A stretch of DNA of 64,000 bases from an uncultured Trueperaceae bacterium (GCA_963799485.1 CAWCXJ010000008.1:64001-128000); one strand, 5' to 3'; positions 1 through 64,000 are shown, numbered from the stretch's first letter. A program made the numbers and translations. The notes: a model not told the origin generated them from the letters alone.

Positions 1-2
1 AG

Positions 3-794
3 GCCGACCTGCGTAAAGCCGTCGAGCAAGGTGCGTTCGAGGTTCACTACCAGCCTATCGTCACTGCCGAGGCGGGCCGAACCACCGGGTTCGAGGCGCT
101 CGTACGCTGGCAACACCCGGTTCACGGCCCCATCTCGCCGTCCGAATTCATCCCGCTAGCCGAAGAGACCGGGCTCGTCATTCAACTCGACCGCTGGGTT
201 TTACGCGAAGCGTGCGCGCAGGTCGCGGCGTGGCAAAAGCTTCCGGGCAGAGCGGCTTTAACGCTCAACGTCAACCTCTCGAGCCAGCAGTTTCTCCGCA
301 CCGACCTCGTTGCCCATATCGAAGCGGTACTCGAGCAAACGGGCCTCGGCGCTGAGAGTTTACGGCTCGAGCTGACCGAGTCTGTCATGATGAGTTCGTC
401 GGCAGCGGTGCGGGACAACATCACGCGCCTTAAAGCGCGCGGCATTCAGCTTCATATCGACGACTTCGGTACCGGTTATTCGTCGCTTTCTTATTTGCAA
501 CACCTGCCGACCGACACCCTCAAAATCGACCGCTCGTTTATCGACCGGCTCGGCGCGAGCCGTGAAGGTGAAGAGCTTGTCCGCACCATCGTTTTGATGG
601 CGCACAATCTGGGGATGAAGGTAGTTGCCGAAGGGGTAGAAACCGAGGCGCAGCTCGAGCTGCTCACCTCGCTCGGGTGCGAATACGTGCAGGGTTACCT
701 GCTTTCCAAACCCCTTAAAGCCGAGGACGCCGACCTCTTTATGACCCTTGGAAAAGAGCTTCGCGCGCGCGTGGCAAAAACTATCACCGTGTGA
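3..794 (+). CDS. EAL-domain c-di-GMP phosphodiesterase (5'-truncated by window edge)
   Basis: Frame open from base 3: ADLRKAVEQGAFEVHYQPIV...GFEALVRW...LELTES...IDDFGTGYSSLSYL...KIDRSF...VVAEGVE...QGYL. Confidence 0.93.
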   Translation, partial: ADLRKAVEQGAFEVHYQPIVTAEAGRTTGFEALVRWQHPVHGPISPSEFIPLAEETGLVIQLDRWVLREACAQVAAWQKLPGRAALTLNVNLSSQQFLRTDLVAHIEAVLEQTGLGAESLRLELTESVMMSSSAAVRDNITRLKARGIQLHIDDFGTGYSSLSYLQHLPTDTLKIDRSFIDRLGASREGEELVRTIVLMAHNLGMKVVAEGVETEAQLELLTSLGCEYVQGYLLSKPLKAEDADLFMTLGKELRARVAKTITV

Positions 795-805
795 GGCAGC
801 CGAAA

Positions 806-840
806 AAGGCTGCTGTACCCAGTTCGGATGCAGCAGCCTT
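806..840. terminator. Stem-loop between convergent genes, probable bidirectional terminator
   Basis: aaggctgctg...cagcagcctt inverted repeat between the EAL stop (794) and the 873 stop. Confidence 0.55.
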
Positions 841-872
841 ACTTGTAAGCTTTACGGCGTAGGCGGTTTCGT

Positions 873-2627
873 TCAGGTCGCTGCGCCCGGCTCCTCTTTG
901 CCCCCCGAACGTCCCTCTTCGACAAAGTTTTTAATCGACGTAAGCGCTTTAACCAGCCCCTCTTGAATCTGCGCGCGGTTCGGCCCTTCGCTGCCGCCGC
1001 TGTCATCACCCGGCGCGTCGCCTTCTCCGGCGGGCGGGCCACCTGAGAAGGTGAGGTGAACGGTCATCGTCGAGCCCTCTCCCTGTCCGGAAACCTCGAG
1101 CCACCCCGAATAGTACTGTTCGTCTGCGCCCCACTCGATCCGGTGGTTTGCTTCGTCTTTACGGAAAAACCCGTCGGCGTCGTATTCGTGGCCCTGCGCT
1201 TCGCCCTGAACCCGGACCCGTTCACCTTCTTGGGGCTGAGCGCTATGGGTCGTCGGCAGGTATTTGGGCAGGTTTTCGACCTGCGCCATAAAGGCGTAAA
1301 CCTCGTCGGGTGACGCGTTGACGGAAGTGCTGTGCTCAAACTCCTGGACCTCTGCCTGCGTGTCTCCCTCCCCGGTTTGTCCTTCAGAAGCGGTTTGTGT
1401 CTCTCGCACCGCCAACAAGTTTTGCACTCTTGTCACGCCCGAAATGCTTGCGACCGCCTCTTCGGCGGCGCGTCTGGTCTCTTCGCTGTCGACGGTGCCC
1501 TCGAGCAATACCTCACCGTTGTCGATGGTGACTTCAATCAGCGAAGCATCGACCTGTCCATGCTGGGTCAAACGCGAGTAGACCTCTTGCCCGGTTGCGT
1601 CCTCGGTCTCACGGTTTTTCGGCCCGACGCCGGTATAAGGCCCCGGCGTCAGCCAAACCTCGGTGTAAACCAGCTCTACCGGAACATCTACGATGTCTTC
1701 TACCAAAACGTCTTCTATCAAAACGTCTTCTACCAAGCCTGCTGCCGGCATGTCGGAGTCGAAATCCGGCCTCGGTTCCAGGGGTTGTCCGGCCCCGTAC
1801 GACGTGGGCTCGGGTAAACCGCTCGCCTCTACAGGCGCGCTGCTCCCGGCTTCGACTTCGGTCACATAGCCGTCGTAGCGGTCGGCGACTGCGCTTTGTG
1901 CGTCGGCCTGCATTGTGGGTTCGCCCTGCCCGCTTTGGTCTGAGCCGTCCTTATCGGACTTGCCGCGGAGTGCTTGACCGACCAAGAGTGCCGCGCCCGC
2001 GCCTGCTAAAAGCGCACCCGACGCGAGCAGGGCGTTTCTCGCGTCAATTCCGGAGGCGGCTTCTTTGCCCTTCTCGCCGAGGTCTGCAGCCTTTTGCTTG
2101 AGATTGTCTAGGGTGGCCTGTGCGTCCGGGGCGTCGACGACTTCAGCTAGATACTGCACTGTCAGCGTCGGGATATGCTTCGCCAACCAGATCGCCATCT
2201 CTTCTTCGTCACGCAAAATTTGTTGACACGCCGCCACTGTTTCCTGGTCTCCAAGCGCTTCAGCACCGGCAATTAGCGAGTTGTAGCAGGCGATCTCGAA
2301 GTTTTCGGCGGCGTAGTCGCCGAGTGCATTTTTGACCACCGTGTCTTTGGCGGGCAAGTTGGCAATCCCGGTAACCTTGCCCACGGCTGAGCTGACCGTT
2401 TCTTTAAGCGCTGCCGGTTTACCCCCCAAGCGTCCAATGCACCCTTCGACAAGCTCGGCGTGGCGCTGCGTCTCTTCGAGATGCTGCTGAAGCTTCCCGT
2501 GTAATTCCGGGTAGTTCTCGGCTGCCGAAAGGTGGGCTTTCAGGGTTGGCAACGCGCCCACCTCGAGCGCGTGGGCGTCTTTGAGCCACGAAAGTACGGT
2601 TTTTTGCTGCGCTTCTTGCGGTGTCAT
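873..2627 (-). CDS. Multidomain protein: DUF892/YciE ferritin-like domain + TM/acidic linker + BON domain + SRPBCC domain
   Basis: N-term WLKDAHALE...HLEETQRHAELVEGC...ENFEIACYNSL...EEEMA (YciE-type); hydrophobic ALLASGALLAGAGAALLVG; BON-like IEVTIDNGEVLLEGTVDS...VASISGVTRVQNLL; C-term SRPBCC-like FEHSTSVNASPDEVYAF...NLPKYLP. Confidence 0.8.
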   Translation of the reverse strand: MTPQEAQQKTVLSWLKDAHALEVGALPTLKAHLSAAENYPELHGKLQQHLEETQRHAELVEGCIGRLGGKPAALKETVSSAVGKVTGIANLPAKDTVVKNALGDYAAENFEIACYNSLIAGAEALGDQETVAACQQILRDEEEMAIWLAKHIPTLTVQYLAEVVDAPDAQATLDNLKQKAADLGEKGKEAASGIDARNALLASGALLAGAGAALLVGQALRGKSDKDGSDQSGQGEPTMQADAQSAVADRYDGYVTEVEAGSSAPVEASGLPEPTSYGAGQPLEPRPDFDSDMPAAGLVEDVLIEDVLVEDIVDVPVELVYTEVWLTPGPYTGVGPKNRETEDATGQEVYSRLTQHGQVDASLIEVTIDNGEVLLEGTVDSEETRRAAEEAVASISGVTRVQNLLAVRETQTASEGQTGEGDTQAEVQEFEHSTSVNASPDEVYAFMAQVENLPKYLPTTHSAQPQEGERVRVQGEAQGHEYDADGFFRKDEANHRIEWGADEQYYSGWLEVSGQGEGSTMTVHLTFSGGPPAGEGDAPGDDSGGSEGPNRAQIQEGLVKALTSIKNFVEEGRSGGKEEPGAAT

Positions 2628-2926
2628 AAATCCCCCTAAGGAACGAAATCCGGTTTACGGTGTGACCTTGCACAACACACTTTCAGCGACCTTATCAGCG
2701 ACGCTCGAGACGATGTTGAGCTGATTATGGCGTTCGCGTTGTCCGCTGACGTGGTGCTCCGATACGGTTTTGCTTGCGCTCGGCTGCTGACACCACCAAA
2801 AGCTGACACCACTAAAAAACGACCCTTGCAGGATTTTCCCCTCGGACTGTGCGATATACCTAAAACGCTTCTCCGGGCCGGGGACTATCTTGATTGGCGG
2901 AGCAAAAGACTTCTGGGGAGGGGAAT

Positions 2927-3817
2927 ATGTTTTATCACGACGGCAAGTTGCAATACAAAGTCGAGGTCACGACGCCTAGTCCGGTTTTCGCCAACATGCT
3001 GCAGCAGGCGATTGGCGGCATCGAAGGGGAGATGCGCGTCGCTCTGCAGTACCTGTTTCAGGCGTGGAACGCGCGCGGGCCGAAAAAGTACCGCGACATG
3101 CTCTTAGAGACCGGCACCGAGGAGCTCGCACATATCGAGATGCTGGCAACGGCGGTGGCCCTAAACCTCGAGGGGGCCGCACCGGCCCTCAAGGAACAAG
3201 CCGCCAAAGACAACCCGGCGGTCGCCGCCGTACTCGGCGGGATGAACCCGCGCCACTACCTTTCAGCGGGTTTGGGCGCGATGCCCGTTGACAGCAGCGG
3301 CGTTCCTTTTACGGGCGCGTTTGTAGTCGGGAGTGGCAACATCGCCGCCGACATGTACGCCAATGTGATGGCGGAATCGACGGGGCGGGCGCTCGCCACA
3401 CGGCTTTACAACTACACCGACGACCCCGGCATGAAAGACATGCTCTCGTTTTTGATCGCCCGCGACACCATGCACCAGCAGCAGTGGTTGGCGGTGTTGG
3501 AAGAACTCGGCGGCTATGAGGGCACACTGCCGATTCCCAACTCGTTTCCGCAGGAGCAGGAGAACAGCGATTACAACTACGTCTTTTTGTCCACCGCCAA
3601 AGACGGTCAGCCGCTTACCAATGGGCGCTGGACAGAAGGCCCGTCTTTGGACGGTAACGCCGAATACAGCCAGCGGGTCGCCGAACCCGTCGGCGGGGAG
3701 CCGAAGCTTGCGCCGCCCGTACCGGGGGCTTACGCGCAAACCGAGCAGGGGAGCCAGCTCGAAGGGGACAAGCCAATCACCAAACGTATTACCGATACCA
3801 TTACCGGTAAGGAATAA
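2927..3817 (+). CDS. Manganese catalase family protein
   Basis: MFYHDGKLQY...GGIEGEMRVALQYLFQ...TEELAHIEM...FLIARDTMHQQQW; GGGGAGGGG RBS before ATG 2927. Confidence 0.92.
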   Translation: MFYHDGKLQYKVEVTTPSPVFANMLQQAIGGIEGEMRVALQYLFQAWNARGPKKYRDMLLETGTEELAHIEMLATAVALNLEGAAPALKEQAAKDNPAVAAVLGGMNPRHYLSAGLGAMPVDSSGVPFTGAFVVGSGNIAADMYANVMAESTGRALATRLYNYTDDPGMKDMLSFLIARDTMHQQQWLAVLEELGGYEGTLPIPNSFPQEQENSDYNYVFLSTAKDGQPLTNGRWTEGPSLDGNAEYSQRVAEPVGGEPKLAPPVPGAYAQTEQGSQLEGDKPITKRITDTITGKE

Positions 3818-3899
3818 AGTTTCTATCGAGGCAAGAGGCCCCGGCATGTGTTGGGGCCTTTACTGTACCGAACACCTCAGCATCAGAACGGGGAGGTTT

Positions 3900-5400
3900 A
3901 TGGCACGGACTTCAGATACAGGCCGAGATGACGCTACGCACGAAATCGCGCCGGACTTGGCCTACAAACGCCTGGGCATCGTCAACATCGTCTTTTACGG
4001 CGTCGCCAACGGAGACTGGGTGCTCGTTGACGCGGGGCTACCCGGAACTGCCGGGGTTATCCGCAAAGCTGCCGCAAAACGTTTCGGCGAAGGCGTCAAA
4101 CCGAAAGCCATCATCTTGACCCACGGGCATTTTGACCATGTCGGGGCGCTCCGTGAACTCGCTGAAGGCTGGGACGTGCCGATTTATGCCCACGAACTCG
4201 AGCATCCCTACTTAAACGGCGCTTCTGCCTATCCGCCGCCCGACCCGTCGGTCGGTGGCGGCCTGATGGCGCGGATGTCGGGTGTGTACCCGAAAGGTCC
4301 GGTTGACGTGAGCCGCTGGCTTAGGGTGCTCCCGGAAGGCGGCAGCGTTCCGGAAATGCCGGGCTGGCGCTGGTTGCACACGCCCGGTCACAGTCCCGGA
4401 CACGTGTCTTTGTGGCGCGATACCGACCGTTTGCTGGTCGCCGGCGACGCGTTCGTGACGACCAAAGCCGAATCGGTTTATGCGGTCGCGGTGCAAAAAC
4501 CGGGAGTCCACGGCCCGCCCAGGTACTACACGCCCGATTGGGCGTCGGCTGAGGCGTCGGCGAGAGAGCTGGCCGGGCTCGAGCCCGAAACCGTCTATCA
4601 GCGGACATGGCCCGGCGCTGCAAGGTGCCGAGCTGCGCCGGGATTTGCACGTCCTGGCCGCCGACTTCAAACGCCTCGCGGTACCGTCACACGGTCGTTA
4701 CGTCGGCGCGCCCGCACGGGCCGACCTGCGCGGGACGCGTTACGTGCCGCCGAAAAAGGGGTCGTCCAACGTTGCGCTCGTCGGTACGGTTGCTGTACTC
4801 GCCGGGGGCTGGCTTCTCTACCGAGGGCTTAAAGAGCGCCGCGCCGTAAAAAACAGTGTACACCGTCAGGGCAGGGGGAGCCGGAACGAAGAAGGCGTGC
4901 AGGAGCAAGGCGCGCCCGAAGTCGAGCGCTCTCTCACGGTCGGGCGCTCCGCTGAAGAGCTTTACGGACTCTGGCTCGAGCCCGGTACCTTGCCGAAAAT
5001 CATGAGCCACGTCGCCGCAGTGCGTCACAAAGAGAACAACCAGACGCACTGGCAGCTGAACCTGCCGCTGGGCCGCAGCCTCGAGTGGGACACGCACGTT
5101 ACCGAAGAGCGCAGGGATGAGTTTATTCACTGGGCGTCGCTGGCGGGGGCCGCGCTGCCCAGCGAGGGTTTTGTACGCTTCCGCCCGGCACCGGCTGACC
5201 GGGGAACCGTAGTGACGCTCAGGCTCGAGTTCAGTCCGCCCGGCGGGGCGCTCGGGCGCGCCGCGGCGGAGCAGTTTGCGGCTGTCCCCAAAAACCTGGT
5301 CAGTAAAGCCTTGCGCCGGTTTAAGAGCCTGGCTGAAACAGGCGAGATGCCGACACTCGAGCACAACCCGTCCGCCCGTGGGCGCAGCGATAACGTTTGA
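3900..5400 (+). pseudogene. MBL-fold metallo-hydrolase fused to TM + SRPBCC/cyclase domain, split by a frameshift at ~4596 (or a sequencing error)
   Basis: GGAGG RBS and ATG 3900; THGHFDHVG, HTPGHSPGH and LVAGDA motifs; LEPETV continues as ISGHGPALQG in another frame, then an SRPBCC domain (VERSLTVGRSAEELYGLW...LRRFKSLAETGEMPT). Confidence 0.75.
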
Positions 5401-5427
5401 ACTTCCGGTTTTTCTAGAGGAGACACC

Positions 5428-6594
5428 ATGCGAGCCCTGGTATGGAACGGCGTCAACGACCTGCGGGTCGAAACGGTGCCCGACCCTGAAATCGTCAACC
5501 CGAAAGACGTGATTCTGCGCGTCATCATGTCTACCACGTGCGGTTCAGACCTACACCTGATCGACGGCTTTATCCCCACCATGCGTGAAGGCGACGTTTT
5601 AGGTCACGAGTTTATGGGTGAAGTCGTGGAGGTCGGCAGCGAGGTCAAGCGGATACAAAAGGGCGACCGGGTGGTCGTCCCGTCGTTCGTCTCGTGCGGT
5701 TCGTGCTGGTACTGTCAGAGAGACCTCTACTCGTTGTGCGACAACACCAACCCCAACGCCGAGTTGCAAGAGCCGATCTTGGGGTATCCGACCGCCGGAA
5801 TCTACGGTTACACGCACGCCTTTGGTGGTTACGCGGGTTCGCACGCCACCTACATCCGCGTACCACACGCCGATGTGGACTGTTTTACGGTGCCTGAGGG
5901 TTTACGGGACGAGCAGGCGCTGTTTTTGTCCGACGCCGGCCCGACCGGGTACATGGGCGCGGACTTTTGCAACATCCACCCCGGCGATACGGTCGCGGTG
6001 TGGGGCGCGGGCGGCGTCGGGTTGATGGCGATGAGGAGCGCGTATCTGCTGGGCGCGGAGCGGGTGATTGCGATTGACCGGTTACCGGAACGCCTAAAGA
6101 TGGCTAAAGAACACGCCGGGGCCGAAACGCTCGACTATACGAAAGACAGTGTGCTGGAGGCCCTCAAAGAGCTGACCGGCGGGCGCGGGCCCGATTCGTG
6201 TATCGACGCGGTAGGGATGGAAGCGCACGGCACCGGCGTCGGCTACGCCTACGACCGGGTCAAGCAGGCTTTACGGCTCGAGACCGACCGCGGCACTGCC
6301 CTCCGCGAGGCGATTTTGGCGTGCCGCAAAGGGGGCACCTTGTCGATTCTGGGTGTGTACGGCCTGATGGACAAGTTCCCGGTCGGGGCCGTCATCAACA
6401 AAGGCTTGACGGTGCGGGCCGCGCAGCAACACGGGCAGGCGTACCTGCCGCGCCTCTTGGACCACGCCGTAAAAGGCGAACTCGACGCGTCGTATCTGGC
6501 GACGCACACGCTCCCTTTAGAAGAAGCGCCGCGCGGCTACGAGATGTTTAAGAACAAGGAAGACGGCTGCGTCAGGGCGGTATTTGTTCCCTAA
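5428..6594 (+). CDS. Zinc-dependent alcohol/formaldehyde dehydrogenase (YbdR/FDH-like)
   Basis: CGSDLHL, GHEFMG, CGSCWYC...C structural Zn site, GAGGVG, DAVGMEAH. Confidence 0.9.
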   Translation: MRALVWNGVNDLRVETVPDPEIVNPKDVILRVIMSTTCGSDLHLIDGFIPTMREGDVLGHEFMGEVVEVGSEVKRIQKGDRVVVPSFVSCGSCWYCQRDLYSLCDNTNPNAELQEPILGYPTAGIYGYTHAFGGYAGSHATYIRVPHADVDCFTVPEGLRDEQALFLSDAGPTGYMGADFCNIHPGDTVAVWGAGGVGLMAMRSAYLLGAERVIAIDRLPERLKMAKEHAGAETLDYTKDSVLEALKELTGGRGPDSCIDAVGMEAHGTGVGYAYDRVKQALRLETDRGTALREAILACRKGGTLSILGVYGLMDKFPVGAVINKGLTVRAAQQHGQAYLPRLLDHAVKGELDASYLATHTLPLEEAPRGYEMFKNKEDGCVRAVFVP

Positions 6595-6675
6595 GAGAAA
6601 GGGTCGGCGTATGGTTTTACCTCAGCGGCAGGCGTGAAAAAGCCTGAAACAAGACTCGAGCGGATAAGGGGAAAG

Positions 6676-7689
6676 ATGAGCGTCAAACTCAAAAAGCTAG
6701 ATGAACAAGTGATGGTTATTACCGGGGCAACGTCGGGCATCGGTTTGGCAACGGCGCGGCTGGCAGCGAAGCGCGGCGCGCGTCTGGTTTTGGCAGCCCG
6801 CAACGAGGAGGCGCTTGGAGACCTCGTAACCGAGCTGGAGCAGGGAGGTCACGAAGCTGTTTACGTCGTTTGTGACGTCGGTCAAGAGAGCGACGTTCAA
6901 AAGGTAGCGCAGACGGCGGAGGGGCGTTTCGGCGGCTTCGACACTTGGGTCAACAACGCGGGCGTCGGGATTTTCGGGGCGCTGTTAGACGGCACCACCG
7001 AAGACTACCGTAAACTCTTCGATACGAACTTCTGGGGTCTGGTTTACGGCTCACTGACGGCGGCGCGGGGGCTTAAAGACAAGGGCGGCGCACTGATCAA
7101 TATCGGGTCGGCCTTGTCAGACCGGGCGATTCCGCTACAGGGGATGTACTCGAGCTCGAAGCACGCCGTAAAAGGCTTTACCGAGGCGCTGCGGGTTGAA
7201 CTCGAGGCCGAGAACGCGCCCGTTTCCGTCACACTGATCAAACCTGCAAGTATCGACACGCCGTACCCGCACCACGCCAAAAACTACATGGACGAAGAGC
7301 CGACCCTGCCGCCGCCCGTCTATTCGCCCGGAGTGGTCGCCGAGGCGATTTTGCACTGCGCCGAAACCCCCGAACGCGACATAACCGTCGGGGGTGGTGG
7401 CAAACTGATTTCAGCCGCCGGACGCTACGCGCCGCGCCTGACCGACAAGGGGATGGCGACGCAAGCTTTTTTTGGGCAGCAACGCTCGGGTGACCCGGTG
7501 CAGTACCCCGGTGGGTCACTCCACAGGCCGACTTCGGATTTACAAGAACGCGGCGATTATCAGGGCCGGGTGCGGGGTGGGAGCCTCTACACCAGTTCGG
7601 CGGAGCATCCGCTGGCAACCGCCCTCCTCGTCACCGCTGGACTGACGGCGGCGGCGCTGCTGCTGCGAGGTTCGGTGGGGCGCGACTAG
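6676..7689 (+). CDS. SDR family oxidoreductase with C-terminal hydrophobic tail
   Basis: ITGATSGIG, WVNNAG, YSSSKHA (YxxxK). Confidence 0.9.
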   Translation: MSVKLKKLDEQVMVITGATSGIGLATARLAAKRGARLVLAARNEEALGDLVTELEQGGHEAVYVVCDVGQESDVQKVAQTAEGRFGGFDTWVNNAGVGIFGALLDGTTEDYRKLFDTNFWGLVYGSLTAARGLKDKGGALINIGSALSDRAIPLQGMYSSSKHAVKGFTEALRVELEAENAPVSVTLIKPASIDTPYPHHAKNYMDEEPTLPPPVYSPGVVAEAILHCAETPERDITVGGGGKLISAAGRYAPRLTDKGMATQAFFGQQRSGDPVQYPGGSLHRPTSDLQERGDYQGRVRGGSLYTSSAEHPLATALLVTAGLTAAALLLRGSVGRD

Positions 7690-7723
7690 CCGCAAAGCTC
7701 GAGCGCAGCCCTTATAGTTAAGC

Positions 7724-9040
7724 GTGCCCACCTCGACGCGACGCCGCGCCCTCGGTTACGGCGTCGCCGAAGTCGGCGCGTCGCTCTCGTATAATACCGT
7801 CAACTTCTTCCTGCTCTTTTTCCTCGTGCAAACCGGACTCAGGCCCGGACTTGCAGGCGCGGTGCTGCTCGTGGGCCGCGTGCTCGACGCGCTCGTCGAC
7901 CCGCTGCTGGGCAGTTTAAGCGACGCCGTAAAAGCCCGTTACGGACGGCGTAGCCCTATCATCTTCTGGGGTGCGCTGCCTTTCGGCGCGACGTTTGCGC
8001 TGCTCTGGCTGGTCCCGAACCTGCCTTTGGGCGTACCAGGAACGTTCTGGCTGGCGGCTCTCGCGCTCATCGTTCACGCCTGCGTGTTTACCTTTGTGCA
8101 GACCTCGTATCTGGCGATGACCCCGGAGTTGGCCCCGGAATACGAAGCGCGTACCGTCCTGAGCGGCTACCGCGTCGTGTTTGCCACCGCCGCGTCGCTG
8201 CTCGCGGCTGCCGCGCCGCCGCTTTTGGCCGCGCAGGTCAACGCGTGGGCGGGCTTGGGGGCGGACTCGAGCCTCGGGTGGGGTGTGATGGGTGTTTCGT
8301 TCGGCACGCTGATGAGCGCGTCGTACCTGGTGATGGTCGCAACCGTCGCGGAACCCAAACGCCTCGCCGCCGCTCCGACGGGCGGATTTTGGGCCGGGGC
8401 CGAGGCGGTGCTAAAAGCTCGCGGCTATCCGGCGCTGCTCCTGCTCTTTTCCGCCGCTACGCTCGGGATGGGGACGCTTTCGGCGATGTTGCCCTTTTTT
8501 CTGCTGAGTCGGCTCGAGCTTGCGCCCCTCACGCAAACCGGGCTTTTGGCGCTGCTCTTTATCGTCGCGGCGGCGTCGGTGCCGCTCTGGACGTGGCTCT
8601 CTAAGCGTCTGGGTAAAAAGCGGGCGTTTGCCGCCGGGCTCGCCCTGCTCGTTTTGGGTTTGCCGTCACTCGTTACGCTGTCGCCACCGGGGGCCGTGTC
8701 CGCTGTCTTGGTCTTTTGTACGCTGCTGGTCGGGGCCGGGGTCGGGTCGGTGCTGCTGTTTCCGTGGGCGCTGCTGCCCGACGTGATCGAAGGGGACGCC
8801 GAAAATCAGGAAACGCGGCGCGACGGGCTTTTTTACGCGCTCTTTACGCTCTGTCAGACGGCGGCGTTTGCGTTTGCGGCGGCGCTTTCGGGGGGGGTGC
8901 TCGAGCTGACCGGCTACCGCGCCGGGGCCGCCGTGCAGAGTGCCGGAGCCTTGATGGGGGTGCAAGGTCTTGTCGGCGGCGTAGCGGCAGGATTCTTTTT
9001 GTTGGCACTCGTGCCGCTTTTACGGTATCCGTTTCGCTGA
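7724..9040 (+). CDS. MFS transporter, glycoside-pentoside-hexuronide (MelB-like) family
   Basis: GRVLDALVDPLLGSLSD...YGRR, ~12 hydrophobic segments, LPDVIE...RRDGLFY. Confidence 0.85.
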   Translation: MPTSTRRRALGYGVAEVGASLSYNTVNFFLLFFLVQTGLRPGLAGAVLLVGRVLDALVDPLLGSLSDAVKARYGRRSPIIFWGALPFGATFALLWLVPNLPLGVPGTFWLAALALIVHACVFTFVQTSYLAMTPELAPEYEARTVLSGYRVVFATAASLLAAAAPPLLAAQVNAWAGLGADSSLGWGVMGVSFGTLMSASYLVMVATVAEPKRLAAAPTGGFWAGAEAVLKARGYPALLLLFSAATLGMGTLSAMLPFFLLSRLELAPLTQTGLLALLFIVAAASVPLWTWLSKRLGKKRAFAAGLALLVLGLPSLVTLSPPGAVSAVLVFCTLLVGAGVGSVLLFPWALLPDVIEGDAENQETRRDGLFYALFTLCQTAAFAFAAALSGGVLELTGYRAGAAVQSAGALMGVQGLVGGVAAGFFLLALVPLLRYPFR

Positions 9041-9042
9041 GT

Positions 9043-9756
9043 TTAGGTGAAGTGGAGGTCGGTGCCGTACATGATTAAGCCTAACTTTTTAGCTACGGCC
9101 CTAGACGCCGTGTTTTCCCAGGACGTGCTGTAAAGCGGGATTCGTCCGGTTTTACTGACTTCCAAAGCCCACCCTGCAACAGCTTTTACGGCGTAACCCT
9201 GACCACGAGCTGCTGGAACGGTCTCGAGCCCCGCTTCAGCCGCGCCCGGTGAACGTTCGGGTGAGGTTCTCGAGCTGCAACATACCGACACCGCACGATT
9301 TTCCTGGATTACTGCAACGCAAGGTCGTACGGACTCTAAATCGGCCTTCCACTCGGCAAGATGCGCGTCTAGCAGGTCGGCGTTGGCTTCGGTTATCGTC
9401 ACGGTGCCCGGCACAGTCTGAAGTGCGTCGGGAAACCGGTAAGCAGGCCCAGACCACACAGCTGTAATCGGCCCATGTTGCCGTAAAATCTCTTTGTAAA
9501 CTTCTAGATAAGCAGACTCTTCGCTGAGGGTTCCAGGTTCTTTGGCGACGACTTCTTCTAGCTGTTCTACAACTGTTTGCGGCACATCATCCCGAAACCG
9601 GCAGATGACGCCCTCTTTCGTGCGGCCCAGAAAAAACCTCGGCGCTTCGGGGCGTTCGGCTTCGTTCACGTACAAAAGCCGCTTTGCCCCGTCTTGAACG
9701 AAAAGCGTTTCGGCCTGTAAGGTGAGAAGCTCTAAGTCGCTCAGCATGTCCGTCAT
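9043..9756 (-). CDS. GNAT family acetyltransferase
   Basis: AGLETVPAARGQGYA (acetyl-CoA motif A), LYSTSWENTASRAVAKKLG. Confidence 0.8.
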   Translation of the reverse strand: MTDMLSDLELLTLQAETLFVQDGAKRLLYVNEAERPEAPRFFLGRTKEGVICRFRDDVPQTVVEQLEEVVAKEPGTLSEESAYLEVYKEILRQHGPITAVWSGPAYRFPDALQTVPGTVTITEANADLLDAHLAEWKADLESVRPCVAVIQENRAVSVCCSSRTSPERSPGAAEAGLETVPAARGQGYAVKAVAGWALEVSKTGRIPLYSTSWENTASRAVAKKLGLIMYGTDLHFT

Positions 9757-9763
9757 CTTATTC

Positions 9764-10162
9764 CTAGTCCGGATAGATAAACCCGAACAGCCACAACGTC
9801 CACACGGCGAGCGTCTTCATCGGTCTGTAGAGCAGTGCGCCGTAAACGAGCGCAAATCCCGCGACGACAAACGCCAATCCTGAAAAAAAGCCGTAAGCTC
9901 GCACCAACAGTACGGTTGTCAGGATGCACAACACCGCCGTAAAAAAGTAGTTGAGCGTCGCGGCAACGAGCCAGTTTCCGGCGTCGCCTCTGGTAAACTT
10001 CGCGTGACACACGCCGCACACGTCTACGATATTAAACGGCCCTTTGGCGATACGGCCCGCGCCACAGTTCGGGCAGCGCAGCGCAAAAACCGCCGTAAAA
10101 AACCGGCGAAACGCCAGCGCGACGTCCCCCACAGGTTTTTCTTTACCGGGGCCGCCTTGCAC
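9764..10162 (-). CDS. DUF983-like membrane protein with Cys pairs
   Basis: LRCPNCGAG...CGVCH followed by two TM segments. Confidence 0.7.
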   Translation of the reverse strand: MQGGPGKEKPVGDVALAFRRFFTAVFALRCPNCGAGRIAKGPFNIVDVCGVCHAKFTRGDAGNWLVAATLNYFFTAVLCILTTVLLVRAYGFFSGLAFVVAGFALVYGALLYRPMKTLAVWTLWLFGFIYPD

Positions 10163-10165
10163 CTG

Positions 10166-10399
10166 TTAATCCCGCCGCAGGTACAAATACGCAATATTGA
10201 CGAACAACAAGACGAAGGTAAAGAGCCAGGTGACGGTAGCGATGACGAGCAAAACAGCCCACACGGGCGGCAATTGTGCGCTCTGCACGACCAAAAAGAT
10301 ACTGACGATGCCGGCGACAGAAACGACTTGCAACAGGGCGAGCAGCCAGACAATCCGCCATTTTTGCCGCCGCGTTGTGCCCAGCTCGAGCATTCCCAT
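10166..10399 (-). CDS. Small two-TM membrane protein
   Basis: Two hydrophobic helices; TAAACT -10 box 6 nt before ATG; 3 nt from the next gene. Confidence 0.55.
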   Translation of the reverse strand: MGMLELGTTRRQKWRIVWLLALLQVVSVAGIVSIFLVVQSAQLPPVWAVLLVIATVTWLFTFVLLFVNIAYLYLRRD

Positions 10400-10790
10400 A
10401 GGCTCAGTTTATGCGATTCTTGGGCGCGCCTGCCCAAACCGGTCGCATAACCCAGCTGCATAACCCAACAGCGTAACCGTGCCCCACTACAGTATGCCCC
10501 GTTACGGTGCGCCCACTCTAAAATGTTTCGTACGCGCGTAAATCTTTATCCTGAACAAACGTTTACCGAGCGTTGCAGCACTTGCCAGGAACAGCCAAGC
10601 TTCCTTTTTCAGGTTGGCCTGGCCCCATGCAGTCGCCGCGTTTACTGAGCGCAGGTTGGCAAAATGTGCGTTTGAGGCAGTATCCGGTTCGGTAAAAGTT
10701 TCGCTGAAAACATGGTGAGCGTACTGCTCGAGCTGCTGAAAAACAGTTCCTTGTGCGGCGCGCGTTATACTCGCTGACATTAGGAGACAG

Positions 10791-11129
10791 GTGCGCGAGC
10801 TTCTTTACAATGCAGGTGGACACCTTCGGCGCGGCCGGGCACTCGCCGAGGCGGGCGACAAACGCGGCGCGCTCCGCGCCTACGCCGACGCGCTCCGCGA
10901 CCTGCACGCCGTAAAACCGCAGCGGCAACGCGACGTTCTCTTAGCGCACGTGTATCTGGCGCGTTACAGTCTCGCTTCTGACAAACGCGACCGGGCCGCG
11001 CAGCACGACCTGCGCGTCGGTTACTCCTACGCCCGCACGACCGGCGAACCGGGGGTGCGGCTGCTTGCTGAAAATCTGTGGGAAAGCTATCTACAAAAGC
11101 GTACACAAGCCGCGCAAAAAACGCCCTGA
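10791..11129 (+). CDS. Hypothetical alpha-helical (TPR-like) protein
   Basis: AGGAG RBS before GTG; GRALAEAGDKRGALRAYADAL TPR-like helix pair. Confidence 0.6.
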   Translation: MRELLYNAGGHLRRGRALAEAGDKRGALRAYADALRDLHAVKPQRQRDVLLAHVYLARYSLASDKRDRAAQHDLRVGYSYARTTGEPGVRLLAENLWESYLQKRTQAAQKTP

Positions 11130-11159
11130 CTCGCCGCCGGCCCGGTGTTAGCATAGGCC

Positions 11160-12278
11160 ATGACGCTCGCCTTTTACGACGCTGCCTTGGCCCTCGAGCC
11201 CAACTACCTAGACACCCTTGAAGCACTTGTAAGGCTCGAGTCGCCTACCTACGACAAGCAGGTGGTCAACCATCTGGTCTCACACCTGTGGGCAGTCCTC
11301 AACCTGCGCGGTTGGGCGGTCGAAAGACACGCCGGTGAAACGGTCGGTGACGCGCTTATCGCGCGTAAAAAAGGGGGCGACGGGCCGAAGAGTTTGCTGC
11401 TCGCCCACTGCGACACAGTCTGGCCCCGCGGGACGATTGCCGCAATGCCCTTTAGACGAGGCGGTGACAAGGTGTACGGCCCCGGCGTGCTCGATATGAA
11501 AGCCGGGATTGTGAGCGCGATAGGGGCCGTGTCTCTCGCTGAAGCGGGCGGTTCCCTGCGCGGCCCCGTCACGCTGCTCATTTCAGCCGACGAGGAGGCG
11601 GGTAGCCGTTACTCGCGGACGCTCATCGAAACGCTTGCCAAAGAACACGACCGGGTGTTTGTTTTGGAGCCGGGCCGCGACGACGGCGCGCTCAAGGTCG
11701 GGCGTAAAGGTGTCGGCGACTTTCAGGTGTCGTTTTTGGGCCGCAGCGCCCACGCGGGCAACAACCCCGAACTCGGCGCGTCGGCCCTGCGCGAACTCTC
11801 ACATTTTCTCCTCTTCGTTGAAAACTTGGGCGACGCTGAAGCCGGGACGAGCGTCAATCTGACGGTTGCACATGGCGGCAGCGTCGGCAACGTGATTGCC
11901 GAGGCGGCGACCGCTACGCTCGACTTCCGGGTACTCAAACTAGACGAGGGGTCGCGGGTTGAAAACGCGGTTCGGAGCTACGTCCCGCGTGACCAACGGG
12001 TACAGCTCACGGTAGAGGGCGGGCTGAACCGGCCTCCGCTCGAGCCCACCCCAGCCAACCGCGCCCTCTTTGAAGAGGCCAAACAGCTCGGCTTTTCGGG
12101 CGAAGGCGCGGTCGTCGGCGGCGCATCGGACGGCAACTTTACCTCGGCGCTGGGCGTCCCGACGTTGGACGGACTCGGTTCGGTGGGGGAGGGGCCGCAC
12201 GCACGGCACGAACACATCCGGGTGCGGGAGACGCTGGAGCGGGTCGCGCTCTTGGCGGCCTTCTTAAGCGCGTCTTAA
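11160..12278 (+). CDS. M20 family metallopeptidase (glutamate carboxypeptidase-like)
   Basis: HCDTVW, GPGVLDMKAG, ADEEAGS, GGASDGN, GPHARHE. Confidence 0.9.
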   Translation: MTLAFYDAALALEPNYLDTLEALVRLESPTYDKQVVNHLVSHLWAVLNLRGWAVERHAGETVGDALIARKKGGDGPKSLLLAHCDTVWPRGTIAAMPFRRGGDKVYGPGVLDMKAGIVSAIGAVSLAEAGGSLRGPVTLLISADEEAGSRYSRTLIETLAKEHDRVFVLEPGRDDGALKVGRKGVGDFQVSFLGRSAHAGNNPELGASALRELSHFLLFVENLGDAEAGTSVNLTVAHGGSVGNVIAEAATATLDFRVLKLDEGSRVENAVRSYVPRDQRVQLTVEGGLNRPPLEPTPANRALFEEAKQLGFSGEGAVVGGASDGNFTSALGVPTLDGLGSVGEGPHARHEHIRVRETLERVALLAAFLSAS

Positions 12279-12320
12279 ACGTCACCCAAACGCTGTGAAG
12301 TGCGTGGTAGGGTGACGTCT

Positions 12321-13901
12321 GTGTTTTTCTCGCGTGCGCTCCTAGCGCTTTTTTGCGGCGCTTTGCTGAGTCTGGCTTTTCCCCCGGTCGGGGTCTGGCC
12401 GCTGGCGCTCGCCCTCGCGCCTTTAATCCTCCTGAGCGTCAACAGCTTGAGCGCCCGCGCCGCCTTCTGGCCCGGTTTCTTTTTCGGTGTCGGCTTTTTT
12501 ACGCTTTACCTGTTGTGGCTCCCGGAAAGCTTCGCGCCCTACTCCGGCGGCTATTTCTGGCTTCTTTACCCGCCGATGATTGCCTTGCTCGGCCTATTTT
12601 GGGGAATTGTAACGTTTACGGCGCGGCTTTTGGGGGGGCGCGGCGTCGGGACGCTGTGGCTCTTGCCCGCGCTCTGGGTTGTCATGGAGTGGGCGCGGAC
12701 ACAGGGGCCTTTCGCGTTTCCGTGGGGCGTTTTGGGCTACGTGTGGGTCGGGACGCCCTTGGCGCAGGCGGCGGACATCGCCGGGGTTTACGGTCTCAGT
12801 CTGTTGACGCTTACGCTCGCTTCGCTCTTGGTGTCGCCCCTCGTATACCGCCCCAAACGCGTTTTGTCAGCCTCGAGGGCGCGCGTACCCACACCTCGGA
12901 AACCCCGGCAAGCGGGCTGGTCGGCTTGGTTGGTCGGTTTGGGCCTCGCCGCCTTATGGCTCGGTTACGGAATTTTTCGGGAGCAAACGGTAACGCTTTC
13001 GGCTCCAAAAACGGCGGTGTTGGTGCAGGGGAGCACCGACCCTTACAACCGCGTTACAGAACCCGGCGGCGAGTTGGGGCTCTACCGGCGTTTAACACAG
13101 CAGGCGTTACAAACATCCGGGCCGGCCGAGGTGGTGGTCTGGCCTGAAGGGGTCGCGCTCGAGCTGCTCTACTCCGGTTACGACCTGACGAGCCCCTACG
13201 CTGCGCCCGACCGGGCCGAGATTCAGGCGAGCGCCGGCGGGCAGCCGGTCATCACCGGGGGCGGGGCATTTGACGAGCGCGCGGTGTTTAGCGCGTCGAA
13301 CAGTGTCTTCGGCCTCGAGTCCGGTGAAGTCGGCGGGCGCTACGACAAGGTGTACCTGGTTCCCTTCGGCGAATACTTTCCGCTGCTTGGGCCGCTCGAG
13401 CCCGTCTACCGCACCGTCTTCGGTTGGTTCGGCTACCCCATGCTGCAAAGCCGTCCGCCGGGTCAGACGGTTGCGCCGCTGAGCGTCGCCGGAACGATGT
13501 TTGCCGCCTACATCTGCTACGAATCGGTTTTCCCGCAGATCGCCCGCACGATGGTCGCCGAGGGCGCACAGGTTTTGGTCAACATCTCGAACGACGCCTG
13601 GTTCGGCTTCGGACAGGGGGCGCGGCAGCACTTTTTAATGGGCAATCTCCGTGCTATCGAAACGCGCCGCTACCTTTTGCGCGACGGTAACGACGGCATT
13701 ACGGCGCTTGTGAACCCGCTCGGGCAGGTTGAAAAGGAACTGCCGAGGGGCGAACGCGGCGCACTTACGGTGCGCTACGGCGAACGGAGCGGTCTGACGC
13801 CGTATGTCCGGTTTGGCGACCTGCTTGTTCTGGGGTCGGCTTTAGCTGTTCCCTTCATCGCCCTTTTACGGCGGCGGGTAAGGGGCTCGAGTTTTTCTTA
13901 A
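12321..13901 (+). CDS. lnt: Apolipoprotein N-acyltransferase
   Basis: N-terminal TMs with FAFPWG; nitrilase triad VVWPE, K in YDKVYLVPFGEY, ICYES; NDAWF. Start may be 12300 or 12321. Confidence 0.95.
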   Translation: MFFSRALLALFCGALLSLAFPPVGVWPLALALAPLILLSVNSLSARAAFWPGFFFGVGFFTLYLLWLPESFAPYSGGYFWLLYPPMIALLGLFWGIVTFTARLLGGRGVGTLWLLPALWVVMEWARTQGPFAFPWGVLGYVWVGTPLAQAADIAGVYGLSLLTLTLASLLVSPLVYRPKRVLSASRARVPTPRKPRQAGWSAWLVGLGLAALWLGYGIFREQTVTLSAPKTAVLVQGSTDPYNRVTEPGGELGLYRRLTQQALQTSGPAEVVVWPEGVALELLYSGYDLTSPYAAPDRAEIQASAGGQPVITGGGAFDERAVFSASNSVFGLESGEVGGRYDKVYLVPFGEYFPLLGPLEPVYRTVFGWFGYPMLQSRPPGQTVAPLSVAGTMFAAYICYESVFPQIARTMVAEGAQVLVNISNDAWFGFGQGARQHFLMGNLRAIETRRYLLRDGNDGITALVNPLGQVEKELPRGERGALTVRYGERSGLTPYVRFGDLLVLGSALAVPFIALLRRRVRGSSFS

Positions 13902-13986
13902 CTTCCGCGTCACTCGAAAATGTACATCAGGGGAGCGTTGTCTGCCGTTCTAAACCGCCTGCAGCTGCTCGGTTCGTCGTGGGTGC

Positions 13987-14655
13987 TTACTCCGCGACCC
14001 GCGAGAAGTGGTCGCGCAACCGCCCGATGGCGCGCGTTTCACCGATGATGACGACGTTATCGCCGGGTGCGATGACAAAATCGGCACCGGGGCTTATCTC
14101 GAGCTTGCCCCGGCGGTTGACCGCAATCACCTGCACGCCGAAACGGTTGGCGAGTTTGAGGTCGCTGAGGCGACCGCAGAGCCGCTTCTGCGCGGTGAAC
14201 TCGATGACTTCGTAGTTCTCGCCTAAGTTAAAAGCGTCGATAATCGTCGGCGTTGCCAGCGATTTGGCAACCCGCACGCCCATATCGTGTTCCGGACGCA
14301 CGACTTCGTCGGCCCCGACTTTGAGCATTACCCGCGCGGCGGTTTCACTCGTGGCTTTACTCAGGATAGTTTTTGCGCCCTGATTTTTGGCGGCGACGAT
14401 GGTCAAGATGCTGGCCTCGAGGTCGTTGCCAATTGCCACGATGACCTTATCGAAACTTTGCAAGTCGAGCTTGCCGAGTGCGTCTTCGTCGGTGGCGTCT
14501 AGGATAACCGCGTGTGTCACCCCGTCCATCACCGCGTCGATACGCGTTTCGCTGCTATCGGCGACGACGACCTCATGCCCGAGGTCATAGAGCGTGGTAG
14601 CGAGCGCCGACCCGAAACGCCCGGCCCCGATGATGAGATACTGTTTGGTTTTCAT
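13987..14655 (-). CDS. ktrA: Trk/Ktr potassium uptake NAD-binding (RCK) subunit
   Basis: IIGAGRFG, VVRPEHDMG, C-terminal RCK_C. Confidence 0.9.
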   Translation of the reverse strand: MKTKQYLIIGAGRFGSALATTLYDLGHEVVVADSSETRIDAVMDGVTHAVILDATDEDALGKLDLQSFDKVIVAIGNDLEASILTIVAAKNQGAKTILSKATSETAARVMLKVGADEVVRPEHDMGVRVAKSLATPTIIDAFNLGENYEVIEFTAQKRLCGRLSDLKLANRFGVQVIAVNRRGKLEISPGADFVIAPGDNVVIIGETRAIGRLRDHFSRVAE

Positions 14656-14669
14656 AGCGCCAACTCCTT

Positions 14670-16031
14670 CTAACCGATTAATACGCCCTCGTGCGGATAC
14701 TTGACGTTGCTCGCGTGGGGTTCTTGTACCAAAGCCAGCGCAAAGGTCAGCGGCCCGATACGCCCCAAATACATCAGCAAGATAATCACGAGTCGTCCCG
14801 GTATGCTCAGGTCGAAGGTCGCACTCAGCGAAAGCCCCACTGTCGCAAACGCTGAAAACGCCTCGAACATGGTGGTGAGTAGGGGCAGCGATTCGGTCAA
14901 GCTCAGGAGAAACAGCGCGCTCATCACCAGGCCGGTACTGAGCAGCGCGACCGACCCGGCCTTGACGACCGTACCGGTCGCGATGCGCCGCCCGAACGCC
15001 GTGAGTTCGCCGCGCCCGCGAACCATGCTCCAGGCGCTCGCCACGAGGACGAAAAACGTCACAGTTTTAATGCCTCCGGCAGTCGAAGCGGGGCTGCCAC
15101 CGATAAACATCAGCAGCATCGTTAAAAGCAGGGTCGGTTCGCGGAGCAGGGTGTAATCGACGGTGTTGAACCCGGCGGTGCGCGGCGTGACGCCCTGAAA
15201 AAAGCCCATCAGCAGTTTTCCGCGTAGCGGCAGCTCGCCGAGTGTTTGCGGGTTGTTCCACTCGAGCCCCAAGACCGCCAGCGCCCCGAACGCGCACAGC
15301 AGCAGCGTCGTGAGGAGTGCAATCTTGCTGTGCAGCGTCAGCGGAAACTGCCTTCCGCCCCGAAAGCGGGTAAAGAGGTTGAGATGCACGATAAAGCCGA
15401 GGCCACCGATGATAAAGAGCGCACTGAGCACTAAAATTACCGTCGGGTTGTCGGCAAAGCGGAGCAAGCTGTCCGGGTAAAGCGCGAAGCCCGCGTTGTT
15501 AAACGCGCTGACGCTGTGAAAAAACGCGTAAAACGCACCCGCACCGGGGCCGTGCAGCGCCGTAAACGTCGGGTACAAGAGGAGCGCCCCGACGGTCTCG
15601 AAACCGAGTGAAATCAAAAAAATCGTGCGGACAAGCCGCACCACGCCGCCGGTTCCCGTCGCGTTGACCTGTGCGGCGGCGCGGAGCCGTCCCTGAAAGC
15701 CGACGCGCCGGCCGAGGAGCAGCGCCACCATCGTACTGAGCGTTACGATACCCAAGCCCCCGATTTGAATCAGCAGCATAATAATCACGCGGCCCAAAGG
15801 GCTCCACGCGCTCGCCGTATCGACGACGATCAGCCCGGTGACGCAGAGGGCGCTCGTCGCCGTAAAGAGGGCGTCTAAAAAGGTGATATTCTGCCCCGGT
15901 GCGTGACTCCACGGCATCCATAACAGCAGCGTCCCGACCACGATGGCGCTCAAAAACGACAACGCGATAGCTTTCGCCGGTGACGGTTTGCGGTCACTTT
16001 TGCGGCGTGGCTGAGAACGCGAGGCTCTCAT
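14670..16031 (-). CDS. ktrB: Trk/Ktr potassium uptake membrane subunit
   Basis: FTATSALCVTGL, SAFNNAGF, RTAGFN, STAGGIK, SAFATVGLS, MYLGRIGPLT. Confidence 0.93.
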   Translation of the reverse strand: MRASRSQPRRKSDRKPSPAKAIALSFLSAIVVGTLLLWMPWSHAPGQNITFLDALFTATSALCVTGLIVVDTASAWSPLGRVIIMLLIQIGGLGIVTLSTMVALLLGRRVGFQGRLRAAAQVNATGTGGVVRLVRTIFLISLGFETVGALLLYPTFTALHGPGAGAFYAFFHSVSAFNNAGFALYPDSLLRFADNPTVILVLSALFIIGGLGFIVHLNLFTRFRGGRQFPLTLHSKIALLTTLLLCAFGALAVLGLEWNNPQTLGELPLRGKLLMGFFQGVTPRTAGFNTVDYTLLREPTLLLTMLLMFIGGSPASTAGGIKTVTFFVLVASAWSMVRGRGELTAFGRRIATGTVVKAGSVALLSTGLVMSALFLLSLTESLPLLTTMFEAFSAFATVGLSLSATFDLSIPGRLVIILLMYLGRIGPLTFALALVQEPHASNVKYPHEGVLIG

Positions 16032-16216
16032 AAAGTTTCTCTCATCGGGTTGCTTTCACCGTGGGACCCCTGGGTTACGGGCCGCGAGGTTTGGGCCGAG
16101 GTCGCAAGTAGCAGCGAGTATGTGTGGAGCCACCGCCTAAGTTATCATGCGCCGCGCCCGAACGGGTAAAAAATGCTTTCGCTCACCTGACGCGCCGGGC
16201 GGTAAACTAGCCGGAT

Positions 16217-16711
16217 ATGCCCGCTGCTAAACCTACGCCCATGTTCCCCGCTTTTGACGTTCAGCTCGAGCGCCGTGATTTTTTGTACTACACCTGGGTG
16301 CTGGCCCTAAAACGTCCTGTCTTGCCCTTTTTGCTTTACAGCTTTGTATTTCTCTTCTTGGTCGGGATTACCGGCGTGTGGCCTACCGCGCGCGTCTTCT
16401 CGCTCGCCGTGTTTGTGCCGCTGCTTGGGTACTTGTTTTGGGTCTGGAGTTCGGCGATGACGCTCTGGGCGCGTTTCCCGGAGCTCCGGGAAACGCGGCA
16501 CTACCATTTTACGGCGGCGGCGTATCGGTTAGGGACCGCTCAGGGAGAGGCGATCCGTTACAAAGATGTCGAGGCTCTAAGTTCGCGCCGTGCGCTCTAC
16601 CTTATCCGCAAAGACGGCAGTGCGGACATCTTGCCAAGAGACGCGCTCCCTGAAGGACTCGAGGCTTTTTTGGCGCAGAAGCTTACGGTAGAACGCTCGA
16701 GCTTTTTGTAA
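16217..16711 (+). CDS. YcxB-like membrane protein
   Basis: Two N-terminal TMs plus a C-terminal YcxB-like ending (LYLIRKDGSADILPRDAL). Confidence 0.6.
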   Translation: MPAAKPTPMFPAFDVQLERRDFLYYTWVLALKRPVLPFLLYSFVFLFLVGITGVWPTARVFSLAVFVPLLGYLFWVWSSAMTLWARFPELRETRHYHFTAAAYRLGTAQGEAIRYKDVEALSSRRALYLIRKDGSADILPRDALPEGLEAFLAQKLTVERSSFL

Positions 16712-16772
16712 CAGGAGGCGTCAGTTTTGTGGGCGAAGTCAACAAGTTTTGAAATGCTTCTTGCTTCTTCTG

Positions 16773-16990
16773 AGATGCTGTGTTGATTTGTCAAGCTTGA
16801 ACCCGGGCAGACTTGAATGGTTTTCGGTGTGTGAGCACCCCAAAGCTGAGCTTCGACAGTTTAGCCGTGCACGCCACCACAGCCGCTTTCTTATGCTTCT
16901 CAGGTGCTACCAAACGTTTAAGAAAGTTGCTGATGGGATTAGATCGTATGGCTGAGAGGCACGGCATATAAAGAATGTGCCTCAAACAGC
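16773..16990 (-). mobile_element. IS110-family transposase 3' remnant with right-end sequence
   Basis: RHILYMPCLSAIRSNP...KKAAVVACTAKL..LSFGVLTHRKPF resembles the IS110 C-terminus; followed by GCTTGACAAATCAACACAGCATCT, resembling IS110 right ends; AT-richer than the flanks. Confidence 0.7.
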
Positions 16991-16991
16991 T

Positions 16992-17114
16992 CGAGCCTCG
17001 TTTACCCTCGATGTGTACACGCATCTGTTCGACGAACAGCGGGCAAACAGTGCGGTCTCGTTACTCGACTTCCTACCCAAAAGCGACCCAGTTAGCAAAC
17101 TAAAAATCCTGTAG
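16992..17114 (+). pseudogene. Tyrosine integrase C-terminal remnant
   Basis: RASFTLDVYTHLFDEQRANSAVSL* carries the catalytic-Tyr motif (TLDVYTH); points toward the 3' end of tRNA-Trp. Confidence 0.7.
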
Positions 17115-17145
17115 GTGCAATTAAGGTGCAAACCGGCACACACGA

Positions 17146-17178
17146 AAAGAGCCCCGCAATCAGCGGAGCTTCTCTTTT
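17146..17178 (-). terminator. Rho-independent terminator downstream of tRNA-Trp
   Basis: gagccccgc-aatca-gcggagctt hairpin flanked by A and T runs. Confidence 0.55.
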
Positions 17179-17199
17179 ACGTCTCTGACGCTCTTCTTG

Positions 17200-17275
<76 letters not shown>

Positions 17276-17390
17276 ACAAGACTTGTGAGTATATCAAACT
17301 ACGCGCCCCTCTGCCAAGTCCCGGACATTTGTCATCACCCGCACGTGCTATAAATATAGGTAGGAAACCACCTGTGTTGGAGGAGCCCAG

Positions 17391-17783
17391 ATGACCACAC
17401 AACCAGTAGACACAACCAACATGACCGTGACCGAAGCCGCCGCCCGCAAAGCCGGCGAGCTCTTAGGCAACGCGCAAAAAGACACCGCCGCCATCCGCGT
17501 TTACGTTAAGTCGGGGGGCTGTAGCGGCTACTCGTACGGGATGGCGATTGACGACCGTGAACTCGAGGGCGACAGCGTGTTCGTTGACCGCGGCGTCCGC
17601 ATCGTCATTGACAAAATGAGTCTGCCCTTGTTGCAAGGTTCACAGATTGACTACGTTGAAAACATGATGGGCGGCGGCTTCAGCGTCAACAACCCGAACG
17701 CCACGAGCGCGTGCGGGTGCGGCAGCTCGTTTCGTACCGACGGCAAAACTGCGCCCGAAGGCGAAAGCGTCAGCTGTCACTAA
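17391..17783 (+). CDS. A-type iron-sulfur cluster carrier (HesB/IscA/ErpA family)
   Basis: [30 protein letters not shown]. Confidence 0.93.
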
Positions 17784-17798
17784 AGCTTAAGCAGCTAT

Positions 17799-17832
17799 AA
17801 AAGAAGCGGCCCCGTAAAAGGCCGCTTTTTTT
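17799..17832. terminator. Bidirectional Rho-independent terminator
   Basis: aaaag-aagcggcc-ccgtaaaa-ggccgctt-ttttt between convergent genes. Confidence 0.8.
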
Positions 17833-17843
17833 GTACTCAGCGT

Positions 17844-19322
17844 TTACGGCGCGGTGTAGCGTAAAACCGGTTTACGGGCGGCTTTGACCTCATCCAAGCG
17901 GCGTACCGGCGTGGTGTACGGCGCATCTTTTAAGAAATCCGGGTCGGCTTCGGCACGCCTCAGCACCTCTGCCATCACTTCGACAAAGGCGTCCATCGTC
18001 TCGAGGCTCTCCGTCTCGGTGGGTTCAACCATCATCGCTTCTTTAACGACCAGCGGAAAATACATCGTCATCGGGTGCATCCCGTAGTCTAAAAGCGCCT
18101 TGGCGACGTCGAGCGTTTTCATCCCTTTAGGCGGTTGGGCGACGAACTCGTGCATGTTGATGCGGTCGAACGCCGTCTTGAAGCCAACTTCGTTCAGCTT
18201 GACCCGCAAATAGTTTGCGTTTAAGACGGCCCGCTCGGAAATCTGCGCCAGCCCGTCGCGGCCCAAAGCCCGAATGTAGGTGTACGCCCGGACGAGGTTG
18301 CCGAAGTTGCCGTGAAACGAACGCATCCGCCCGATGGAGTGCGGCTGGTCGTAGTCGAACAAAAAGCGTTCGCCCTCCTTTTTAACAATCGGTGAAGGGA
18401 GAAAATCGCGCAGGTGCGCCTTGACCCCGATAGGGCCGGTGCCGGGGCCGCCGCCGCCGTGAGGCGTGGTAAAGGTCTTGTGCAGATTGAGATGCACCAC
18501 ATCGAAACCCATATCGCCGGGACGAGCGCGGCCCACGATGGCGTTGGCGTTCGCGCCGTCGTAGTAGAGCTGCGCGCCGACCTCGTGGGCGAGGTGGGCA
18601 ATCTCCAAGATGTTCGTCTCAAACAGGCCCAGCGTGTTGGGGTTCGTGAGCATAATCGCCGCAACATCCGGGCCGAGCACAGCCTTGAGCGCGTCTAGGT
18701 CAACTTCGCCGTTCGGAGCCGTCGGCACTTCTTTGACGTCATACCCGACCATCGTCGCGGTGGCCGGATTGGTGCCGTGCGCGGCGTCCGGAACGATGAC
18801 GATACGGCGCTGCTGACCTTCGCCGTTGTGTTCGTGATAGGCCCGAATCATCAAAATCCCGGCGAGTTCGCCGTGCGCGCCTGCTGCCGGTTGCAAGGTG
18901 ATGGCGTCCATCCCGGTAATTTCAGCGAGGTCGTGTTGCAGGTTGTAGAGCAGCTCCAGAGCGCCCTGTACCGCGTCCGGGTCGGCGTTCGGGTGAACGT
19001 CGGCGAAGAGCTTGGCGGTTTCTTCGTTGACTTTGGGGTTGTACTTCATAGTGCACGAGCCGAGCGGGTAGAAGTTGCCGTCTATCGAGAACTGCCGGTG
19101 CGCGAGCTGGGTGTAGTGGCGTACTAGCTCCAACTCCGACACTTCCGGCAGTTTGGGCGGCGCGGCCCGTAAATTTTCAGTACCTAAAAGGTCAGCAAGG
19201 CTCTCCCCGACCGGTTTGGGCGGGCAGGCGGCGCGGCGGCCCGGTTGCGAGCGCTCGAAGATGAGCGGAAAGTCGCCTTTGGTGCTCTGCATAGGCGTTG
19301 ATTGTTCTCCAAGTTTAGTCAT
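17844..19322 (-). CDS. gcvPB: Glycine dehydrogenase (decarboxylating) subunit 2
   Basis: [40 protein letters not shown]. Confidence 0.96.
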
Positions 19323-20655
19323 GAGCCACCTCGAGCCTAGCCCCTAAAGTCCGCTCGAGTGCATCTGTCAAGAGTTTTACGTCTTCTTCGGTGGTCAGTT
19401 CAGTAGCGGAAAAGAGCGCAGCATTCTCCAGGCCGTAATCTTTGGGAACAGGTACAGCCGCCGCGACGCCCACTTCTGCGAGCGTATGACGCAACTCGTT
19501 TGCAGGGAGCGGTAAACGAACCGCAAATTCGTTAAAGAAGGGTTTTACGGTGAGGGGCTCGAGGCCCACCTCTTTAAGTTTACGGGCCAAAGTATGCGCG
19601 TTCTGCACGCTTTTGGTGGCGACTTCCGCGAGACCTTGCGGCCCGAGCGCGGCGAGGTTGATTGACGCCATCAGCGCCGTAAGCTGGTGGTTCGAGCAGA
19701 TGTTCGACTTGGCTTTCGAGCGGCGGATGTGCTGCTCTCTCGCCTGAAGCGTCAAGACGAACGCGCGTTTACCGTCCCGATCAGACGTTTCGCCGACAAT
19801 GCGCCCCGGCAGTTGCCGTAAAAGCGGTTCAGACACGACCATAAAGCCGAAGTGCGGCCCGCCGAAGTTGACCGGATTGCCGACGGTCTGACCGTCCCCG
19901 ACGGCGATGTCTGCGCCGTACTCACCGGGCGTAGTCAAAACGCCCAAGGAGAGCGGGTCGCAGACGGCGACGAAGAGCGCACCCGCAGCGTGAGCGGCGT
20001 CGGCGAGTTTGGGCATGGCCTCCAAGTAGCCCAAAAAGTTCGGGTTTTGCACGATAAAGCAAGCGGCGCCTTCAGCATCGTCTGGTTCGGGTGTGGTCAA
20101 GTCCGTTAGGGCGATTTCAACAATTTCAATTCCCAGAGGCCGCGCGTAAGTTGCCAAAACCTCACGCGACTCGGGATGCACCCCTCGACTCACCACGACC
20201 TTGCGCCGCCCGGTCTGCCGCACCGCCAGCAGCGCGGCCTCAGCGACCGCCGACGCGCCGTCGTACATCGAGGCGTTCGAGACCGGCAAGCCGGTAAGTT
20301 CACTCATCATGGTCTGGTACTCGAACGTCGCTTGCAACATCCCCTGCGAGACTTCGGGTTGGTACGGCGTGTAGGCCGTGACGAACTCGCTCTGCATGGC
20401 GAGGTGCGGCGTCACCGAGGGGATAAAGTGTTCTTGCAAACCGCCGCCTAAAAAGTTGGCCTGCGGAGCTTTATTTTTTGCGGCGAGTGAGCGCAGGTGC
20501 CGTAACAGGCTTGTTTCGTCCAGACCTTCGGGGATATCCAGCTCGGGGATTTTCAGTGACTTGGGCAGGTCGGCGAACAGCGCGTCGATGCTGTCTACGC
20601 CAATGACAGAGAGGGCACGCTCGAGGTCTTCGGGCGTGTGCGGCAGATAGTTCAT
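19315..20655 (-). CDS. gcvPA: Glycine dehydrogenase (decarboxylating) subunit 1
   Basis: [41 protein letters not shown]. Confidence 0.96.
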
Positions 20656-21035
20656 CCGGCCTCGGCAACCCTTTGATAGGCGTCGGCGTCTAGGAGTTTC
20701 TCGAGTTCTGAGGTGTCCGACACACGCAGCTTAAACAGCCAGCCGCCCTCGAAGGGGGCGCTGTTGATGGTTTCCGGGGCGTCCTCGAGGGCGCTGTTGA
20801 CCTCTACGATTTCGCCTGAAACCGGCGCGTAGATGTCCGAAGCCGTCTTGACCGACTCGACCACCGCGACCGCGCTGCCGGCGGTGACGTTCTGACCGAC
20901 GCGCGGCAACTCGACAAAGACCACATCACCTAACTGGTCTTGGGCAAAATCGGTGATGCCGACGGTAAGGGTGTCGCCGTCTAAACGCGACCACTCGTGC
21001 GACGGACTGTATTTGAGGTCTTCGGGTAGCTGCAT
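20652..21035 (-). CDS. gcvH: Glycine cleavage system H protein
   Basis: [15 protein letters not shown], lipoyl-Lys motif VESVKTASD. Confidence 0.97.
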
Positions 21036-21221
21036 AGGGACTCCTTACAGGGATTCTGCGATTAGCCTCGACCAAACTCGAGAGACGACTCAACGGGTTT
21101 GGACGTTATCGACACCTTTCTTACGCTTCAGCGTACCGGAAAACCGAAAACCCGCGCGTGTCTCACCTTGCTTTCGAGTTCTTACCGCGAGTTCTTGCCC
21201 GCGCGTGTTCTACCCGGGGTT

Positions 21222-21245
21222 TTTTACGGCGTTCGCGCCGTAAAA
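21222..21245. repeat. Perfect hairpin made of two inverted copies of the iterated CCGTAAA motif
   Basis: TTTTACGGCG-TTCG-CGCCGTAAAA, immediately after the gcvT stop. Confidence 0.85.
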
Positions 21246-21252
21246 GCTCGGG

Positions 21253-22326
21253 TCAGTAAAAGGGCGGTTTGACGACGACTGCCGGGAGCGGTTGTGCCCG
21301 AATCTCGACGGCGACCTCTGTACCGGGTTCGCTGTAGGCTCTACGAACCCACGCGAGCGCAATCCCTTCGCGGGTCAAGGGTGAAATCGCGCCGGAGGTA
21401 ATCTCGCCGATTTTTTCACCGAGTTCATCTTCGCTTTCGCCGGGGGCGAGCACGCGGTAGCTGGGCCGCGCGACGCCGCGCCGCTTTAGTTTGAGGCCGA
21501 CGAGTTGCCGCGTACAGGTACGCGACCAGATCGCCGCGCGCCCGTAAAAGTCTTTGTCTTTGACGACCCAGGCCATGTTGGTGCAGCGCGGGTTCGTCGT
21601 TTGGGTGAGTTCGTGACCGAACAAGGGAAACCCGGCCTCGAGCCTCAGCGTATCGCGCGCACCTAACCCGCACGGCGCTGCGCCAGCGTCGGTCAGGGTG
21701 CGCCACACAGTCGCTGCATCTTCCGGCCGGCAAAAGATTTCAAAACCGTCCTCGCCGGTATACCCGGTACGGGCAAACGTGACTTCACGGCCTCCAAGCG
21801 TCCCCGTCAGTGTCCGGTTCTTTTTGAGCCCGCCCACGTCGGCGTCGGTCAAACGGGCCAACACGAGCGCCGCGCCGGGGCCTTGGAGGGCCAAAAGCCC
21901 AAAGGTATCCGATACGTCGCTAACTTCGGCGTCGTAGTCGCGCGCGAGCTTGGTGAGGTGCGTCACCACCGCTTCGCGGTTTGCGGCGTTGCAAACGACG
22001 AGGTAGTTTTCGGGCGCGGTGCAGTAGACGTATAAGTCGTCGATCAACCCGCCCCGGTCGTTGGGCAACATCGAATACTGACCGCGCCCCGGTTTGAGCT
22101 TGGCGGGGTCGTTAAGAGTCGCAAACCGCAAAAACGCAAGCGCCCCCGGCCCTGTCACTTGCACCTCACCCATGTGACTTACGTCAAAAAGGCCCGCACT
22201 TTCGCGGACGGCTAAATGCTCCTGATTGATCCCCGAGGGGTACTGAATCGGCATCTCGAAGCCCGCAAAGTCCACCATGCGGGCTCCGGCTTCTACGTGC
22301 AGGTCGTACAGCGGCGTATGCTTCAT
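21253..22326 (-). CDS. gcvT: Glycine cleavage system aminomethyltransferase T
   Basis: TPLYDLH, GLFDVSHMGE, RTGYTGEDGFE, GLGARDTLRLEAG. Confidence 0.96.
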   Translation of the reverse strand: MKHTPLYDLHVEAGARMVDFAGFEMPIQYPSGINQEHLAVRESAGLFDVSHMGEVQVTGPGALAFLRFATLNDPAKLKPGRGQYSMLPNDRGGLIDDLYVYCTAPENYLVVCNAANREAVVTHLTKLARDYDAEVSDVSDTFGLLALQGPGAALVLARLTDADVGGLKKNRTLTGTLGGREVTFARTGYTGEDGFEIFCRPEDAATVWRTLTDAGAAPCGLGARDTLRLEAGFPLFGHELTQTTNPRCTNMAWVVKDKDFYGRAAIWSRTCTRQLVGLKLKRRGVARPSYRVLAPGESEDELGEKIGEITSGAISPLTREGIALAWVRRAYSEPGTEVAVEIRAQPLPAVVVKPPFY

Positions 22327-22403
22327 ACCTCAAGGGTACACCACCCTACCCCGGTAAAATACGGCTTCTTTGCCCGGCTACTTCGGCTGATTACTTCGGC
22401 TGA

Positions 22404-22994
22404 CTATTTTTTTTGTGCGAGCTTCGCTAATACTTGTTTGGATACGGCGCGCAGCGGTTCTAGTACCCCCTCGAAGTCGCGCGCGGAACCCTCGAAGGTC
22501 TCGAGCACCCCACCCGGATCGATGACGCTGCGGAGCATCTCGGCGGGCAGGGCGTCGGGTAAATCGCGTTTGTTGAGCTGCAACACCAGCGGCACCTCGG
22601 CGACCGACAGGTTGTATTCGGTCAGGTTTTCGCGGAGGTTTCGCATCGCTTCGGCGTTGGCGCGGAGCCGGTTGGGGGCGGAGTCGGCGACGAACACCAC
22701 GCCGTCGACGCCGCGCAAGATAAGTTTGCGGGCGGCGTTGTAAAAAACCTGCCCGGGGACGGTGTAGAGGTGAAAACGGGTCTTGAAGCCGTTGACGCTG
22801 CCTAGCTCGAGCGGCATAAAGTCGAAAAACAACGTCCGCTCCTCTTCGGTTGCCAGACTCACGAGTTCACCGCGGCGTTCGGGCGCGATGTGTTCGTGGA
22901 TCAGCTTGAGGTTGGTCGTCTTGCCCGACATACCGGGGCCGTAGTAGACGAGCTTAAAGCTGATCTCGCGGGCCGCGAAGTTGACGGTGCTCAC
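22404..22994 (-). CDS. mglA: MglA-family small Ras-like GTPase (196 aa from GTG 22994)
   Basis: [59 protein letters not shown]. Confidence 0.92.
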
Positions 22995-23386
22995 GCGCTG
23001 CACCACCGGCAGCGAAGACCGCAGCACCCGGTTACGGCAAGCGCAGTCTTCTGCAAATAATTTAAGCGTTTCCTGAACTCGCGACGCAGCTCGGCAGCGG
23101 TAGCCCAGCGGTGGTAGGTAAACTTCATCTTTTGACTATACGCAGCGCGGCGGCGTGCTGACGTGTAAATCACCATTTGCCGTCTACTACTACCGCTTCG
23201 TGGTAGCGCTAAAAGGGAAACGAACGCTAAGGGTTGATGACAACCGAAGAGCAGCATGATAGTCGGTAGGTCTGCTTCAATATGTAAGCATGAGAGGCGA
23301 GCTCAAAACCTCAGTGGATGTAAGCGCGGGCATGAAAAAAACCTACCCCGGTTCAGGTGAACCTCAGCGGGCAGGCTTCTTTTGTC

Positions 23387-23479
<93 letters not shown>

Positions 23480-23504
23480 AAAATGCGGCAAAGGCGAGTA
23501 TACC

Positions 23505-25187
23505 TTACGGGGCAGGCTTTGTCACGCGGTTTTCGGTGCGGCGCGCCGCAAAAAAGGCTTGCAGTAACCGTTCGGCGTCGCGGGCCAGGACGCCGGAACG
23601 AACCTCGAGTCCCCGTTTCCAGGGGTGTTCCAGCAGGTCGGCAACGCCGCCTAGCGCGCCGTCACGGTCGTTTGACGCGCCGTAAACGATGCGGGGCAGG
23701 TGCGCCGCTAGCGCCGCGCCGAGACACATGGGGCAGGGCTCGAGCGTAACGTAGAGCGTGCAGCCCGACAAACGCCAATCCCCGAGTACCCCGGCGGCTT
23801 TGCGTAACGCGTTTGTTTCAGCGTGGGCAGTCGGGTCGGTGTCCGAACGGGTGGTATTGGCGGCGGCGGCCAAAAGTTTCTCACCACGCACGACGACCGC
23901 GCCGACGGGCACCTCACCGGCGCGGGCGGCTTCTTCAGCTTGGGCCAACGCCTGGCGCATCCAGAAGATGTCCGGGTCGGTGGCGCTGAGGGCGACGCGA
24001 ACATCGGCGGCGACGCCTTCAAGCCACAGCACGTCGGACGGCCCTGCCGGGTCGGTTGCCAGAACCGCAAGGGAAGCGCGACGTTCACGCGGAATTTTCC
24101 GGTCGATCAGCAAGTCGGAGACCTTTTTACGGCCCCCCGCGAGGCGGATACGGTCGCCGGGTAGAGGGTTGCGGAAGTGTAGCGCCGGAAATGCCGCCAG
24201 CTTGGTGGGCCCAAGTTCGGGGCGCAAGTCGGCAACGTTCAGGCCGGCAGGGGCGGTTGCCGGAATTACGCTGGGCACAACAACCTCGAGCCGCCCGTAA
24301 GCGACGCGTGCATAGGTATCTTTAGGCAGCGAAATCCGCGTCGGCTTGGTAGCGTTTAGGTGGTGACGTAGCGTTTCGATATGTTCCTTGTCGGGTTGGA
24401 GCCCGGCGTTTTGCAGCAGCGTCGTAAGCGCGGCGCGTTGCAGAGCGGGGGGTTGACGGTGCAAGCGGGCAAGCTCGAGCCCCCCGTCACGAAAAAAGCG
24501 TTCGCTTTGAGCCTGTAAAACATCCGTCTGGTCGCGCTGAAGCTCGGCAAACTGCGCCAGTTTCTTTTGCACGGCAGGATAACGGTGTGCCAGTAGCGGC
24601 AGCACCTCATGACGAAGCCAGGCCCTTGTGCGCCTCGTATCGGTATTCGTTTCGTCTTCTAAAAACGGCTGCTTTAACGTTGCCAGGTATGTTCTGAGCT
24701 GCTGGCGTGAGACCGTGAGTAAAGGCCGCACGATTTTACCCCGCCGCGCCGGAATACCCGTGGCAGAGGCTGCGCCGCGCAAGAGTTGCAGCAACACGGT
24801 TTCCGCCTGGTCGTCTTGTGTGTGGGCGCTCAGGATGGCGTCCGCGCCGACACGTTGGGCGGTGCGGGTCAGAAAACTGTAGCGGAGGCGGCGGGCGGCG
24901 TCCTCGAGGTTCCAGCCTTTCGTTTGGGCAATGCGGGCGACCTCTATCCGAGCACCGTAGTAAGGCAAACCCAAAGCTTCAGCCAACGCTTTGACAAACT
25001 GCGCGTCGGCTGCCGCAGTCTCTCTTAAGGCGTGGTCGAGGTGGGCGACCCCCAACCGGTACGGACTCCCTGCCAAAAGCCGCAGCAAGGCCACCGAGTC
25101 GCCCCCACCCGACACGGCTATGAGCAGCGTTTTGGCCCCGGGAGCGAGTTGCCCCAAGGTCGCAAGGGTGTCCACTACCAAGTTCAC
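23505..25187 (-). CDS. tilS: tRNA(Ile)-lysidine synthetase TilS fused to C-terminal TadA-like tRNA adenosine deaminase
   Basis: [10 protein letters not shown]-loop, [16 protein letters not shown]-term WMRQAL...[10 protein letters not shown]...HAETNALR...TLEPCPMC...FFAARR. Confidence 0.92.
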
Positions 25188-25225
25188 CCCCTTATTATGC
25201 CCCGCCTAAACGCTATACTTGGGCC

Positions 25226-26395
25226 ATGACCGTCACCTTGATTGTGCTCGATTCCGTAGGGGTCGGCGCGCTTCCCGACGCAGCCGACTTCGGCGACACC
25301 GGCGCGCACACGCTCGACCATACGCTGCAAGCCGGGCGAAACGGCGCAACGCTGCCGAACTTCGCAGCTTTGGGCTTGGGGAGTATCGAAGGCGTAACTT
25401 CACTACCCCGGCCTGAAACCGTAAGCGCCTCGTATGGACGACTCGCCGAGGTCTCGCCCGGCAAAGATACGACGACGGGCCACTGGGAGTTTATGGGTGT
25501 TACGCTCACCCACGCCCTTAGGACGTTTACGGCGTTTCCGGGCGAGCTGATGCGCGCGTTTGACGCGCTGACCGGGCGCGGGCACCTCGGCAACCGTCCG
25601 GCGTCGGGTACGGTTATTTTGGACGAGCTGGGCGAAACGCACCTGCAAACAGGCGAGCCCATCGTCTATACAAGTGCGGACAGCGTGTTTCAGCTTGCCG
25701 CGCACGTAGATAAGGTGCCGCTTGCGACCCTTTACGCGTGGTGCGAAGGCGCGCGCGGCTTGCTCCGGGGCGAATTTGCGGTCGCCCGCGTGATTGCCCG
25801 CCCCTTTACCGGCGCACCGGGGAACTTCAGGCGTTTAGGCGAAGCGCGGCGCGACTACTCGCTGACGCCGCCTCACGAAACCGTACTGGACGTGCTCAAA
25901 GCTGCGGGCAAAGAAGTTATCGGCGTCGGGAAAATCCCCGACATCTATAACCATCAGGGATTTACCGAGGAGGTTCATACCGACTCGAACGACGACGGCA
26001 TCGGTAAAACGCTCACGGCGATGCAAAACCGCCCCGACGGGCTGATATTTTGCAACCTGGTCGAGTTCGATTCGCTTTACGGGCATCGGCGCGACCCGGA
26101 GGGCTACGCAAACGCGCTGAGGGCCACCGACGAGCGTCTGCCTGAACTTTTAGAGGCTGTTCATCCCGGCGACTGGCTCTTGTTTGTGTCCGACCACGGC
26201 AACGACCCGACGCACGGCGGCACCGACCACACCCGCGAATACGGGCTTCTGCTCGCTCACAGTCCCGGCGTTGCCGCAAAAGACCTGGGAACGCGTGAAA
26301 GTTTTGCCGATGTGGGCGCGACGGTCGCCGACCTTTTAGGGGTAGCGTGGGCGGGGGCGGGCTCGAGCTTCGCCCCGCAACTCCTGAAACATTAA
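25226..26395 (+). CDS. deoB: Phosphopentomutase
   Basis: [41 protein letters not shown]...DHTRE. Confidence 0.96.
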
Positions 26396-26420
26396 CGCCA
26401 AGGTTGTCGAAACGCGCGGG

Positions 26421-26564
26421 GCAGCGAACAACCTGCTTTCGTCGGGCGCAGTAGACCTCAAGCCGATGATTACGCATCACTTTCCCTTGGACGAGATGTT
26501 AACCGGGTTTGAGTACGCCGAAAAGGGCACGGACGGCGCGGTCAAGGTGATGATTGAGGTTTAG
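26421..26564 (+). pseudogene. Orphan 3' fragment of a sorbitol-dehydrogenase-like gene (paralogue of 30649..31677)
   Basis: Translates AANNLLSSGAVDLKPMITHHFPLDEMLTGFEYAEKGTDGAVKVMIEV*; no upstream coding region. Confidence 0.85.
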
Positions 26565-26639
26565 AGGGGGGGCTCGAGGCTTCCTTTAGAAGCTGACACG
26601 ACACTTGCGTTTTGGGGGCGTTTGGGAGAAAGATAGGCC

Positions 26640-27095
26640 ATGAGCGGAGCGCACGGGTTTCTCTTATTCCTAGCAACCTTAAGCGTGTATAACTGCGGGG
26701 TCATCTGGCCGACTCAGAGTGTAACCTATCCGCTCTTTCGACTTGTACCTAGAGATGCATTTTTAGCCTATCACCTCTTTTACAATCGCCGGATCACCGC
26801 CGCTGTTATTATCCCTGGATTTCTATCGTTCCTTGCGCCTTTTGTGTTGCTCTTTTTTCGCCCACCGTCTGTAACTTTGTGGATGGCTATTCTGAGCGCG
26901 GTACTTGGCGGCTTGGCTCTTTTTGTAACGGTCGCGCTAGAAGTGCCGCGTCATATCCGGTTGCAGCGGCAGGGCAAGTCCGACGTGCTGATTCAGGGTT
27001 TAATTGTCAACAACTGGCTTCGAACCTTCGCTATTACAGCTCAAGCGGCCTTCTTGTTGTGGCTACTATCACGTACTTTTGTCCCTGCCGGCTAA
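26640..27095 (+). CDS. Four-TM membrane protein (DUF1772/anthrone-oxygenase-like)
   Basis: Hydrophobic; YPLF...YH...NRRIT, EVPRHIRL, NWLRT; lower GC. Confidence 0.6.
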   Translation: MSGAHGFLLFLATLSVYNCGVIWPTQSVTYPLFRLVPRDAFLAYHLFYNRRITAAVIIPGFLSFLAPFVLLFFRPPSVTLWMAILSAVLGGLALFVTVALEVPRHIRLQRQGKSDVLIQGLIVNNWLRTFAITAQAAFLLWLLSRTFVPAG

Positions 27096-27112
27096 CTTGT
27101 TTTGCAAAAGCG

Positions 27113-27739
27113 TTACAGAGATTGTCCCATGATAAGTGTGTGCGGCTCCTGCCGCTTGAGTTCTTTGAAACCCAGCTTCAGATAAAACTTCTCCGACCGG
27201 ACATTTTGCGGCGAGGTGCCGAGATGTACCCCCGGTGAGCCCCTCTCTCTAAGCGCCGCTAAAAACGCCTCCATCAGTGCCCGCCCGTTGCCGCTGCCCT
27301 GCGCTCTCGGCAAGAGGTCGATGTGCAGGTGTGAAGGGTAATCCTTTTCTAAATCCTCACTATCCGTAGCGTCGTATTCGTAAAACTCATTGATAATGCG
27401 GTCGTCTCGAGACCATTCTTTTTCGTCTCCGGTCGGTTTTGGATACTGTTTGCGAAGCTCTGAAAACCACTCGCTTGCTAACCGTTTGTAAAACGTCTTT
27501 GAACCGAGCGTACCCAAAATATACCCGCACACGCCGTGCTTATCTTCTAACACAAAGGTGAGGTCGGGCTCGAACACCGCATACGGTGCGGCGTAAAGGT
27601 GCCCCAGCAGTTGCGGGTCGCCGTAAAGTCGGGTGGCGTCTTCACCGAGGTCACCGGTTTTTAAGCAGATGTAGTAGAGCGCGCCTAAGTCTTTTGGCTG
27701 GTAAGACCGGATGGCAAAGCCGGGAGCGGGAGTAGCCAT
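27113..27739 (-). CDS. GNAT family acetyltransferase
   Basis: YPSHLHIDLLPRAQGSGNG, GVHLG...FYLKLGF. Confidence 0.88.
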   Translation of the reverse strand: MATPAPGFAIRSYQPKDLGALYYICLKTGDLGEDATRLYGDPQLLGHLYAAPYAVFEPDLTFVLEDKHGVCGYILGTLGSKTFYKRLASEWFSELRKQYPKPTGDEKEWSRDDRIINEFYEYDATDSEDLEKDYPSHLHIDLLPRAQGSGNGRALMEAFLAALRERGSPGVHLGTSPQNVRSEKFYLKLGFKELKRQEPHTLIMGQSL

Positions 27740-27755
27740 GCGTTTAGTATAGAGC

Positions 27756-28427
27756 GTGCCGGGTCAACCTTTAGCTGCTCAACCGCTACTCGAGGCGCGT
27801 GAACTGCGCCGCACCGTTGCGGGCCGGGTGCTGTGGGCCGATTTGGGGCTCGAGCTTTACGCCGGTGAACGCCTGACCGTAACCGGGCCGTCGGGTTCGG
27901 GAAAGAGCTTGCTGTTGCGGACGCTTGCGCTACTCGACCCGCTCGAGACGGGTTTACTCCACTTTCGCGCTCAGGATGTACAAACCCTGCCGGTAACGAT
28001 CTACCGCACGCACGTCTTGTATCTGCCGCAGCGCGCGCCGCTCTATCCGGGGACGGTTGAGGAGAATTTACGGCTTCCCTTTACGCTTCAAGTCCATCAC
28101 GGTAAAACGTTTAGCTCTGGGCACCTCACGCAGTTTCTCGCCCGACTCGGACGCCCGGAAACCTTTTTGGCGCAGGCCGCCGAAAGTTTATCGGGAGGTG
28201 AAGCGCAACTCGTTGCGCTCGCCCGCGCGCTCAGTTTGGGGCCCGACGTGCTGCTGCTCGACGAAGCAACGAGCGCCCTCGACCCGGACACGCTAAACCA
28301 GGCCGAAACGCTGCTCGCAGACTGGGTGCACGACGCAGACCGCGCACTCCTCTGGGTCGGTCACGACGCGGCGCAGCGAGAACGTTTTGCTACTCGTAAG
28401 CTCGAGCTGCTGAGTTTTCACCCGTGA
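27756..28427 (+). CDS. fetA: ABC ATP-binding protein, FetA/YbbL-like
   Basis: GPSGSGKS, LSGGEAQ, LLLDEATSALD; overlaps the fetB-like permease. Confidence 0.75.
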   Translation: MPGQPLAAQPLLEARELRRTVAGRVLWADLGLELYAGERLTVTGPSGSGKSLLLRTLALLDPLETGLLHFRAQDVQTLPVTIYRTHVLYLPQRAPLYPGTVEENLRLPFTLQVHHGKTFSSGHLTQFLARLGRPETFLAQAAESLSGGEAQLVALARALSLGPDVLLLDEATSALDPDTLNQAETLLADWVHDADRALLWVGHDAAQRERFATRKLELLSFHP

Positions 28428-29212
28428 GCGTCCCCATCAGCCTCTTTCAATTCGTGCTGGCCGCTGCCCTGATGAGCGTCGGTGTGGCGCTGTCGTGGCG
28501 GCTCCGGCTCGGTCTGGGCCGCACCATCTTTACGGCGAGTGTCCGGATGGTCGCGCAGCTTTTGCTCGTCGGGTTGATTTTGGGTTGGGTATTTTCGCTG
28601 CAAAACCCGCTGCCGGTCATTGCCATCGGCCTGGTGATGACGCTGCTCGCGGGGCAAGCGGCGGTCTCGCGGAGCAAGCAGCGTTACGCGCGGATGTACT
28701 TCGACAGCTTTCTGGCGGTGTTCGGCAGTTCGTTTATCCTCTCGGGCGTCGCCCTCGCCGGAATTATTCAGGTCAACCCGTGGTGGAACCCGCAGTACGC
28801 CGTGCCGATTCTGGGGATGGTGCTGGGCAACACCTTGACCGGGGTGTCGCTCGCGCTCGAGCGTTTCACTTCCGACGTAAAGGTTCGCCGGGGACAGATC
28901 GAGGGCTTGCTGGCCCTGGGCGCGACGCGCTGGGAAGCCGCGCACGCCGAGGTTGCGACGGCTGTTCGTACCGGCATGATTCCGACCCTAAACAGCATGG
29001 TGGTGATGGGCATCGTCAGCTTGCCGGGGATGATGACCGGACAGATTTTAGCGGGCGCGCCCCCCGAAAGGGCGGTGCGTTACCAGATCGTCATCATGTT
29101 CGTGTTGGCGACGAGTTCGGCGCTCGGTAGTTTGCTGGTGACGCTCTTGGCGTTTCGCACGCTGTTCGATACGCGGCACCGGTTGAGGTTAGGGAAACTC
29201 GAGCCGAAATAA
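28424..29212 (+). CDS. fetB: UPF0014/FetB (YbbM) iron-export ABC permease
   Basis: RMVAQLLLVG, PILGMVLGN, GIVSLPGMMTGQILAG, AVRYQI. Confidence 0.88.
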   Translation: MSVPISLFQFVLAAALMSVGVALSWRLRLGLGRTIFTASVRMVAQLLLVGLILGWVFSLQNPLPVIAIGLVMTLLAGQAAVSRSKQRYARMYFDSFLAVFGSSFILSGVALAGIIQVNPWWNPQYAVPILGMVLGNTLTGVSLALERFTSDVKVRRGQIEGLLALGATRWEAAHAEVATAVRTGMIPTLNSMVVMGIVSLPGMMTGQILAGAPPERAVRYQIVIMFVLATSSALGSLLVTLLAFRTLFDTRHRLRLGKLEPK

Positions 29213-29266
29213 CGGCGTTTTTCCTGCTTGTATGCCTGAGGCCGCTAAGCTGATAGGCTGACCCTT

Positions 29267-30124
29267 ATGAAGGACGCTTTCAAGGTCGCCAAAAGGGCGC
29301 TGCAAGGGTTTGGTCAACACAACATGACCACCTACGCAGCGGCACTCTCGTATCAGGTACTCTTCTCGCTTTTCCCGTTTATCCTCTTTCTGGTCGCACT
29401 TTTGGGTTTTTTAGGTATCCCCGAGTTTTTTAGCTGGTTGCAAAGCCAGGCGACGAACTTGCTTCCGGCTCAGGCCGCGCAGCAGGTCAACACCGTTATC
29501 GGTCAGCTGCAACAACCTCAGGGCGGGCTGCTTTCGTTTGGGATTGTTCTCGCCTTGTGGTCGGCGTCGGGGGGCGTCCGGGCCACCATGGGCGCGATGA
29601 ACGCGGCGTACGGGGTTAAAGAAGGTCGTCCGGCGTGGCGACTCTACTTGTTGTCGATTCTCTATACGCTCGGTCTGGCGCTGCTTCTAATCGCCGCCGC
29701 CGCGCTGATGATTTTGGGGCCGCAGGCGGTGGCGTGGCTGGACGCGCGTATCGGTTTGGGCGGCGTCGTGACCACGCTCTGGAATGTGCTGCGTTTGCCG
29801 CTTGTGGTTGTGCTGCTGACGCTCAGTATCGCGCTGATTTACTACCTCACCCCGGACGTCGAGCAGCGTTTTAGACTGATTACGCCGGGTACGGTGGTTG
29901 CGGTACTCGTCTGGCTCGCCGCCTCATTCGGGTTCGGTTACTACGTGCAAAACTTTGCCAATTACAACGCCACTTACGGCAGTTTAGGGGCAATTATCAT
30001 CTTGCTCTTTTACTTTTATCTGTCTGCGGCCATCTTGCTCTTCGGCGCGGAGCTTAACGCGACGCTCGAGCGCTACCGTAAAGACGGCAAAGACCCCGGT
30101 GACAGGGCGCTGCCGGAATCGTAG
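29267..30124 (+). CDS. YihY/virulence factor BrkB family membrane protein
   Basis: AAALSYQVLFSLFP, ALWSASGG, YNATYGSLGAII, FGAELNA. Confidence 0.9.
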   Translation: MKDAFKVAKRALQGFGQHNMTTYAAALSYQVLFSLFPFILFLVALLGFLGIPEFFSWLQSQATNLLPAQAAQQVNTVIGQLQQPQGGLLSFGIVLALWSASGGVRATMGAMNAAYGVKEGRPAWRLYLLSILYTLGLALLLIAAAALMILGPQAVAWLDARIGLGGVVTTLWNVLRLPLVVVLLTLSIALIYYLTPDVEQRFRLITPGTVVAVLVWLAASFGFGYYVQNFANYNATYGSLGAIIILLFYFYLSAAILLFGAELNATLERYRKDGKDPGDRALPES

Positions 30125-30299
30125 AACGTCTTTAGCGGGTGCTTGAGAAGTAAGTTCCGGCTTTTCCGGCGCTGTCAAAACCGAGCTGCCAACCTTTTAA
30201 GAAGCACTGATGCCCGCGAATTCGAGCATATTTTTGAGACTCAACCGCCGAATGTAATGCGTCGGGGCAAAAAAGCGAATTCCAAAATACCCTCTAGGT

Positions 30300-30625
30300 G
30301 TTCGGCCTAGTTGTTGGCGCTCATAAATCCTGCAAGCGTGCTGAAAAGCCGGGACGGTGTCCACTGCGCCGAGGCTCGCCCCGACCGAGACACCTCTTCA
30401 ACCTGTGCCGAGGCAGGGCGCGAACTACTCCGGGTGTTGCCACGAAACACGTTTGAAGGCGCTCGAAGTCCGCAACCTTACGACCTCATCCGGGCTCGAG
30501 TAACAACCGTAAAGCGCTTCCAGCCTTGACGAGCCGGCAACGAGGTCTACAACTTCGGCGGTTCATCCCAGCAAATTGGGATGTCCACCCGCCGGCATGT
30601 CGGTAAAGGGTTCAGGCTCCGGCAT
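30300..30625 (-). pseudogene. Degraded conserved hypothetical gene
   Basis: AAGGA RBS + ATG 30625: MPEPEPFTDMPAGGHPNLLG*TAEVVDLV...LEALYGCYSSPDEVVRLRTSSAFKRV..HPE*..., then ASAQWT in a shifted frame. Confidence 0.55.
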
Positions 30626-30648
30626 AAGTCCTTGTTCTTACTATCGGC

Positions 30649-31677
30649 TTAAACCTCGATTATCACCTTCACTGCGCCGTCGGTGCCTTTCTCAGCGTAC
30701 TCGAACCCGGTCAACATCTCGTCCAAGGGAAAGTGGTGCGTAATCATCGGCCCTAAGTCAACTGCGCCGGATGTAAGCAAACTTATCGCTGCCGGATAGG
30801 TGTACACATACCGAAAAATCCCCTTAACGTCGAGTTCTTTGCGGGACAGCTCAACCATCGGGACGCTGTAGGTCGAATTATCGCCAAGCCCGACGACGAC
30901 GACTGTACCACCGGTTTTTACGGTCTTGAGGCAGCTTAAAAAGGCGGGCTCGGCCCCGGCACACTCGATAGCTAAATCTACGCCGCGTCCGTTCGTCGCC
31001 TTTCTGACGATAGCTTCGGCGTCTTCTTTGGCGTCAAAGGTATGCGTCGCGCCCATCTTTTTGGCGACTTCCAAACGGTGAGGCCGCACGTCGCTGATAA
31101 ACACTTCCGTTGCGCCGAAGGCTTTGGCTGCCGCGAGTGAAGTCAACCCAATCGGCCCCGCCCCGGCGATAAAAACACTCTGCCCCGCCGTAAGACCCCC
31201 GCGCCGACACGCGTGAATCCCGACCGAGAGCGGTTCGATTAAAGCCGCTTCGTCGAGACTTATGGAATCCGGCAATTTATAGGCAAAGTCCGCCGGCGAT
31301 ACCGCAAAATCTGAGAGCGCGCCGTCAACAGGCGGCGTGGCAAAAAACTGCACGTCCGGGCAGAGGTTGTAACGGCCTGTCTTGCAAACTTCGCAGTGAC
31401 GGCAAGGGACACCGGGCTCTAAGGCGACCCTGTCCCCGACTTTAAGCGTGGTGACGTTTTCACCGACTTCGGCGACCACGCCCGCGACCTCATGCCCTAA
31501 AATCATCGGCTCTTCGACCACAAAGTCACCGATTGCGCCCGTGCGCCAGTAATGCACGTCCGAGCCGCAGATGCCGACCGAACCGATCTTAACGAGCACG
31601 TCATCCGGGCCGTAGTCGGGTTGGGGAACGTCGTCCAACCGTAAATCTCTCGCTTTATGTAACACCGCTGCTTTCAT
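30649..31677 (-). CDS. Zn-dependent polyol dehydrogenase (sorbitol/xylitol, L-iditol 2-dehydrogenase family)
   Basis: GICGSDVHYW, GHE, ALEPGVPCRHCEVC, FFATPPVDG, GAGPIG, FRY. Confidence 0.9.
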   Translation of the reverse strand: MKAAVLHKARDLRLDDVPQPDYGPDDVLVKIGSVGICGSDVHYWRTGAIGDFVVEEPMILGHEVAGVVAEVGENVTTLKVGDRVALEPGVPCRHCEVCKTGRYNLCPDVQFFATPPVDGALSDFAVSPADFAYKLPDSISLDEAALIEPLSVGIHACRRGGLTAGQSVFIAGAGPIGLTSLAAAKAFGATEVFISDVRPHRLEVAKKMGATHTFDAKEDAEAIVRKATNGRGVDLAIECAGAEPAFLSCLKTVKTGGTVVVVGLGDNSTYSVPMVELSRKELDVKGIFRYVYTYPAAISLLTSGAVDLGPMITHHFPLDEMLTGFEYAEKGTDGAVKVIIEV

Positions 31678-31822
31678 TTCGCCTCCCTAACAGGTCTTCG
31701 TGATGCTATTTTCCTATCATTTCATAAAGCGCCCGGTAGTGCGGCTTCGGACCCGGGCAGAAGTGTTGCCGAAACACCTGAAAACAGTGACGTTTCTCGG
31801 GTTCCATACGAAAAATCAACTA

Positions 31823-31851
31823 TTGACAGCGGTAGGCCGATTTCGTATGGT
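31823..31851 (+). promoter_or_regulatory. Sigma70-type promoter for the first sugar ABC operon
   Basis: TTGACA-N17-TATGGT. Confidence 0.6.
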
Positions 31852-32064
31852 GGGGTTGCACGTCAGTTAACACAAAATCGCATCTGTAGTAGCGCCGCTG
31901 ATAAGTTATGTGAGGTTACAAGTTTCTAAAACCCTCTCTCACAGGTTGCGTTTAATAGAGAGCGTTTAGTAGAGATCGGGGGTCAGATGGCATAATTGCA
32001 ACGCGTCTCAACCCAAGAACCGACTTTACGGACAGCTACGTCTTTTCTCGAGTCAGGGGGACTT

Positions 32065-33510
32065 ATGAACACGAAATGGTTGCACAAAACGCTCCAGACC
32101 TTGCCCGTGCTGGCGCTCGCAGCAGCGGCGTTCGCGCAAAACGGTAGCGACAACACCTGGTGGCAAGAGGCGGCCCAACCCTACGACGGCGTAACCATTC
32201 GCGGCATTTCGGAAAGCACGCCGCCCTCACGCTACGTCTCCGACGTGCTGGCCCCGGCCTTCACCGAAGCGACCGGTATCAACGTCGAGTTCGAGATCAC
32301 CTCGTGGGATCAGATGTACGACAAGGCCATTAAAGATATGCAGGCCAACACCGGCATTTACGATTTCGTGTACGTCGAGCAAGATATCGTTTATTCGTAC
32401 CTGGCGCAAGATTTTCTGGTTGACCTAACCGGGATGCTGAGCGCCAACGAAGCGCTGCAGGCTCCCACCTTCGACTTCAGCGACTTCACCTCGTTTATCG
32501 ACTACTTCAAAAACGACGCGGGCGATATTTTCGGCGTACCGATGGAAGCGTTTATCAAACCCTACCTTTACCGCACCGACCTCTTTAACGACGAGGCCAT
32601 CAAAACAGCCTTTCAGGAGCAGTACGGCTACGAGCTGGCTCCGGCAAAAACATTCCAGGAATACCAGGACATTGCCGACTTCTTTACCGCCTACGGCGAA
32701 GAGAACAACATGGAGCTGTGGGGCAGCACCTTGCAAGCCTCGACCGGACACCCTGCCTCGACCTACGAAGTATTGGAAACCATTTTCCCGTCGTTCGGGG
32801 TTTACAACTGGGGCATCAATCAGGACAACTATAAAGCGACTGTAGAGGGCGGCGGCGAACTCAACAGCGACCGTGCCAAAGAAGCGCTGAGCTTCTGGAT
32901 CGGTCTGCTGCCCGACGCACCTCCCGAAGCGACCAGCAGTACCTGGGACGAGGTGGCCTCGAGCTTTGCGGCGGGCCGCGCGGCACAGGGCTGGGTTTAC
33001 GGCGAAAACGCCGCCTGGATTGCGACTGATGAGAGCCGCTCGACGGTCGTGGGCAAGGTCGGCGTCGCGCTGCCGCCCCTTGCCGAAGGCGTATTAGAGC
33101 AGGCCAAAGCAGGTGAGGGCTACATCGGTTACTACGACGGCGGCGCGTTTGCCATCCCCTATTCGTCGAAAAATCAGGAAGCTGCTGCCCTGTGGCTGCA
33201 GTACATCGGACAGCCCTCGGTGCAGGCCGATTGGGCGGTCGCCGGCTCGCGCATCACCCAAACCGCGACCTTCAGCGACCCCAAAGTGCAGGCGGTCGAT
33301 AAGGAAACGGGCGGCTACTTTACGCTCTTGCAAGACGAGGGCGACCTGTTCGCCGGCGCACCGCCGTTCCCCTTCCACAACCCTGTGCGCGAGACCATCG
33401 ACACCTATATCCACCGTGCGATTGTAGGCGAACTGACGCCGGACGAGGCGCTCGACCAGGCCGCCGAAGCCGTCAACCAGAGACTGGTAGATTTAGGCTA
33501 CGCGCAGTAA
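32065..33510 (+). CDS. Sugar/polyol ABC transporter substrate-binding protein
   Basis: Signal peptide (...ALAAAAFAQ), [26 protein letters not shown] before ATG 32065. Confidence 0.88.
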
Positions 33511-33519
33511 TACCGAGCC

Positions 33520-33539
33520 GGGGAGAGCCGGACTCTCCC
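33520..33539 (+). other. Stem-loop after the SBP gene (probable mRNA stabiliser/attenuator)
   Basis: gggagag-ccgga-ctctccc. Confidence 0.45.
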
Positions 33540-33582
33540 CGCTGTTTTTGGTTCTGGTAGTCACACGTATGGCGGTCACTTT

Positions 33583-34455
33583 ATGAGACGACAACGAACC
33601 GGCTGGCTGCTGCTCGCGCCCAGCCTGATTATTCTCTTTCTCACCGGCCTGTTGCCCTTTATTTACGTTCTGGTCGTCGGGTTTTTCAGCTGGAACCCGG
33701 TCGCGCTCAACCCGGCCCCGATCTGGACGGGCGTGGAAAACTTCCGGCGACTCGTCTTCGACGCCGAGTTTTTAGGCGCGCTCACGCGCACCCTCGGTTT
33801 TACGGCAATGACCGTCGGCGCGGAGCTGATTTTGGGTTTCGTACTGGCGTCCTTGCTGCTCCGCGACTTTCGCGGCAAGGCGATTTTCCGCACCGTTCAC
33901 GCCCTGCCCCTGATGATCGCGCCCATCGTCGTCGGGGCCATCTGGAAGCTCCTGAGCATTCCGGGGTTCGGGCCGCTGCCCTACTATTTCGGTAGGTGGT
34001 TCGGGCTCGACTACAACATCGGGCGGTACGCCGGTCAAGCGTTCTGGACGGTGGTCGTGATGGACATCTGGCACTGGACGCCGTTTGTCACGCTGGTGCT
34101 GCTCGCGGGTCTCAGCGCGATGCCGCAAGACCCCGTGGAGTCCGCTAAAGTAGACGGCGCAAACCGCTGGCAACTCCTGCGTCACATCACCCTGCCGCTC
34201 CTGACGCCGGTACTCTTAACGGTGGTCTTTTTACGGGTGATGGACGCGCTCCGCATCGTTGACGAGGTGTGGATGCTGACCGGGGGCGGCCCCGGTACGG
34301 CGACCCGTTACGTCGGCATCCACATCTGGCGGGTCGTATTCCCGCAAACCTCTTACGGCTACGGCTCGGCGATGTCGCTGCTGCTCCTTTATTTTACCGT
34401 CGTCATCTGCTGGTTTTTGTACGTCACCATCATGGGAAGGGGGCAGCGCGAATGA
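33583..34455 (+). CDS. Carbohydrate ABC transporter permease
   Basis: [18 protein letters not shown] (EAA loop), TGGGPG. Confidence 0.92.
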
Positions 34456-35360
34456 AAGCCGTCAAAGCGTACCCGGTCGAGGCGCAGAGCAGCGTCAACA
34501 AGGCGAAAAGGTCAAAGCGTATCTGGGGCACCGTCGGGACGTATCTTTTCTGGACTGCCTCGAGCCTCGTCACGCTGCTACCGATCTACTGGCTGGTGCT
34601 GGTCTCGACCCGTAGCCGGGTCGCGCTTTTCGGCGCACCCGACCTTTCCCCCACCTTTTTTAGCGGGATTTTTACGGACAACTTTGCCAATCCGTTCGTG
34701 CGCGGGTCGCAGGGTGATTATCTTGTCAACTCGGTTATCGTCGCTACGTCCAACGCCGTGCTAGTCATCGTATTGGCGGTGCTGGCAACCTACGCGCTCT
34801 CGCGGTGGAAACTGCCGGGCTCGAGCAGCCTTTTCTTCTGGACGATTACGAACCGCATGGCCCCGCCCGCCGCCTTTTTGCTGCCGCTTTTTCTGCTTTT
34901 CACCTCTGTTTTCAAGCTCCGCGACTGGACGCTGTTCGACACGCACATCGGGCTGATTTTGCTCTACTGCGTGTTCAACCTGCCGTTTGCCATCTGGCTT
35001 TTGAAGGGCATTATGGACGGTATCCCGAGCGAGCTCGACGACGCCGTATACGTCGACGGCGGCGGCCTCTGGACGGTTCTAGGGCGCATCATCGTCCCGC
35101 TGGCGGCCCCCGGTATCGCCATCACCGGCCTGCTGAGCTGGGTGTTCGCCTGGAACGAATACCTTTTCGCCGCCACCTTAACGAGTGTGGACGCCCGTAC
35201 CATCACCACCGGCTTGGCAGAGTTCGTGACCGTCACGGGCACGAACTGGGGCGAGATGGCAGCGGTTGCGCTCGTTTCACTTGCGCCTGCGCTGCTGCTC
35301 CTGGCACTCGTGCAAAGGCACATCGTCGCGGGCCTGACCTTTGGGGCGGTGAAGGGATGA
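34452..35360 (+). CDS. Carbohydrate ABC transporter permease
   Basis: ATGA overlap with the previous gene; [35 protein letters not shown]. Confidence 0.92.
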
Positions 35361-35575
35361 ACGAGACTCCCGCCGAGCACGCCCCGGTTGAACATCGCGG
35401 ACGCAAAGGCTTTTTGCCGATTGCGACCAACTGGTTCGACCGCCTTTTTATCGGCGTGATGGGACACGTCGCCCTCAACTTGTTGTGGTTGCGTTTTTTA
35501 GAGGCGAGCGTGCCGCTTTTGGTCGGGACTGTGTTGGGAATCGTCTGGATTGTCGTGGTGATGGTATGGGGCTGA
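35357..35575 (+). CDS. DUF2160-like small membrane protein (accessory subunit of sugar ABC operons)
   Basis: ATGA overlap; [18 protein letters not shown] plus two TMs. Confidence 0.8.
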
Positions 35576-35576
35576 C

Positions 35577-36323
35577 ATGTACGGACTGAGCGGTAAACGG
35601 GCGCTGATTACCGGCGCGAGTAAAGGCATCGGGCGCGGTCTGGCTCTAGCGTTTGCGGCGCAGGGCGTGGATATTGTCGCGGTTGCGCGGGACGAAACCG
35701 GGTTGGCTGAGGTTGAACGTGAGGTTGAGGAGGCGGGCTCGAGCGCTCACATTATCCGCGCCGACCTCTCAGATATGGCGGACGTTCGGCGTGTGGCGGC
35801 GGAGGCCGAAACGTTAGACGTTCACATATTGGTCAACAACGCGGGCGTGAGCTATCCGCAAAATGCACTCGAGGCGAGTCTGGAAAATTGGGAACAGACG
35901 TTCGCCGTAAACGTGCGGGCGGCTTTTTTCTTGGCTCAGGCGTTCGGCAGGCCGATGGTCGAGCGGGGCTGGGGGCGCATCGTCAATATGTCGTCGCAAG
36001 CGGGACTTATCGCACTAGAAGACCACGTGGCGTACTGCGCTTCAAAAGGGGCGCTCGAGATGATGAGCAAAACGCTGGCGCTCGAGTGGGCTCCGGCAGG
36101 CGTCACCGTCAACTGCGTTGCGCCGACGGTAATCGCCACACCGATGGCGGCGATGGCCTTCCCTACCGAAGAAGCGCGCGCGAAAATGCTCCGCCGCATC
36201 CCGGTCGGGCGTTTTGGTGAGATTGAAGAAGTCGCTGCCGCCGTTCTCTTTTTGGCGTCGGACGCCGCCGGGATGATTACCGGCGACACCCTCAAGGTAG
36301 ACGGCGGCTGGACGGCTCAGTAA
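35577..36323 (+). CDS. SDR oxidoreductase, D-threitol-dehydrogenase-like
   Basis: TGASKGIG, NNAG, SSQAGLIALEDHVAYCASK, VAPTVIAT. Confidence 0.85.
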   Translation: MYGLSGKRALITGASKGIGRGLALAFAAQGVDIVAVARDETGLAEVEREVEEAGSSAHIIRADLSDMADVRRVAAEAETLDVHILVNNAGVSYPQNALEASLENWEQTFAVNVRAAFFLAQAFGRPMVERGWGRIVNMSSQAGLIALEDHVAYCASKGALEMMSKTLALEWAPAGVTVNCVAPTVIATPMAAMAFPTEEARAKMLRRIPVGRFGEIEEVAAAVLFLASDAAGMITGDTLKVDGGWTAQ

Positions 36324-36455
36324 ACCGGACTGAGACCGAGCGGTCTCTTACAAGCTTGTGGTCACCGTAAAATGGGTGTACCAAACGGAGTTTCGTACAC
36401 CCGGATTAACTCGGCTCGGGCGAGACCTGCTATAACTAACCCATAGGAGATACTT

Positions 36456-37206
36456 ATGACTGACCGTTTTGAGTTTGACCGGACAGCACGCGCTCGTGAC
36501 CGGGGCGGGGCGCGGGATCGGGCTCGAGATTGCCCGTACGCTCAGGGGTGCCGGAGCGACTATTACCGTAGGCGAGTTTTTAGAAGACGCGGGCCGCGCC
36601 GCCGCCGAAGAACTCGGCGGCAACTTCGTGCAGGTAGACGTGCGTGACCCGGAGAGTGCCGCAAAGATGGTTGACGAGGCCGAAACGCACGCACCCATAG
36701 ACATTCTGGTCAACAACGCCGGCATCGCCAACAATATCGCTGCTGAAGACGCCTCGGACGACGACTGGCTAAACGTGATTAACGTCAACTTAAACGGCGT
36801 TTTCTGGTGCTGCCGCGCTGCCGGCAAAAAGATGCTGGCGCGGAGTGCCGGAAACATCGTCAATATCGCCTCGATGTCGGGCCTCATCGTCAACAAACCG
36901 CAGCCGCAAGCCGCGTACAACGTTTCCAAAGCGGGCGTGATTATGCTGACCAAATCGCTCGCAGCGGAGTGGGCAGAGCGGGGCGTGCGCGTCAACGCGG
37001 TGTCGCCGGGGTATATCGGCACCGAGATGACCAAAGCAGGGATGAGTAACGAAGACTGGAACCGGCAGTGGCTCGAGATGACCCCGATGGGCCGCGTCGG
37101 TGAACCGAGTGACATCGCGCACGCGGTACTTTATCTGGCGTCGGACGCCGCGCGTTTTGCCACCGGGACGAACCTCGTGGTGGACGGCGGCTACACGAGC
37201 TGGTAA
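36456..37206 (+). CDS. SDR polyol dehydrogenase (galactitol/arabitol DH-like); apparent 1-nt frameshift at ~36471
   Basis: AGGAGA RBS + ATG 36456 (MTDRF), extra G, then SLTGQHALVTGAGRGIG; SMSGLIVNKPQPQAAYNVSK. Confidence 0.8.
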
Positions 37207-37272
37207 GAGCCCTGGCTTAAACAAGGCGTCGCAACCCGCGCACTATCTCCAGCCGGGCTGTATCCTAAATAG

Positions 37273-38688
37273 ATGTCTTATGACGCCGTAATCGTCGGCT
37301 CCGGCCCCAACGGATTGGCCGCCGCGATTGTCCTCGCCCAAAAAGGCTTAAAGGTTGCCCTGCTGGAAAGAGCAGAAACCACCGGCGGCGGGATGCGTAC
37401 CGAGGAACTCACGCTGCCGGGTTTTAAGCACGACGTGGGTTCGACGATTCACCCGTTCGGCGTCGGTTCACCTTTTTTTCGCACCTTGCCGCTGGAAGAC
37501 TTTGGGCTCGAGTGGCGACACCCGGACGTCCCTTTTGCCCATCCACTAGACGACGGCGTTGCGGTAGCAGAGCGTTCGTTAGAGGCGACCTGCCGGGGTC
37601 TCGGCAAGGACGCGGACACCTACAACCTGCTGATGCGCCCCCTCGTTCGTGATTCGGAAAAGCTTTTTGAAGACTTTATGGGGCCGCTGCTGCGTTTTCC
37701 GGCGCATCCTGTCTTGCTGGCACGTTTTGGCGTGCGGGGATTGCCCCCGGCGACGCTGCTCGGCAAACTGTTTCAAGAAGAGCGAACAAAGGCACTGTTT
37801 GCCGGACTTGCCGCGCACGCGGTGATGCCGCTCTCGACTCCAGGAACCTCGGCGTTCGGCCTCGTTCTGGGGATGCTCGCGCACACCGTCGGCTGGCCTT
37901 TTCCCAAGGGCGGCGCGGCGACGTTGGCAGGGGCGCTGACGCGTTATTTTCGTTCACTCGGCGGCGAAGTCTATACGAATACCACCGTAAAAACGCCCGC
38001 TGACGTACCCGAAGCAAAGGCCGTTCTTTACGATTTATCAGCCAAACCGTTTCTCAACCTGCTGGGAGACGAGTTTCCGGCGAGTTACCGGGGCTGGTTG
38101 GAGCGCTACCGTCTCGGCGCGGGCATCTTCAAGGTGGATTACGCGCTGGACGGCCCGGTGCCGTGGCAAGAAGCGGCGTGTTTGCGGGCCGGGACGGTTC
38201 ATTTAGGCGGGACACTGGCAGAAATCGCCGAATCCGAACGTGAAGTCGAGCGGGGCAGCGTGCCGACGAAGCCGTATGTACTAATTGCTCAGCATGGCCC
38301 TTTTGATAAAACTCGAGCCCCCGAAGGGAAACAGACTTTATGGGCCTATTGTCACGTGCCGAACGGCTCTGAAATCGATATGACAGACCGGATTGAAGCG
38401 CAGTTGGAGCGTTTCGCACCCGGTTTTAGAGACCGTGTTTTAGCCAAACATACGATGAACGCGCCCGCTACGGAACGCCACAACCCCAACTACGTCGGCG
38501 GCGACATCAACGGCGGTAGGGCGAGTTTGTGGCAGCTTGTCGCTCGGCCTGCGCCGCGCCCCCTGCCCTACCGCACCCCGCTTAAAGGGGTGTACCTCTG
38601 CTCGGCGAGTACGCCCCCGTCGGGCGGCGTTCACGGGATGTGCGGGTATTGGGCGGCGCAAACGGTACTCCGAGATTTGGGTGTATAA
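37273..38688 (+). CDS. Phytoene-dehydrogenase-like NAD(P)/FAD oxidoreductase
   Basis: GSGPNGLAAA, GGMRTEELTLPGFKHD, NPNYVGGDINGG, STPPSGGVHGMCG. Confidence 0.88.
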   Translation: MSYDAVIVGSGPNGLAAAIVLAQKGLKVALLERAETTGGGMRTEELTLPGFKHDVGSTIHPFGVGSPFFRTLPLEDFGLEWRHPDVPFAHPLDDGVAVAERSLEATCRGLGKDADTYNLLMRPLVRDSEKLFEDFMGPLLRFPAHPVLLARFGVRGLPPATLLGKLFQEERTKALFAGLAAHAVMPLSTPGTSAFGLVLGMLAHTVGWPFPKGGAATLAGALTRYFRSLGGEVYTNTTVKTPADVPEAKAVLYDLSAKPFLNLLGDEFPASYRGWLERYRLGAGIFKVDYALDGPVPWQEAACLRAGTVHLGGTLAEIAESEREVERGSVPTKPYVLIAQHGPFDKTRAPEGKQTLWAYCHVPNGSEIDMTDRIEAQLERFAPGFRDRVLAKHTMNAPATERHNPNYVGGDINGGRASLWQLVARPAPRPLPYRTPLKGVYLCSASTPPSGGVHGMCGYWAAQTVLRDLGV

Positions 38689-38694
38689 CCGGTA

Positions 38695-39339
38695 TCAAGC
38701 TCTGTTTACGCCGTTGTAGAGCGCCTCCAGCAAAATACTCGCCGACGTTGCCCCGGCGTCTTGAAAGCCCCTCGCGCGTTCTCCCAAACGGCTGGCGCGC
38801 CCGAGTTTGGGGACGAGTTCTTTGGTCTTTTCGGTGCCTCTCCACGCTGCTTCGGACGCGGCTTTCAAGGTGTCCGCCGCACCCGCACCTTGACGGCTTA
38901 CGTTTTGCGCCGCCTCAGCCGCCGGAACCCAGGCGTCGATCAGGGTTTTGTCGCCCAATTTGGCTTTACCTACTTTTTGCATCGCCGAGGCCATCGCGCT
39001 CAAGATGTCGGCCCAGCTCTGCCCGTCACTGATAGCGTCTTGACCGTCTACTTTCTTTGCAGCCGCGTCAAAGGCTGACTCGTAAAGCGGGCCGATAGAC
39101 GCGCCTACTTCGTCGGCAAACGCTTCGGCTACCGCGCGAAAGGCGTCTGCCGGGGTTGGACGGGTCAGTTCGGCGAGGTTGCGCCGCGTCGCCCGCATCC
39201 CAATCGTCATACTGACGCCGTGGTCGCCGTCACCGACTTCGGAGTCGAGTTCGCAGAGGTAGTCTTTGTTGGCCTCGAGCTTTACCGCCACAGCTTCCAA
39301 AATCTTAACGAGTGCCGCGCCGTCTACCCTTTCAGGCAT
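38695..39339 (-). CDS. dhaL: Dihydroxyacetone/erythrulose kinase subunit L (DAK2)
   Basis: LDSEVGDGDHG, GASIGPLY, GDKTLIDAW, GRASRLGER...DAGA. Confidence 0.9.
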   Translation of the reverse strand: MPERVDGAALVKILEAVAVKLEANKDYLCELDSEVGDGDHGVSMTIGMRATRRNLAELTRPTPADAFRAVAEAFADEVGASIGPLYESAFDAAAKKVDGQDAISDGQSWADILSAMASAMQKVGKAKLGDKTLIDAWVPAAEAAQNVSRQGAGAADTLKAASEAAWRGTEKTKELVPKLGRASRLGERARGFQDAGATSASILLEALYNGVNRA

Positions 39340-40353
39340 CTAAACCCCTCCCAGCATCGCGCGGTTTTGCAGGAACATCGGACAGTACGCGGGCGCGTCG
39401 ATCAGGTCTAAGAGTTCGGCGTCTAGACGCAGCAGGGTGATAGACGCACCCGCCATCTCGAGCGAGGTCACGTATTCGCCGACAAACGAGCGTTTGATGT
39501 TGACGCGCTCGGCTTCTAAAATCTGCGTGAGTTTACGGTACATGATGTAAAGCTCTTCGTAAGGCGTCGCGCCCAGACCGTTGATTAAAACGGCCACATC
39601 GGAACCGGAAAAGTCGAGGTCTTTTAAGATGTAGTCGGTCATCTCTTCGACCAGCTTATCTACAGGTTCAACTTTCGTGCGGCGCAGGCCCGGTTCGCCG
39701 TGGATGCCGAGACCGACCTCGAGTTCCCCTTCCGGCAGTGAAAACGTCGGTTGACCGTTCGCCGGCACCGTACACGCCGAAAGCGCCACGCCCATCGTCC
39801 GGGTGTTGGCGTTGGCTTTTACGGCGGCTGCTTTTACGGCGGCAAGCTCCGCCATCGTCTCGGCTTTGGCGGTCGCTGCCTTAAAGACGAAGAAATCCCC
39901 GGCAATCCCGCGCCGCCGGTCTTTTTCATGGTTGGGCGCTGAGGCCACGTCGTCGGTGACGAGGACGGTTTCGACCGGGATGCCCTGCTCGCCGGCTTGC
40001 GCCGCCGCCCGGTCGAAGTTCATCACGTCGCCCGCGTAGTTGCCGTAACTGTACAAGACGCCTGCGCCGCCGCTAGCGGCTAGGGTCGCCTCGAGCACCG
40101 GTTTCGCCGGTGGCGAGGCGAAGATGTTGCCGACCGGAGCCGCGTCCGCGCCGCCCTTCCCGACGTAACCGATAAAAGCGGGCAGATGGCCTGAACCGCC
40201 GCCTACGACGACGCCGACCTTGCCGGGGGTCGGGCCGTCTTTACGGCCTACGGCGCGTTTACCCACACGTTTTACGGTGTCGGCGTGGGCTAAGAGAAAC
40301 CCCTCGAGGCTCTCTTCGACAAAATCAAAGGGGTCGTTGATGAGTTTTTTCAT
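39340..40353 (-). CDS. dhaK: Dihydroxyacetone/erythrulose kinase subunit K (DAK1)
   Basis: MKKLINDP, GGGSGHLP, GNYAGDVMNF, RRGIAG, GIHGEPG, TSLEMAG. Confidence 0.9.
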   Translation of the reverse strand: MKKLINDPFDFVEESLEGFLLAHADTVKRVGKRAVGRKDGPTPGKVGVVVGGGSGHLPAFIGYVGKGGADAAPVGNIFASPPAKPVLEATLAASGGAGVLYSYGNYAGDVMNFDRAAAQAGEQGIPVETVLVTDDVASAPNHEKDRRRGIAGDFFVFKAATAKAETMAELAAVKAAAVKANANTRTMGVALSACTVPANGQPTFSLPEGELEVGLGIHGEPGLRRTKVEPVDKLVEEMTDYILKDLDFSGSDVAVLINGLGATPYEELYIMYRKLTQILEAERVNIKRSFVGEYVTSLEMAGASITLLRLDAELLDLIDAPAYCPMFLQNRAMLGGV

Positions 40354-40372
40354 CGCTGCCACCCTAACAGGA

Positions 40373-40849
40373 CTAACATCCGCTACCTACTTTCGCTTCG
40401 GTGTCGCGGCGTTCACTCCGGTCAATGTCGTCCATTTTCGTTACTTTACGGCTCGAGTTGCCCCCTTCAAACTCGGACTCGAGCCACGCCCCGACGATCT
40501 CTTTGGCGAGTTCGACGCCAACGACTCTCGAGCCGAGCGCCAAAATCTGCGCGTCGTTGCTCTTCCTCGCCCGCTGCGCCGAATAGGTGTCGTGCGCCTG
40601 CGCCGCCCGCACACCCGCGACTTTGTTCGCCGTAATTGCCATGCCGATACCCGTACCACAGACCAAGATAGCGCGGTCACTCCGCTCTTCAGCAACCGCT
40701 TTGGCAACGCGGTAAGCGACGTCCGGATAGTCGTCTTCGGGGCCGGGGCTGTAGTCTTTGACGCTCACGCCGCGCGCCTCGAGGTAACCTTTCAACTCAG
40801 CTTTTAGAACGTTACCCGCGTCGTCGGAACCCAACAAAACCTCCATCAC
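40373..40849 (-). CDS. rpiB: RpiB/LacA family isomerase, probably D-erythrulose-4-phosphate isomerase (DerI-like)
   Basis: GSDDAG, CGTGIGMAITANK, RKSNDAQIL, GGNSSRKV. Confidence 0.85.
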   Translation of the reverse strand: MMEVLLGSDDAGNVLKAELKGYLEARGVSVKDYSPGPEDDYPDVAYRVAKAVAEERSDRAILVCGTGIGMAITANKVAGVRAAQAHDTYSAQRARKSNDAQILALGSRVVGVELAKEIVGAWLESEFEGGNSSRKVTKMDDIDRSERRDTEAKVGSGC

Positions 40850-41958
40850 GGAATTAACAGAATCTTGAGCGAGCTGTCGCCTTTAGCCATCAGGTCAAAG
40901 CCTTTTTGAAACTCCTCTAACGGCAACTGATGCGTGACGACCCCTTCGGTCGGTAGCCGCCCGTCGGCAATCGCCTCAATTGTCAGTGGATAACAGTACG
41001 GCCCCAGGTGCGAACCCAATAGGTCGAGTTCTTTACGGTCGGAGATAATGCTCCAGTCCACCTTGACATCTTTGGAAAAGACGCTGAACTCGACGAAACG
41101 GCCGAGTTTGCGGATCATCTGCAAGCCTTGCTCGACCCCGACGGGGCTGCCGGTCGCTTCGATGTAGACGTCACAACCGTAGCCGCCAGTCAGGTCTTTC
41201 ACGATCTTTACGGCGTCTTCCTCGAGCGGGTTGATGACCATATCCGCGCCAAACTTTTTAGCGAGCTCCAAGCGCTCGGGTTTGGTGTCTAAGACGATGA
41301 GTTTCGTCGGATTTTTCAGCCGCGCAGCCCCGACCATTCCGAGCCCGAGCGTCCCGGCTCCGGCTAACACCACCACGTCGCGGAGCTGAATGTTACCCCG
41401 GTTGACGGCATGAACCGAACACGCGTAAGGCTCGACCAAGATGGCTTTTTCAATTGGCAGGTCACTCGGTACGTGGTAGTTCAGAGCCTCTTTGGGAAAA
41501 CGCATGTACTCGGCCATGCCGCCATTGACATTGTTTTGAAACCCGTACACGTCGTGCTTCTCACACATCCAGTATTCGCCTTCGTCGCAAAACCGGCAGT
41601 TCCAGCACGGCACGATCTGCTCGCTGATCAGCCGGTCGCCGACCTCAAACTCGCCTTTGGCGAGGACGTTTTCACCGACTTCTACGGCGACGCCGATAAA
41701 CTCGTGACCGGGGATCATCGGCGCTTTGATGTACGCCGGTTGGCCTTTGCCGCCCCAGAACGACACCGCGCCGTCACACGCTTTAATGTCACCCGCGCAG
41801 ATGCCGCACGCCTCAATTTTGACGATGATGTCGTCGGGTCCGGCGCGGGGCGTTTCGACCTCTTCTAAACGGTAGTCGCCGGGGGCGTAGGCGACCACGG
41901 CTTTCATGGTTTTGGGCAGCGTTTCGGTTTGTTTTTCGGGGGCTAAGGTGTCAGCCAT
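40846..41958 (-). CDS. eltD: Zn-dependent erythritol/L-threitol dehydrogenase-like protein
   Basis: DYRLEEV, ACGICAGDIK...FWG...IPGHEF, EQIVPCWNCRFC...YWMC.KHDVYGFQ, DWSIISDRKELD..GSHLGPYCY. Confidence 0.75.
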   Translation of the reverse strand: MADTLAPEKQTETLPKTMKAVVAYAPGDYRLEEVETPRAGPDDIIVKIEACGICAGDIKACDGAVSFWGGKGQPAYIKAPMIPGHEFIGVAVEVGENVLAKGEFEVGDRLISEQIVPCWNCRFCDEGEYWMCEKHDVYGFQNNVNGGMAEYMRFPKEALNYHVPSDLPIEKAILVEPYACSVHAVNRGNIQLRDVVVLAGAGTLGLGMVGAARLKNPTKLIVLDTKPERLELAKKFGADMVINPLEEDAVKIVKDLTGGYGCDVYIEATGSPVGVEQGLQMIRKLGRFVEFSVFSKDVKVDWSIISDRKELDLLGSHLGPYCYPLTIEAIADGRLPTEGVVTHQLPLEEFQKGFDLMAKGDSSLKILLIP

Positions 41959-41984
41959 AACTCATCTCACTTTCTTTTATTCTT

Positions 41985-43166
41985 TTACGCAGTGTGCGTT
42001 TGGACGGGGGCGTGCGTAGCCTCTGAACGTTTAAGCGTCATGGTGTCGGGCTTACCCTTACCGGTTTGGTTGGCGACAGGGATACGGACACCGGTTTCGG
42101 GATCAAAAAGGAGCGTATGCGCGAGGTCGAACTCGAGGTACACCCGGTCACCTGCCCGCAAGCTTCGGGTAATCGGTAAGGTCACGGTTAGCTCCATCTC
42201 GCCGTAACGCACGAGCAAACGGGTTTCGTCACCTAAATGCTCGGCGACTGCGACGTCGCCGGGAATGCTACCGGACTGCTCATGGCGGTGAACGGCGATG
42301 CGGTGCGTGCGGATGCCGAGCTTGACGGTGCGGCGCTCGCCCAGCGCGTCCAGCATGTCGCGGCCGACCGGCAGCGCAAACTCGGTTCCGGGTAGCCGCA
42401 GCGTGGGCGGCTCGCCCCGGCTCAGCTCGACCGTAAAGATGTTCATCGGCGGCTCTCCGATAAACCCGGCGACAAACTCGTTCGCGGGGTAGTTATAGAC
42501 CTCATACGGGGTGCCGTACTGTTGCAACACCCCCAAATCTAAAATCGCGATGCGGTCGGCCATCGCCATCGCCTCGAGCTGATCGTGCGTGACCAAAACT
42601 GTGGTTGCACCGACCTCGACGTGCAAGCGTTTGAGTTCGGTACGCATCTGTAGGCGGGCGCGGGCGTCAAGGTGACTGAGCGGTTCGTCAAGCAAGAGTA
42701 GCGTGGGTTCACGAACTAGGGCACGGGCGATGTTGACCCGCTGCTTTTGCCCGCCGCTCAAACTGCCCGGTTTGCTCTCTAAGATGTCGGTGATGCCCAA
42801 AAGGTGAGAGATGCGTTCGATTTTTTTCTTCTGGGTGGCGCGGTCGGTGTGTTTCGCCTTGAGGTTAAAGGCCAGGTTGTTGTAGATCGTCAAAGGCGGG
42901 TAGAGCGCGTAGTTTTCAAATGCCAAACCGACGCCGCGGTCTTTAGGCGCGACGTGATTCATCACCCGGTCGCCGATCAAAAGCTCGCCCGAGGTAATGT
43001 CTTCCAACCCGGCGATCATCCGCAGGGTGGACGATTTGCCGCACCCTGACGGCCCCAAGAGCGCGATAAACTCGCCGTCTTTGGACTCTAAATTGAGGTT
43101 GTTTAAGGCCGGTTCATGCCCTTTTTCGTACACTTTGGTAAAGTTCTCGAGCTTCAGTTTAGCCAC
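41985..43166 (-). CDS. Sugar ABC transporter ATP-binding protein (MalK-like)
   Basis: GPSGCGKS, LSGGQKQR, LLDEPLSHLD, C-terminal TOBE; likely GTG start at 43166. Confidence 0.92.
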   Translation of the reverse strand: MAKLKLENFTKVYEKGHEPALNNLNLESKDGEFIALLGPSGCGKSSTLRMIAGLEDITSGELLIGDRVMNHVAPKDRGVGLAFENYALYPPLTIYNNLAFNLKAKHTDRATQKKKIERISHLLGITDILESKPGSLSGGQKQRVNIARALVREPTLLLLDEPLSHLDARARLQMRTELKRLHVEVGATTVLVTHDQLEAMAMADRIAILDLGVLQQYGTPYEVYNYPANEFVAGFIGEPPMNIFTVELSRGEPPTLRLPGTEFALPVGRDMLDALGERRTVKLGIRTHRIAVHRHEQSGSIPGDVAVAEHLGDETRLLVRYGEMELTVTLPITRSLRAGDRVYLEFDLAHTLLFDPETGVRIPVANQTGKGKPDTMTLKRSEATHAPVQTHTA

Positions 43167-44331
43167 GCAACACCCCTCTCCCCTCGTCCGCGTCGCGCAC
43201 AGCGGCTCGAGCCAGAAACTGCCCGCTCTGCCGGTCGAAGAAGATGAGGTTCTCCGGCTTGACCGTAAAGCTGACCGTTTGGTCGAGCTGCGGCGCAACC
43301 TCGGCGTCAACCAGGGCACGGATCATCGTGTCTTGTCCTGTATTTTGCCGGGTTTTATCTTGCTGGGTTTTGATAATCAAGATGGCTTTGGCTCCGAGCG
43401 GTTCGTAGCTGTAGACCGTTCCCTGTACCCCTTCGTGCTGCCCCAAACGCACCTGCAGGTCGGCGGGACGGAAGCCGAGCAGCAGATTTTCATGCCCCAA
43501 CAGTTCTTCGAGCACTTCAGGCGGAACCTCAAACCCGTAAGCGCTGCCTTCGGCGACCGCCCGGGTTTGCCCGTCCGTGCCGGAACGAAGTGTCGCGCCG
43601 AGCATGTTGATCTCCGGGTCGCCGAAACCGCGCGCGACCTCGACGTTTTGCGGGCGCAAGTAGATATTGTCGGGCGTCCCGATCTGCAGCACCCGGCCTT
43701 CGTCCAACACGATGATCCGGTCGCCTAAACTGAGCGCCTCGAGATAATCGTGCGTGACGTAAAGGGTCGTGGTATCGAGTTCGCTCTGCACCAGTTTGAG
43801 TTCGGTGCGCATCTGGTTGCGCAGTTTGGCGTCAAGGTGACTGAGCGGCTCGTCCATCAAAAAGACGTTGGGTTTGCGGACCAACGCGCGGCCCAAAGCG
43901 ACGCGCTGGCGCTGCCCGTTACTTAAGGCGGTGATGGCCCGCCCCAACAGATGGTCAATTTTAAGCGTCGCGCCCACCTGCGTGACACGTTGTTTGATCT
44001 CGCCTTCGCTCATCTTCGACTTAGGGCCGCGCAGCGGAAACGCCATGTTTTCAAACGCGGTCATCTGCGGGTAGAGCGCGTAATTTTCAAAGACCATCGC
44101 GATATTGCGTTCGCTGGGCTCGAGCGTATTCGCCACTTTTTCTTGCAGCCAGACTTTCCCGGCGTCGGGCGTGGCGATTCCGGCAATCAGATTGAGCGTC
44201 GTAGTTTTACCCGCCCCGGCGGAGCCGAACACCACTACAAACTCTTTTTCTTGAAGTTCAAAACTGACGTTGTTGACGGCAGTCGTTTTGCCGTAGCGCT
44301 TGCTGACGCTTTCTAGCCGTAAAGGAACCAT
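43159..44331 (-). CDS. Sugar ABC transporter ATP-binding protein (second NBD)
   Basis: GSAGAGKT, variant signature LSNGQRQR, MDEPLSHLD. Confidence 0.92.
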   Translation of the reverse strand: MVPLRLESVSKRYGKTTAVNNVSFELQEKEFVVVFGSAGAGKTTTLNLIAGIATPDAGKVWLQEKVANTLEPSERNIAMVFENYALYPQMTAFENMAFPLRGPKSKMSEGEIKQRVTQVGATLKIDHLLGRAITALSNGQRQRVALGRALVRKPNVFLMDEPLSHLDAKLRNQMRTELKLVQSELDTTTLYVTHDYLEALSLGDRIIVLDEGRVLQIGTPDNIYLRPQNVEVARGFGDPEINMLGATLRSGTDGQTRAVAEGSAYGFEVPPEVLEELLGHENLLLGFRPADLQVRLGQHEGVQGTVYSYEPLGAKAILIIKTQQDKTRQNTGQDTMIRALVDAEVAPQLDQTVSFTVKPENLIFFDRQSGQFLARAAVRDADEGRGVLRG

Positions 44332-44332
44332 C

Positions 44333-45166
44333 TCAGCCCTTCACCGCACCGAACGAAAGCCCGCGAACCAGGTGCCGCTGAATTGCCAGCGCCAAGAGCA
44401 CCACCGGGAGCGCCGTAATCGTCGCGGCGGCCGCCAGCTGACCGTAACGCACGCTGTCCGAACCGATAAACCGTAAAATGACGACGGTCGAGGTTTGCGC
44501 GTGGTTGCCCGACAACAGGAGCGGAAAGGTAAAGTTGTTCCACGAAAAGATAAACGCCAAAAGTCCGGCGGCGGCGAGGCCGGGGCGCACCAGCGGCAGC
44601 AAGACTTTAAGAAACACCTGCCACCACGAATAACCGTCGAGCTGCGCGGCGTACTCGAGCTCAGGCGAAATGTCTTCAAAGTAGCCGCGCACCACCCAGA
44701 TCAGTAAGGGCAGCGCAATCAGCTGATAGACCCAGATCAGTCCGAAGTAGGTGTCTAACAGGCCGATACGCTGATAGATCAAAAAGAGTGGCAGGATCAC
44801 AAACAGCTCCGGCGCAAAACGGAACGAGAGCATGGTAAAGGCCAAATCTTCACGCCCCGGAAACTTAAAGCGGGCCAGTGCGTAGGCGGCGGGGACACCG
44901 ACGATCAGCGCGAGCACCACTGCGCCCGTACTGACGATCAAGTTGTTGAGAAAGTACTGTAGGTAGTCCGAACGTAAAAAGATTTCCGCGTAGTTCTGCC
45001 AGGTCGGGTTAAATCTAAACATGGTGGTGAGCATCTGATTGTCGGGCTTAAACGATAAAATCAGCATCCATACCAGCGGAAACAGTGCGAAGAGCGCGTA
45101 AAGGGTTAGCGCCAGGTTGCGCAGGACGGCCAGGAAGATACTTTTGCCGGTAGTCGTTTCTGTCAT
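44333..45166 (-). CDS. Carbohydrate ABC transporter permease
   Basis: ELEYAAQLDG, FSWNNF, GLSFGAVKG. Confidence 0.92.
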   Translation of the reverse strand: MTETTTGKSIFLAVLRNLALTLYALFALFPLVWMLILSFKPDNQMLTTMFRFNPTWQNYAEIFLRSDYLQYFLNNLIVSTGAVVLALIVGVPAAYALARFKFPGREDLAFTMLSFRFAPELFVILPLFLIYQRIGLLDTYFGLIWVYQLIALPLLIWVVRGYFEDISPELEYAAQLDGYSWWQVFLKVLLPLVRPGLAAAGLLAFIFSWNNFTFPLLLSGNHAQTSTVVILRFIGSDSVRYGQLAAAATITALPVVLLALAIQRHLVRGLSFGAVKG

Positions 45167-45176
45167 GATGCCCTTC

Positions 45177-46121
45177 TTAGAGTCCGGCCGCACGCCGCTG
45201 CGCCGCGCCCCAGACCCTGACCAACACCCAGCTCGCCGCAAAAACGATCACCCATAAGACCATCATCAACGGAATGCTTTGACCCAGGTTGTTGTACAAA
45301 AAGCCGGTGTTATACGCGTTAAGCGACAGGCTGAGAAGTGTATCCCCCGGCCCGCCTTTGGTCGCCGCAAAGATGATGCTGAATTCTTGCAGCGAGACCA
45401 TCAGCCGGAAAATCAGTGCGATCAAAAGGTGCGGGGTGATCATCGGCAGGGTCAAGGTGCGAAAGGTAAACCAGGCCGAACCGCCGTCGAGTTGCGCCGC
45501 TTCATAAGGGGCTTTAGGGAGCGACTTAAGTCCGGCCAGGGCCAAGACCATGACAAACGGCGTGTAGACCCACACGTCAATCATCACCACCGTAAACATC
45601 GCGCTACTTGACGCCGCCGCCCAGCGAAAGCCGCCCAACCCGACCGCGTTCATCAGCGGGGCCAAGACCCCGACCGAGGGATTGGTCATCAGCTGCCAGA
45701 TCAGCGTGGCGACTACGGGCGCAATCATCAGCGGGAAAATCAGTAGCACCCGTAAAATTTTGGCGTAACGTGACTCGTTGTTTAAGAGCATCGCTACGCC
45801 GAGCCCTAAGAGCATCGCCACGCCCGTAGACCAGAGCGCGTACTGCAGCGTTACACTGACCGAGTGCCAGAACTGGGCACTAGTGAACATCTCGCGGTAG
45901 TTCTCGAGCCCCACGAACGCGTAGTCGGGAAAGCGAAAGGAAAAGTTCGTAAGTGACAGGTAGATCGCGTAAACAAAGGGGATCAAGATACCGGCGGTCA
46001 ACAAAAACGCTGGGGTCAAAATAAGATAGGGGCGGGCGCGCTGGCTCCACGTCGGTTTTACGACGTCGGCTTGACCGGGCCGGGTTTGCGTGGGTGGTTG
46101 ACCTTGGGCAGGAAGTGCCAT
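45177..46121 (-). CDS. Carbohydrate ABC transporter permease
   Basis: DVWVYTPF, YEAAQLDG, TKGGPG. Confidence 0.92.
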   Translation of the reverse strand: MALPAQGQPPTQTRPGQADVVKPTWSQRARPYLILTPAFLLTAGILIPFVYAIYLSLTNFSFRFPDYAFVGLENYREMFTSAQFWHSVSVTLQYALWSTGVAMLLGLGVAMLLNNESRYAKILRVLLIFPLMIAPVVATLIWQLMTNPSVGVLAPLMNAVGLGGFRWAAASSSAMFTVVMIDVWVYTPFVMVLALAGLKSLPKAPYEAAQLDGGSAWFTFRTLTLPMITPHLLIALIFRLMVSLQEFSIIFAATKGGPGDTLLSLSLNAYNTGFLYNNLGQSIPLMMVLWVIVFAASWVLVRVWGAAQRRAAGL

Positions 46122-46206
46122 ACTTGGGTCCTTTACTGTTGAGTAAGGCGCAGCGGGTGAGACCTTTAGAGCCCCACCCGTGCGGTTGCGGGTTAGTCAG
46201 CGCGCT

Positions 46207-47571
46207 CTATTTGACCCTGATGCGGCTGACTGTATTGGTAATGTTATCAGCCAGATTTTTCATTGTCGTTTCGGCGTCGCTACCTTGCTCGACGATCTCT
46301 TGCAGCGCGGCGGCCCACTCGGTGGTAGTCTCGAAAAAGAAGGGCTGCGGGGTGAACTCGATCTTTGCTTCGGGCACCACCGTATTTAGGGTTTCGCTAT
46401 AGCCCGAGGCGCTCTTGATCCGTTTGATAAAAGCGAGGTCGGTACGGACAGAATCGCGGGCCGGGTCAACCACGCTGGCGTTGACTGCGCCCCAGAGCAT
46501 GTGCTCTTTGCCGGTAAAGTACTGGATAAACAGCCACGCCGCGTCTTTTTTGCTCGAGCTGCTGTTCATCCCCAAAGACCAAATCCACAAGTTTGAGCTG
46601 ATGGGGTCGCCCTCAGCGGCGGCAGGGGGCGGCGCGAAGGCGATGTTCCCGCTCTGCGCCGAAGCGCCTTCGACGTTAGCAAAGTAACCGACGATGTCGG
46701 CGTCAAACATCATTGCGGCTTTACCGGCCCCCAGGTCAGCCGAGCACTGCGACCAGGTATAGCTCGACCAGGCGGGCGGGCCTCCGTCTTGGATGATCTT
46801 CGCCCACTCTTGCGTGGTACTAATAGCGTCGGCGGAGTCGAGTGCCGAAACGAGCTTGCCGTCTTGGACGGTAAAGTCTTTGGCTCCCGCACTGGTAAAA
46901 GCGGTCATGTAGCCGGGGTGAATCGTCGCCCACGAGCGCGTACCGCGGACACAGACGCCGTAAGAACCGGCTCCGTTCCAGCCTTTAAGGTCGCTGGCCA
47001 TCTGGTCGAGTTCAGCCAACGTTTTAGGTGGCGTCAGTCCTTTTTCCTTAAAGAGCGACTGGTTATACGACAGCGTGTACGCTTCAAACCCGAGCGGCAG
47101 CGTGTACTGCTCACCTGTACCAACCGGATCGCCGACGTTTAAGCTCCAGCGTCCGCCCGCCAAAACGCCTTTAGAAATGTCCTCGACGTCGTAGTCGGGG
47201 CTGGTTTTGCTGGGGTCACCAAGGTACGCGTCGAGCGGTTCCATATAGCCCGACGAGGCGTAGTCCCACATCTGGTAGATGCCGGTCATAAACACGTCGG
47301 GGTTCCCCGAGCGGGCGAACAAGTTCGTGGTGATGCGGTCGAAGTAGTTGTCTTCGGGGGTGACGTTATATGACACGTTGATACCGGTGAGTTCTTTGAA
47401 CTGCGGCAGCCGCGCGATGATCGCGTCGGCGTAGGGGTGCTGATTGAGTTCGACGTTGATGGTCGTGCCTTCAGCTTGACGCCAATCGAACTCTTGAGCG
47501 GTCGCAACCGCGCCGCTACAGAGCAGGGCGACGGTGCCGATCAAACTAACGTTTTTTAGAGTAGTGCGCAT
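46207..47571 (-). CDS. Sugar/polyol ABC transporter substrate-binding protein
   Basis: Signal peptide, FDWRQAEGTTI, FKELTGI; AAGGAG upstream. Confidence 0.9.
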   Translation of the reverse strand: MRTTLKNVSLIGTVALLCSGAVATAQEFDWRQAEGTTINVELNQHPYADAIIARLPQFKELTGINVSYNVTPEDNYFDRITTNLFARSGNPDVFMTGIYQMWDYASSGYMEPLDAYLGDPSKTSPDYDVEDISKGVLAGGRWSLNVGDPVGTGEQYTLPLGFEAYTLSYNQSLFKEKGLTPPKTLAELDQMASDLKGWNGAGSYGVCVRGTRSWATIHPGYMTAFTSAGAKDFTVQDGKLVSALDSADAISTTQEWAKIIQDGGPPAWSSYTWSQCSADLGAGKAAMMFDADIVGYFANVEGASAQSGNIAFAPPPAAAEGDPISSNLWIWSLGMNSSSSKKDAAWLFIQYFTGKEHMLWGAVNASVVDPARDSVRTDLAFIKRIKSASGYSETLNTVVPEAKIEFTPQPFFFETTTEWAAALQEIVEQGSDAETTMKNLADNITNTVSRIRVK

Positions 47572-47668
47572 AAAGTATAGCTGTCTCCTTTAGGTATGAG
47601 GATATGTGCCTGGGCGAGCGAAAGACGAAACTCCCTTCAGCGACTAGCAACCGGTCGAAACGACCTGT

Positions 47669-47759
47669 TTAACAATTGCTACATGCGCTTGTCATTTGTA
47701 AATTGGCTTAAGCTTACCGGTAAATTTAGAAAATGTCAAGTAGTCTAAACATTTGCTAA
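47669..47759. promoter_or_regulatory. Candidate SorC/LsrR-type operators: four 14-bp imperfect palindromes in two pairs
   Basis: ttaacaattgctac (47669), ttgtcatttgtaaa (47689), ttagaaaatgtcaa (47726), taaacatttgctaa (47746); 20-bp period within each pair. Confidence 0.5.
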
Positions 47760-47867
47760 ACTGAACCCTCAACACCGGCACCAACGCTTGGTAGTCTTAC
47801 GCTTTGGTTTGTAAGCTGTCGTCAGCAGCTGGGCCGGATAAGGTATCGTGCCGAGTGAGGAGCGTCG

Positions 47868-48830
47868 GTGGAACCGTCAGAAAAACTCGATACGTTGGTG
47901 CAGACCGCCTACCTCTACTATCACGAGGGGCTGACGCAGGCTGAAATCGCGCAGGAACTAGGGCTCTCGCGGCCCACCGTCGCCAATTTGCTGCAGCGGG
48001 CGCGTACCGAAGGGCTCGTCACCATCTCCCTGCGGCCCGACTACCTGAGCAGTTTGACGCTCGCCCGCGACCTCAAAGCGCACTTCGGGCTGACCGACGC
48101 GCTGATCGTACCGACGCTGCCGGGCGCAGACGCGACCGCCGTAAACCGGGCGCTCGGCGCGATGGGGGCGCTGTACTTGGAGAAAGTCTTGACCCCCGGC
48201 GACGTGATCGCTACCGCCTGGGGCGCGACGATGCTCGAGGTCGCCCAGGCGCTCAGCGGTCGGACGGTTGAAAACGTCACGATTGCCCAGTCGCTCGGCG
48301 GCCTGTCAACCGCCGACACCTTTAATCCGGGCCGGGTGGCGACCCTGATGGGTGACAAACTCGGGGCCAGAACCTATCACCTTTACGTTCCGGCAGTGGT
48401 TGAGTCTAAAGAGGTCAGAGACATCTTGCTCCGCGACCGCGCCATCTACGCCGCGTTCGAGGTGGCGCGGTCGGCGCAGCGCGCGATTATGGGGATCGGC
48501 AAGGTGTCACACGGCGCGACGGTCATTAAAGCCGGCTTTATCAGCACCGAGCAGATGGACGAGCTGCACGCCAAAGGTGCCGTCGGCGATATGTCGGGGC
48601 GTTTTTTCGATGTTCACGGGGTTCCTGTCATGACCGACCTCGACGCCCGGATTATTGCGCTTTCGCTGGGCGACCTCAAAACCATCTCGCCGGTGATCGC
48701 CGTGGCGGGCGGTGAGGACAAGATCGAAGCGATTTTAGGGGCGCTCCGGGGCGGCTACTTAGACGTTTTGATCGTCGATGAGCAAACCGCGAAAAAGGTC
48801 TTAAAACGCAGTCAGGATGCGGGTAACTAG
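47868..48830 (+). CDS. SorC/DeoR-like sugar-binding transcriptional regulator
   Basis: AYLYYHEGLTQAEIAQELGLSRPTV HTH; GAVGD, AGGEDKIEAILGALRGG...DE. Confidence 0.93.
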   Translation: MEPSEKLDTLVQTAYLYYHEGLTQAEIAQELGLSRPTVANLLQRARTEGLVTISLRPDYLSSLTLARDLKAHFGLTDALIVPTLPGADATAVNRALGAMGALYLEKVLTPGDVIATAWGATMLEVAQALSGRTVENVTIAQSLGGLSTADTFNPGRVATLMGDKLGARTYHLYVPAVVESKEVRDILLRDRAIYAAFEVARSAQRAIMGIGKVSHGATVIKAGFISTEQMDELHAKGAVGDMSGRFFDVHGVPVMTDLDARIIALSLGDLKTISPVIAVAGGEDKIEAILGALRGGYLDVLIVDEQTAKKVLKRSQDAGN

Positions 48831-48952
48831 AACGCTCTCAAAAACCCTGTGGGGCTGAGGCAGCTGCGCGGGAGCCTGAACAAACCAGCCGTGTAAGGCA
48901 GGCAGGTTTGTACCTGTTTACTTTCGCGTTGTAGAATAGTCGGGGGGGTACA

Positions 48953-51900
48953 GTGAGAGGGTCTGAAGAGAGTCCCTGGCGCAGCCTTTTTGAAACGGTA
49001 CGGGGCGCGCTCCATAATCGGCGGGACGAGCAGGGTGTCGTCGGCTCGATCAACTGGTTGCGCCAGGGGATGAAAGAGCGCGGGGCCAACCCGAACGTCG
49101 TGCGTAACATCATCTACCGTGACAAGGGCAAGCTTGCGGACAAACGGGTGCTTTTTAGCCTTTTAAGCGAGCTGTGGGAGAGTACCGGCAGAGCCCCCCT
49201 CGAGGCTCCTGAAATCGAACTCCTCCTCAGCAGTTCGCCCGATGAAGGGGAGGCGCAACTTTTGGGCCGCGACAAACGCCGCGTCTACAGCGGCTTTGTC
49301 GGCGCGGTGCGCGCGGGCAAGCAGCCCAAGCTGCTCGTGACCGGACGCCCCGGCTCCGGGAAAACACTCTTGAACGACGCTGTCCAGCGGGCGCTCGAGC
49401 GCCCCGCCCGGGGTTCGTTACAAGATACGTTACAGGGCGCGTCACAGGTTGCGCCGGCGGTCGTCCGGCAAGAGTTTTCGGCGCTCAACCTGGGCGACGC
49501 CCTTTTGCACCTCTCGCTGGCCCTCGGGGTGACGGCGGAAGCGTTCGAGGCCAAACTCGTCAAGGTCGGCGTCGCGGGCGCGTACGCGGTTCAGGCCGAC
49601 GCCCAAGCCGACGTCGCGCGGGTCGTGTGGGAGCGTCTACGTGGTCGGCGCGACCCGCTGGTACTGCTCTTGCACGTTTCGCAAACTGCCGGGGGCGCGC
49701 CGGGAACGTTGGGTGACGTGCCCCTGCGCCTCAGTACGCCGGACGTACCGCGTGTCGGCCTTACCGAATGGCTCTGGCACACGCTGCTGGAACCACTCTC
49801 GCGCCTGAACCACGTGAGTTTGCTCGTCAGCATGACCGAGGTGCCGCTGACGCTCGCCGGCCGCACCGGAGCTTTTGAAGGCCCCGTCAAACTCAGTCCG
49901 CCGACCACCGCCGAAGCGCAGCGCTTTGTGCGGGCGCGTGCGCCGCACCTTTCGGACGCGCAGCAAGAAGCGCTGGTAGGGCGGGCTAAACGCTCGTTCG
50001 AAGACCTCCGCACCCTGACGCTCTTGGCCGAGGCGCGCGAACCCCTGGACGAGAGCCGTCACGCCGAGCAGCTCGGTCAGCTCGTCTCCCGCGGTTCGGG
50101 CCGCCTGAGAGATTTTCTCGAGGTGTTGGCGGTTTTGTCCCTGCCGGAATTTCCGGCGGTCACCCAAGCGGCGCTGGAAACCCTGCGGAGCGCCGAACCG
50201 AGAAGCTTGAGCAGCCTCGAGCTGGCCTTTCTAGACGCCATGCCGGGCGAACCGGGCCTCTGGCGGCCCTTTTCGCGGCAGTTTTCGCGCACCCTGAGAA
50301 ACCGTTTACGCGCCGCCGACCTGGCGCGTTTTCGCAGCTTGAGCCGCGCCGCGAGCCGCCTCTATGAAGAAGACGCGCGCCGCGCTCCCCGGAGCGAGGC
50401 AGCCGCACGCTACGTCCATCACCTTTTTGCGGCTCGAGACTGGCGTGAGCTGCTCGCCTGGGCCGAACACGCCCCCGTGCCGCAATCGCTCTTGCAGCGG
50501 CTCTGGCGTGCGGCGCAGCGCGAACTCGGCGACCCTGCCACACTCGGCGCGGTGGCCCTGCGCGTCGCGTCGTACTATGTGCGGCTCGGCAGCCCCGAGC
50601 ATCCCGACGCGCTTGTGTCGCTCGAGGTGCTCGCCGCCTCGGGCGACCCCAAACTGCGCGCCTGGACGCGGGTCAGACGCGCCGAGAGCGCCCTGCTAGA
50701 AGGTCGTTACGGCGAGGCCGAAGCGCTGCTGGGAGGCTGGCAAGACGTCGGCGACCCAGGGCTTGCGCTCGAGGTTACGCTGCTGCGGGCCAACCTCGCG
50801 CGCTGGCGTTCGCACCTCGCAGACGCCGCCGAGCTGGCCCGGAGAAGCGCGGAAGCGCTCTCCCGGATGGACGCCTCAGATAACGCCGCAGACCCGGTTC
50901 TCGCGGTGCGGGTCGGGCTCTGGCTGGGCATCGTCGCCAAAGACGAGGGTGCGCTGGAAGGTGCGCTCGAACACTTTCGCCGCGTTTTTGACCACGTTGC
51001 AACCGGCGACGAACTGCTCCGCGCCCGTATCCGCTTTCAGGAGGCCGACGTCCTCTTTAGTCTCGGACACCTCCGCGACGCGCACGCGGCGCTGACCGAC
51101 GCGGTAAATCTGAGTTATCAAGGTGAAGCCCCGGCGTTCGAACGGGCGCGCTACCTCGCGCGGCGCGGTACGTTGCAGCGGCGTCTGGGTGACCTCGGCG
51201 CGGCGCACGCCGATTTTGCCGCCGCCTACGCCGCTCTCGCGAGCACCCAAACAGCGCCCGTGCGACTCGGTTTCGAATACGCGAAAGTCCAGGATGAAGA
51301 GGCGCTCAACCTGCTCGCCTGCGGGCGTGCCGACGAGGCGATCATCAGCCTTCAAGAAAACCTCGAAACCTTCGCCGCTTACGGTGAACATTACGGCGTC
51401 GATCCGAGTTTTCGCACGCTGCGCGGCACCTTGCGGCTGGCGCTCGCCTACGGTTGCCGCGCGCTGGGTCAGTGCTACCGGCTCCCGCTCGGGCTTTATC
51501 CCGAACCTGTAGCCGCCGACCTGCAACGGGCGCGGGGGCTCGTCGGCGTGGTGCAGGGGGCGCTGGCGGGTGAACCGGGGCGTTATGCGGGGCTCGTCAC
51601 CCAGGCGCAGCTGGCCGCGAGCCTCCTGCTGGCCCCCGAGGACGCTGTTAAACAAGCAGAGGCGGCCCTAAGCTCGGCCCGGTATCCTTACGGGCGGGGG
51701 CAAGCAGGTGCCCACCTCGCAGGCGCGCTTTTGCGCCGCCACGACCCCGCAGGCGCACGCGCGCTCAGCTACGCGGCGCAACACGACCTGCAAGCCGCCG
51801 CCACCGATGACGACGCTCTCTACGCCTACCTCGCCGTGTTGGACGCCGCCGCACATCTCTGTCTGGGCGACCCCGGAAGCGCACACGAGCGTATTTTCGG

Positions 51901-52120
51901 AGCCCTGCAAAAGCCGCAACTGGCGCGCTACCACGCGGCGCTGCTCCGCCGTTTCGGGGAGCTTGCCGAACACCTGGGGGTTCCGCCTAGCGCCGCTGCC
52001 CTTGGTTTCGGCGACGCGTCCCTGCCGAATACCCTCCGCCCCGCCGACGCACTTGTTTTGCGGCTCCGGCAGCAGCGCCGGGGTGCGCCCGCCGAACTCG
52101 CAGAAAAAGCCCGGCGGTGA
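48953..52120 (+). CDS. Large uncharacterised protein: N-terminal helical domain + P-loop NTPase + TPR-like repeats (STAND-like)
   Basis: 1055-aa ORF; LLVTGRPGSGKT Walker A; long Ala/Leu-rich TPR-like C-terminal half. Confidence 0.75.
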   Translation: MRGSEESPWRSLFETVRGALHNRRDEQGVVGSINWLRQGMKERGANPNVVRNIIYRDKGKLADKRVLFSLLSELWESTGRAPLEAPEIELLLSSSPDEGEAQLLGRDKRRVYSGFVGAVRAGKQPKLLVTGRPGSGKTLLNDAVQRALERPARGSLQDTLQGASQVAPAVVRQEFSALNLGDALLHLSLALGVTAEAFEAKLVKVGVAGAYAVQADAQADVARVVWERLRGRRDPLVLLLHVSQTAGGAPGTLGDVPLRLSTPDVPRVGLTEWLWHTLLEPLSRLNHVSLLVSMTEVPLTLAGRTGAFEGPVKLSPPTTAEAQRFVRARAPHLSDAQQEALVGRAKRSFEDLRTLTLLAEAREPLDESRHAEQLGQLVSRGSGRLRDFLEVLAVLSLPEFPAVTQAALETLRSAEPRSLSSLELAFLDAMPGEPGLWRPFSRQFSRTLRNRLRAADLARFRSLSRAASRLYEEDARRAPRSEAAARYVHHLFAARDWRELLAWAEHAPVPQSLLQRLWRAAQRELGDPATLGAVALRVASYYVRLGSPEHPDALVSLEVLAASGDPKLRAWTRVRRAESALLEGRYGEAEALLGGWQDVGDPGLALEVTLLRANLARWRSHLADAAELARRSAEALSRMDASDNAADPVLAVRVGLWLGIVAKDEGALEGALEHFRRVFDHVATGDELLRARIRFQEADVLFSLGHLRDAHAALTDAVNLSYQGEAPAFERARYLARRGTLQRRLGDLGAAHADFAAAYAALASTQTAPVRLGFEYAKVQDEEALNLLACGRADEAIISLQENLETFAAYGEHYGVDPSFRTLRGTLRLALAYGCRALGQCYRLPLGLYPEPVAADLQRARGLVGVVQGALAGEPGRYAGLVTQAQLAASLLLAPEDAVKQAEAALSSARYPYGRGQAGAHLAGALLRRHDPAGARALSYAAQHDLQAAATDDDALYAYLAVLDAAAHLCLGDPGSAHERIFGALQKPQLARYHAALLRRFGELAEHLGVPPSAAALGFGDASLPNTLRPADALVLRLRQQRRGAPAELAEKARR

Positions 52121-53283
52121 GCCGAATAGACCCCACTTGCGCGTTTGTTTACGCACCCGAACTGGGCGACTATGAGCTCTCTGCCGAACATCCTTTCAAA
52201 CCCGCTCGGCTCGAGCTGACCCGGACGCTGCTGGAAGCGTGTGGTCTGCTCGGTACGGAAAGTATCGTCGCGCCCGAACCGTTTACCGAAGCGCAGCTCT
52301 TGACGCTCCACGACCCCGCGTTCGTCGCGGCGGTCAAGGCGGCCTCGAGCGGTGAACGGGTTGAAAACGCGCTTCACTACGGTCTCGGTACCCCCGACAA
52401 CCCGGTTTCTCCAGGGCTACACGACGCGATTTTGCGAATTTGCGGCGCGTCGCTGACGGCGGTGCGGCTCGTCGCGTCGGGGCGTTTTACGCGCGCCGTC
52501 AACTTTTCCGGCGGGCTGCACCACGCAGGTCAGGCCAAGATGTCGGGGTTTTGCACCTATAACGACGTGGCGTTAGCCGTTCACGAAGCCGTGACCCGTT
52601 ATGGCCTCCGCGTCGCCTATATCGACTTAGACGCCCACCACGGCGACGGGGTACAAGAGCTTTTCTACACGTCAGCCGAGGTGCTGACCATCAGTGTCCA
52701 CGAGTCGGGGCGCTATTTGTTTCCCGGTACCGGCTTTACCTACGAAGTCGGGCAGGGGGCGGGGCGGGGGCTTAGTGTCAATGTGCCGCTCGAGCCCTTT
52801 ACCGAATCGGCGTCGTATCTAGAAGCGCTGGAAGCTGTTTTGCCGAAAGCACTAGAGGCGTTTCAGCCCGGCCTGATCGTCCTCCAAGCCGGGGCCGACA
52901 TGCACCGCTACGACCCCTTGACCGACCTTCATCTGAGCGTTCAAGGTATCGCCGAGAGTTACGCGCTGGTGAGCGATTTAGCCGACACCTTTTGCGGCGG
53001 GCGGCTCGTGGCGACCGGCGGCGGCGGTTACGACCCCTACCGAACGGTGCCGCGCGTCTGGGCGCGCTTGTGGTGTGCACTGAGCAGTCAGAATGCGCCC
53101 GCGAGTATTCCGGCAAGGTGGCGTGAAGCGTGGGAAGACGCCCTTGGCGTGACGCTGCCCGAAACCTTTGCCGACGACACCGACGCCTGGCCCGAAAGCC
53201 CGAGGCGCGCCCAAATCGAGGCGGCGAACCGCCACACCGTGCGTAAACTCCTGGCGTCGTTGGGCCCCATCTGGTCAGGTTAA
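52117..53283 (+). CDS. acuC: Histone-deacetylase family protein (AcuC-like)
   Basis: HPFKPARL, GGLHHA, SGFCTYND, DLDAHHGDG, SVHESGRYLFPGTG, GGGGY; GTGA overlap with the upstream ORF. Confidence 0.92.
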   Translation: MSRIDPTCAFVYAPELGDYELSAEHPFKPARLELTRTLLEACGLLGTESIVAPEPFTEAQLLTLHDPAFVAAVKAASSGERVENALHYGLGTPDNPVSPGLHDAILRICGASLTAVRLVASGRFTRAVNFSGGLHHAGQAKMSGFCTYNDVALAVHEAVTRYGLRVAYIDLDAHHGDGVQELFYTSAEVLTISVHESGRYLFPGTGFTYEVGQGAGRGLSVNVPLEPFTESASYLEALEAVLPKALEAFQPGLIVLQAGADMHRYDPLTDLHLSVQGIAESYALVSDLADTFCGGRLVATGGGGYDPYRTVPRVWARLWCALSSQNAPASIPARWREAWEDALGVTLPETFADDTDAWPESPRRAQIEAANRHTVRKLLASLGPIWSG

Positions 53284-53290
53284 ACGGGTA

Positions 53291-54085
53291 TCAGGTCACC
53301 ACGTTGAGCCAGCCGCCATCGACGTAATACGTTGAACCGACCGAGTAACTCGCCCGCTCCGAACACAAAAAGACGAAAAAGTTCGCCAGCTCCTCGGCCG
53401 TGCCGAAACGTCCGATAGGCGCATTTGTCTGGGCAATCCCTTCTAAATATTCCTGCCACGTCACGTCTTTGCCTTCGGTCAAAAGTTTCGCCGTCTTTTC
53501 CCAGTCGGGCGTTTGAATGAGGCCGGGATTTACGGTGTTGACGCGAATCCCGTCTCCGATGAGTTCATTAGCGAGGCATTTGGAGAACATCGCCAGCGCC
53601 GCCTTCGAGACGTTATAGATGGGTTCGTAACCGAGCGGTTGCGACGCGCAGATCGACGCGTTATTCAGAATCACCCCGCCGCCGCGTTCACGCATCGCCG
53701 GGACGAACGCCTTTGAAAGCCGCACCGCCGCCATCAGGTGCAGGTCGAGGTAATACTGCCATTTCGCGTCGTCGGCCTCCATGATAGTCTCTTCGCTGCC
53801 GGTGCCGGCGTTATTGATTAAAATATCTGCGCCGCCGAAGGTTTCTAAAACCCTTTGTGCAAACTGTGTTACGTCGTCCGCGCGGCTCACGTCCGCCACG
53901 ACGCCGAGCGTTTCGACGCCGTAAGTTTCCCCCAGCCGCGCCGCTTCACGCGTGACCCGCGCCTCGTCCCTGGCACAAAGCGCCAGCTTGACGCCCTCTT
54001 GCGCCAACCCTTCGGCGACTGCCAAGCCGATACCGACGCTGCCCCCCGTAATCACCGCCACCTTACCGCCAAGTCCTAAATCCAT
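53291..54085 (-). CDS. SDR family oxidoreductase
   Basis: TGGSVGIG, NNAG, YNVSK, VDGG. Confidence 0.9.
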   Translation of the reverse strand: MDLGLGGKVAVITGGSVGIGLAVAEGLAQEGVKLALCARDEARVTREAARLGETYGVETLGVVADVSRADDVTQFAQRVLETFGGADILINNAGTGSEETIMEADDAKWQYYLDLHLMAAVRLSKAFVPAMRERGGGVILNNASICASQPLGYEPIYNVSKAALAMFSKCLANELIGDGIRVNTVNPGLIQTPDWEKTAKLLTEGKDVTWQEYLEGIAQTNAPIGRFGTAEELANFFVFLCSERASYSVGSTYYVDGGWLNVVT

Positions 54086-54318
54086 CGTTTCTCCTTACCC
54101 TGCTGAGATGCCCTTATCTTGTCATATACGCCCGCACGTGCCCACGCGTTCGCTGCAATTTAGCCGTCGCCACCTCGAGACCTTTTTCGCCGCTACGCCG
54201 CTATCCTGCTGAAGGTGGTCTTGTTTGGGTTCAGCCGGCGTTGGGGACGGCAACGAAAATGCTGGAGATGAGCTGTATCCCGCAAAAAGTGATGGGGTGG
54301 CGCTGTTGCCAACTCGAG

Positions 54319-54825
54319 CTAAACGAGCGCGTCCAACCAGCGTTCATCCCAGCTAAAGAGCGGGTCATCTCCTGCGGTGAAGCTAAAAAGTGCTTTGGGG
54401 TAGCGGTTTAATAATCTGGCGTCCGGGAGTTCGTCGGGCGCTACATAACGAAGCTCTAACGACTCACCGTCGCGCGCCTCCAACTTTCCACCGACCACGC
54501 GGCACAAAAAGACCGCGTTGAATATTTGAAGTCGGTCACCGTTCGGATAGGTATGAAAAAAATCTGCGCCACCAAAAATACCCGCAAGCTTGTGCGGAAC
54601 GACCTTGAGCCCGGTTTCTTCCCAGACTTCACGTACAAGCGCTGTCGCAGGATGTTCACCCGGGTCAACCGCGCCTGCCGGAAGGCTCCAGCTGCCGTCA
54701 TCACTGCGCCGTTGTAACAGAATACGTCCCACTTCGTCGTAGACAAGCGCCGCAACCCCGGGATTAAGCAGCAGATCGTGACCGATACGCGCCCGTAAAT
54801 CTTTGATGTACTCGGATACCGGCAT
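54319..54825 (-). CDS. NUDIX hydrolase
   Basis: Nudix box [27 protein letters not shown]. Confidence 0.9.
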
Positions 54826-55783
54826 CAGCTGCGGGTCAGCTCACGCTGCTCTTGTTCAAACCACGTCCAAAACCGCTGGCTATACCTTCACGAATCGACA
54901 CTCTGGGTTCAAACCCCAGCAGCTTTTGCGCCTTGCTGATGTCGGCGTAGGTCACGTAGACGTCGGCGGCGAGTTTGGGCGCTGGCTCGAGCTTCGCCTC
55001 TTTACCCGAAACCGCCTCCATCGCGGCGATAAAGTCCGCCAGGGATTGCGGTTCACCACGCCCGATATTCAAAATCTCGTACCCGAGCGGTTTGTCTAAA
55101 GCCAGCACCACCCCCGACACGATGTCGTCGACAAACGTCCAGTCGCGGCGCATGTCACCTTCGTAAAGTGGAATGGTCTTGCCGTAAAAGAGGCTTTCGG
55201 CTAACAGCCCCGGCATCATGTCGGGCCGACCACGCGGGCCGTAAACGGTAAAAAAGCGGGTTGCCGAGAAATTCAGGCCGTAGAGTTTGTGGTAGGTAAA
55301 CCCCAAAAGTTCAGCGGCGCGTTTGGCGGCGGCGTAGGGTTGCGGCGGCGCTAGACACGGGTCGGTTTCCCGAAACGGAATGTCGGGCGTGTCGCCGTAA
55401 ATCGACGAGGTTGAGGCAAAAACAAAGTTCTGCACGCCGAATTCACGCGCCGCGTCCATCAGCACTTGCGTTCCGCCCAGATTGACGTCCATATAAAGCG
55501 CCGGGTTTGCCACCGAGTTGCGAACCCCCGCCATCGCCGCGATGTGAGCTACGGCGCTAAAACGGTGTTCCTCAAAGAGCGAAAACATCTTTTTACGGTC
55601 ACGGATGTCAGCTTCTACGAGCGTTGTCCCGGACTGCCTGACCGCCTCGGCGTTACGGCGTTTGCGCGCCGGGTCGTAGTAGTCGCTGAAGTTGTCCACC
55701 CCGACAACGCTGTCGCCGCGCCGCGCCAACCGCTCGGCTAAATGACTTCCGATAAACCCTGCTGCGCCTGTGACGAGAATCAT
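54825..55783 (-). CDS. NAD-dependent epimerase/dehydratase (UDP-glucuronate 4-epimerase-like); apparent frameshift at ~54880
   Basis: [38 protein letters not shown]; alternative-frame end [17 protein letters not shown] overlaps the NUDIX ATG (TGATG). Confidence 0.85.
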
Positions 55784-55982
55784 AAACTCACTCCTGCGCC
55801 AAGTCTAACGTGAGCTGAGGGCAGGTTACAGCATACCTGCACAGCCTGTTCCCTGATTTTGGGCGAGTGACCGGGCATAGAGTCGGCGCGTCGCCTTGCC
55901 TGACCAGGTGCGTTGGTGCTTTTTGTGCACCTCAAACTTTCCTGAAAAAGTCGGCGTTGCTTCGACGCCGGACGCTGGGTGT

Positions 55983-56047
55983 CGAAAGGTAAACGCACCA
56001 AAACATAACCGCACCGAAAGGCAAACTGCACCGAAAGGAAAACTCGG
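55983..56047 (+). repeat. Degenerate 16-17 bp tandem repeat (4 units) upstream of sbcD
   Basis: cgaaaggtaaacgcac / caaaacataaccgcac / cgaaaggcaaactgcac / cgaaaggaaaactcgg. Confidence 0.7.
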
Positions 56048-56141
56048 CAACGTACCGGCGTCTACGGGTTCCCGGTCTTCACCGTAAAAAATGGCATTTT
56101 TAACGCACCGCTCGGTGACCCTTGCACGGTAAGGTAAGGGG

Positions 56142-57329
56142 GTGAAAATCCTCCACACCGCCGACTGGCACGCCGGGCGGGTGTTGCACGGTCAACCCCG
56201 CACCCCTGAAATCCGCGCCGTGTTGCGTGAAATCGCCGAGTTAGCCAAAACCGAAGCGGTTGACCTCGTACTGGTCGCCGGCGATCTTTACGATACCCGT
56301 AATCCCGGCGCTGAAGCTGAAACCGCCGTTTACGAATTTTTCAAAACGTTGGGCGACGCCCACATTCCAAGCGTGGTCATTGCCGGCAATCACGACGCCC
56401 CGGGAAGGCTTGAGGCCGCCGCCGGACTCCTCGGTCTGGCAGGTGTTTACGTCGTTGGTGAACCCAAAGTCGCCCAGCGTGGCGGGGTGTTTACGCTCCA
56501 ACTCGGCGGCGAAACCGCCCGGATTGCGGCGCTGCCGTTCGTTTCGGAGCGGCGTATCGTCAAGGTGCATGAACTCTTGGGCAGCGACCCCGGCGCGTGG
56601 CGTGAGGGCTACCGCGAGGGGATGCGGAAACTGATCAACAACCTCACCGCCCCTTTCAAAAACGACGCCGTAAACCTCTTGATGATGCACACGACCACCG
56701 AAGGGGCCAAACTCGCACACTCCGAATACGAGTTTCACTGCAGCGATACGTATACGCTGGCCCCCGATTTGTTCCCCGAAACGTGCAACTACGTCGCGCT
56801 CGGACACATCCATATGCCGCAAAAGGTGCAGGGTTTGCCGGAAAATGCCGGTCGTTACGCGGGCTCAGTAGTGCAACTCGATTTTGGCGAACAGGGCGAT
56901 ACCAAATATGTGTACATCTTGGAGGCTCGAGCAGGCAAACCCACGCAGGTCGTAAAAGAACACGCGGTTCAAGGCGGCAAACGCCTTAAACGTATCAGCG
57001 CGTCGCGCGACGAGTTAGACCGGAAGCTGAGCGAGCTCGAGTGGGACGGCTGGCTCAAACTTTCCATCAAATTGGAGCGGCCCGACCCCGGCCTCAAAGA
57101 CCGGCTTAAACGCGATTATCCGAACATTCTGGTTGTCGAGCAGCTTTTGCCCGAACGTGAACGACCGCTCGAGCGCGGCAGCGACCAACGCAACCTGACC
57201 CTCGTAGACGCCTACGCGCAGTTTTACGGCGATGAACGCGCGACAGCGCTGCCCGACGACTTGCGGCGCGCGTTTAGCGAGCTGTACGAGCAGGCGCAAC
57301 CTCTAGCCGATGAACCCGCCCCGGTATGA
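56142..57329 (+). CDS. sbcD: Exonuclease SbcCD subunit D (Mre11-like)
   Basis: ILHTADWHAG, AGDLYD, AGNHD, YVALGHIH, YAGS. Confidence 0.95.
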   Translation: MKILHTADWHAGRVLHGQPRTPEIRAVLREIAELAKTEAVDLVLVAGDLYDTRNPGAEAETAVYEFFKTLGDAHIPSVVIAGNHDAPGRLEAAAGLLGLAGVYVVGEPKVAQRGGVFTLQLGGETARIAALPFVSERRIVKVHELLGSDPGAWREGYREGMRKLINNLTAPFKNDAVNLLMMHTTTEGAKLAHSEYEFHCSDTYTLAPDLFPETCNYVALGHIHMPQKVQGLPENAGRYAGSVVQLDFGEQGDTKYVYILEARAGKPTQVVKEHAVQGGKRLKRISASRDELDRKLSELEWDGWLKLSIKLERPDPGLKDRLKRDYPNILVVEQLLPERERPLERGSDQRNLTLVDAYAQFYGDERATALPDDLRRAFSELYEQAQPLADEPAPV

Positions 57330-60100
57330 GACCGCTTAAACTTGCCCTCAGCGGGTTTACCTGTTTTCGTGAACCGACCGAAGTCAGTTTTGAAGATTTG
57401 GAGCTGTTCGCCATCTCCGGCATGACGGGTTCAGGCAAATCGACGCTTTTGGACGCTATCACCTACGCGCTTTACGGGCAGACGGCGCGCCTCGGGACGC
57501 GGCTCGGGGACACGCTTTTTAGCCCGAACCTGGACAAACTGAGCGTGCAGCTGACGTTCAGCAGCGGCAGCGAGACCTACCGGGTGGCGCGGGTTTCGGA
57601 GCGTAAAGGGGCGCGCGGCCCGAAAAATGAAACACGCGTTGAGCACCTCGGCCCGGACGCCACCTGGAAACAGCTTTCCGAAAGCGAAAAAATCAAGGAC
57701 GCCGACCGTAAACTCGAGGAAATCGTCGGGTTGACCTATGACAACTTTACCAAAGCCGTCTTGTTGCCGCAGGGCGCGTTCGACAACTTTTTGCACGCCA
57801 AACCCGGTGAACGCACGAACCTCTTGCGCGACCTGCTGGGGTTGTCCGTCACCGCCGAGATGGCAAAACGGGCGGGGGAGAGGGCGCGCGACGCCGGCAC
57901 GCGGGCCAAAGGCCTCGAGGAACGCCTCACGCACGACTACGCGGACGTCACCCCCGAACGGCGGCGCACGTTAAACGCTGAACTCGGGACGCTGAGCGAA
58001 GCACAAACGACCTTGCTGACGGCGCGGCAAACGCTTGCAGAGCGGGTGCAGGCGCTTAAAGCGCTGCAAGCACTCCTCGACGAACAAGCCGAAGTCGCGC
58101 GTGAACTGGCGGCGCTGCAGGCTCGAGAGGATGAGATTGCCCGTGACCGGCGCGTGTTGGCGCAAGCGCAAGATGCGGAGAAGCTCGTGCCTTACCTGAG
58201 CGACCTCGAGGCGCGCCAGCACAAAGTTCAAGACCTGAGCGCGCAGCAAGAACGGGTCAAAAACGAGTTGGCGGGAGCAGAAACAGCACTCGGCAAAGCA
58301 AAAACCGCGTTGGAAACCGCTGAACAAGGCGCACAAACACTTCCTGAACTCGCAGCCCGGACGGAAGGACTTGCCGAGACCCGTCCGCTCCTGACGCTCC
58401 TCAAAAGTCGGGGGGGCTCGCTCAAACTCGCCGACGGTGCAAAAGCATCCTATACCGACGCGGCGTGGGAGGCGGTGCAAGACCGACTCCGGGAGTTGCC
58501 GGAACTCGAGCGCGCCCGTGGCGACGTCACCGATATGCAGATGCGGCGCAATCAGGCGCAAAAAGACAAGGAAGAAATCCAGACCCGGCTCAAAGAGGCG
58601 CAGGCCGCGCTGACGAAACTCACCACCGAGGGCAAGGCCGCAAAAACGCGCCGTGAAAAAGCCGAAGCCGCGTTTGAGGAGGCCGTCCGCGTCGCGCCCG
58701 CTGCTGCGCTGAGGCCACATCTGCACGTCGGCGAGGCGTGCCCGGTCTGCGAACAAACCGTCGCCGCTTTGCCGCCGCCCGTTACGGGCGAGCTCGGCGA
58801 ACTCAAGGCCGCGCGGGACAAGGCGGTTACGCTCCACGAACAGCTTAAAGAGGTCTATACAGAACAGCGCACGACCTCAAAGACGCTCGAGGCCCGGCTC
58901 GAGGGCGTCGCCGAACGCGTCTCCCGCGCCGAAGAAGACCTGGGTCACCGCCTCAAACACCTTGACGAACTCGCTGACAAGCTGGGCGAACGCGAACCCG
59001 CAAGGCTACGCGCGAAACTCACAGCAGCGCAGCGGGCACTTTTGGCAGGCCTTGCCGGAAGCATTCTGGAAAAAACGCAGGGGCTCGACCCCGAGGCGGC
59101 GCACGCGGCGCTGACCAAAGAACGTACCCGGCTGGAGACCGCTTTACGGGGCGCGCAGAGCGCGTTTCACACCGCGCAGCGCAACGTCGACCGCCTGAGC
59201 GCCGAGGCGTTCAGTGTCGGTGAAAGGCTCGGCGAAGCCGTAGACAGCCAAGCCCAAACCGCCAAGGTTTTTGCCGAACTCCTGTCCCGCACGAGTTTTT
59301 CCGGCCCGGACGCGCTGCGCGCCGCCGCGCGCTCTTCTGAGCAGCAGCGGCTACTGACAGACAAAACCGAACGCTACGCCCACGACCTGGAGCAGCTGAC
59401 CCGGCAAGCTGCGGGGCTCGAGCTGCGTTTAGCCGGGAGAACCCTCGAGCCCGGTGCGCTAGACGCCGCCCGCACCGAACAAGCCCAGACCGAAACGCGT
59501 CTGGGTGAGGTGCAGACCCGTTTGGGCGCGCTTAAAGGCGAGCTGGCACGGCTGGCAGAACAGTTGGAAACCGCCAAACGCCTCCGCACCGAACGGGACG
59601 AGCTCGAGAAAACCGCCGCCCTTTACGGCACGCTCGCCCGCGACCTGATGGTCAACCAGTTTCCGGCGTATATGCTGGAGCGTGTTCAGGCCGAACTCGC
59701 GCAGCGCGCCTCGGACATCTTGAAAACCGTGACCGAAGGGCGTTACGACCTCTTCTTTTACGGCGACGAATACGTCGTACTGGACGCGTGGACGGGTTCC
59801 GAACGGAGCGCCCGGACGCTCTCGGGCGGCGAATCGTTTATCACCTCGCTGGCGCTGGCGTTGGCCCTGTCCGACACGCTCGCCGGGAACACGTCTCTGG
59901 GCGCGCTCTTTTTAGACGAAGGGTTCGGCACGCTCGACGCGGAGACGTTGGAGGGCGTGTGTAAAGTATTAGAGTCTTTGACCGCACACGGGCGCATGGT
60001 CGGCGTCATCACGCACGTCGCGGCACTGACCGAACGCTTGCCGGACAGACTCGTGGTGCGTAAAGGGCCGGAAGGGTCGGTAGTGACGTGGGAGATGTGA
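57326..60100 (+). CDS. sbcC: Exonuclease SbcCD subunit C (Rad50/SMC-like)
   Basis: GMTGSGKSTLLDAITYALYG, LPQGAF, coiled coil with CPVC zinc hook, LSGGESF, FLDEGFGTLD. Confidence 0.95.
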   Translation: MRPLKLALSGFTCFREPTEVSFEDLELFAISGMTGSGKSTLLDAITYALYGQTARLGTRLGDTLFSPNLDKLSVQLTFSSGSETYRVARVSERKGARGPKNETRVEHLGPDATWKQLSESEKIKDADRKLEEIVGLTYDNFTKAVLLPQGAFDNFLHAKPGERTNLLRDLLGLSVTAEMAKRAGERARDAGTRAKGLEERLTHDYADVTPERRRTLNAELGTLSEAQTTLLTARQTLAERVQALKALQALLDEQAEVARELAALQAREDEIARDRRVLAQAQDAEKLVPYLSDLEARQHKVQDLSAQQERVKNELAGAETALGKAKTALETAEQGAQTLPELAARTEGLAETRPLLTLLKSRGGSLKLADGAKASYTDAAWEAVQDRLRELPELERARGDVTDMQMRRNQAQKDKEEIQTRLKEAQAALTKLTTEGKAAKTRREKAEAAFEEAVRVAPAAALRPHLHVGEACPVCEQTVAALPPPVTGELGELKAARDKAVTLHEQLKEVYTEQRTTSKTLEARLEGVAERVSRAEEDLGHRLKHLDELADKLGEREPARLRAKLTAAQRALLAGLAGSILEKTQGLDPEAAHAALTKERTRLETALRGAQSAFHTAQRNVDRLSAEAFSVGERLGEAVDSQAQTAKVFAELLSRTSFSGPDALRAAARSSEQQRLLTDKTERYAHDLEQLTRQAAGLELRLAGRTLEPGALDAARTEQAQTETRLGEVQTRLGALKGELARLAEQLETAKRLRTERDELEKTAALYGTLARDLMVNQFPAYMLERVQAELAQRASDILKTVTEGRYDLFFYGDEYVVLDAWTGSERSARTLSGGESFITSLALALALSDTLAGNTSLGALFLDEGFGTLDAETLEGVCKVLESLTAHGRMVGVITHVAALTERLPDRLVVRKGPEGSVVTWEM

Positions 60101-60921
60101 GCGAGCAGTTACTCCAGAATTTGGTCGAACTATTTTCCGAGTTACCGCAGGTTGACGCGGTGACGCTCGGCGGCTCGAGGTCGGGCGCACACGCCGACGC
60201 CTTAGCTGATTTCGATGTTTACGTCTGCACGGGCGACACTATTGCGTTAGAAACGCGCCGGAACATCGTAAAAGAGTTGGGCGGCGCGTCCAGGGCTGAT
60301 TTGGGTCACGACTATTTCGGTGGCGGGGACGAATGGCTCGACGCCGCGACGGGCAGACATTTCGACGTGATGTATTTCGGGCTCGAGTTTTTCCTTGAAC
60401 AGCTCGAGCGCCCGCTCGTGCGCTACCAGCCGAGCTTGGGTTATAGCACTGCGTTTGCCTACACGGTGAGCCGAGCAGAAATCCTGTACGACCCCGCAGG
60501 CCGATTTGCCGCGCTTCAGGCTATAACTAGAGCGCCGTATCCCGACGCTTTGCGTGAGAACGTCGTGCGTTACAACCACCCGATCTTACGGAGTACCATT
60601 TCGTCGTACTCCGCGCAGCTCAAGAAAGCCGTACAGCGGGACGACCTTGTAAGCATCAATCACCATTTGGCAGCGCTGATGGCGAGCTATTTCGACATTC
60701 TTTTTGCCGTAAACCGGGCGCTGCATCCGGGAGAAAAAAGGCTCGTGCAGCTTGCCGGTGAGCTGCCGAGCTTACCCGAAAACTTCGCGCAGGACGTGAC
60801 CGAAACGCTTTCTGCGTCGGGGACTGGACTTCTAGGCGCTTTAACTCGCCAGTTGGACGCGCTCGAGGTGTGGCTGGTGCGTGAAGGATTCGCTACATTA
60901 CGACCTGCCCAGCATGCTTAA
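60097..60921 (+). CDS. Pol-beta-like nucleotidyltransferase-domain protein (DUF4037-like)
   Basis: LGGSRSG..ADALADFDVYV (GS..DxD), HPGEKR; GTGA overlap with the sbcC stop. Confidence 0.75.
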   Translation: MSEQLLQNLVELFSELPQVDAVTLGGSRSGAHADALADFDVYVCTGDTIALETRRNIVKELGGASRADLGHDYFGGGDEWLDAATGRHFDVMYFGLEFFLEQLERPLVRYQPSLGYSTAFAYTVSRAEILYDPAGRFAALQAITRAPYPDALRENVVRYNHPILRSTISSYSAQLKKAVQRDDLVSINHHLAALMASYFDILFAVNRALHPGEKRLVQLAGELPSLPENFAQDVTETLSASGTGLLGALTRQLDALEVWLVREGFATLRPAQHA

Positions 60922-61535
60922 CGCCCCAGCAGCTCCTCTGCTTCGCTCAGGGTCAACTCTTTGTTGTAGACGCTCGAGCCCGGTTCCTGCACCGCACTCT
61001 CAGAGAGCGTCCCGGTATCGACCGCCGCAAAACCTAATTCTTCGATAAGTTTGCCGACAACTTGTTTGGCGTCCGCGTCGTCGCCTGCAATAAAGATGGC
61101 GCGGCGCTCACGCAGCGGCAGACTCGTATCGCCCTGTTCGTGCAGGTGCTTCCAGAAGATGGTGTTAAACGCCTTGACCACTCTTGCAGCTTTTAGGTGT
61201 TCGGCGACGAGTCCGGTCTGAGTCAAGCCGTGAAAGTCTAGTTTGCCGTCGCGTTCGGGGTAGTAGTTCGACGCGCTGATTAAAATCTTGCCGGCAAGTG
61301 CGTCCACTGGCAGCTCTTGGTATTTGCCGTAAGGGATAGCCTCGAGTACCACCTCGCCAAATGCGGCGGCGTCAGATGCCGTCATCGCCGTAACGTTGGG
61401 GCCGAGTTCCTCGGTAGTTTCTCGCAGCGTTTCGGGTTTTCTCGAGTTGCTTAGCGCGACCTTGTGACCCGCACGGGCGAAGAGGTCTGCTGCGGTTTTG
61501 CCGATGTTGCCTGCACCGATGATGCCGATATTCAT
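60918..61535 (-). CDS. NADPH-dependent F420 reductase / dinucleotide-binding oxidoreductase family
   Basis: IGIIGAGNIG, SNYYPERDG, VVKAFNTI, AGDD. Confidence 0.88.
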   Translation of the reverse strand: MNIGIIGAGNIGKTAADLFARAGHKVALSNSRKPETLRETTEELGPNVTAMTASDAAAFGEVVLEAIPYGKYQELPVDALAGKILISASNYYPERDGKLDFHGLTQTGLVAEHLKAARVVKAFNTIFWKHLHEQGDTSLPLRERRAIFIAGDDADAKQVVGKLIEELGFAAVDTGTLSESAVQEPGSSVYNKELTLSEAEELLGR

Positions 61536-61618
61536 ATACGCTCCTCTAGCCCCTATACTAAGCGCCCAAAAAGACCGCGTGACCGTAAGGCCGGGCTAAG
61601 TTGGGGTAAGCTAAGCGT

Positions 61619-62122
61619 ATGTTGGATAAAACCCCGCTGGCGCGCTTTGGCCTTGACCCGGAGACCGTAAGGGAAGCGTTGGCGCGTGAGTTTACGGCGT
61701 TCGAGGCGCTTCCGGCAGAACTTACGGCGGTGTGGCTCGAGCCCTACGCGCCGGGCAAGTGGTCGCCCGCGCAGATAACCGAACACGTCATGAAGGTCAA
61801 CACCGGCGTGAGCAAGACGCTCTATCTGCTCCGCCGCGACGCGCCGCTGCCCGAACAGCAGCGCGTGCCGGGGCGTCTCGAAGACGGCAAGGCGCAAGCC
61901 CCGGCGTTTTCCGAGCCGGGCGAAGGGCTCCCCTGGGAGGTGTTGCAACCGAAGTGGCTCGAGCTGAAAACTCGCTTTTTAACCGAAGTCGAACAAGCCC
62001 GAACATCCAAGCGCACCTGGTTCCATCCTTATTTCGGCGACTTGGGGGCACTCGACTGGGCGCGGGCGGCGGCGTTTCACATGGCGCACCACCGTAAACA
62101 GCTGAGCGCGGCGCAACGGTGA
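61619..62122 (+). CDS. DinB family protein
   Basis: WSPAQITEHV, HPYFG, HMAHHRKQ. Confidence 0.8.
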   Translation: MLDKTPLARFGLDPETVREALAREFTAFEALPAELTAVWLEPYAPGKWSPAQITEHVMKVNTGVSKTLYLLRRDAPLPEQQRVPGRLEDGKAQAPAFSEPGEGLPWEVLQPKWLELKTRFLTEVEQARTSKRTWFHPYFGDLGALDWARAAAFHMAHHRKQLSAAQR

Positions 62123-62353
62123 ACGGGCGGGCCGTAACAGGTTTAACCGTTACAAGGCCGGACACGGGTTTGAGCTGACGGGTTTGCGCTCGAGTTCCAG
62201 CTTGGCAAATTCAGGTATTATGCACTCAATGAGTCTAAACATGAGTCCAAACCCGGACGTGATAAGTCCGGGCAAGGTCAATGCGTCTACGCTTTACCAA
62301 ACCTTTAGTGAGGACTGTACGCCGGGGGGCAGCGCATCTAAAAAGGCCGGGAG

Positions 62354-62950
62354 GTGTGTATCAGTTCTATAACGGAGTCCGATGAGCAGCTGATTTTTCA
62401 GATGGCTGCGCGTGACGAGGCTGCCCTCGCCGAACTCTACCGGCGCTACGCCCCGTATCTGGCAGCGCTCTCGCGGCGCATGTTGGGCGACAGTGGTGAC
62501 GTGCAGGGCTGTGTACAAGACGCCTTTTTCAAGGCGTGGGAAGCGGCGGAGCGCTTCGACCCGGCGCGGGCGAGCGCAAAAACGTGGCTCGTTACCATCG
62601 GTCACCGCGTCGCCATCAACAAGTTGCGCGGACGGCGGCCCAACCCGCTGCCGTTAGAAGACTGGGACGCGCCGACCCCGGCCCACGACCCGGTCGAGCG
62701 TATTGGGCTCGAGGGTGCCGTTGCTACGCTAGCCGGCGACGAGCGCGAACTTATCGAACTGGCCTTTTATCAGGGCCACTCGCATCAGGAGTTGTCCGAA
62801 CTGACCGGTAGGCCGCTTGGCAGCGTCAAGAGCAAGCTCCGCGCCGCGCTGCATAAACTGCGCGCCCAGCTCAGCGACGCCCCAGAAGACGCCGCAGAAG
62901 ATACTCCGAGCCGCGAAGACCGGGGCGACGCGAAGGGAGGTGAGGTATGA
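62354..62950 (+). CDS. ECF RNA polymerase sigma factor (SigK-like); start codon uncertain
   Basis: DEAALAELYRRY, VQDAF...FDPARASAKTWL, ELAFYQGHSHQELS...PLGSVKSKLR. Confidence 0.92.
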   Translation: MCISSITESDEQLIFQMAARDEAALAELYRRYAPYLAALSRRMLGDSGDVQGCVQDAFFKAWEAAERFDPARASAKTWLVTIGHRVAINKLRGRRPNPLPLEDWDAPTPAHDPVERIGLEGAVATLAGDERELIELAFYQGHSHQELSELTGRPLGSVKSKLRAALHKLRAQLSDAPEDAAEDTPSREDRGDAKGGEV

Positions 62951-63675
62951 CCGTTGACCAGGATATGCTAATCAGCTACGCGCTCGGGCACCTCACCCCC
63001 CACGACGAGGCGGAGGTCGCGCGTCACTTAGAGACCCACCCCGAAGACGCGGCGTTGGTCGCGGACTACTTGGAGAGCCTCGCCGACTTTGCCTTGCAGC
63101 TCGCACCCGAAACGCTCCCTGAAACCGGCGAAGCCGACCTGCTCGCCCGAATTCGCGGTGCTGCGCCCGAGTCGGCCCCCGTAACGACGCCCGCTACCCC
63201 GGCGCCAACCGACCCTGAGCCGCCGCCCGTGATCGTCGTCCCATCGTCGCCGCGCCGCACCGCTTGGTGGCTTGCCGGTCTCGGCGCAGCCGCGGTCGCC
63301 GCGCTGCTCTACTTCGTGGTTCTTTCACTCGTCGGCCCGGACGCGACGTATACCCGGCAGCTCGAGCAGTACCAGGCCGAACCGGGCGCGGTCTCCTACG
63401 CACTGATGCAAGAGGGCCAGGCAGAACCGCTCGGTACCCTTGTCCGGCTTCAAGACGGACGCGTGTTCGCCTTGTTAAACACGCCTCCCGCTGAAGGCCG
63501 GGTTTATCAGGCGTGGAATATCGGCGACGCGGCGGTTTCACTCGGCACCTTCACGGACCGCACGTTTCTAAGCCAGGCCGAGGTTCCGACCGGGAATACC
63601 TTCGGGTTGACGCTCGAGCCCCCCGGCGGCAGCGACCAACCTACGACTACGCCGCTGACTCTTGTCGAGCTTTAG
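62947..63675 (+). CDS. Anti-sigma-K factor RskA-like protein
   Basis: N-term YALGHL...HL, single TM, C-term YQAW...FGLTLEPPGGSDQPT; ATGA overlap with the sigma gene. Confidence 0.85.
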   Translation: MTVDQDMLISYALGHLTPHDEAEVARHLETHPEDAALVADYLESLADFALQLAPETLPETGEADLLARIRGAAPESAPVTTPATPAPTDPEPPPVIVVPSSPRRTAWWLAGLGAAAVAALLYFVVLSLVGPDATYTRQLEQYQAEPGAVSYALMQEGQAEPLGTLVRLQDGRVFALLNTPPAEGRVYQAWNIGDAAVSLGTFTDRTFLSQAEVPTGNTFGLTLEPPGGSDQPTTTPLTLVEL

Positions 63676-63799
63676 GAGGTTCGCCAAACGTAACTAACTA
63701 ATACAGTCTGTAGTCCATCCCGCATCTATGCGGCGCGAAAGTGGGTATATAGTAGATGAAGCATTTAGAGCTTTGCTCTAGAAACTCGGAAGGAGTTTT

Positions 63800-64000
63800 A
63801 TGAAACGCACCTTTTTACTCGGCCTTTTGCTTACCCTCGGCGTCGCTTTGGCGCAAACCATGACCGGCGGCGATATGTCGGGTGGCATGGCGTCTGGCGG
63901 TACTGTCACCAACCAAGAGATAAGTGGTGAGGGCGCGAGCGGGATGCCGGTCGAAGCACCGGTCGCCGCGCTAATGCAATCCGGCGGGATGATGTCGGGT
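63800..64000 (+). CDS. Secreted protein (3'-truncated by window edge), likely ECF target
   Basis: AAGGAG RBS; MKRTFLLGLLLTLGVALAQ signal peptide, then a Gly/Met-rich segment (MTGGDMSGG). Confidence 0.7.
   Translation, partial: MKRTFLLGLLLTLGVALAQTMTGGDMSGGMASGGTVTNQEISGEGASGMPVEAPVAALMQSGGMMSG

Follow-up and report, generated by a model that had tools for sequence, protein, structure and literature searches.

The heptamer CCGTAAA (reverse complement TTTACGG) recurs throughout the genome of this uncultured Trueperaceae bacterium (genome G000), and it is a real signal that is tied to chromosomal and conserved DNA, symmetric between strands, and limited to one clade. We tentatively read the word as a DNA-uptake-sequence-like self tag that may be spreading by transformation-linked drive, an explanation that we consider plausible but somewhat short of probable. 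In the window (the whole 64,000-nt stretch of DNA that was analyzed), an exact-match search identified 90 copies, 41 on the plus strand and 49 on the minus strand, or 1.4 per kb. By comparison, 100 dinucleotide-preserving shuffles of the window gave a mean of 10.08 copies (SD, 3.04; maximum, 17), and none of the 100 reached 90. The first-pass annotation, made by eye, had estimated 85 to 90 copies in the window and about 21 in the first 10 kb, where exactly 21 start; every coordinate that it named (359, 851, 1158, 2654, 3308, 3994, and 9481) is among the exact matches. With crude gene calls, 30 copies were placed in the sense orientation, 46 in the antisense orientation, and 14 between genes. 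The commonest peptide contexts, AVK, FTA, xYG, and xLR, bear out the reading frames that had been proposed. The features of the window are as follows.

359..62098, both strands: field of 90 exact CCGTAAA/TTTACGG copies, 17 of which have the longer form CGCCGTAAAA; the first copy is at 359 and the last at 62092-62098
359..4000, minus strand throughout: six-copy run, with copies at 359, 851, 1158, 2654, 3308, and 3994
17799..17832, plus strand: terminator-like hairpin after an IscA/ErpA-like gene, with a GCGGCC/GGCCGC stem and the loop CCGTAAAA, followed by a T-run
17843..17849, minus strand: copy supplying the gcvPB stop codon TAA (CCG-TAA-A)
17871..17877, minus strand: second copy within the 60 bp that separate the converging IscA-like and gcvPB genes
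21222..21245, no strand assigned: pair of extended copies in inverted orientation that gives a perfect 10-bp stem, TTTTACGGCG / CGCCGTAAAA, and a 4-nt loop
39532..41213, minus strand: eight-copy cluster in 1.7 kb, with copies at 39532, 39818, 39833, 40240, 40271, 40445, 41032, and 41207
48146..53528, no strand assigned: longest stretch of the window without the motif, 5.4 kb

Both hairpins exist as they were first described. The motif lies at 17812-17818 within the loop of the 17799-17832 hairpin, and the 21222-21245 hairpin directly adjoins the gcvT stop codon, with no T-run following it on the gcvT strand. Genome-wide, 32 of 957 TAA stops lie inside the word. Local same-strand runs track gene orientation, since CCG-TAA-A, read in the sense frame, contains a stop codon, and the correlation between motif skew and gene orientation was r = -0.44. 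The suggestion that inverted pairs after genes are a recurrent feature did not hold up. Among adjacent copies at most 40 bp apart in the genome, 59 of 1,482 inverted pairs were this close, compared with 111 of 1,777 direct pairs. Density just 3' of stop codons was slightly raised, at 1.1 to 1.4 per kb compared with about 0.9 (1.2- to 1.5-fold).

The whole genome holds 3,274 copies of CCGTAAA in 3.655 Mb (0.9 per kb), which exceeds expectation 9.9-, 5.9-, and 3.4-fold under Markov models of orders 0, 1, and 3, respectively. By z-score, the word ranks third among 7-mers under order 1 and second under order 3, with only CTCGAG-containing words above it. The 9-mer GCCGTAAAA occurs 832 times (15.3-fold), and the 10-mer is in about 22-fold excess over its reversed control, with forward and reverse counts of 263 and 277 in the whole genome. 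The core is sharp. All 21 one-mismatch neighbors fall at 0.5- to 2.2-fold, compared with 5.9-fold for CCGTAAA, such that the excess survives the check for a shorter oligonucleotide bias raised by the first-pass annotation. Words with zero, one, two, and three mismatches have ratios of 5.9, 1.39, 1.08, and 1.01, a graded near-match excess. CCGTAA is followed by A in 58% of cases and CGTAAA is preceded by C in 54%; the enrichment of sub-words stems from the 7-mer, not the reverse. Flanking preferences are weak (not T before, A or C after; fullest form, CGCCGTAAAA). A longer repeat of the REP or MITE kind was rejected, since positions beyond -2 to +7 are uninformative in the logo of the 3,274 sites and about three quarters of copies lie within called genes.

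Coding and non-coding DNA are similarly rich in the word, at 0.88 and 0.96 copies per kb. Within genes, all five stop-free frames are filled (sense, 513 and 367; antisense, 541, 640, and 480). Counts also stay high under an amino-acid- and codon-preserving shuffle. In 30 within-gene synonymous-codon shuffles, the sense word was expected 158 ± 12 times and observed 880 times, and the antisense word was expected 516 ± 15 times and observed 1,661 times, an excess of 3.2- to 5.6-fold. A codon-order shuffle likewise leaves an excess. We therefore rejected a peptide or codon artifact on the basis of the shuffles and the non-coding density. These results indicate that the force acts on DNA and not on protein.

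More broadly, these counts could be by-products, with no signal behind them, of base composition, of codon usage or peptide content, or of bias in a shorter oligonucleotide. Two observations point this way: the maximal-order (order 5) Markov ratio is 1.18, with CCGTAAA outside the top 12 words, and A-runs are generally over-represented in the genome (AAAA is 3.8-fold over order 0). However, the excess remaining after dinucleotide, synonymous-codon, and codon-order shuffles is 3- to 6-fold, and neither the reversed word nor CCGTAAA in three other species of the same genus is in excess. Together with the near-expected one-mismatch neighbors, the origin of sub-word enrichment in the 7-mer, and the equally rich non-coding DNA, these observations refute the by-product explanation, to which we give almost no chance.

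The word shows no polarity along the chromosome. Forward and reverse copies number 969 and 938 in GC-skew-positive 50-kb windows of G000 and 563 and 527 in GC-skew-negative windows. In the relative G005, an orientation walk over 99 sites along 2.75 Mb of the chromosome has a range of 8.4, compared with 11.6 ± 2.7 in shuffles; the expected range is about 18 for a 65:35 skew with one switch and about 26 for a 75:25 skew. Neither the G000 windows nor the 2.75 Mb of G005 chromosome thus revealed a strand or replichore bias, and a skewed chromosome word of the KOPS or AIMS type was rejected. Because GC skew is weak in G000, its replichores, origin, and terminus are not mappable. Where the first-pass annotation had set a Chi- or KOPS-like bias against the unbiased pattern of DNA uptake sequences, the counts resemble the latter.

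These data bear on a second explanation, in which the word is a Chi-like signal that attenuates or switches an end-resecting helicase-nuclease (AddAB-like or other), such that DNA of the chromosome is repaired and DNA that lacks the word is degraded. Chi, the signal of RecBCD/AddAB, is also an asymmetric word of 5 to 8 bp, in several-fold excess on the core chromosome and scarce in mobile DNA. CCGTAAA has a similar distribution, being common in chromosomal and conserved DNA and uncommon in mobile DNA, and its several-fold excess is nearer that of E. coli Chi than that of the uptake sequences of Neisseriaceae (DUS) and Pasteurellaceae (USS). An AddAB-type nuclease is also a candidate, as each of the five genomes searched has a 905- to 973-aa reading frame, identified by the domain match alone, whose PDDEXK_1 nuclease domain is of the AddA/AddB/RecB type. 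However, this reading frame occurs equally in the motif-less genomes G002 and G003, and the replication-linked orientation bias described in excerpts of PMC3384302 as the signature of Chi and KOPS is absent. Little replichore skew might be expected if breaks were mostly two-ended and random, as from desiccation or radiation. Overall, we regard a Chi-like role as improbable.

Mobile and foreign DNA is poor in the word. In G000, the contigs C2 and C3 carry 0.25 and 0.27 copies per kb, compared with 0.66 to 1.10 on the ten larger contigs, and the word is 2- to 13-fold rarer on plasmid-like contigs. CTCGAG, by comparison, is equally dense on all G000 contigs, C2 and C3 included. C2 encodes a serine recombinase, an S24 repressor, a RepB primase, and ISL3 transposases. 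Among the first 100 matches listed for an 11-mer in G005, 99 are on the chromosome and 1 is on contigs C1 to C7 (about 0.4 Mb). Stretches of 6 kb or more without the motif number 52, compared with about 12 expected; the largest include integrase/transposase islands and a 24-kb island at 66% GC, and the word is absent from islands with integrases. In syntenic blocks, aligned DNA carries 1.09 to 1.25 sites per kb and unaligned DNA 0.62 to 0.82. Similarly, excerpts of PMC2817400 describe uptake sequences as missing from genes without homologues in relatives. Plasmid-like contigs may also be poor in the word simply through recent arrival.

The assignment to a Deinococcota lineage in the first-pass annotation fits, as the best GcvPB matches are Trueperaceae metagenome-assembled genomes (74 to 76% amino-acid identity). 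Among 128 Trueperaceae genomes, the word is strong in just three (G000, G005, and G001), all of one genus, with excesses of 4.9-fold in G005 and 3.3-fold in G001. Three other species of the same genus lack the excess. Within a three-way alignment of 55.8 kb, 8 sites are shared by all three genomes, 20 by G000 and G005, 10 by G000 and G001, and 2 by G005 and G001, whereas 24 are found in G000 alone, 24 in G005 alone, and 11 in G001 alone. Many of the single-lineage sites face an identical non-motif word in both other genomes. These patterns indicate that the word has been gained independently in each lineage and is still accumulating. About half of the coding sites that differ also change the encoded peptide. 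In public sequencing runs, small shares (0.05 to 0.15 of words) were found in three sediment-metagenome runs of one study; the metagenome contigs matching the window are short fragments, unusable for a polymorphism test.

Silent-site conservation inside sites is moderately raised relative to flanks in the comparison with G005 (170/229, or 0.74, compared with 0.65) and hardly raised in the comparison with G001 (173/272, or 0.64, compared with 0.61). This conservation is relevant to whether the word is a binding site for an abundant chromosome-organizing protein, acting in nucleoid association, condensation, or segregation, whose density is kept by selection. Such a site could be chromosome-specific, strand-symmetric, and independent of gene and frame, as CCGTAAA is, and excerpts of PMC5861425 report that a structural role was proposed for the cyanobacterial word HIP1 from its periodic distribution. 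However, site turnover is fast and conservation at silent positions is weak. Even spacing of copies was rejected; the spacing is clumped, with a coefficient of variation of 1.2 to 1.5. The role would also need to have originated within a single genus, and no candidate protein is known. For these reasons, we consider an organizing role very improbable.

A second word of the same kind occurs elsewhere in the family. In the genus g27, ACCTCTT is present in 3 of 3 genomes at about 5,900 to 6,300 copies each, equally on both strands and 14.3-fold over expectation in a 100-kb sample. Like CCGTAAA, it is an asymmetric heptamer, but the two words are unrelated, and the word of one clade is not enriched in the other. 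In addition, ACCTCTT spans its whole genus. The occurrence of a second such word in the family speaks for the self-tag reading. No comparable asymmetric word was found in samples of G008, G038, G122, G051, G077, and G002 (100 kb each), G123 (38 kb), or G003 (130 kb), sample sizes at which weaker words would be missed. It is possible, although doubtful, that sequence-specific uptake arose de novo at least twice in Trueperaceae with unrelated tags, with CCGTAAA arising in a young sub-clade. However, DUS dialects are separated from one another by a few letters, as are USS types, and the lack of any relation between CCGTAAA and ACCTCTT counts against that reading.

We then compared the candidate machinery between motif-bearing and motif-less genomes. 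ComEC and pilin N-methyl matches are each present in 5 of 5 genomes, motif-less G002 and G003 included; the competence genes therefore do not account for the distribution of the word among species. Type IV pilin genes are also present, including a minor-pilin operon with a protein of about 720 to 750 aa, three pilin-sized genes, and a 595-aa gene. The operon occurs equally in G002 and G003, and its layout is the same in G000, G005, and motif-less G002, which led us to reject the extra genes of the operon as the distinguishing factor. The dedicated receptor in Neisseriaceae is ComP, which has a DUS-binding domain. The ComP_DUS domain (PF16732) matched none of the five genomes here, and 14 control genomes were equally silent.

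DNA methyltransferase genes are more numerous in the three motif-bearing genomes than in G002 and G003: 6, 11, and 10 N6_Mtase matches compared with 2 and 3; 1, 4, and 2 N6_N4_Mtase matches compared with 0 and 0; and 3, 3, and 1 C5 methylases compared with 0 and 0. However, no methyltransferase among those compared is common to G000, G001, and G005, in a survey that covered the MmeI-like enzyme, as the one N6_Mtase match included, the Type III-like Mod proteins, and the C5 methylases. As shared factors, we rejected the MmeI-family Type IIL enzyme of G000 (matches in G001 and G005 are partial, with at most 37% identity), the Type III-like Mod/Res pairs (Mod proteins are 24 to 26% identical across the three genomes), and the C5 methylases (26 to 29% identical), which in G000 are encoded on the motif-poor contigs C2 and C3. 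An origin by very-short-patch repair was also rejected. Vsr (PF03852) had no match in the genome, while 3 control genomes matched, and the T-variants CTGTAAA, TCGTAAA, and CCATAAA are at 1.1-, 1.7-, and 1.8-fold.

These comparisons speak to a further alternative, that CCGTAAA is the site of a modification or repair system, such as a glycosylase, a nicking enzyme, or a methyltransferase that is either an orphan or linked to restriction. Its abundance would then reflect repair or conversion biased in its favor, or methylation of the word would be selected. Explanations of this type have a long history for the HIP1 palindrome of cyanobacteria. Beyond the surplus of methyltransferase genes in carriers, the all-or-none specificity over 7 contiguous bp with weak flanks resembles restriction-modification-type readers, and it fits such a reader as well as it fits a pilin. 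A pair of unrelated words, each in its own clade of one family, would also suit a swappable recognition module. Excerpts of PMC13756078 describe HIP1 as recognized by two methylases, with a reported methylation-dependent boost in transformation. In contrast, the genome lacks a Vsr match, the methyltransferases compared are not orthologous across carriers, near-cognate words are undepleted, contrary to conversion into the word, and a cell-wide repair bias should also reach resident plasmids. We consider this alternative unlikely. It overlaps the self-tag reading, as a methylated word could itself be read by the uptake machinery.

Neisseria and Haemophilus choose DNA for uptake by self tags, and the resemblance of CCGTAAA to these DUS and USS is broad. 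Each is short and asymmetric, occurs roughly once per kb with no polarity and on either strand, fills every usable frame as well as intergenic DNA, and is shared by related species in a lineage with competence genes. CCGTAAA differs in its core length (7 bp compared with 9 to 12 bp), in its 6- to 22-fold enrichment compared with the far higher enrichment of DUS and USS, in its restriction to three species of one genus of the phylum Deinococcota instead of a whole family, and in the lack of enriched inverted pairs. The graded near-match excess matches the pattern that excerpts of PMC1939737 describe for uptake-enhancing sequences. The DUS-like interpretation offered in the first-pass annotation thus stands with respect to density, strands, polarity, frames, depletion from mobile DNA, near-matches, presence in relatives, and competence genes, and falls short with respect to inverted pairs and the modest enrichment. 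Also weighing against it are the order 5 ratio of 1.18, the clumped spacing, the small rise after stop codons, and the silent-site conservation, which is at most moderately raised. The methyltransferase and nucleoid-protein sites that the annotation named as other options are the less likely alternatives treated above.

HIP1 of cyanobacteria is similarly a hyper-abundant short word within and between genes. According to excerpts of PMC5861425 and PMC13756078, its function has been elusive for decades and was recently proposed to lie in DNA uptake. Unlike HIP1, CCGTAAA is not palindromic, has no cognate orphan methyltransferase among those compared, and occupies a much narrower clade; its sites are also less conserved than HIP1 sites, as described in excerpts of PMC5861425. 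Separately, the same genome contains a true HIP-like palindrome, CTCGAG/GCTCGAGC. A term search of Elhai 2015 (PMC4390886) found no mention of CTCGAG, Deinococcus, Thermus, or Vsr. Among the matches listed in literature searches on DNA uptake sequences, Deinococcus, and over-representation, no such word as CCGTAAA was described, and those for the raw word concerned unrelated uses, as in oligonucleotide and construct sequences.

The process reading the word is, we infer, uptake or transformation. As a self tag, CCGTAAA could spread if part of the uptake or early transformation machinery bound double-stranded DNA bearing the word slightly better. Conspecific fragments that carry the word, or mutations that improve near-matches, would then be favored in uptake and in recombination into the chromosome. 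The word would ratchet up wherever homologous recombination regularly replaces the DNA, on any strand and in any frame or gene. Plasmids, integrative elements, and foreign islands would come by other routes, and the word would stay rare there.

To our knowledge, sequence-specific DNA uptake is known experimentally from only two proteobacterial families. The self tags of both are old and saturated, which makes the origin of such specificity hard to study. The tag-like word described here is young: it is strong in 3 of 128 genomes, differs within a genus, and is still gained independently in each lineage. If the self-tag reading is true, this lineage would catch uptake specificity at birth, with three species of the genus carrying CCGTAAA and three not, and a young word together with a sister case with a different word would make the question of origin testable. 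If the word is instead read by repair, modification, or resection, it would represent a new example of a DNA-level force that alters codon choice and sometimes the peptide.

The source genome (G000, an uncultured Trueperaceae bacterium) spans 3.655 Mb on 15 contigs at 59% GC, with the window at C8:64001-128000. The GcvPB encoded in the window has its best matches in Trueperaceae MAGs (74-76% amino-acid identity), and gcvT, gcvPA, gcvPB, and the IscA/ErpA-like gene lie where the first-pass annotation had placed them. That annotation had claimed about 85-90 copies of the asymmetric heptamer CCGTAAA/TTTACGG in the window, some 21 of them in the first 10 kb. We counted 90 copies (41 forward, 49 reverse), of which 21 start in the first 10 kb; every coordinate quoted was right, and the hairpins at 17799-17832 and 21222-21245 are both present as drawn. 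Dinucleotide-preserving shuffles of the window (n = 100) yielded 10.08 ± 3.04 copies, with a maximum of 17, compared with the 90 observed.

The whole genome contains 3274 copies (0.9 per kb). The ratio of observed to expected copies under Markov models of orders 0 to 5 was 9.9, 5.9, 4.5, 3.4, 1.8, and 1.2. By z-score, CCGTAAA ranked third among G000 7-mers at order 1 and second at order 3, outranked only by words containing CTCGAG. Under the maximal-order model, it fell outside the top words, which is unsurprising given that the signal resides in its own sub-words: A follows 58% of CCGTAA, and C precedes 54% of CGTAAA. A shorter oligonucleotide bias does not account for the excess, since all 21 one-mismatch neighbors occur at 0.5-2.2x expectation. 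Pooled by 0, 1, 2, and 3 mismatches, the ratios were 5.92, 1.39, 1.08, and 1.01. A pure composition artifact is excluded as the source.

A logo of the 3274 sites showed C (0.50) and G (0.54) preceding the core, A (0.47) or C (0.28) following it, and nothing further out; the base immediately before the core may be any except T. In the 9-mer context, the ratio was 15.3x with the core intact and 0.5-2.9x after any core substitution. These two results define a sharp core of 7 bp whose flanks are weak and rule out a piece of a longer repeat. Such all-or-none 7-bp specificity, together with the modest fold-excess, keeps in consideration a reader of CCGTAAA linked to modification or repair, an explanation that we consider unlikely overall.

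For the coding context, genes were predicted by a simple codon model trained on the genome itself (2902 genes, 81% of G000), which is crude but gives exact stops for true genes. The three stop codons were nearly equal in these crude calls (TGA 994, TAA 957, TAG 946); in bacteria, TAG is usually the least used of the three. CCGTAAA density was 0.88/kb in coding and 0.96/kb in non-coding DNA. Two sense frames held 513 and 367 copies, the third (CCG-TAA-A) being a stop, and the three antisense frames held 541, 640, and 480. Through this frame usage, the orientations of motif and gene are negatively correlated (r = -0.44), which explains the local same-strand motif runs in the window. The stop-containing frame is used where possible, with 32 of 957 TAA stops lying in CCG-TAA-A. 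Among codons preceding TAA, CCG is the most frequent (53/957, compared with 87/2902 last codons overall). The window includes one such copy:

Window 17843-17849: CCGTAAA copy supplying the TAA stop of gcvPB

The main refutation proposed in the first-pass annotation was that a codon-preserving shuffle would remove the excess. Synonymous-codon shuffles within genes (n = 30) gave 158 ± 12 sense copies against 880 observed, and 516 ± 15 antisense copies against 1661. The extended 10-mer, CGCCGTAAAA, averaged 7.5 sense and 30.6 antisense copies in the same shuffles, compared with 161 and 259 observed. The null thus fails, and the CCGTAAA signal stands.

To distinguish a polar word from an unbiased one, we compared orientation with GC skew. 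In 50-kb windows of G000, we found 969 forward and 938 reverse copies where skew was positive, and 563 and 527 where it was negative. Because GC skew in G000 is weak, we also examined the 4.02-Mb chromosome contig of its closest relative, G005, where the 11-mer form ACGCCGTAAAA had 139 matches and its reversed control 1. Orientation alternated throughout the 99 matches listed on the first 2.75 Mb. The centered orientation walk of those 99 sites had a range of 8.4, compared with 11.6 ± 2.7 when shuffled; with one switch, a range of ~26 would be anticipated for a 75:25 skew and ~18 for 65:35. Polarity like that of the chromosome words Chi or KOPS was therefore absent from the G000 windows and from the first 2.75 Mb of G005. 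A Chi-like signal free of polarity is improbable as an explanation; an AddAB/RecB-type nuclease domain in a 905-973 aa reading frame is present in all five genomes searched.

Spacing in G000 had a coefficient of variation of 1.2-1.5, and neighbors within 40 bp were mildly clumped (170 adjacent pairs compared with ~115 expected). This clumping is a further point for a modification- or repair-linked reader. The proposed enrichment of inverted pairs after genes did not hold up: among pairs within 40 bp, direct ones (111/1777) exceeded inverted ones (59/1482), and density in the 90 bp past stop codons was just 1.1-1.4/kb, compared with ~0.9 within genes. The hairpins in the window are therefore anecdotal in this respect.

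We then counted CGCCGTAAAA on both strands, with its reversed word as a control, across 128 Trueperaceae genomes (a count that includes G110, on which no claim is based). Strong enrichment was confined to three species of one genus, G000 (540 copies, control 24), G005 (435, control 17), and G001 (196, control 34). The three other species of the genus gave 21/5, 25/17, and 16/15. Five further genomes (G051, G052, G008, G050, and G123) reached roughly 2-8x control with small counts. The carriers, at 56-59% GC, are the low-GC species of a genus whose members differ at ~20-27% of aligned nucleotides, and sampled non-carriers have 62.5-67.5% GC; given the reversed-word control, composition does not explain the contrast.

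A different asymmetric word, ACCTCTT, marks genus g27 of the same family. Its three genomes (G047-G049) contain 5851-6319 copies each, with forward and reverse about equal (reversed control, 645-713), compared with at most about 1240 per genome elsewhere in the family. A 100-kb sample (G048:C1:1000001-1100000) held 137 copies of ACCTCTT/AAGAGGT, 14.3x expectation, with AAGAGGTC the best 8-mer. The CCGTAAA clade has no excess of ACCTCTT, g27 has none of CCGTAAA, and samples of eight other Trueperaceae lineages contained no comparable asymmetric word. The phenomenon is therefore sporadic, with at least two origins, and the occurrence of unrelated words in two clades again speaks for a reader tied to modification or repair.

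The most over-represented word in G000 is CTCGAG (best form GCTCGAGC), a palindrome like the cyanobacterial HIP1, with 7252 sites (2 per kb, 5.9x Markov order 1) and 141 copies in the window. All five relatives sampled from the same genus were enriched for it. In a set of 101 genomes from the order, GCTCGAGC had 838-4448 sites in 19/19 members of family f5 and was low in family f2; the reversed palindrome CGAGCTCG was rare in f5 (0-165 sites, with 15 of 19 genomes having no more than 7). A term search of Elhai 2015 found no CTCGAG, Deinococcus, or Thermus.

Three other repeats were seen in passing. A segment of about 220 bp at window 16757-16985 has over 20 counterparts on the G005 chromosome, in both orientations and at 72-73% identity; it is probably a MITE or other small dispersed repeat common to both species. 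A set of 7-mers (e.g., CCTCATA and ATTGAAA) with 60-68 copies each in 99.5 kb of G001 small contigs has the appearance of a repeat array, tandem or CRISPR-type. The 16 copies (47x) of TATCCACA in G002:C1:1-100000, from a closed genome, look like a DnaA-box cluster, and that record probably starts near oriC.

CCGTAAA is unevenly distributed within G000. Ten larger contigs carry 0.66-1.10 copies/kb and three small ones 0.52-0.64; contigs C2 (88 kb) and C3 (53 kb), both 56.8% GC, carry 0.25 and 0.27. CTCGAG density is even over all contigs (1.5-2.1/kb). C2 encodes a serine recombinase, an S24 repressor-like protein, a recombination directionality factor, RepB primase, and ISL3 transposases; the C3 proteins examined had no Pfam match. 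The genome has 52 gaps of 6 kb or more without the motif, compared with ~12 expected. The largest include:

G000:C4:217360-241697: 24-kb metabolic island, 66% GC (genome, 59%), zero CCGTAAA, normal CTCGAG density
Island with an integrase, YhcG nuclease, and Mutator transposase
Integrase island immediately upstream of the window

The C4 island encodes cyclopropane-fatty-acid synthase, glucodextranase, G6PD, 6PGD, cytochrome b, and copper oxidase-like proteins, and was probably acquired from a high-GC relative. Some gaps cover conserved genes, such as a 6.5-kb gap with a stretch 93% identical to motif-less G002, taken to be the 16S rRNA gene. Contigs C1-C7 of G005 (~0.4 Mb) held 1 of the first 100 matches listed for ACGCCGTAAAA. 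Small-contig samples showed 2.8x (G005) and 1.6x (G001) enrichment, compared with 4.9x and 3.3x on the respective chromosomes. In syntenic blocks, G000 DNA aligned to G005 and G001 had 1.09 and 1.25 sites/kb, compared with 0.62 and 0.82 in unaligned DNA, although these numbers are small.

Sites turn over between species. In ungapped alignment, the relative also had CCGTAAA at 57 of 118 G000 sites (G005) and at 42 of 129 (G001); the identical fraction for all 7-mer windows was 0.30 and 0.28. A three-way alignment of 55.8 kb held 8 sites shared by all three carriers, 20 by G000 and G005, 10 by G000 and G001, and 2 by G005 and G001; 24 were confined to G000, 24 to G005, and 11 to G001. Composition-matched control words had 5-38 sites each, mostly single-lineage. 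Many single-lineage sites are aligned with a non-motif word that the two remaining genomes share and are therefore, by parsimony, gains. Slightly higher identity suggests that G000 and G005 are sister species, in which case G000 would have gained 24 sites and lost at most 2. On these alignments, CCGTAAA continues to accumulate. No one mutational route connects it with the words aligned opposite, of which CCGCAAA, CGGTAAA, and CCGTCAA are the commonest. Third-codon-position identity was 170/229 (0.74) within sites against G005 (flanks 0.65, control words 0.69) and 173/272 (0.64) against G001 (flanks 0.61, control words 0.63); individual sites are thus only weakly protected. At coding sites where the relative's word differed, the encoded peptide was unchanged/changed in 25/25 cases (G005) and 38/42 (G001).

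Among candidate readers, ComEC occurs once in each of the five genomes, motif-less G002 and G003 included. Pilin N-methyl matches numbered 4, 4, 5, 4, and 1, and a minor-pilin operon, which also encodes a partner protein of roughly 720 aa, has the same layout in G000, G005, and motif-less G002. The ComP_DUS domain had 0 matches in a search whose control genomes were also silent, and G000 had no Vsr match. DNA methyltransferase genes are more numerous in the carriers than in either G002 or G003. No methyltransferase was orthologous among carriers in the compared set, which covered the G000 MmeI-family enzyme, three Type III-like Mod proteins, and C5 methylases. The MmeI-family gene (G000:C5:165411-168350) encodes an intact Type IIL restriction-modification enzyme of 979 aa that contains each of the four MmeI Pfam domains; it has no close orthologue in five same-genus genomes. 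The G000 C5 methylases lie on contigs C2 and C3. Two paralogues, one on each of these contigs, are 64% identical overall, near-identical in the N-terminal catalytic part and divergent in the C-terminal part, which suggests that two mobile elements carry a single scaffold whose target-recognition region has been swapped.

Our search of the openly accessible literature found no account of CCGTAAA or any uptake-like word in Deinococcota. A nucleoid-protein site, which the first-pass annotation had offered beside a methyltransferase site and an uptake-like signal, is likewise improbable, slightly more so than a Chi-like one. Thermus is naturally transformable, and we know of no report of uptake specificity for Deinococcus or Thermus. 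Deinococcus is described as naturally transformable (PMC11784314). Uptake sequences are reported to be scarce in DNA without homologues in relatives (PMC2817400) and to show a graded excess of near matches (PMC1939737). Among known genome-wide words, uptake sequences alone are asymmetric, skew-free, present at ~1 per kb, frame-independent, and rare in homologue-less DNA. Since the properties of CCGTAAA match those of uptake sequences alone, we tentatively rank first the reading that it may be a self tag linked to transformation. A role in modification or repair may coexist with such a tag, since a recent proposal makes HIP1 an uptake signal that depends on methylation (PMC13756078).
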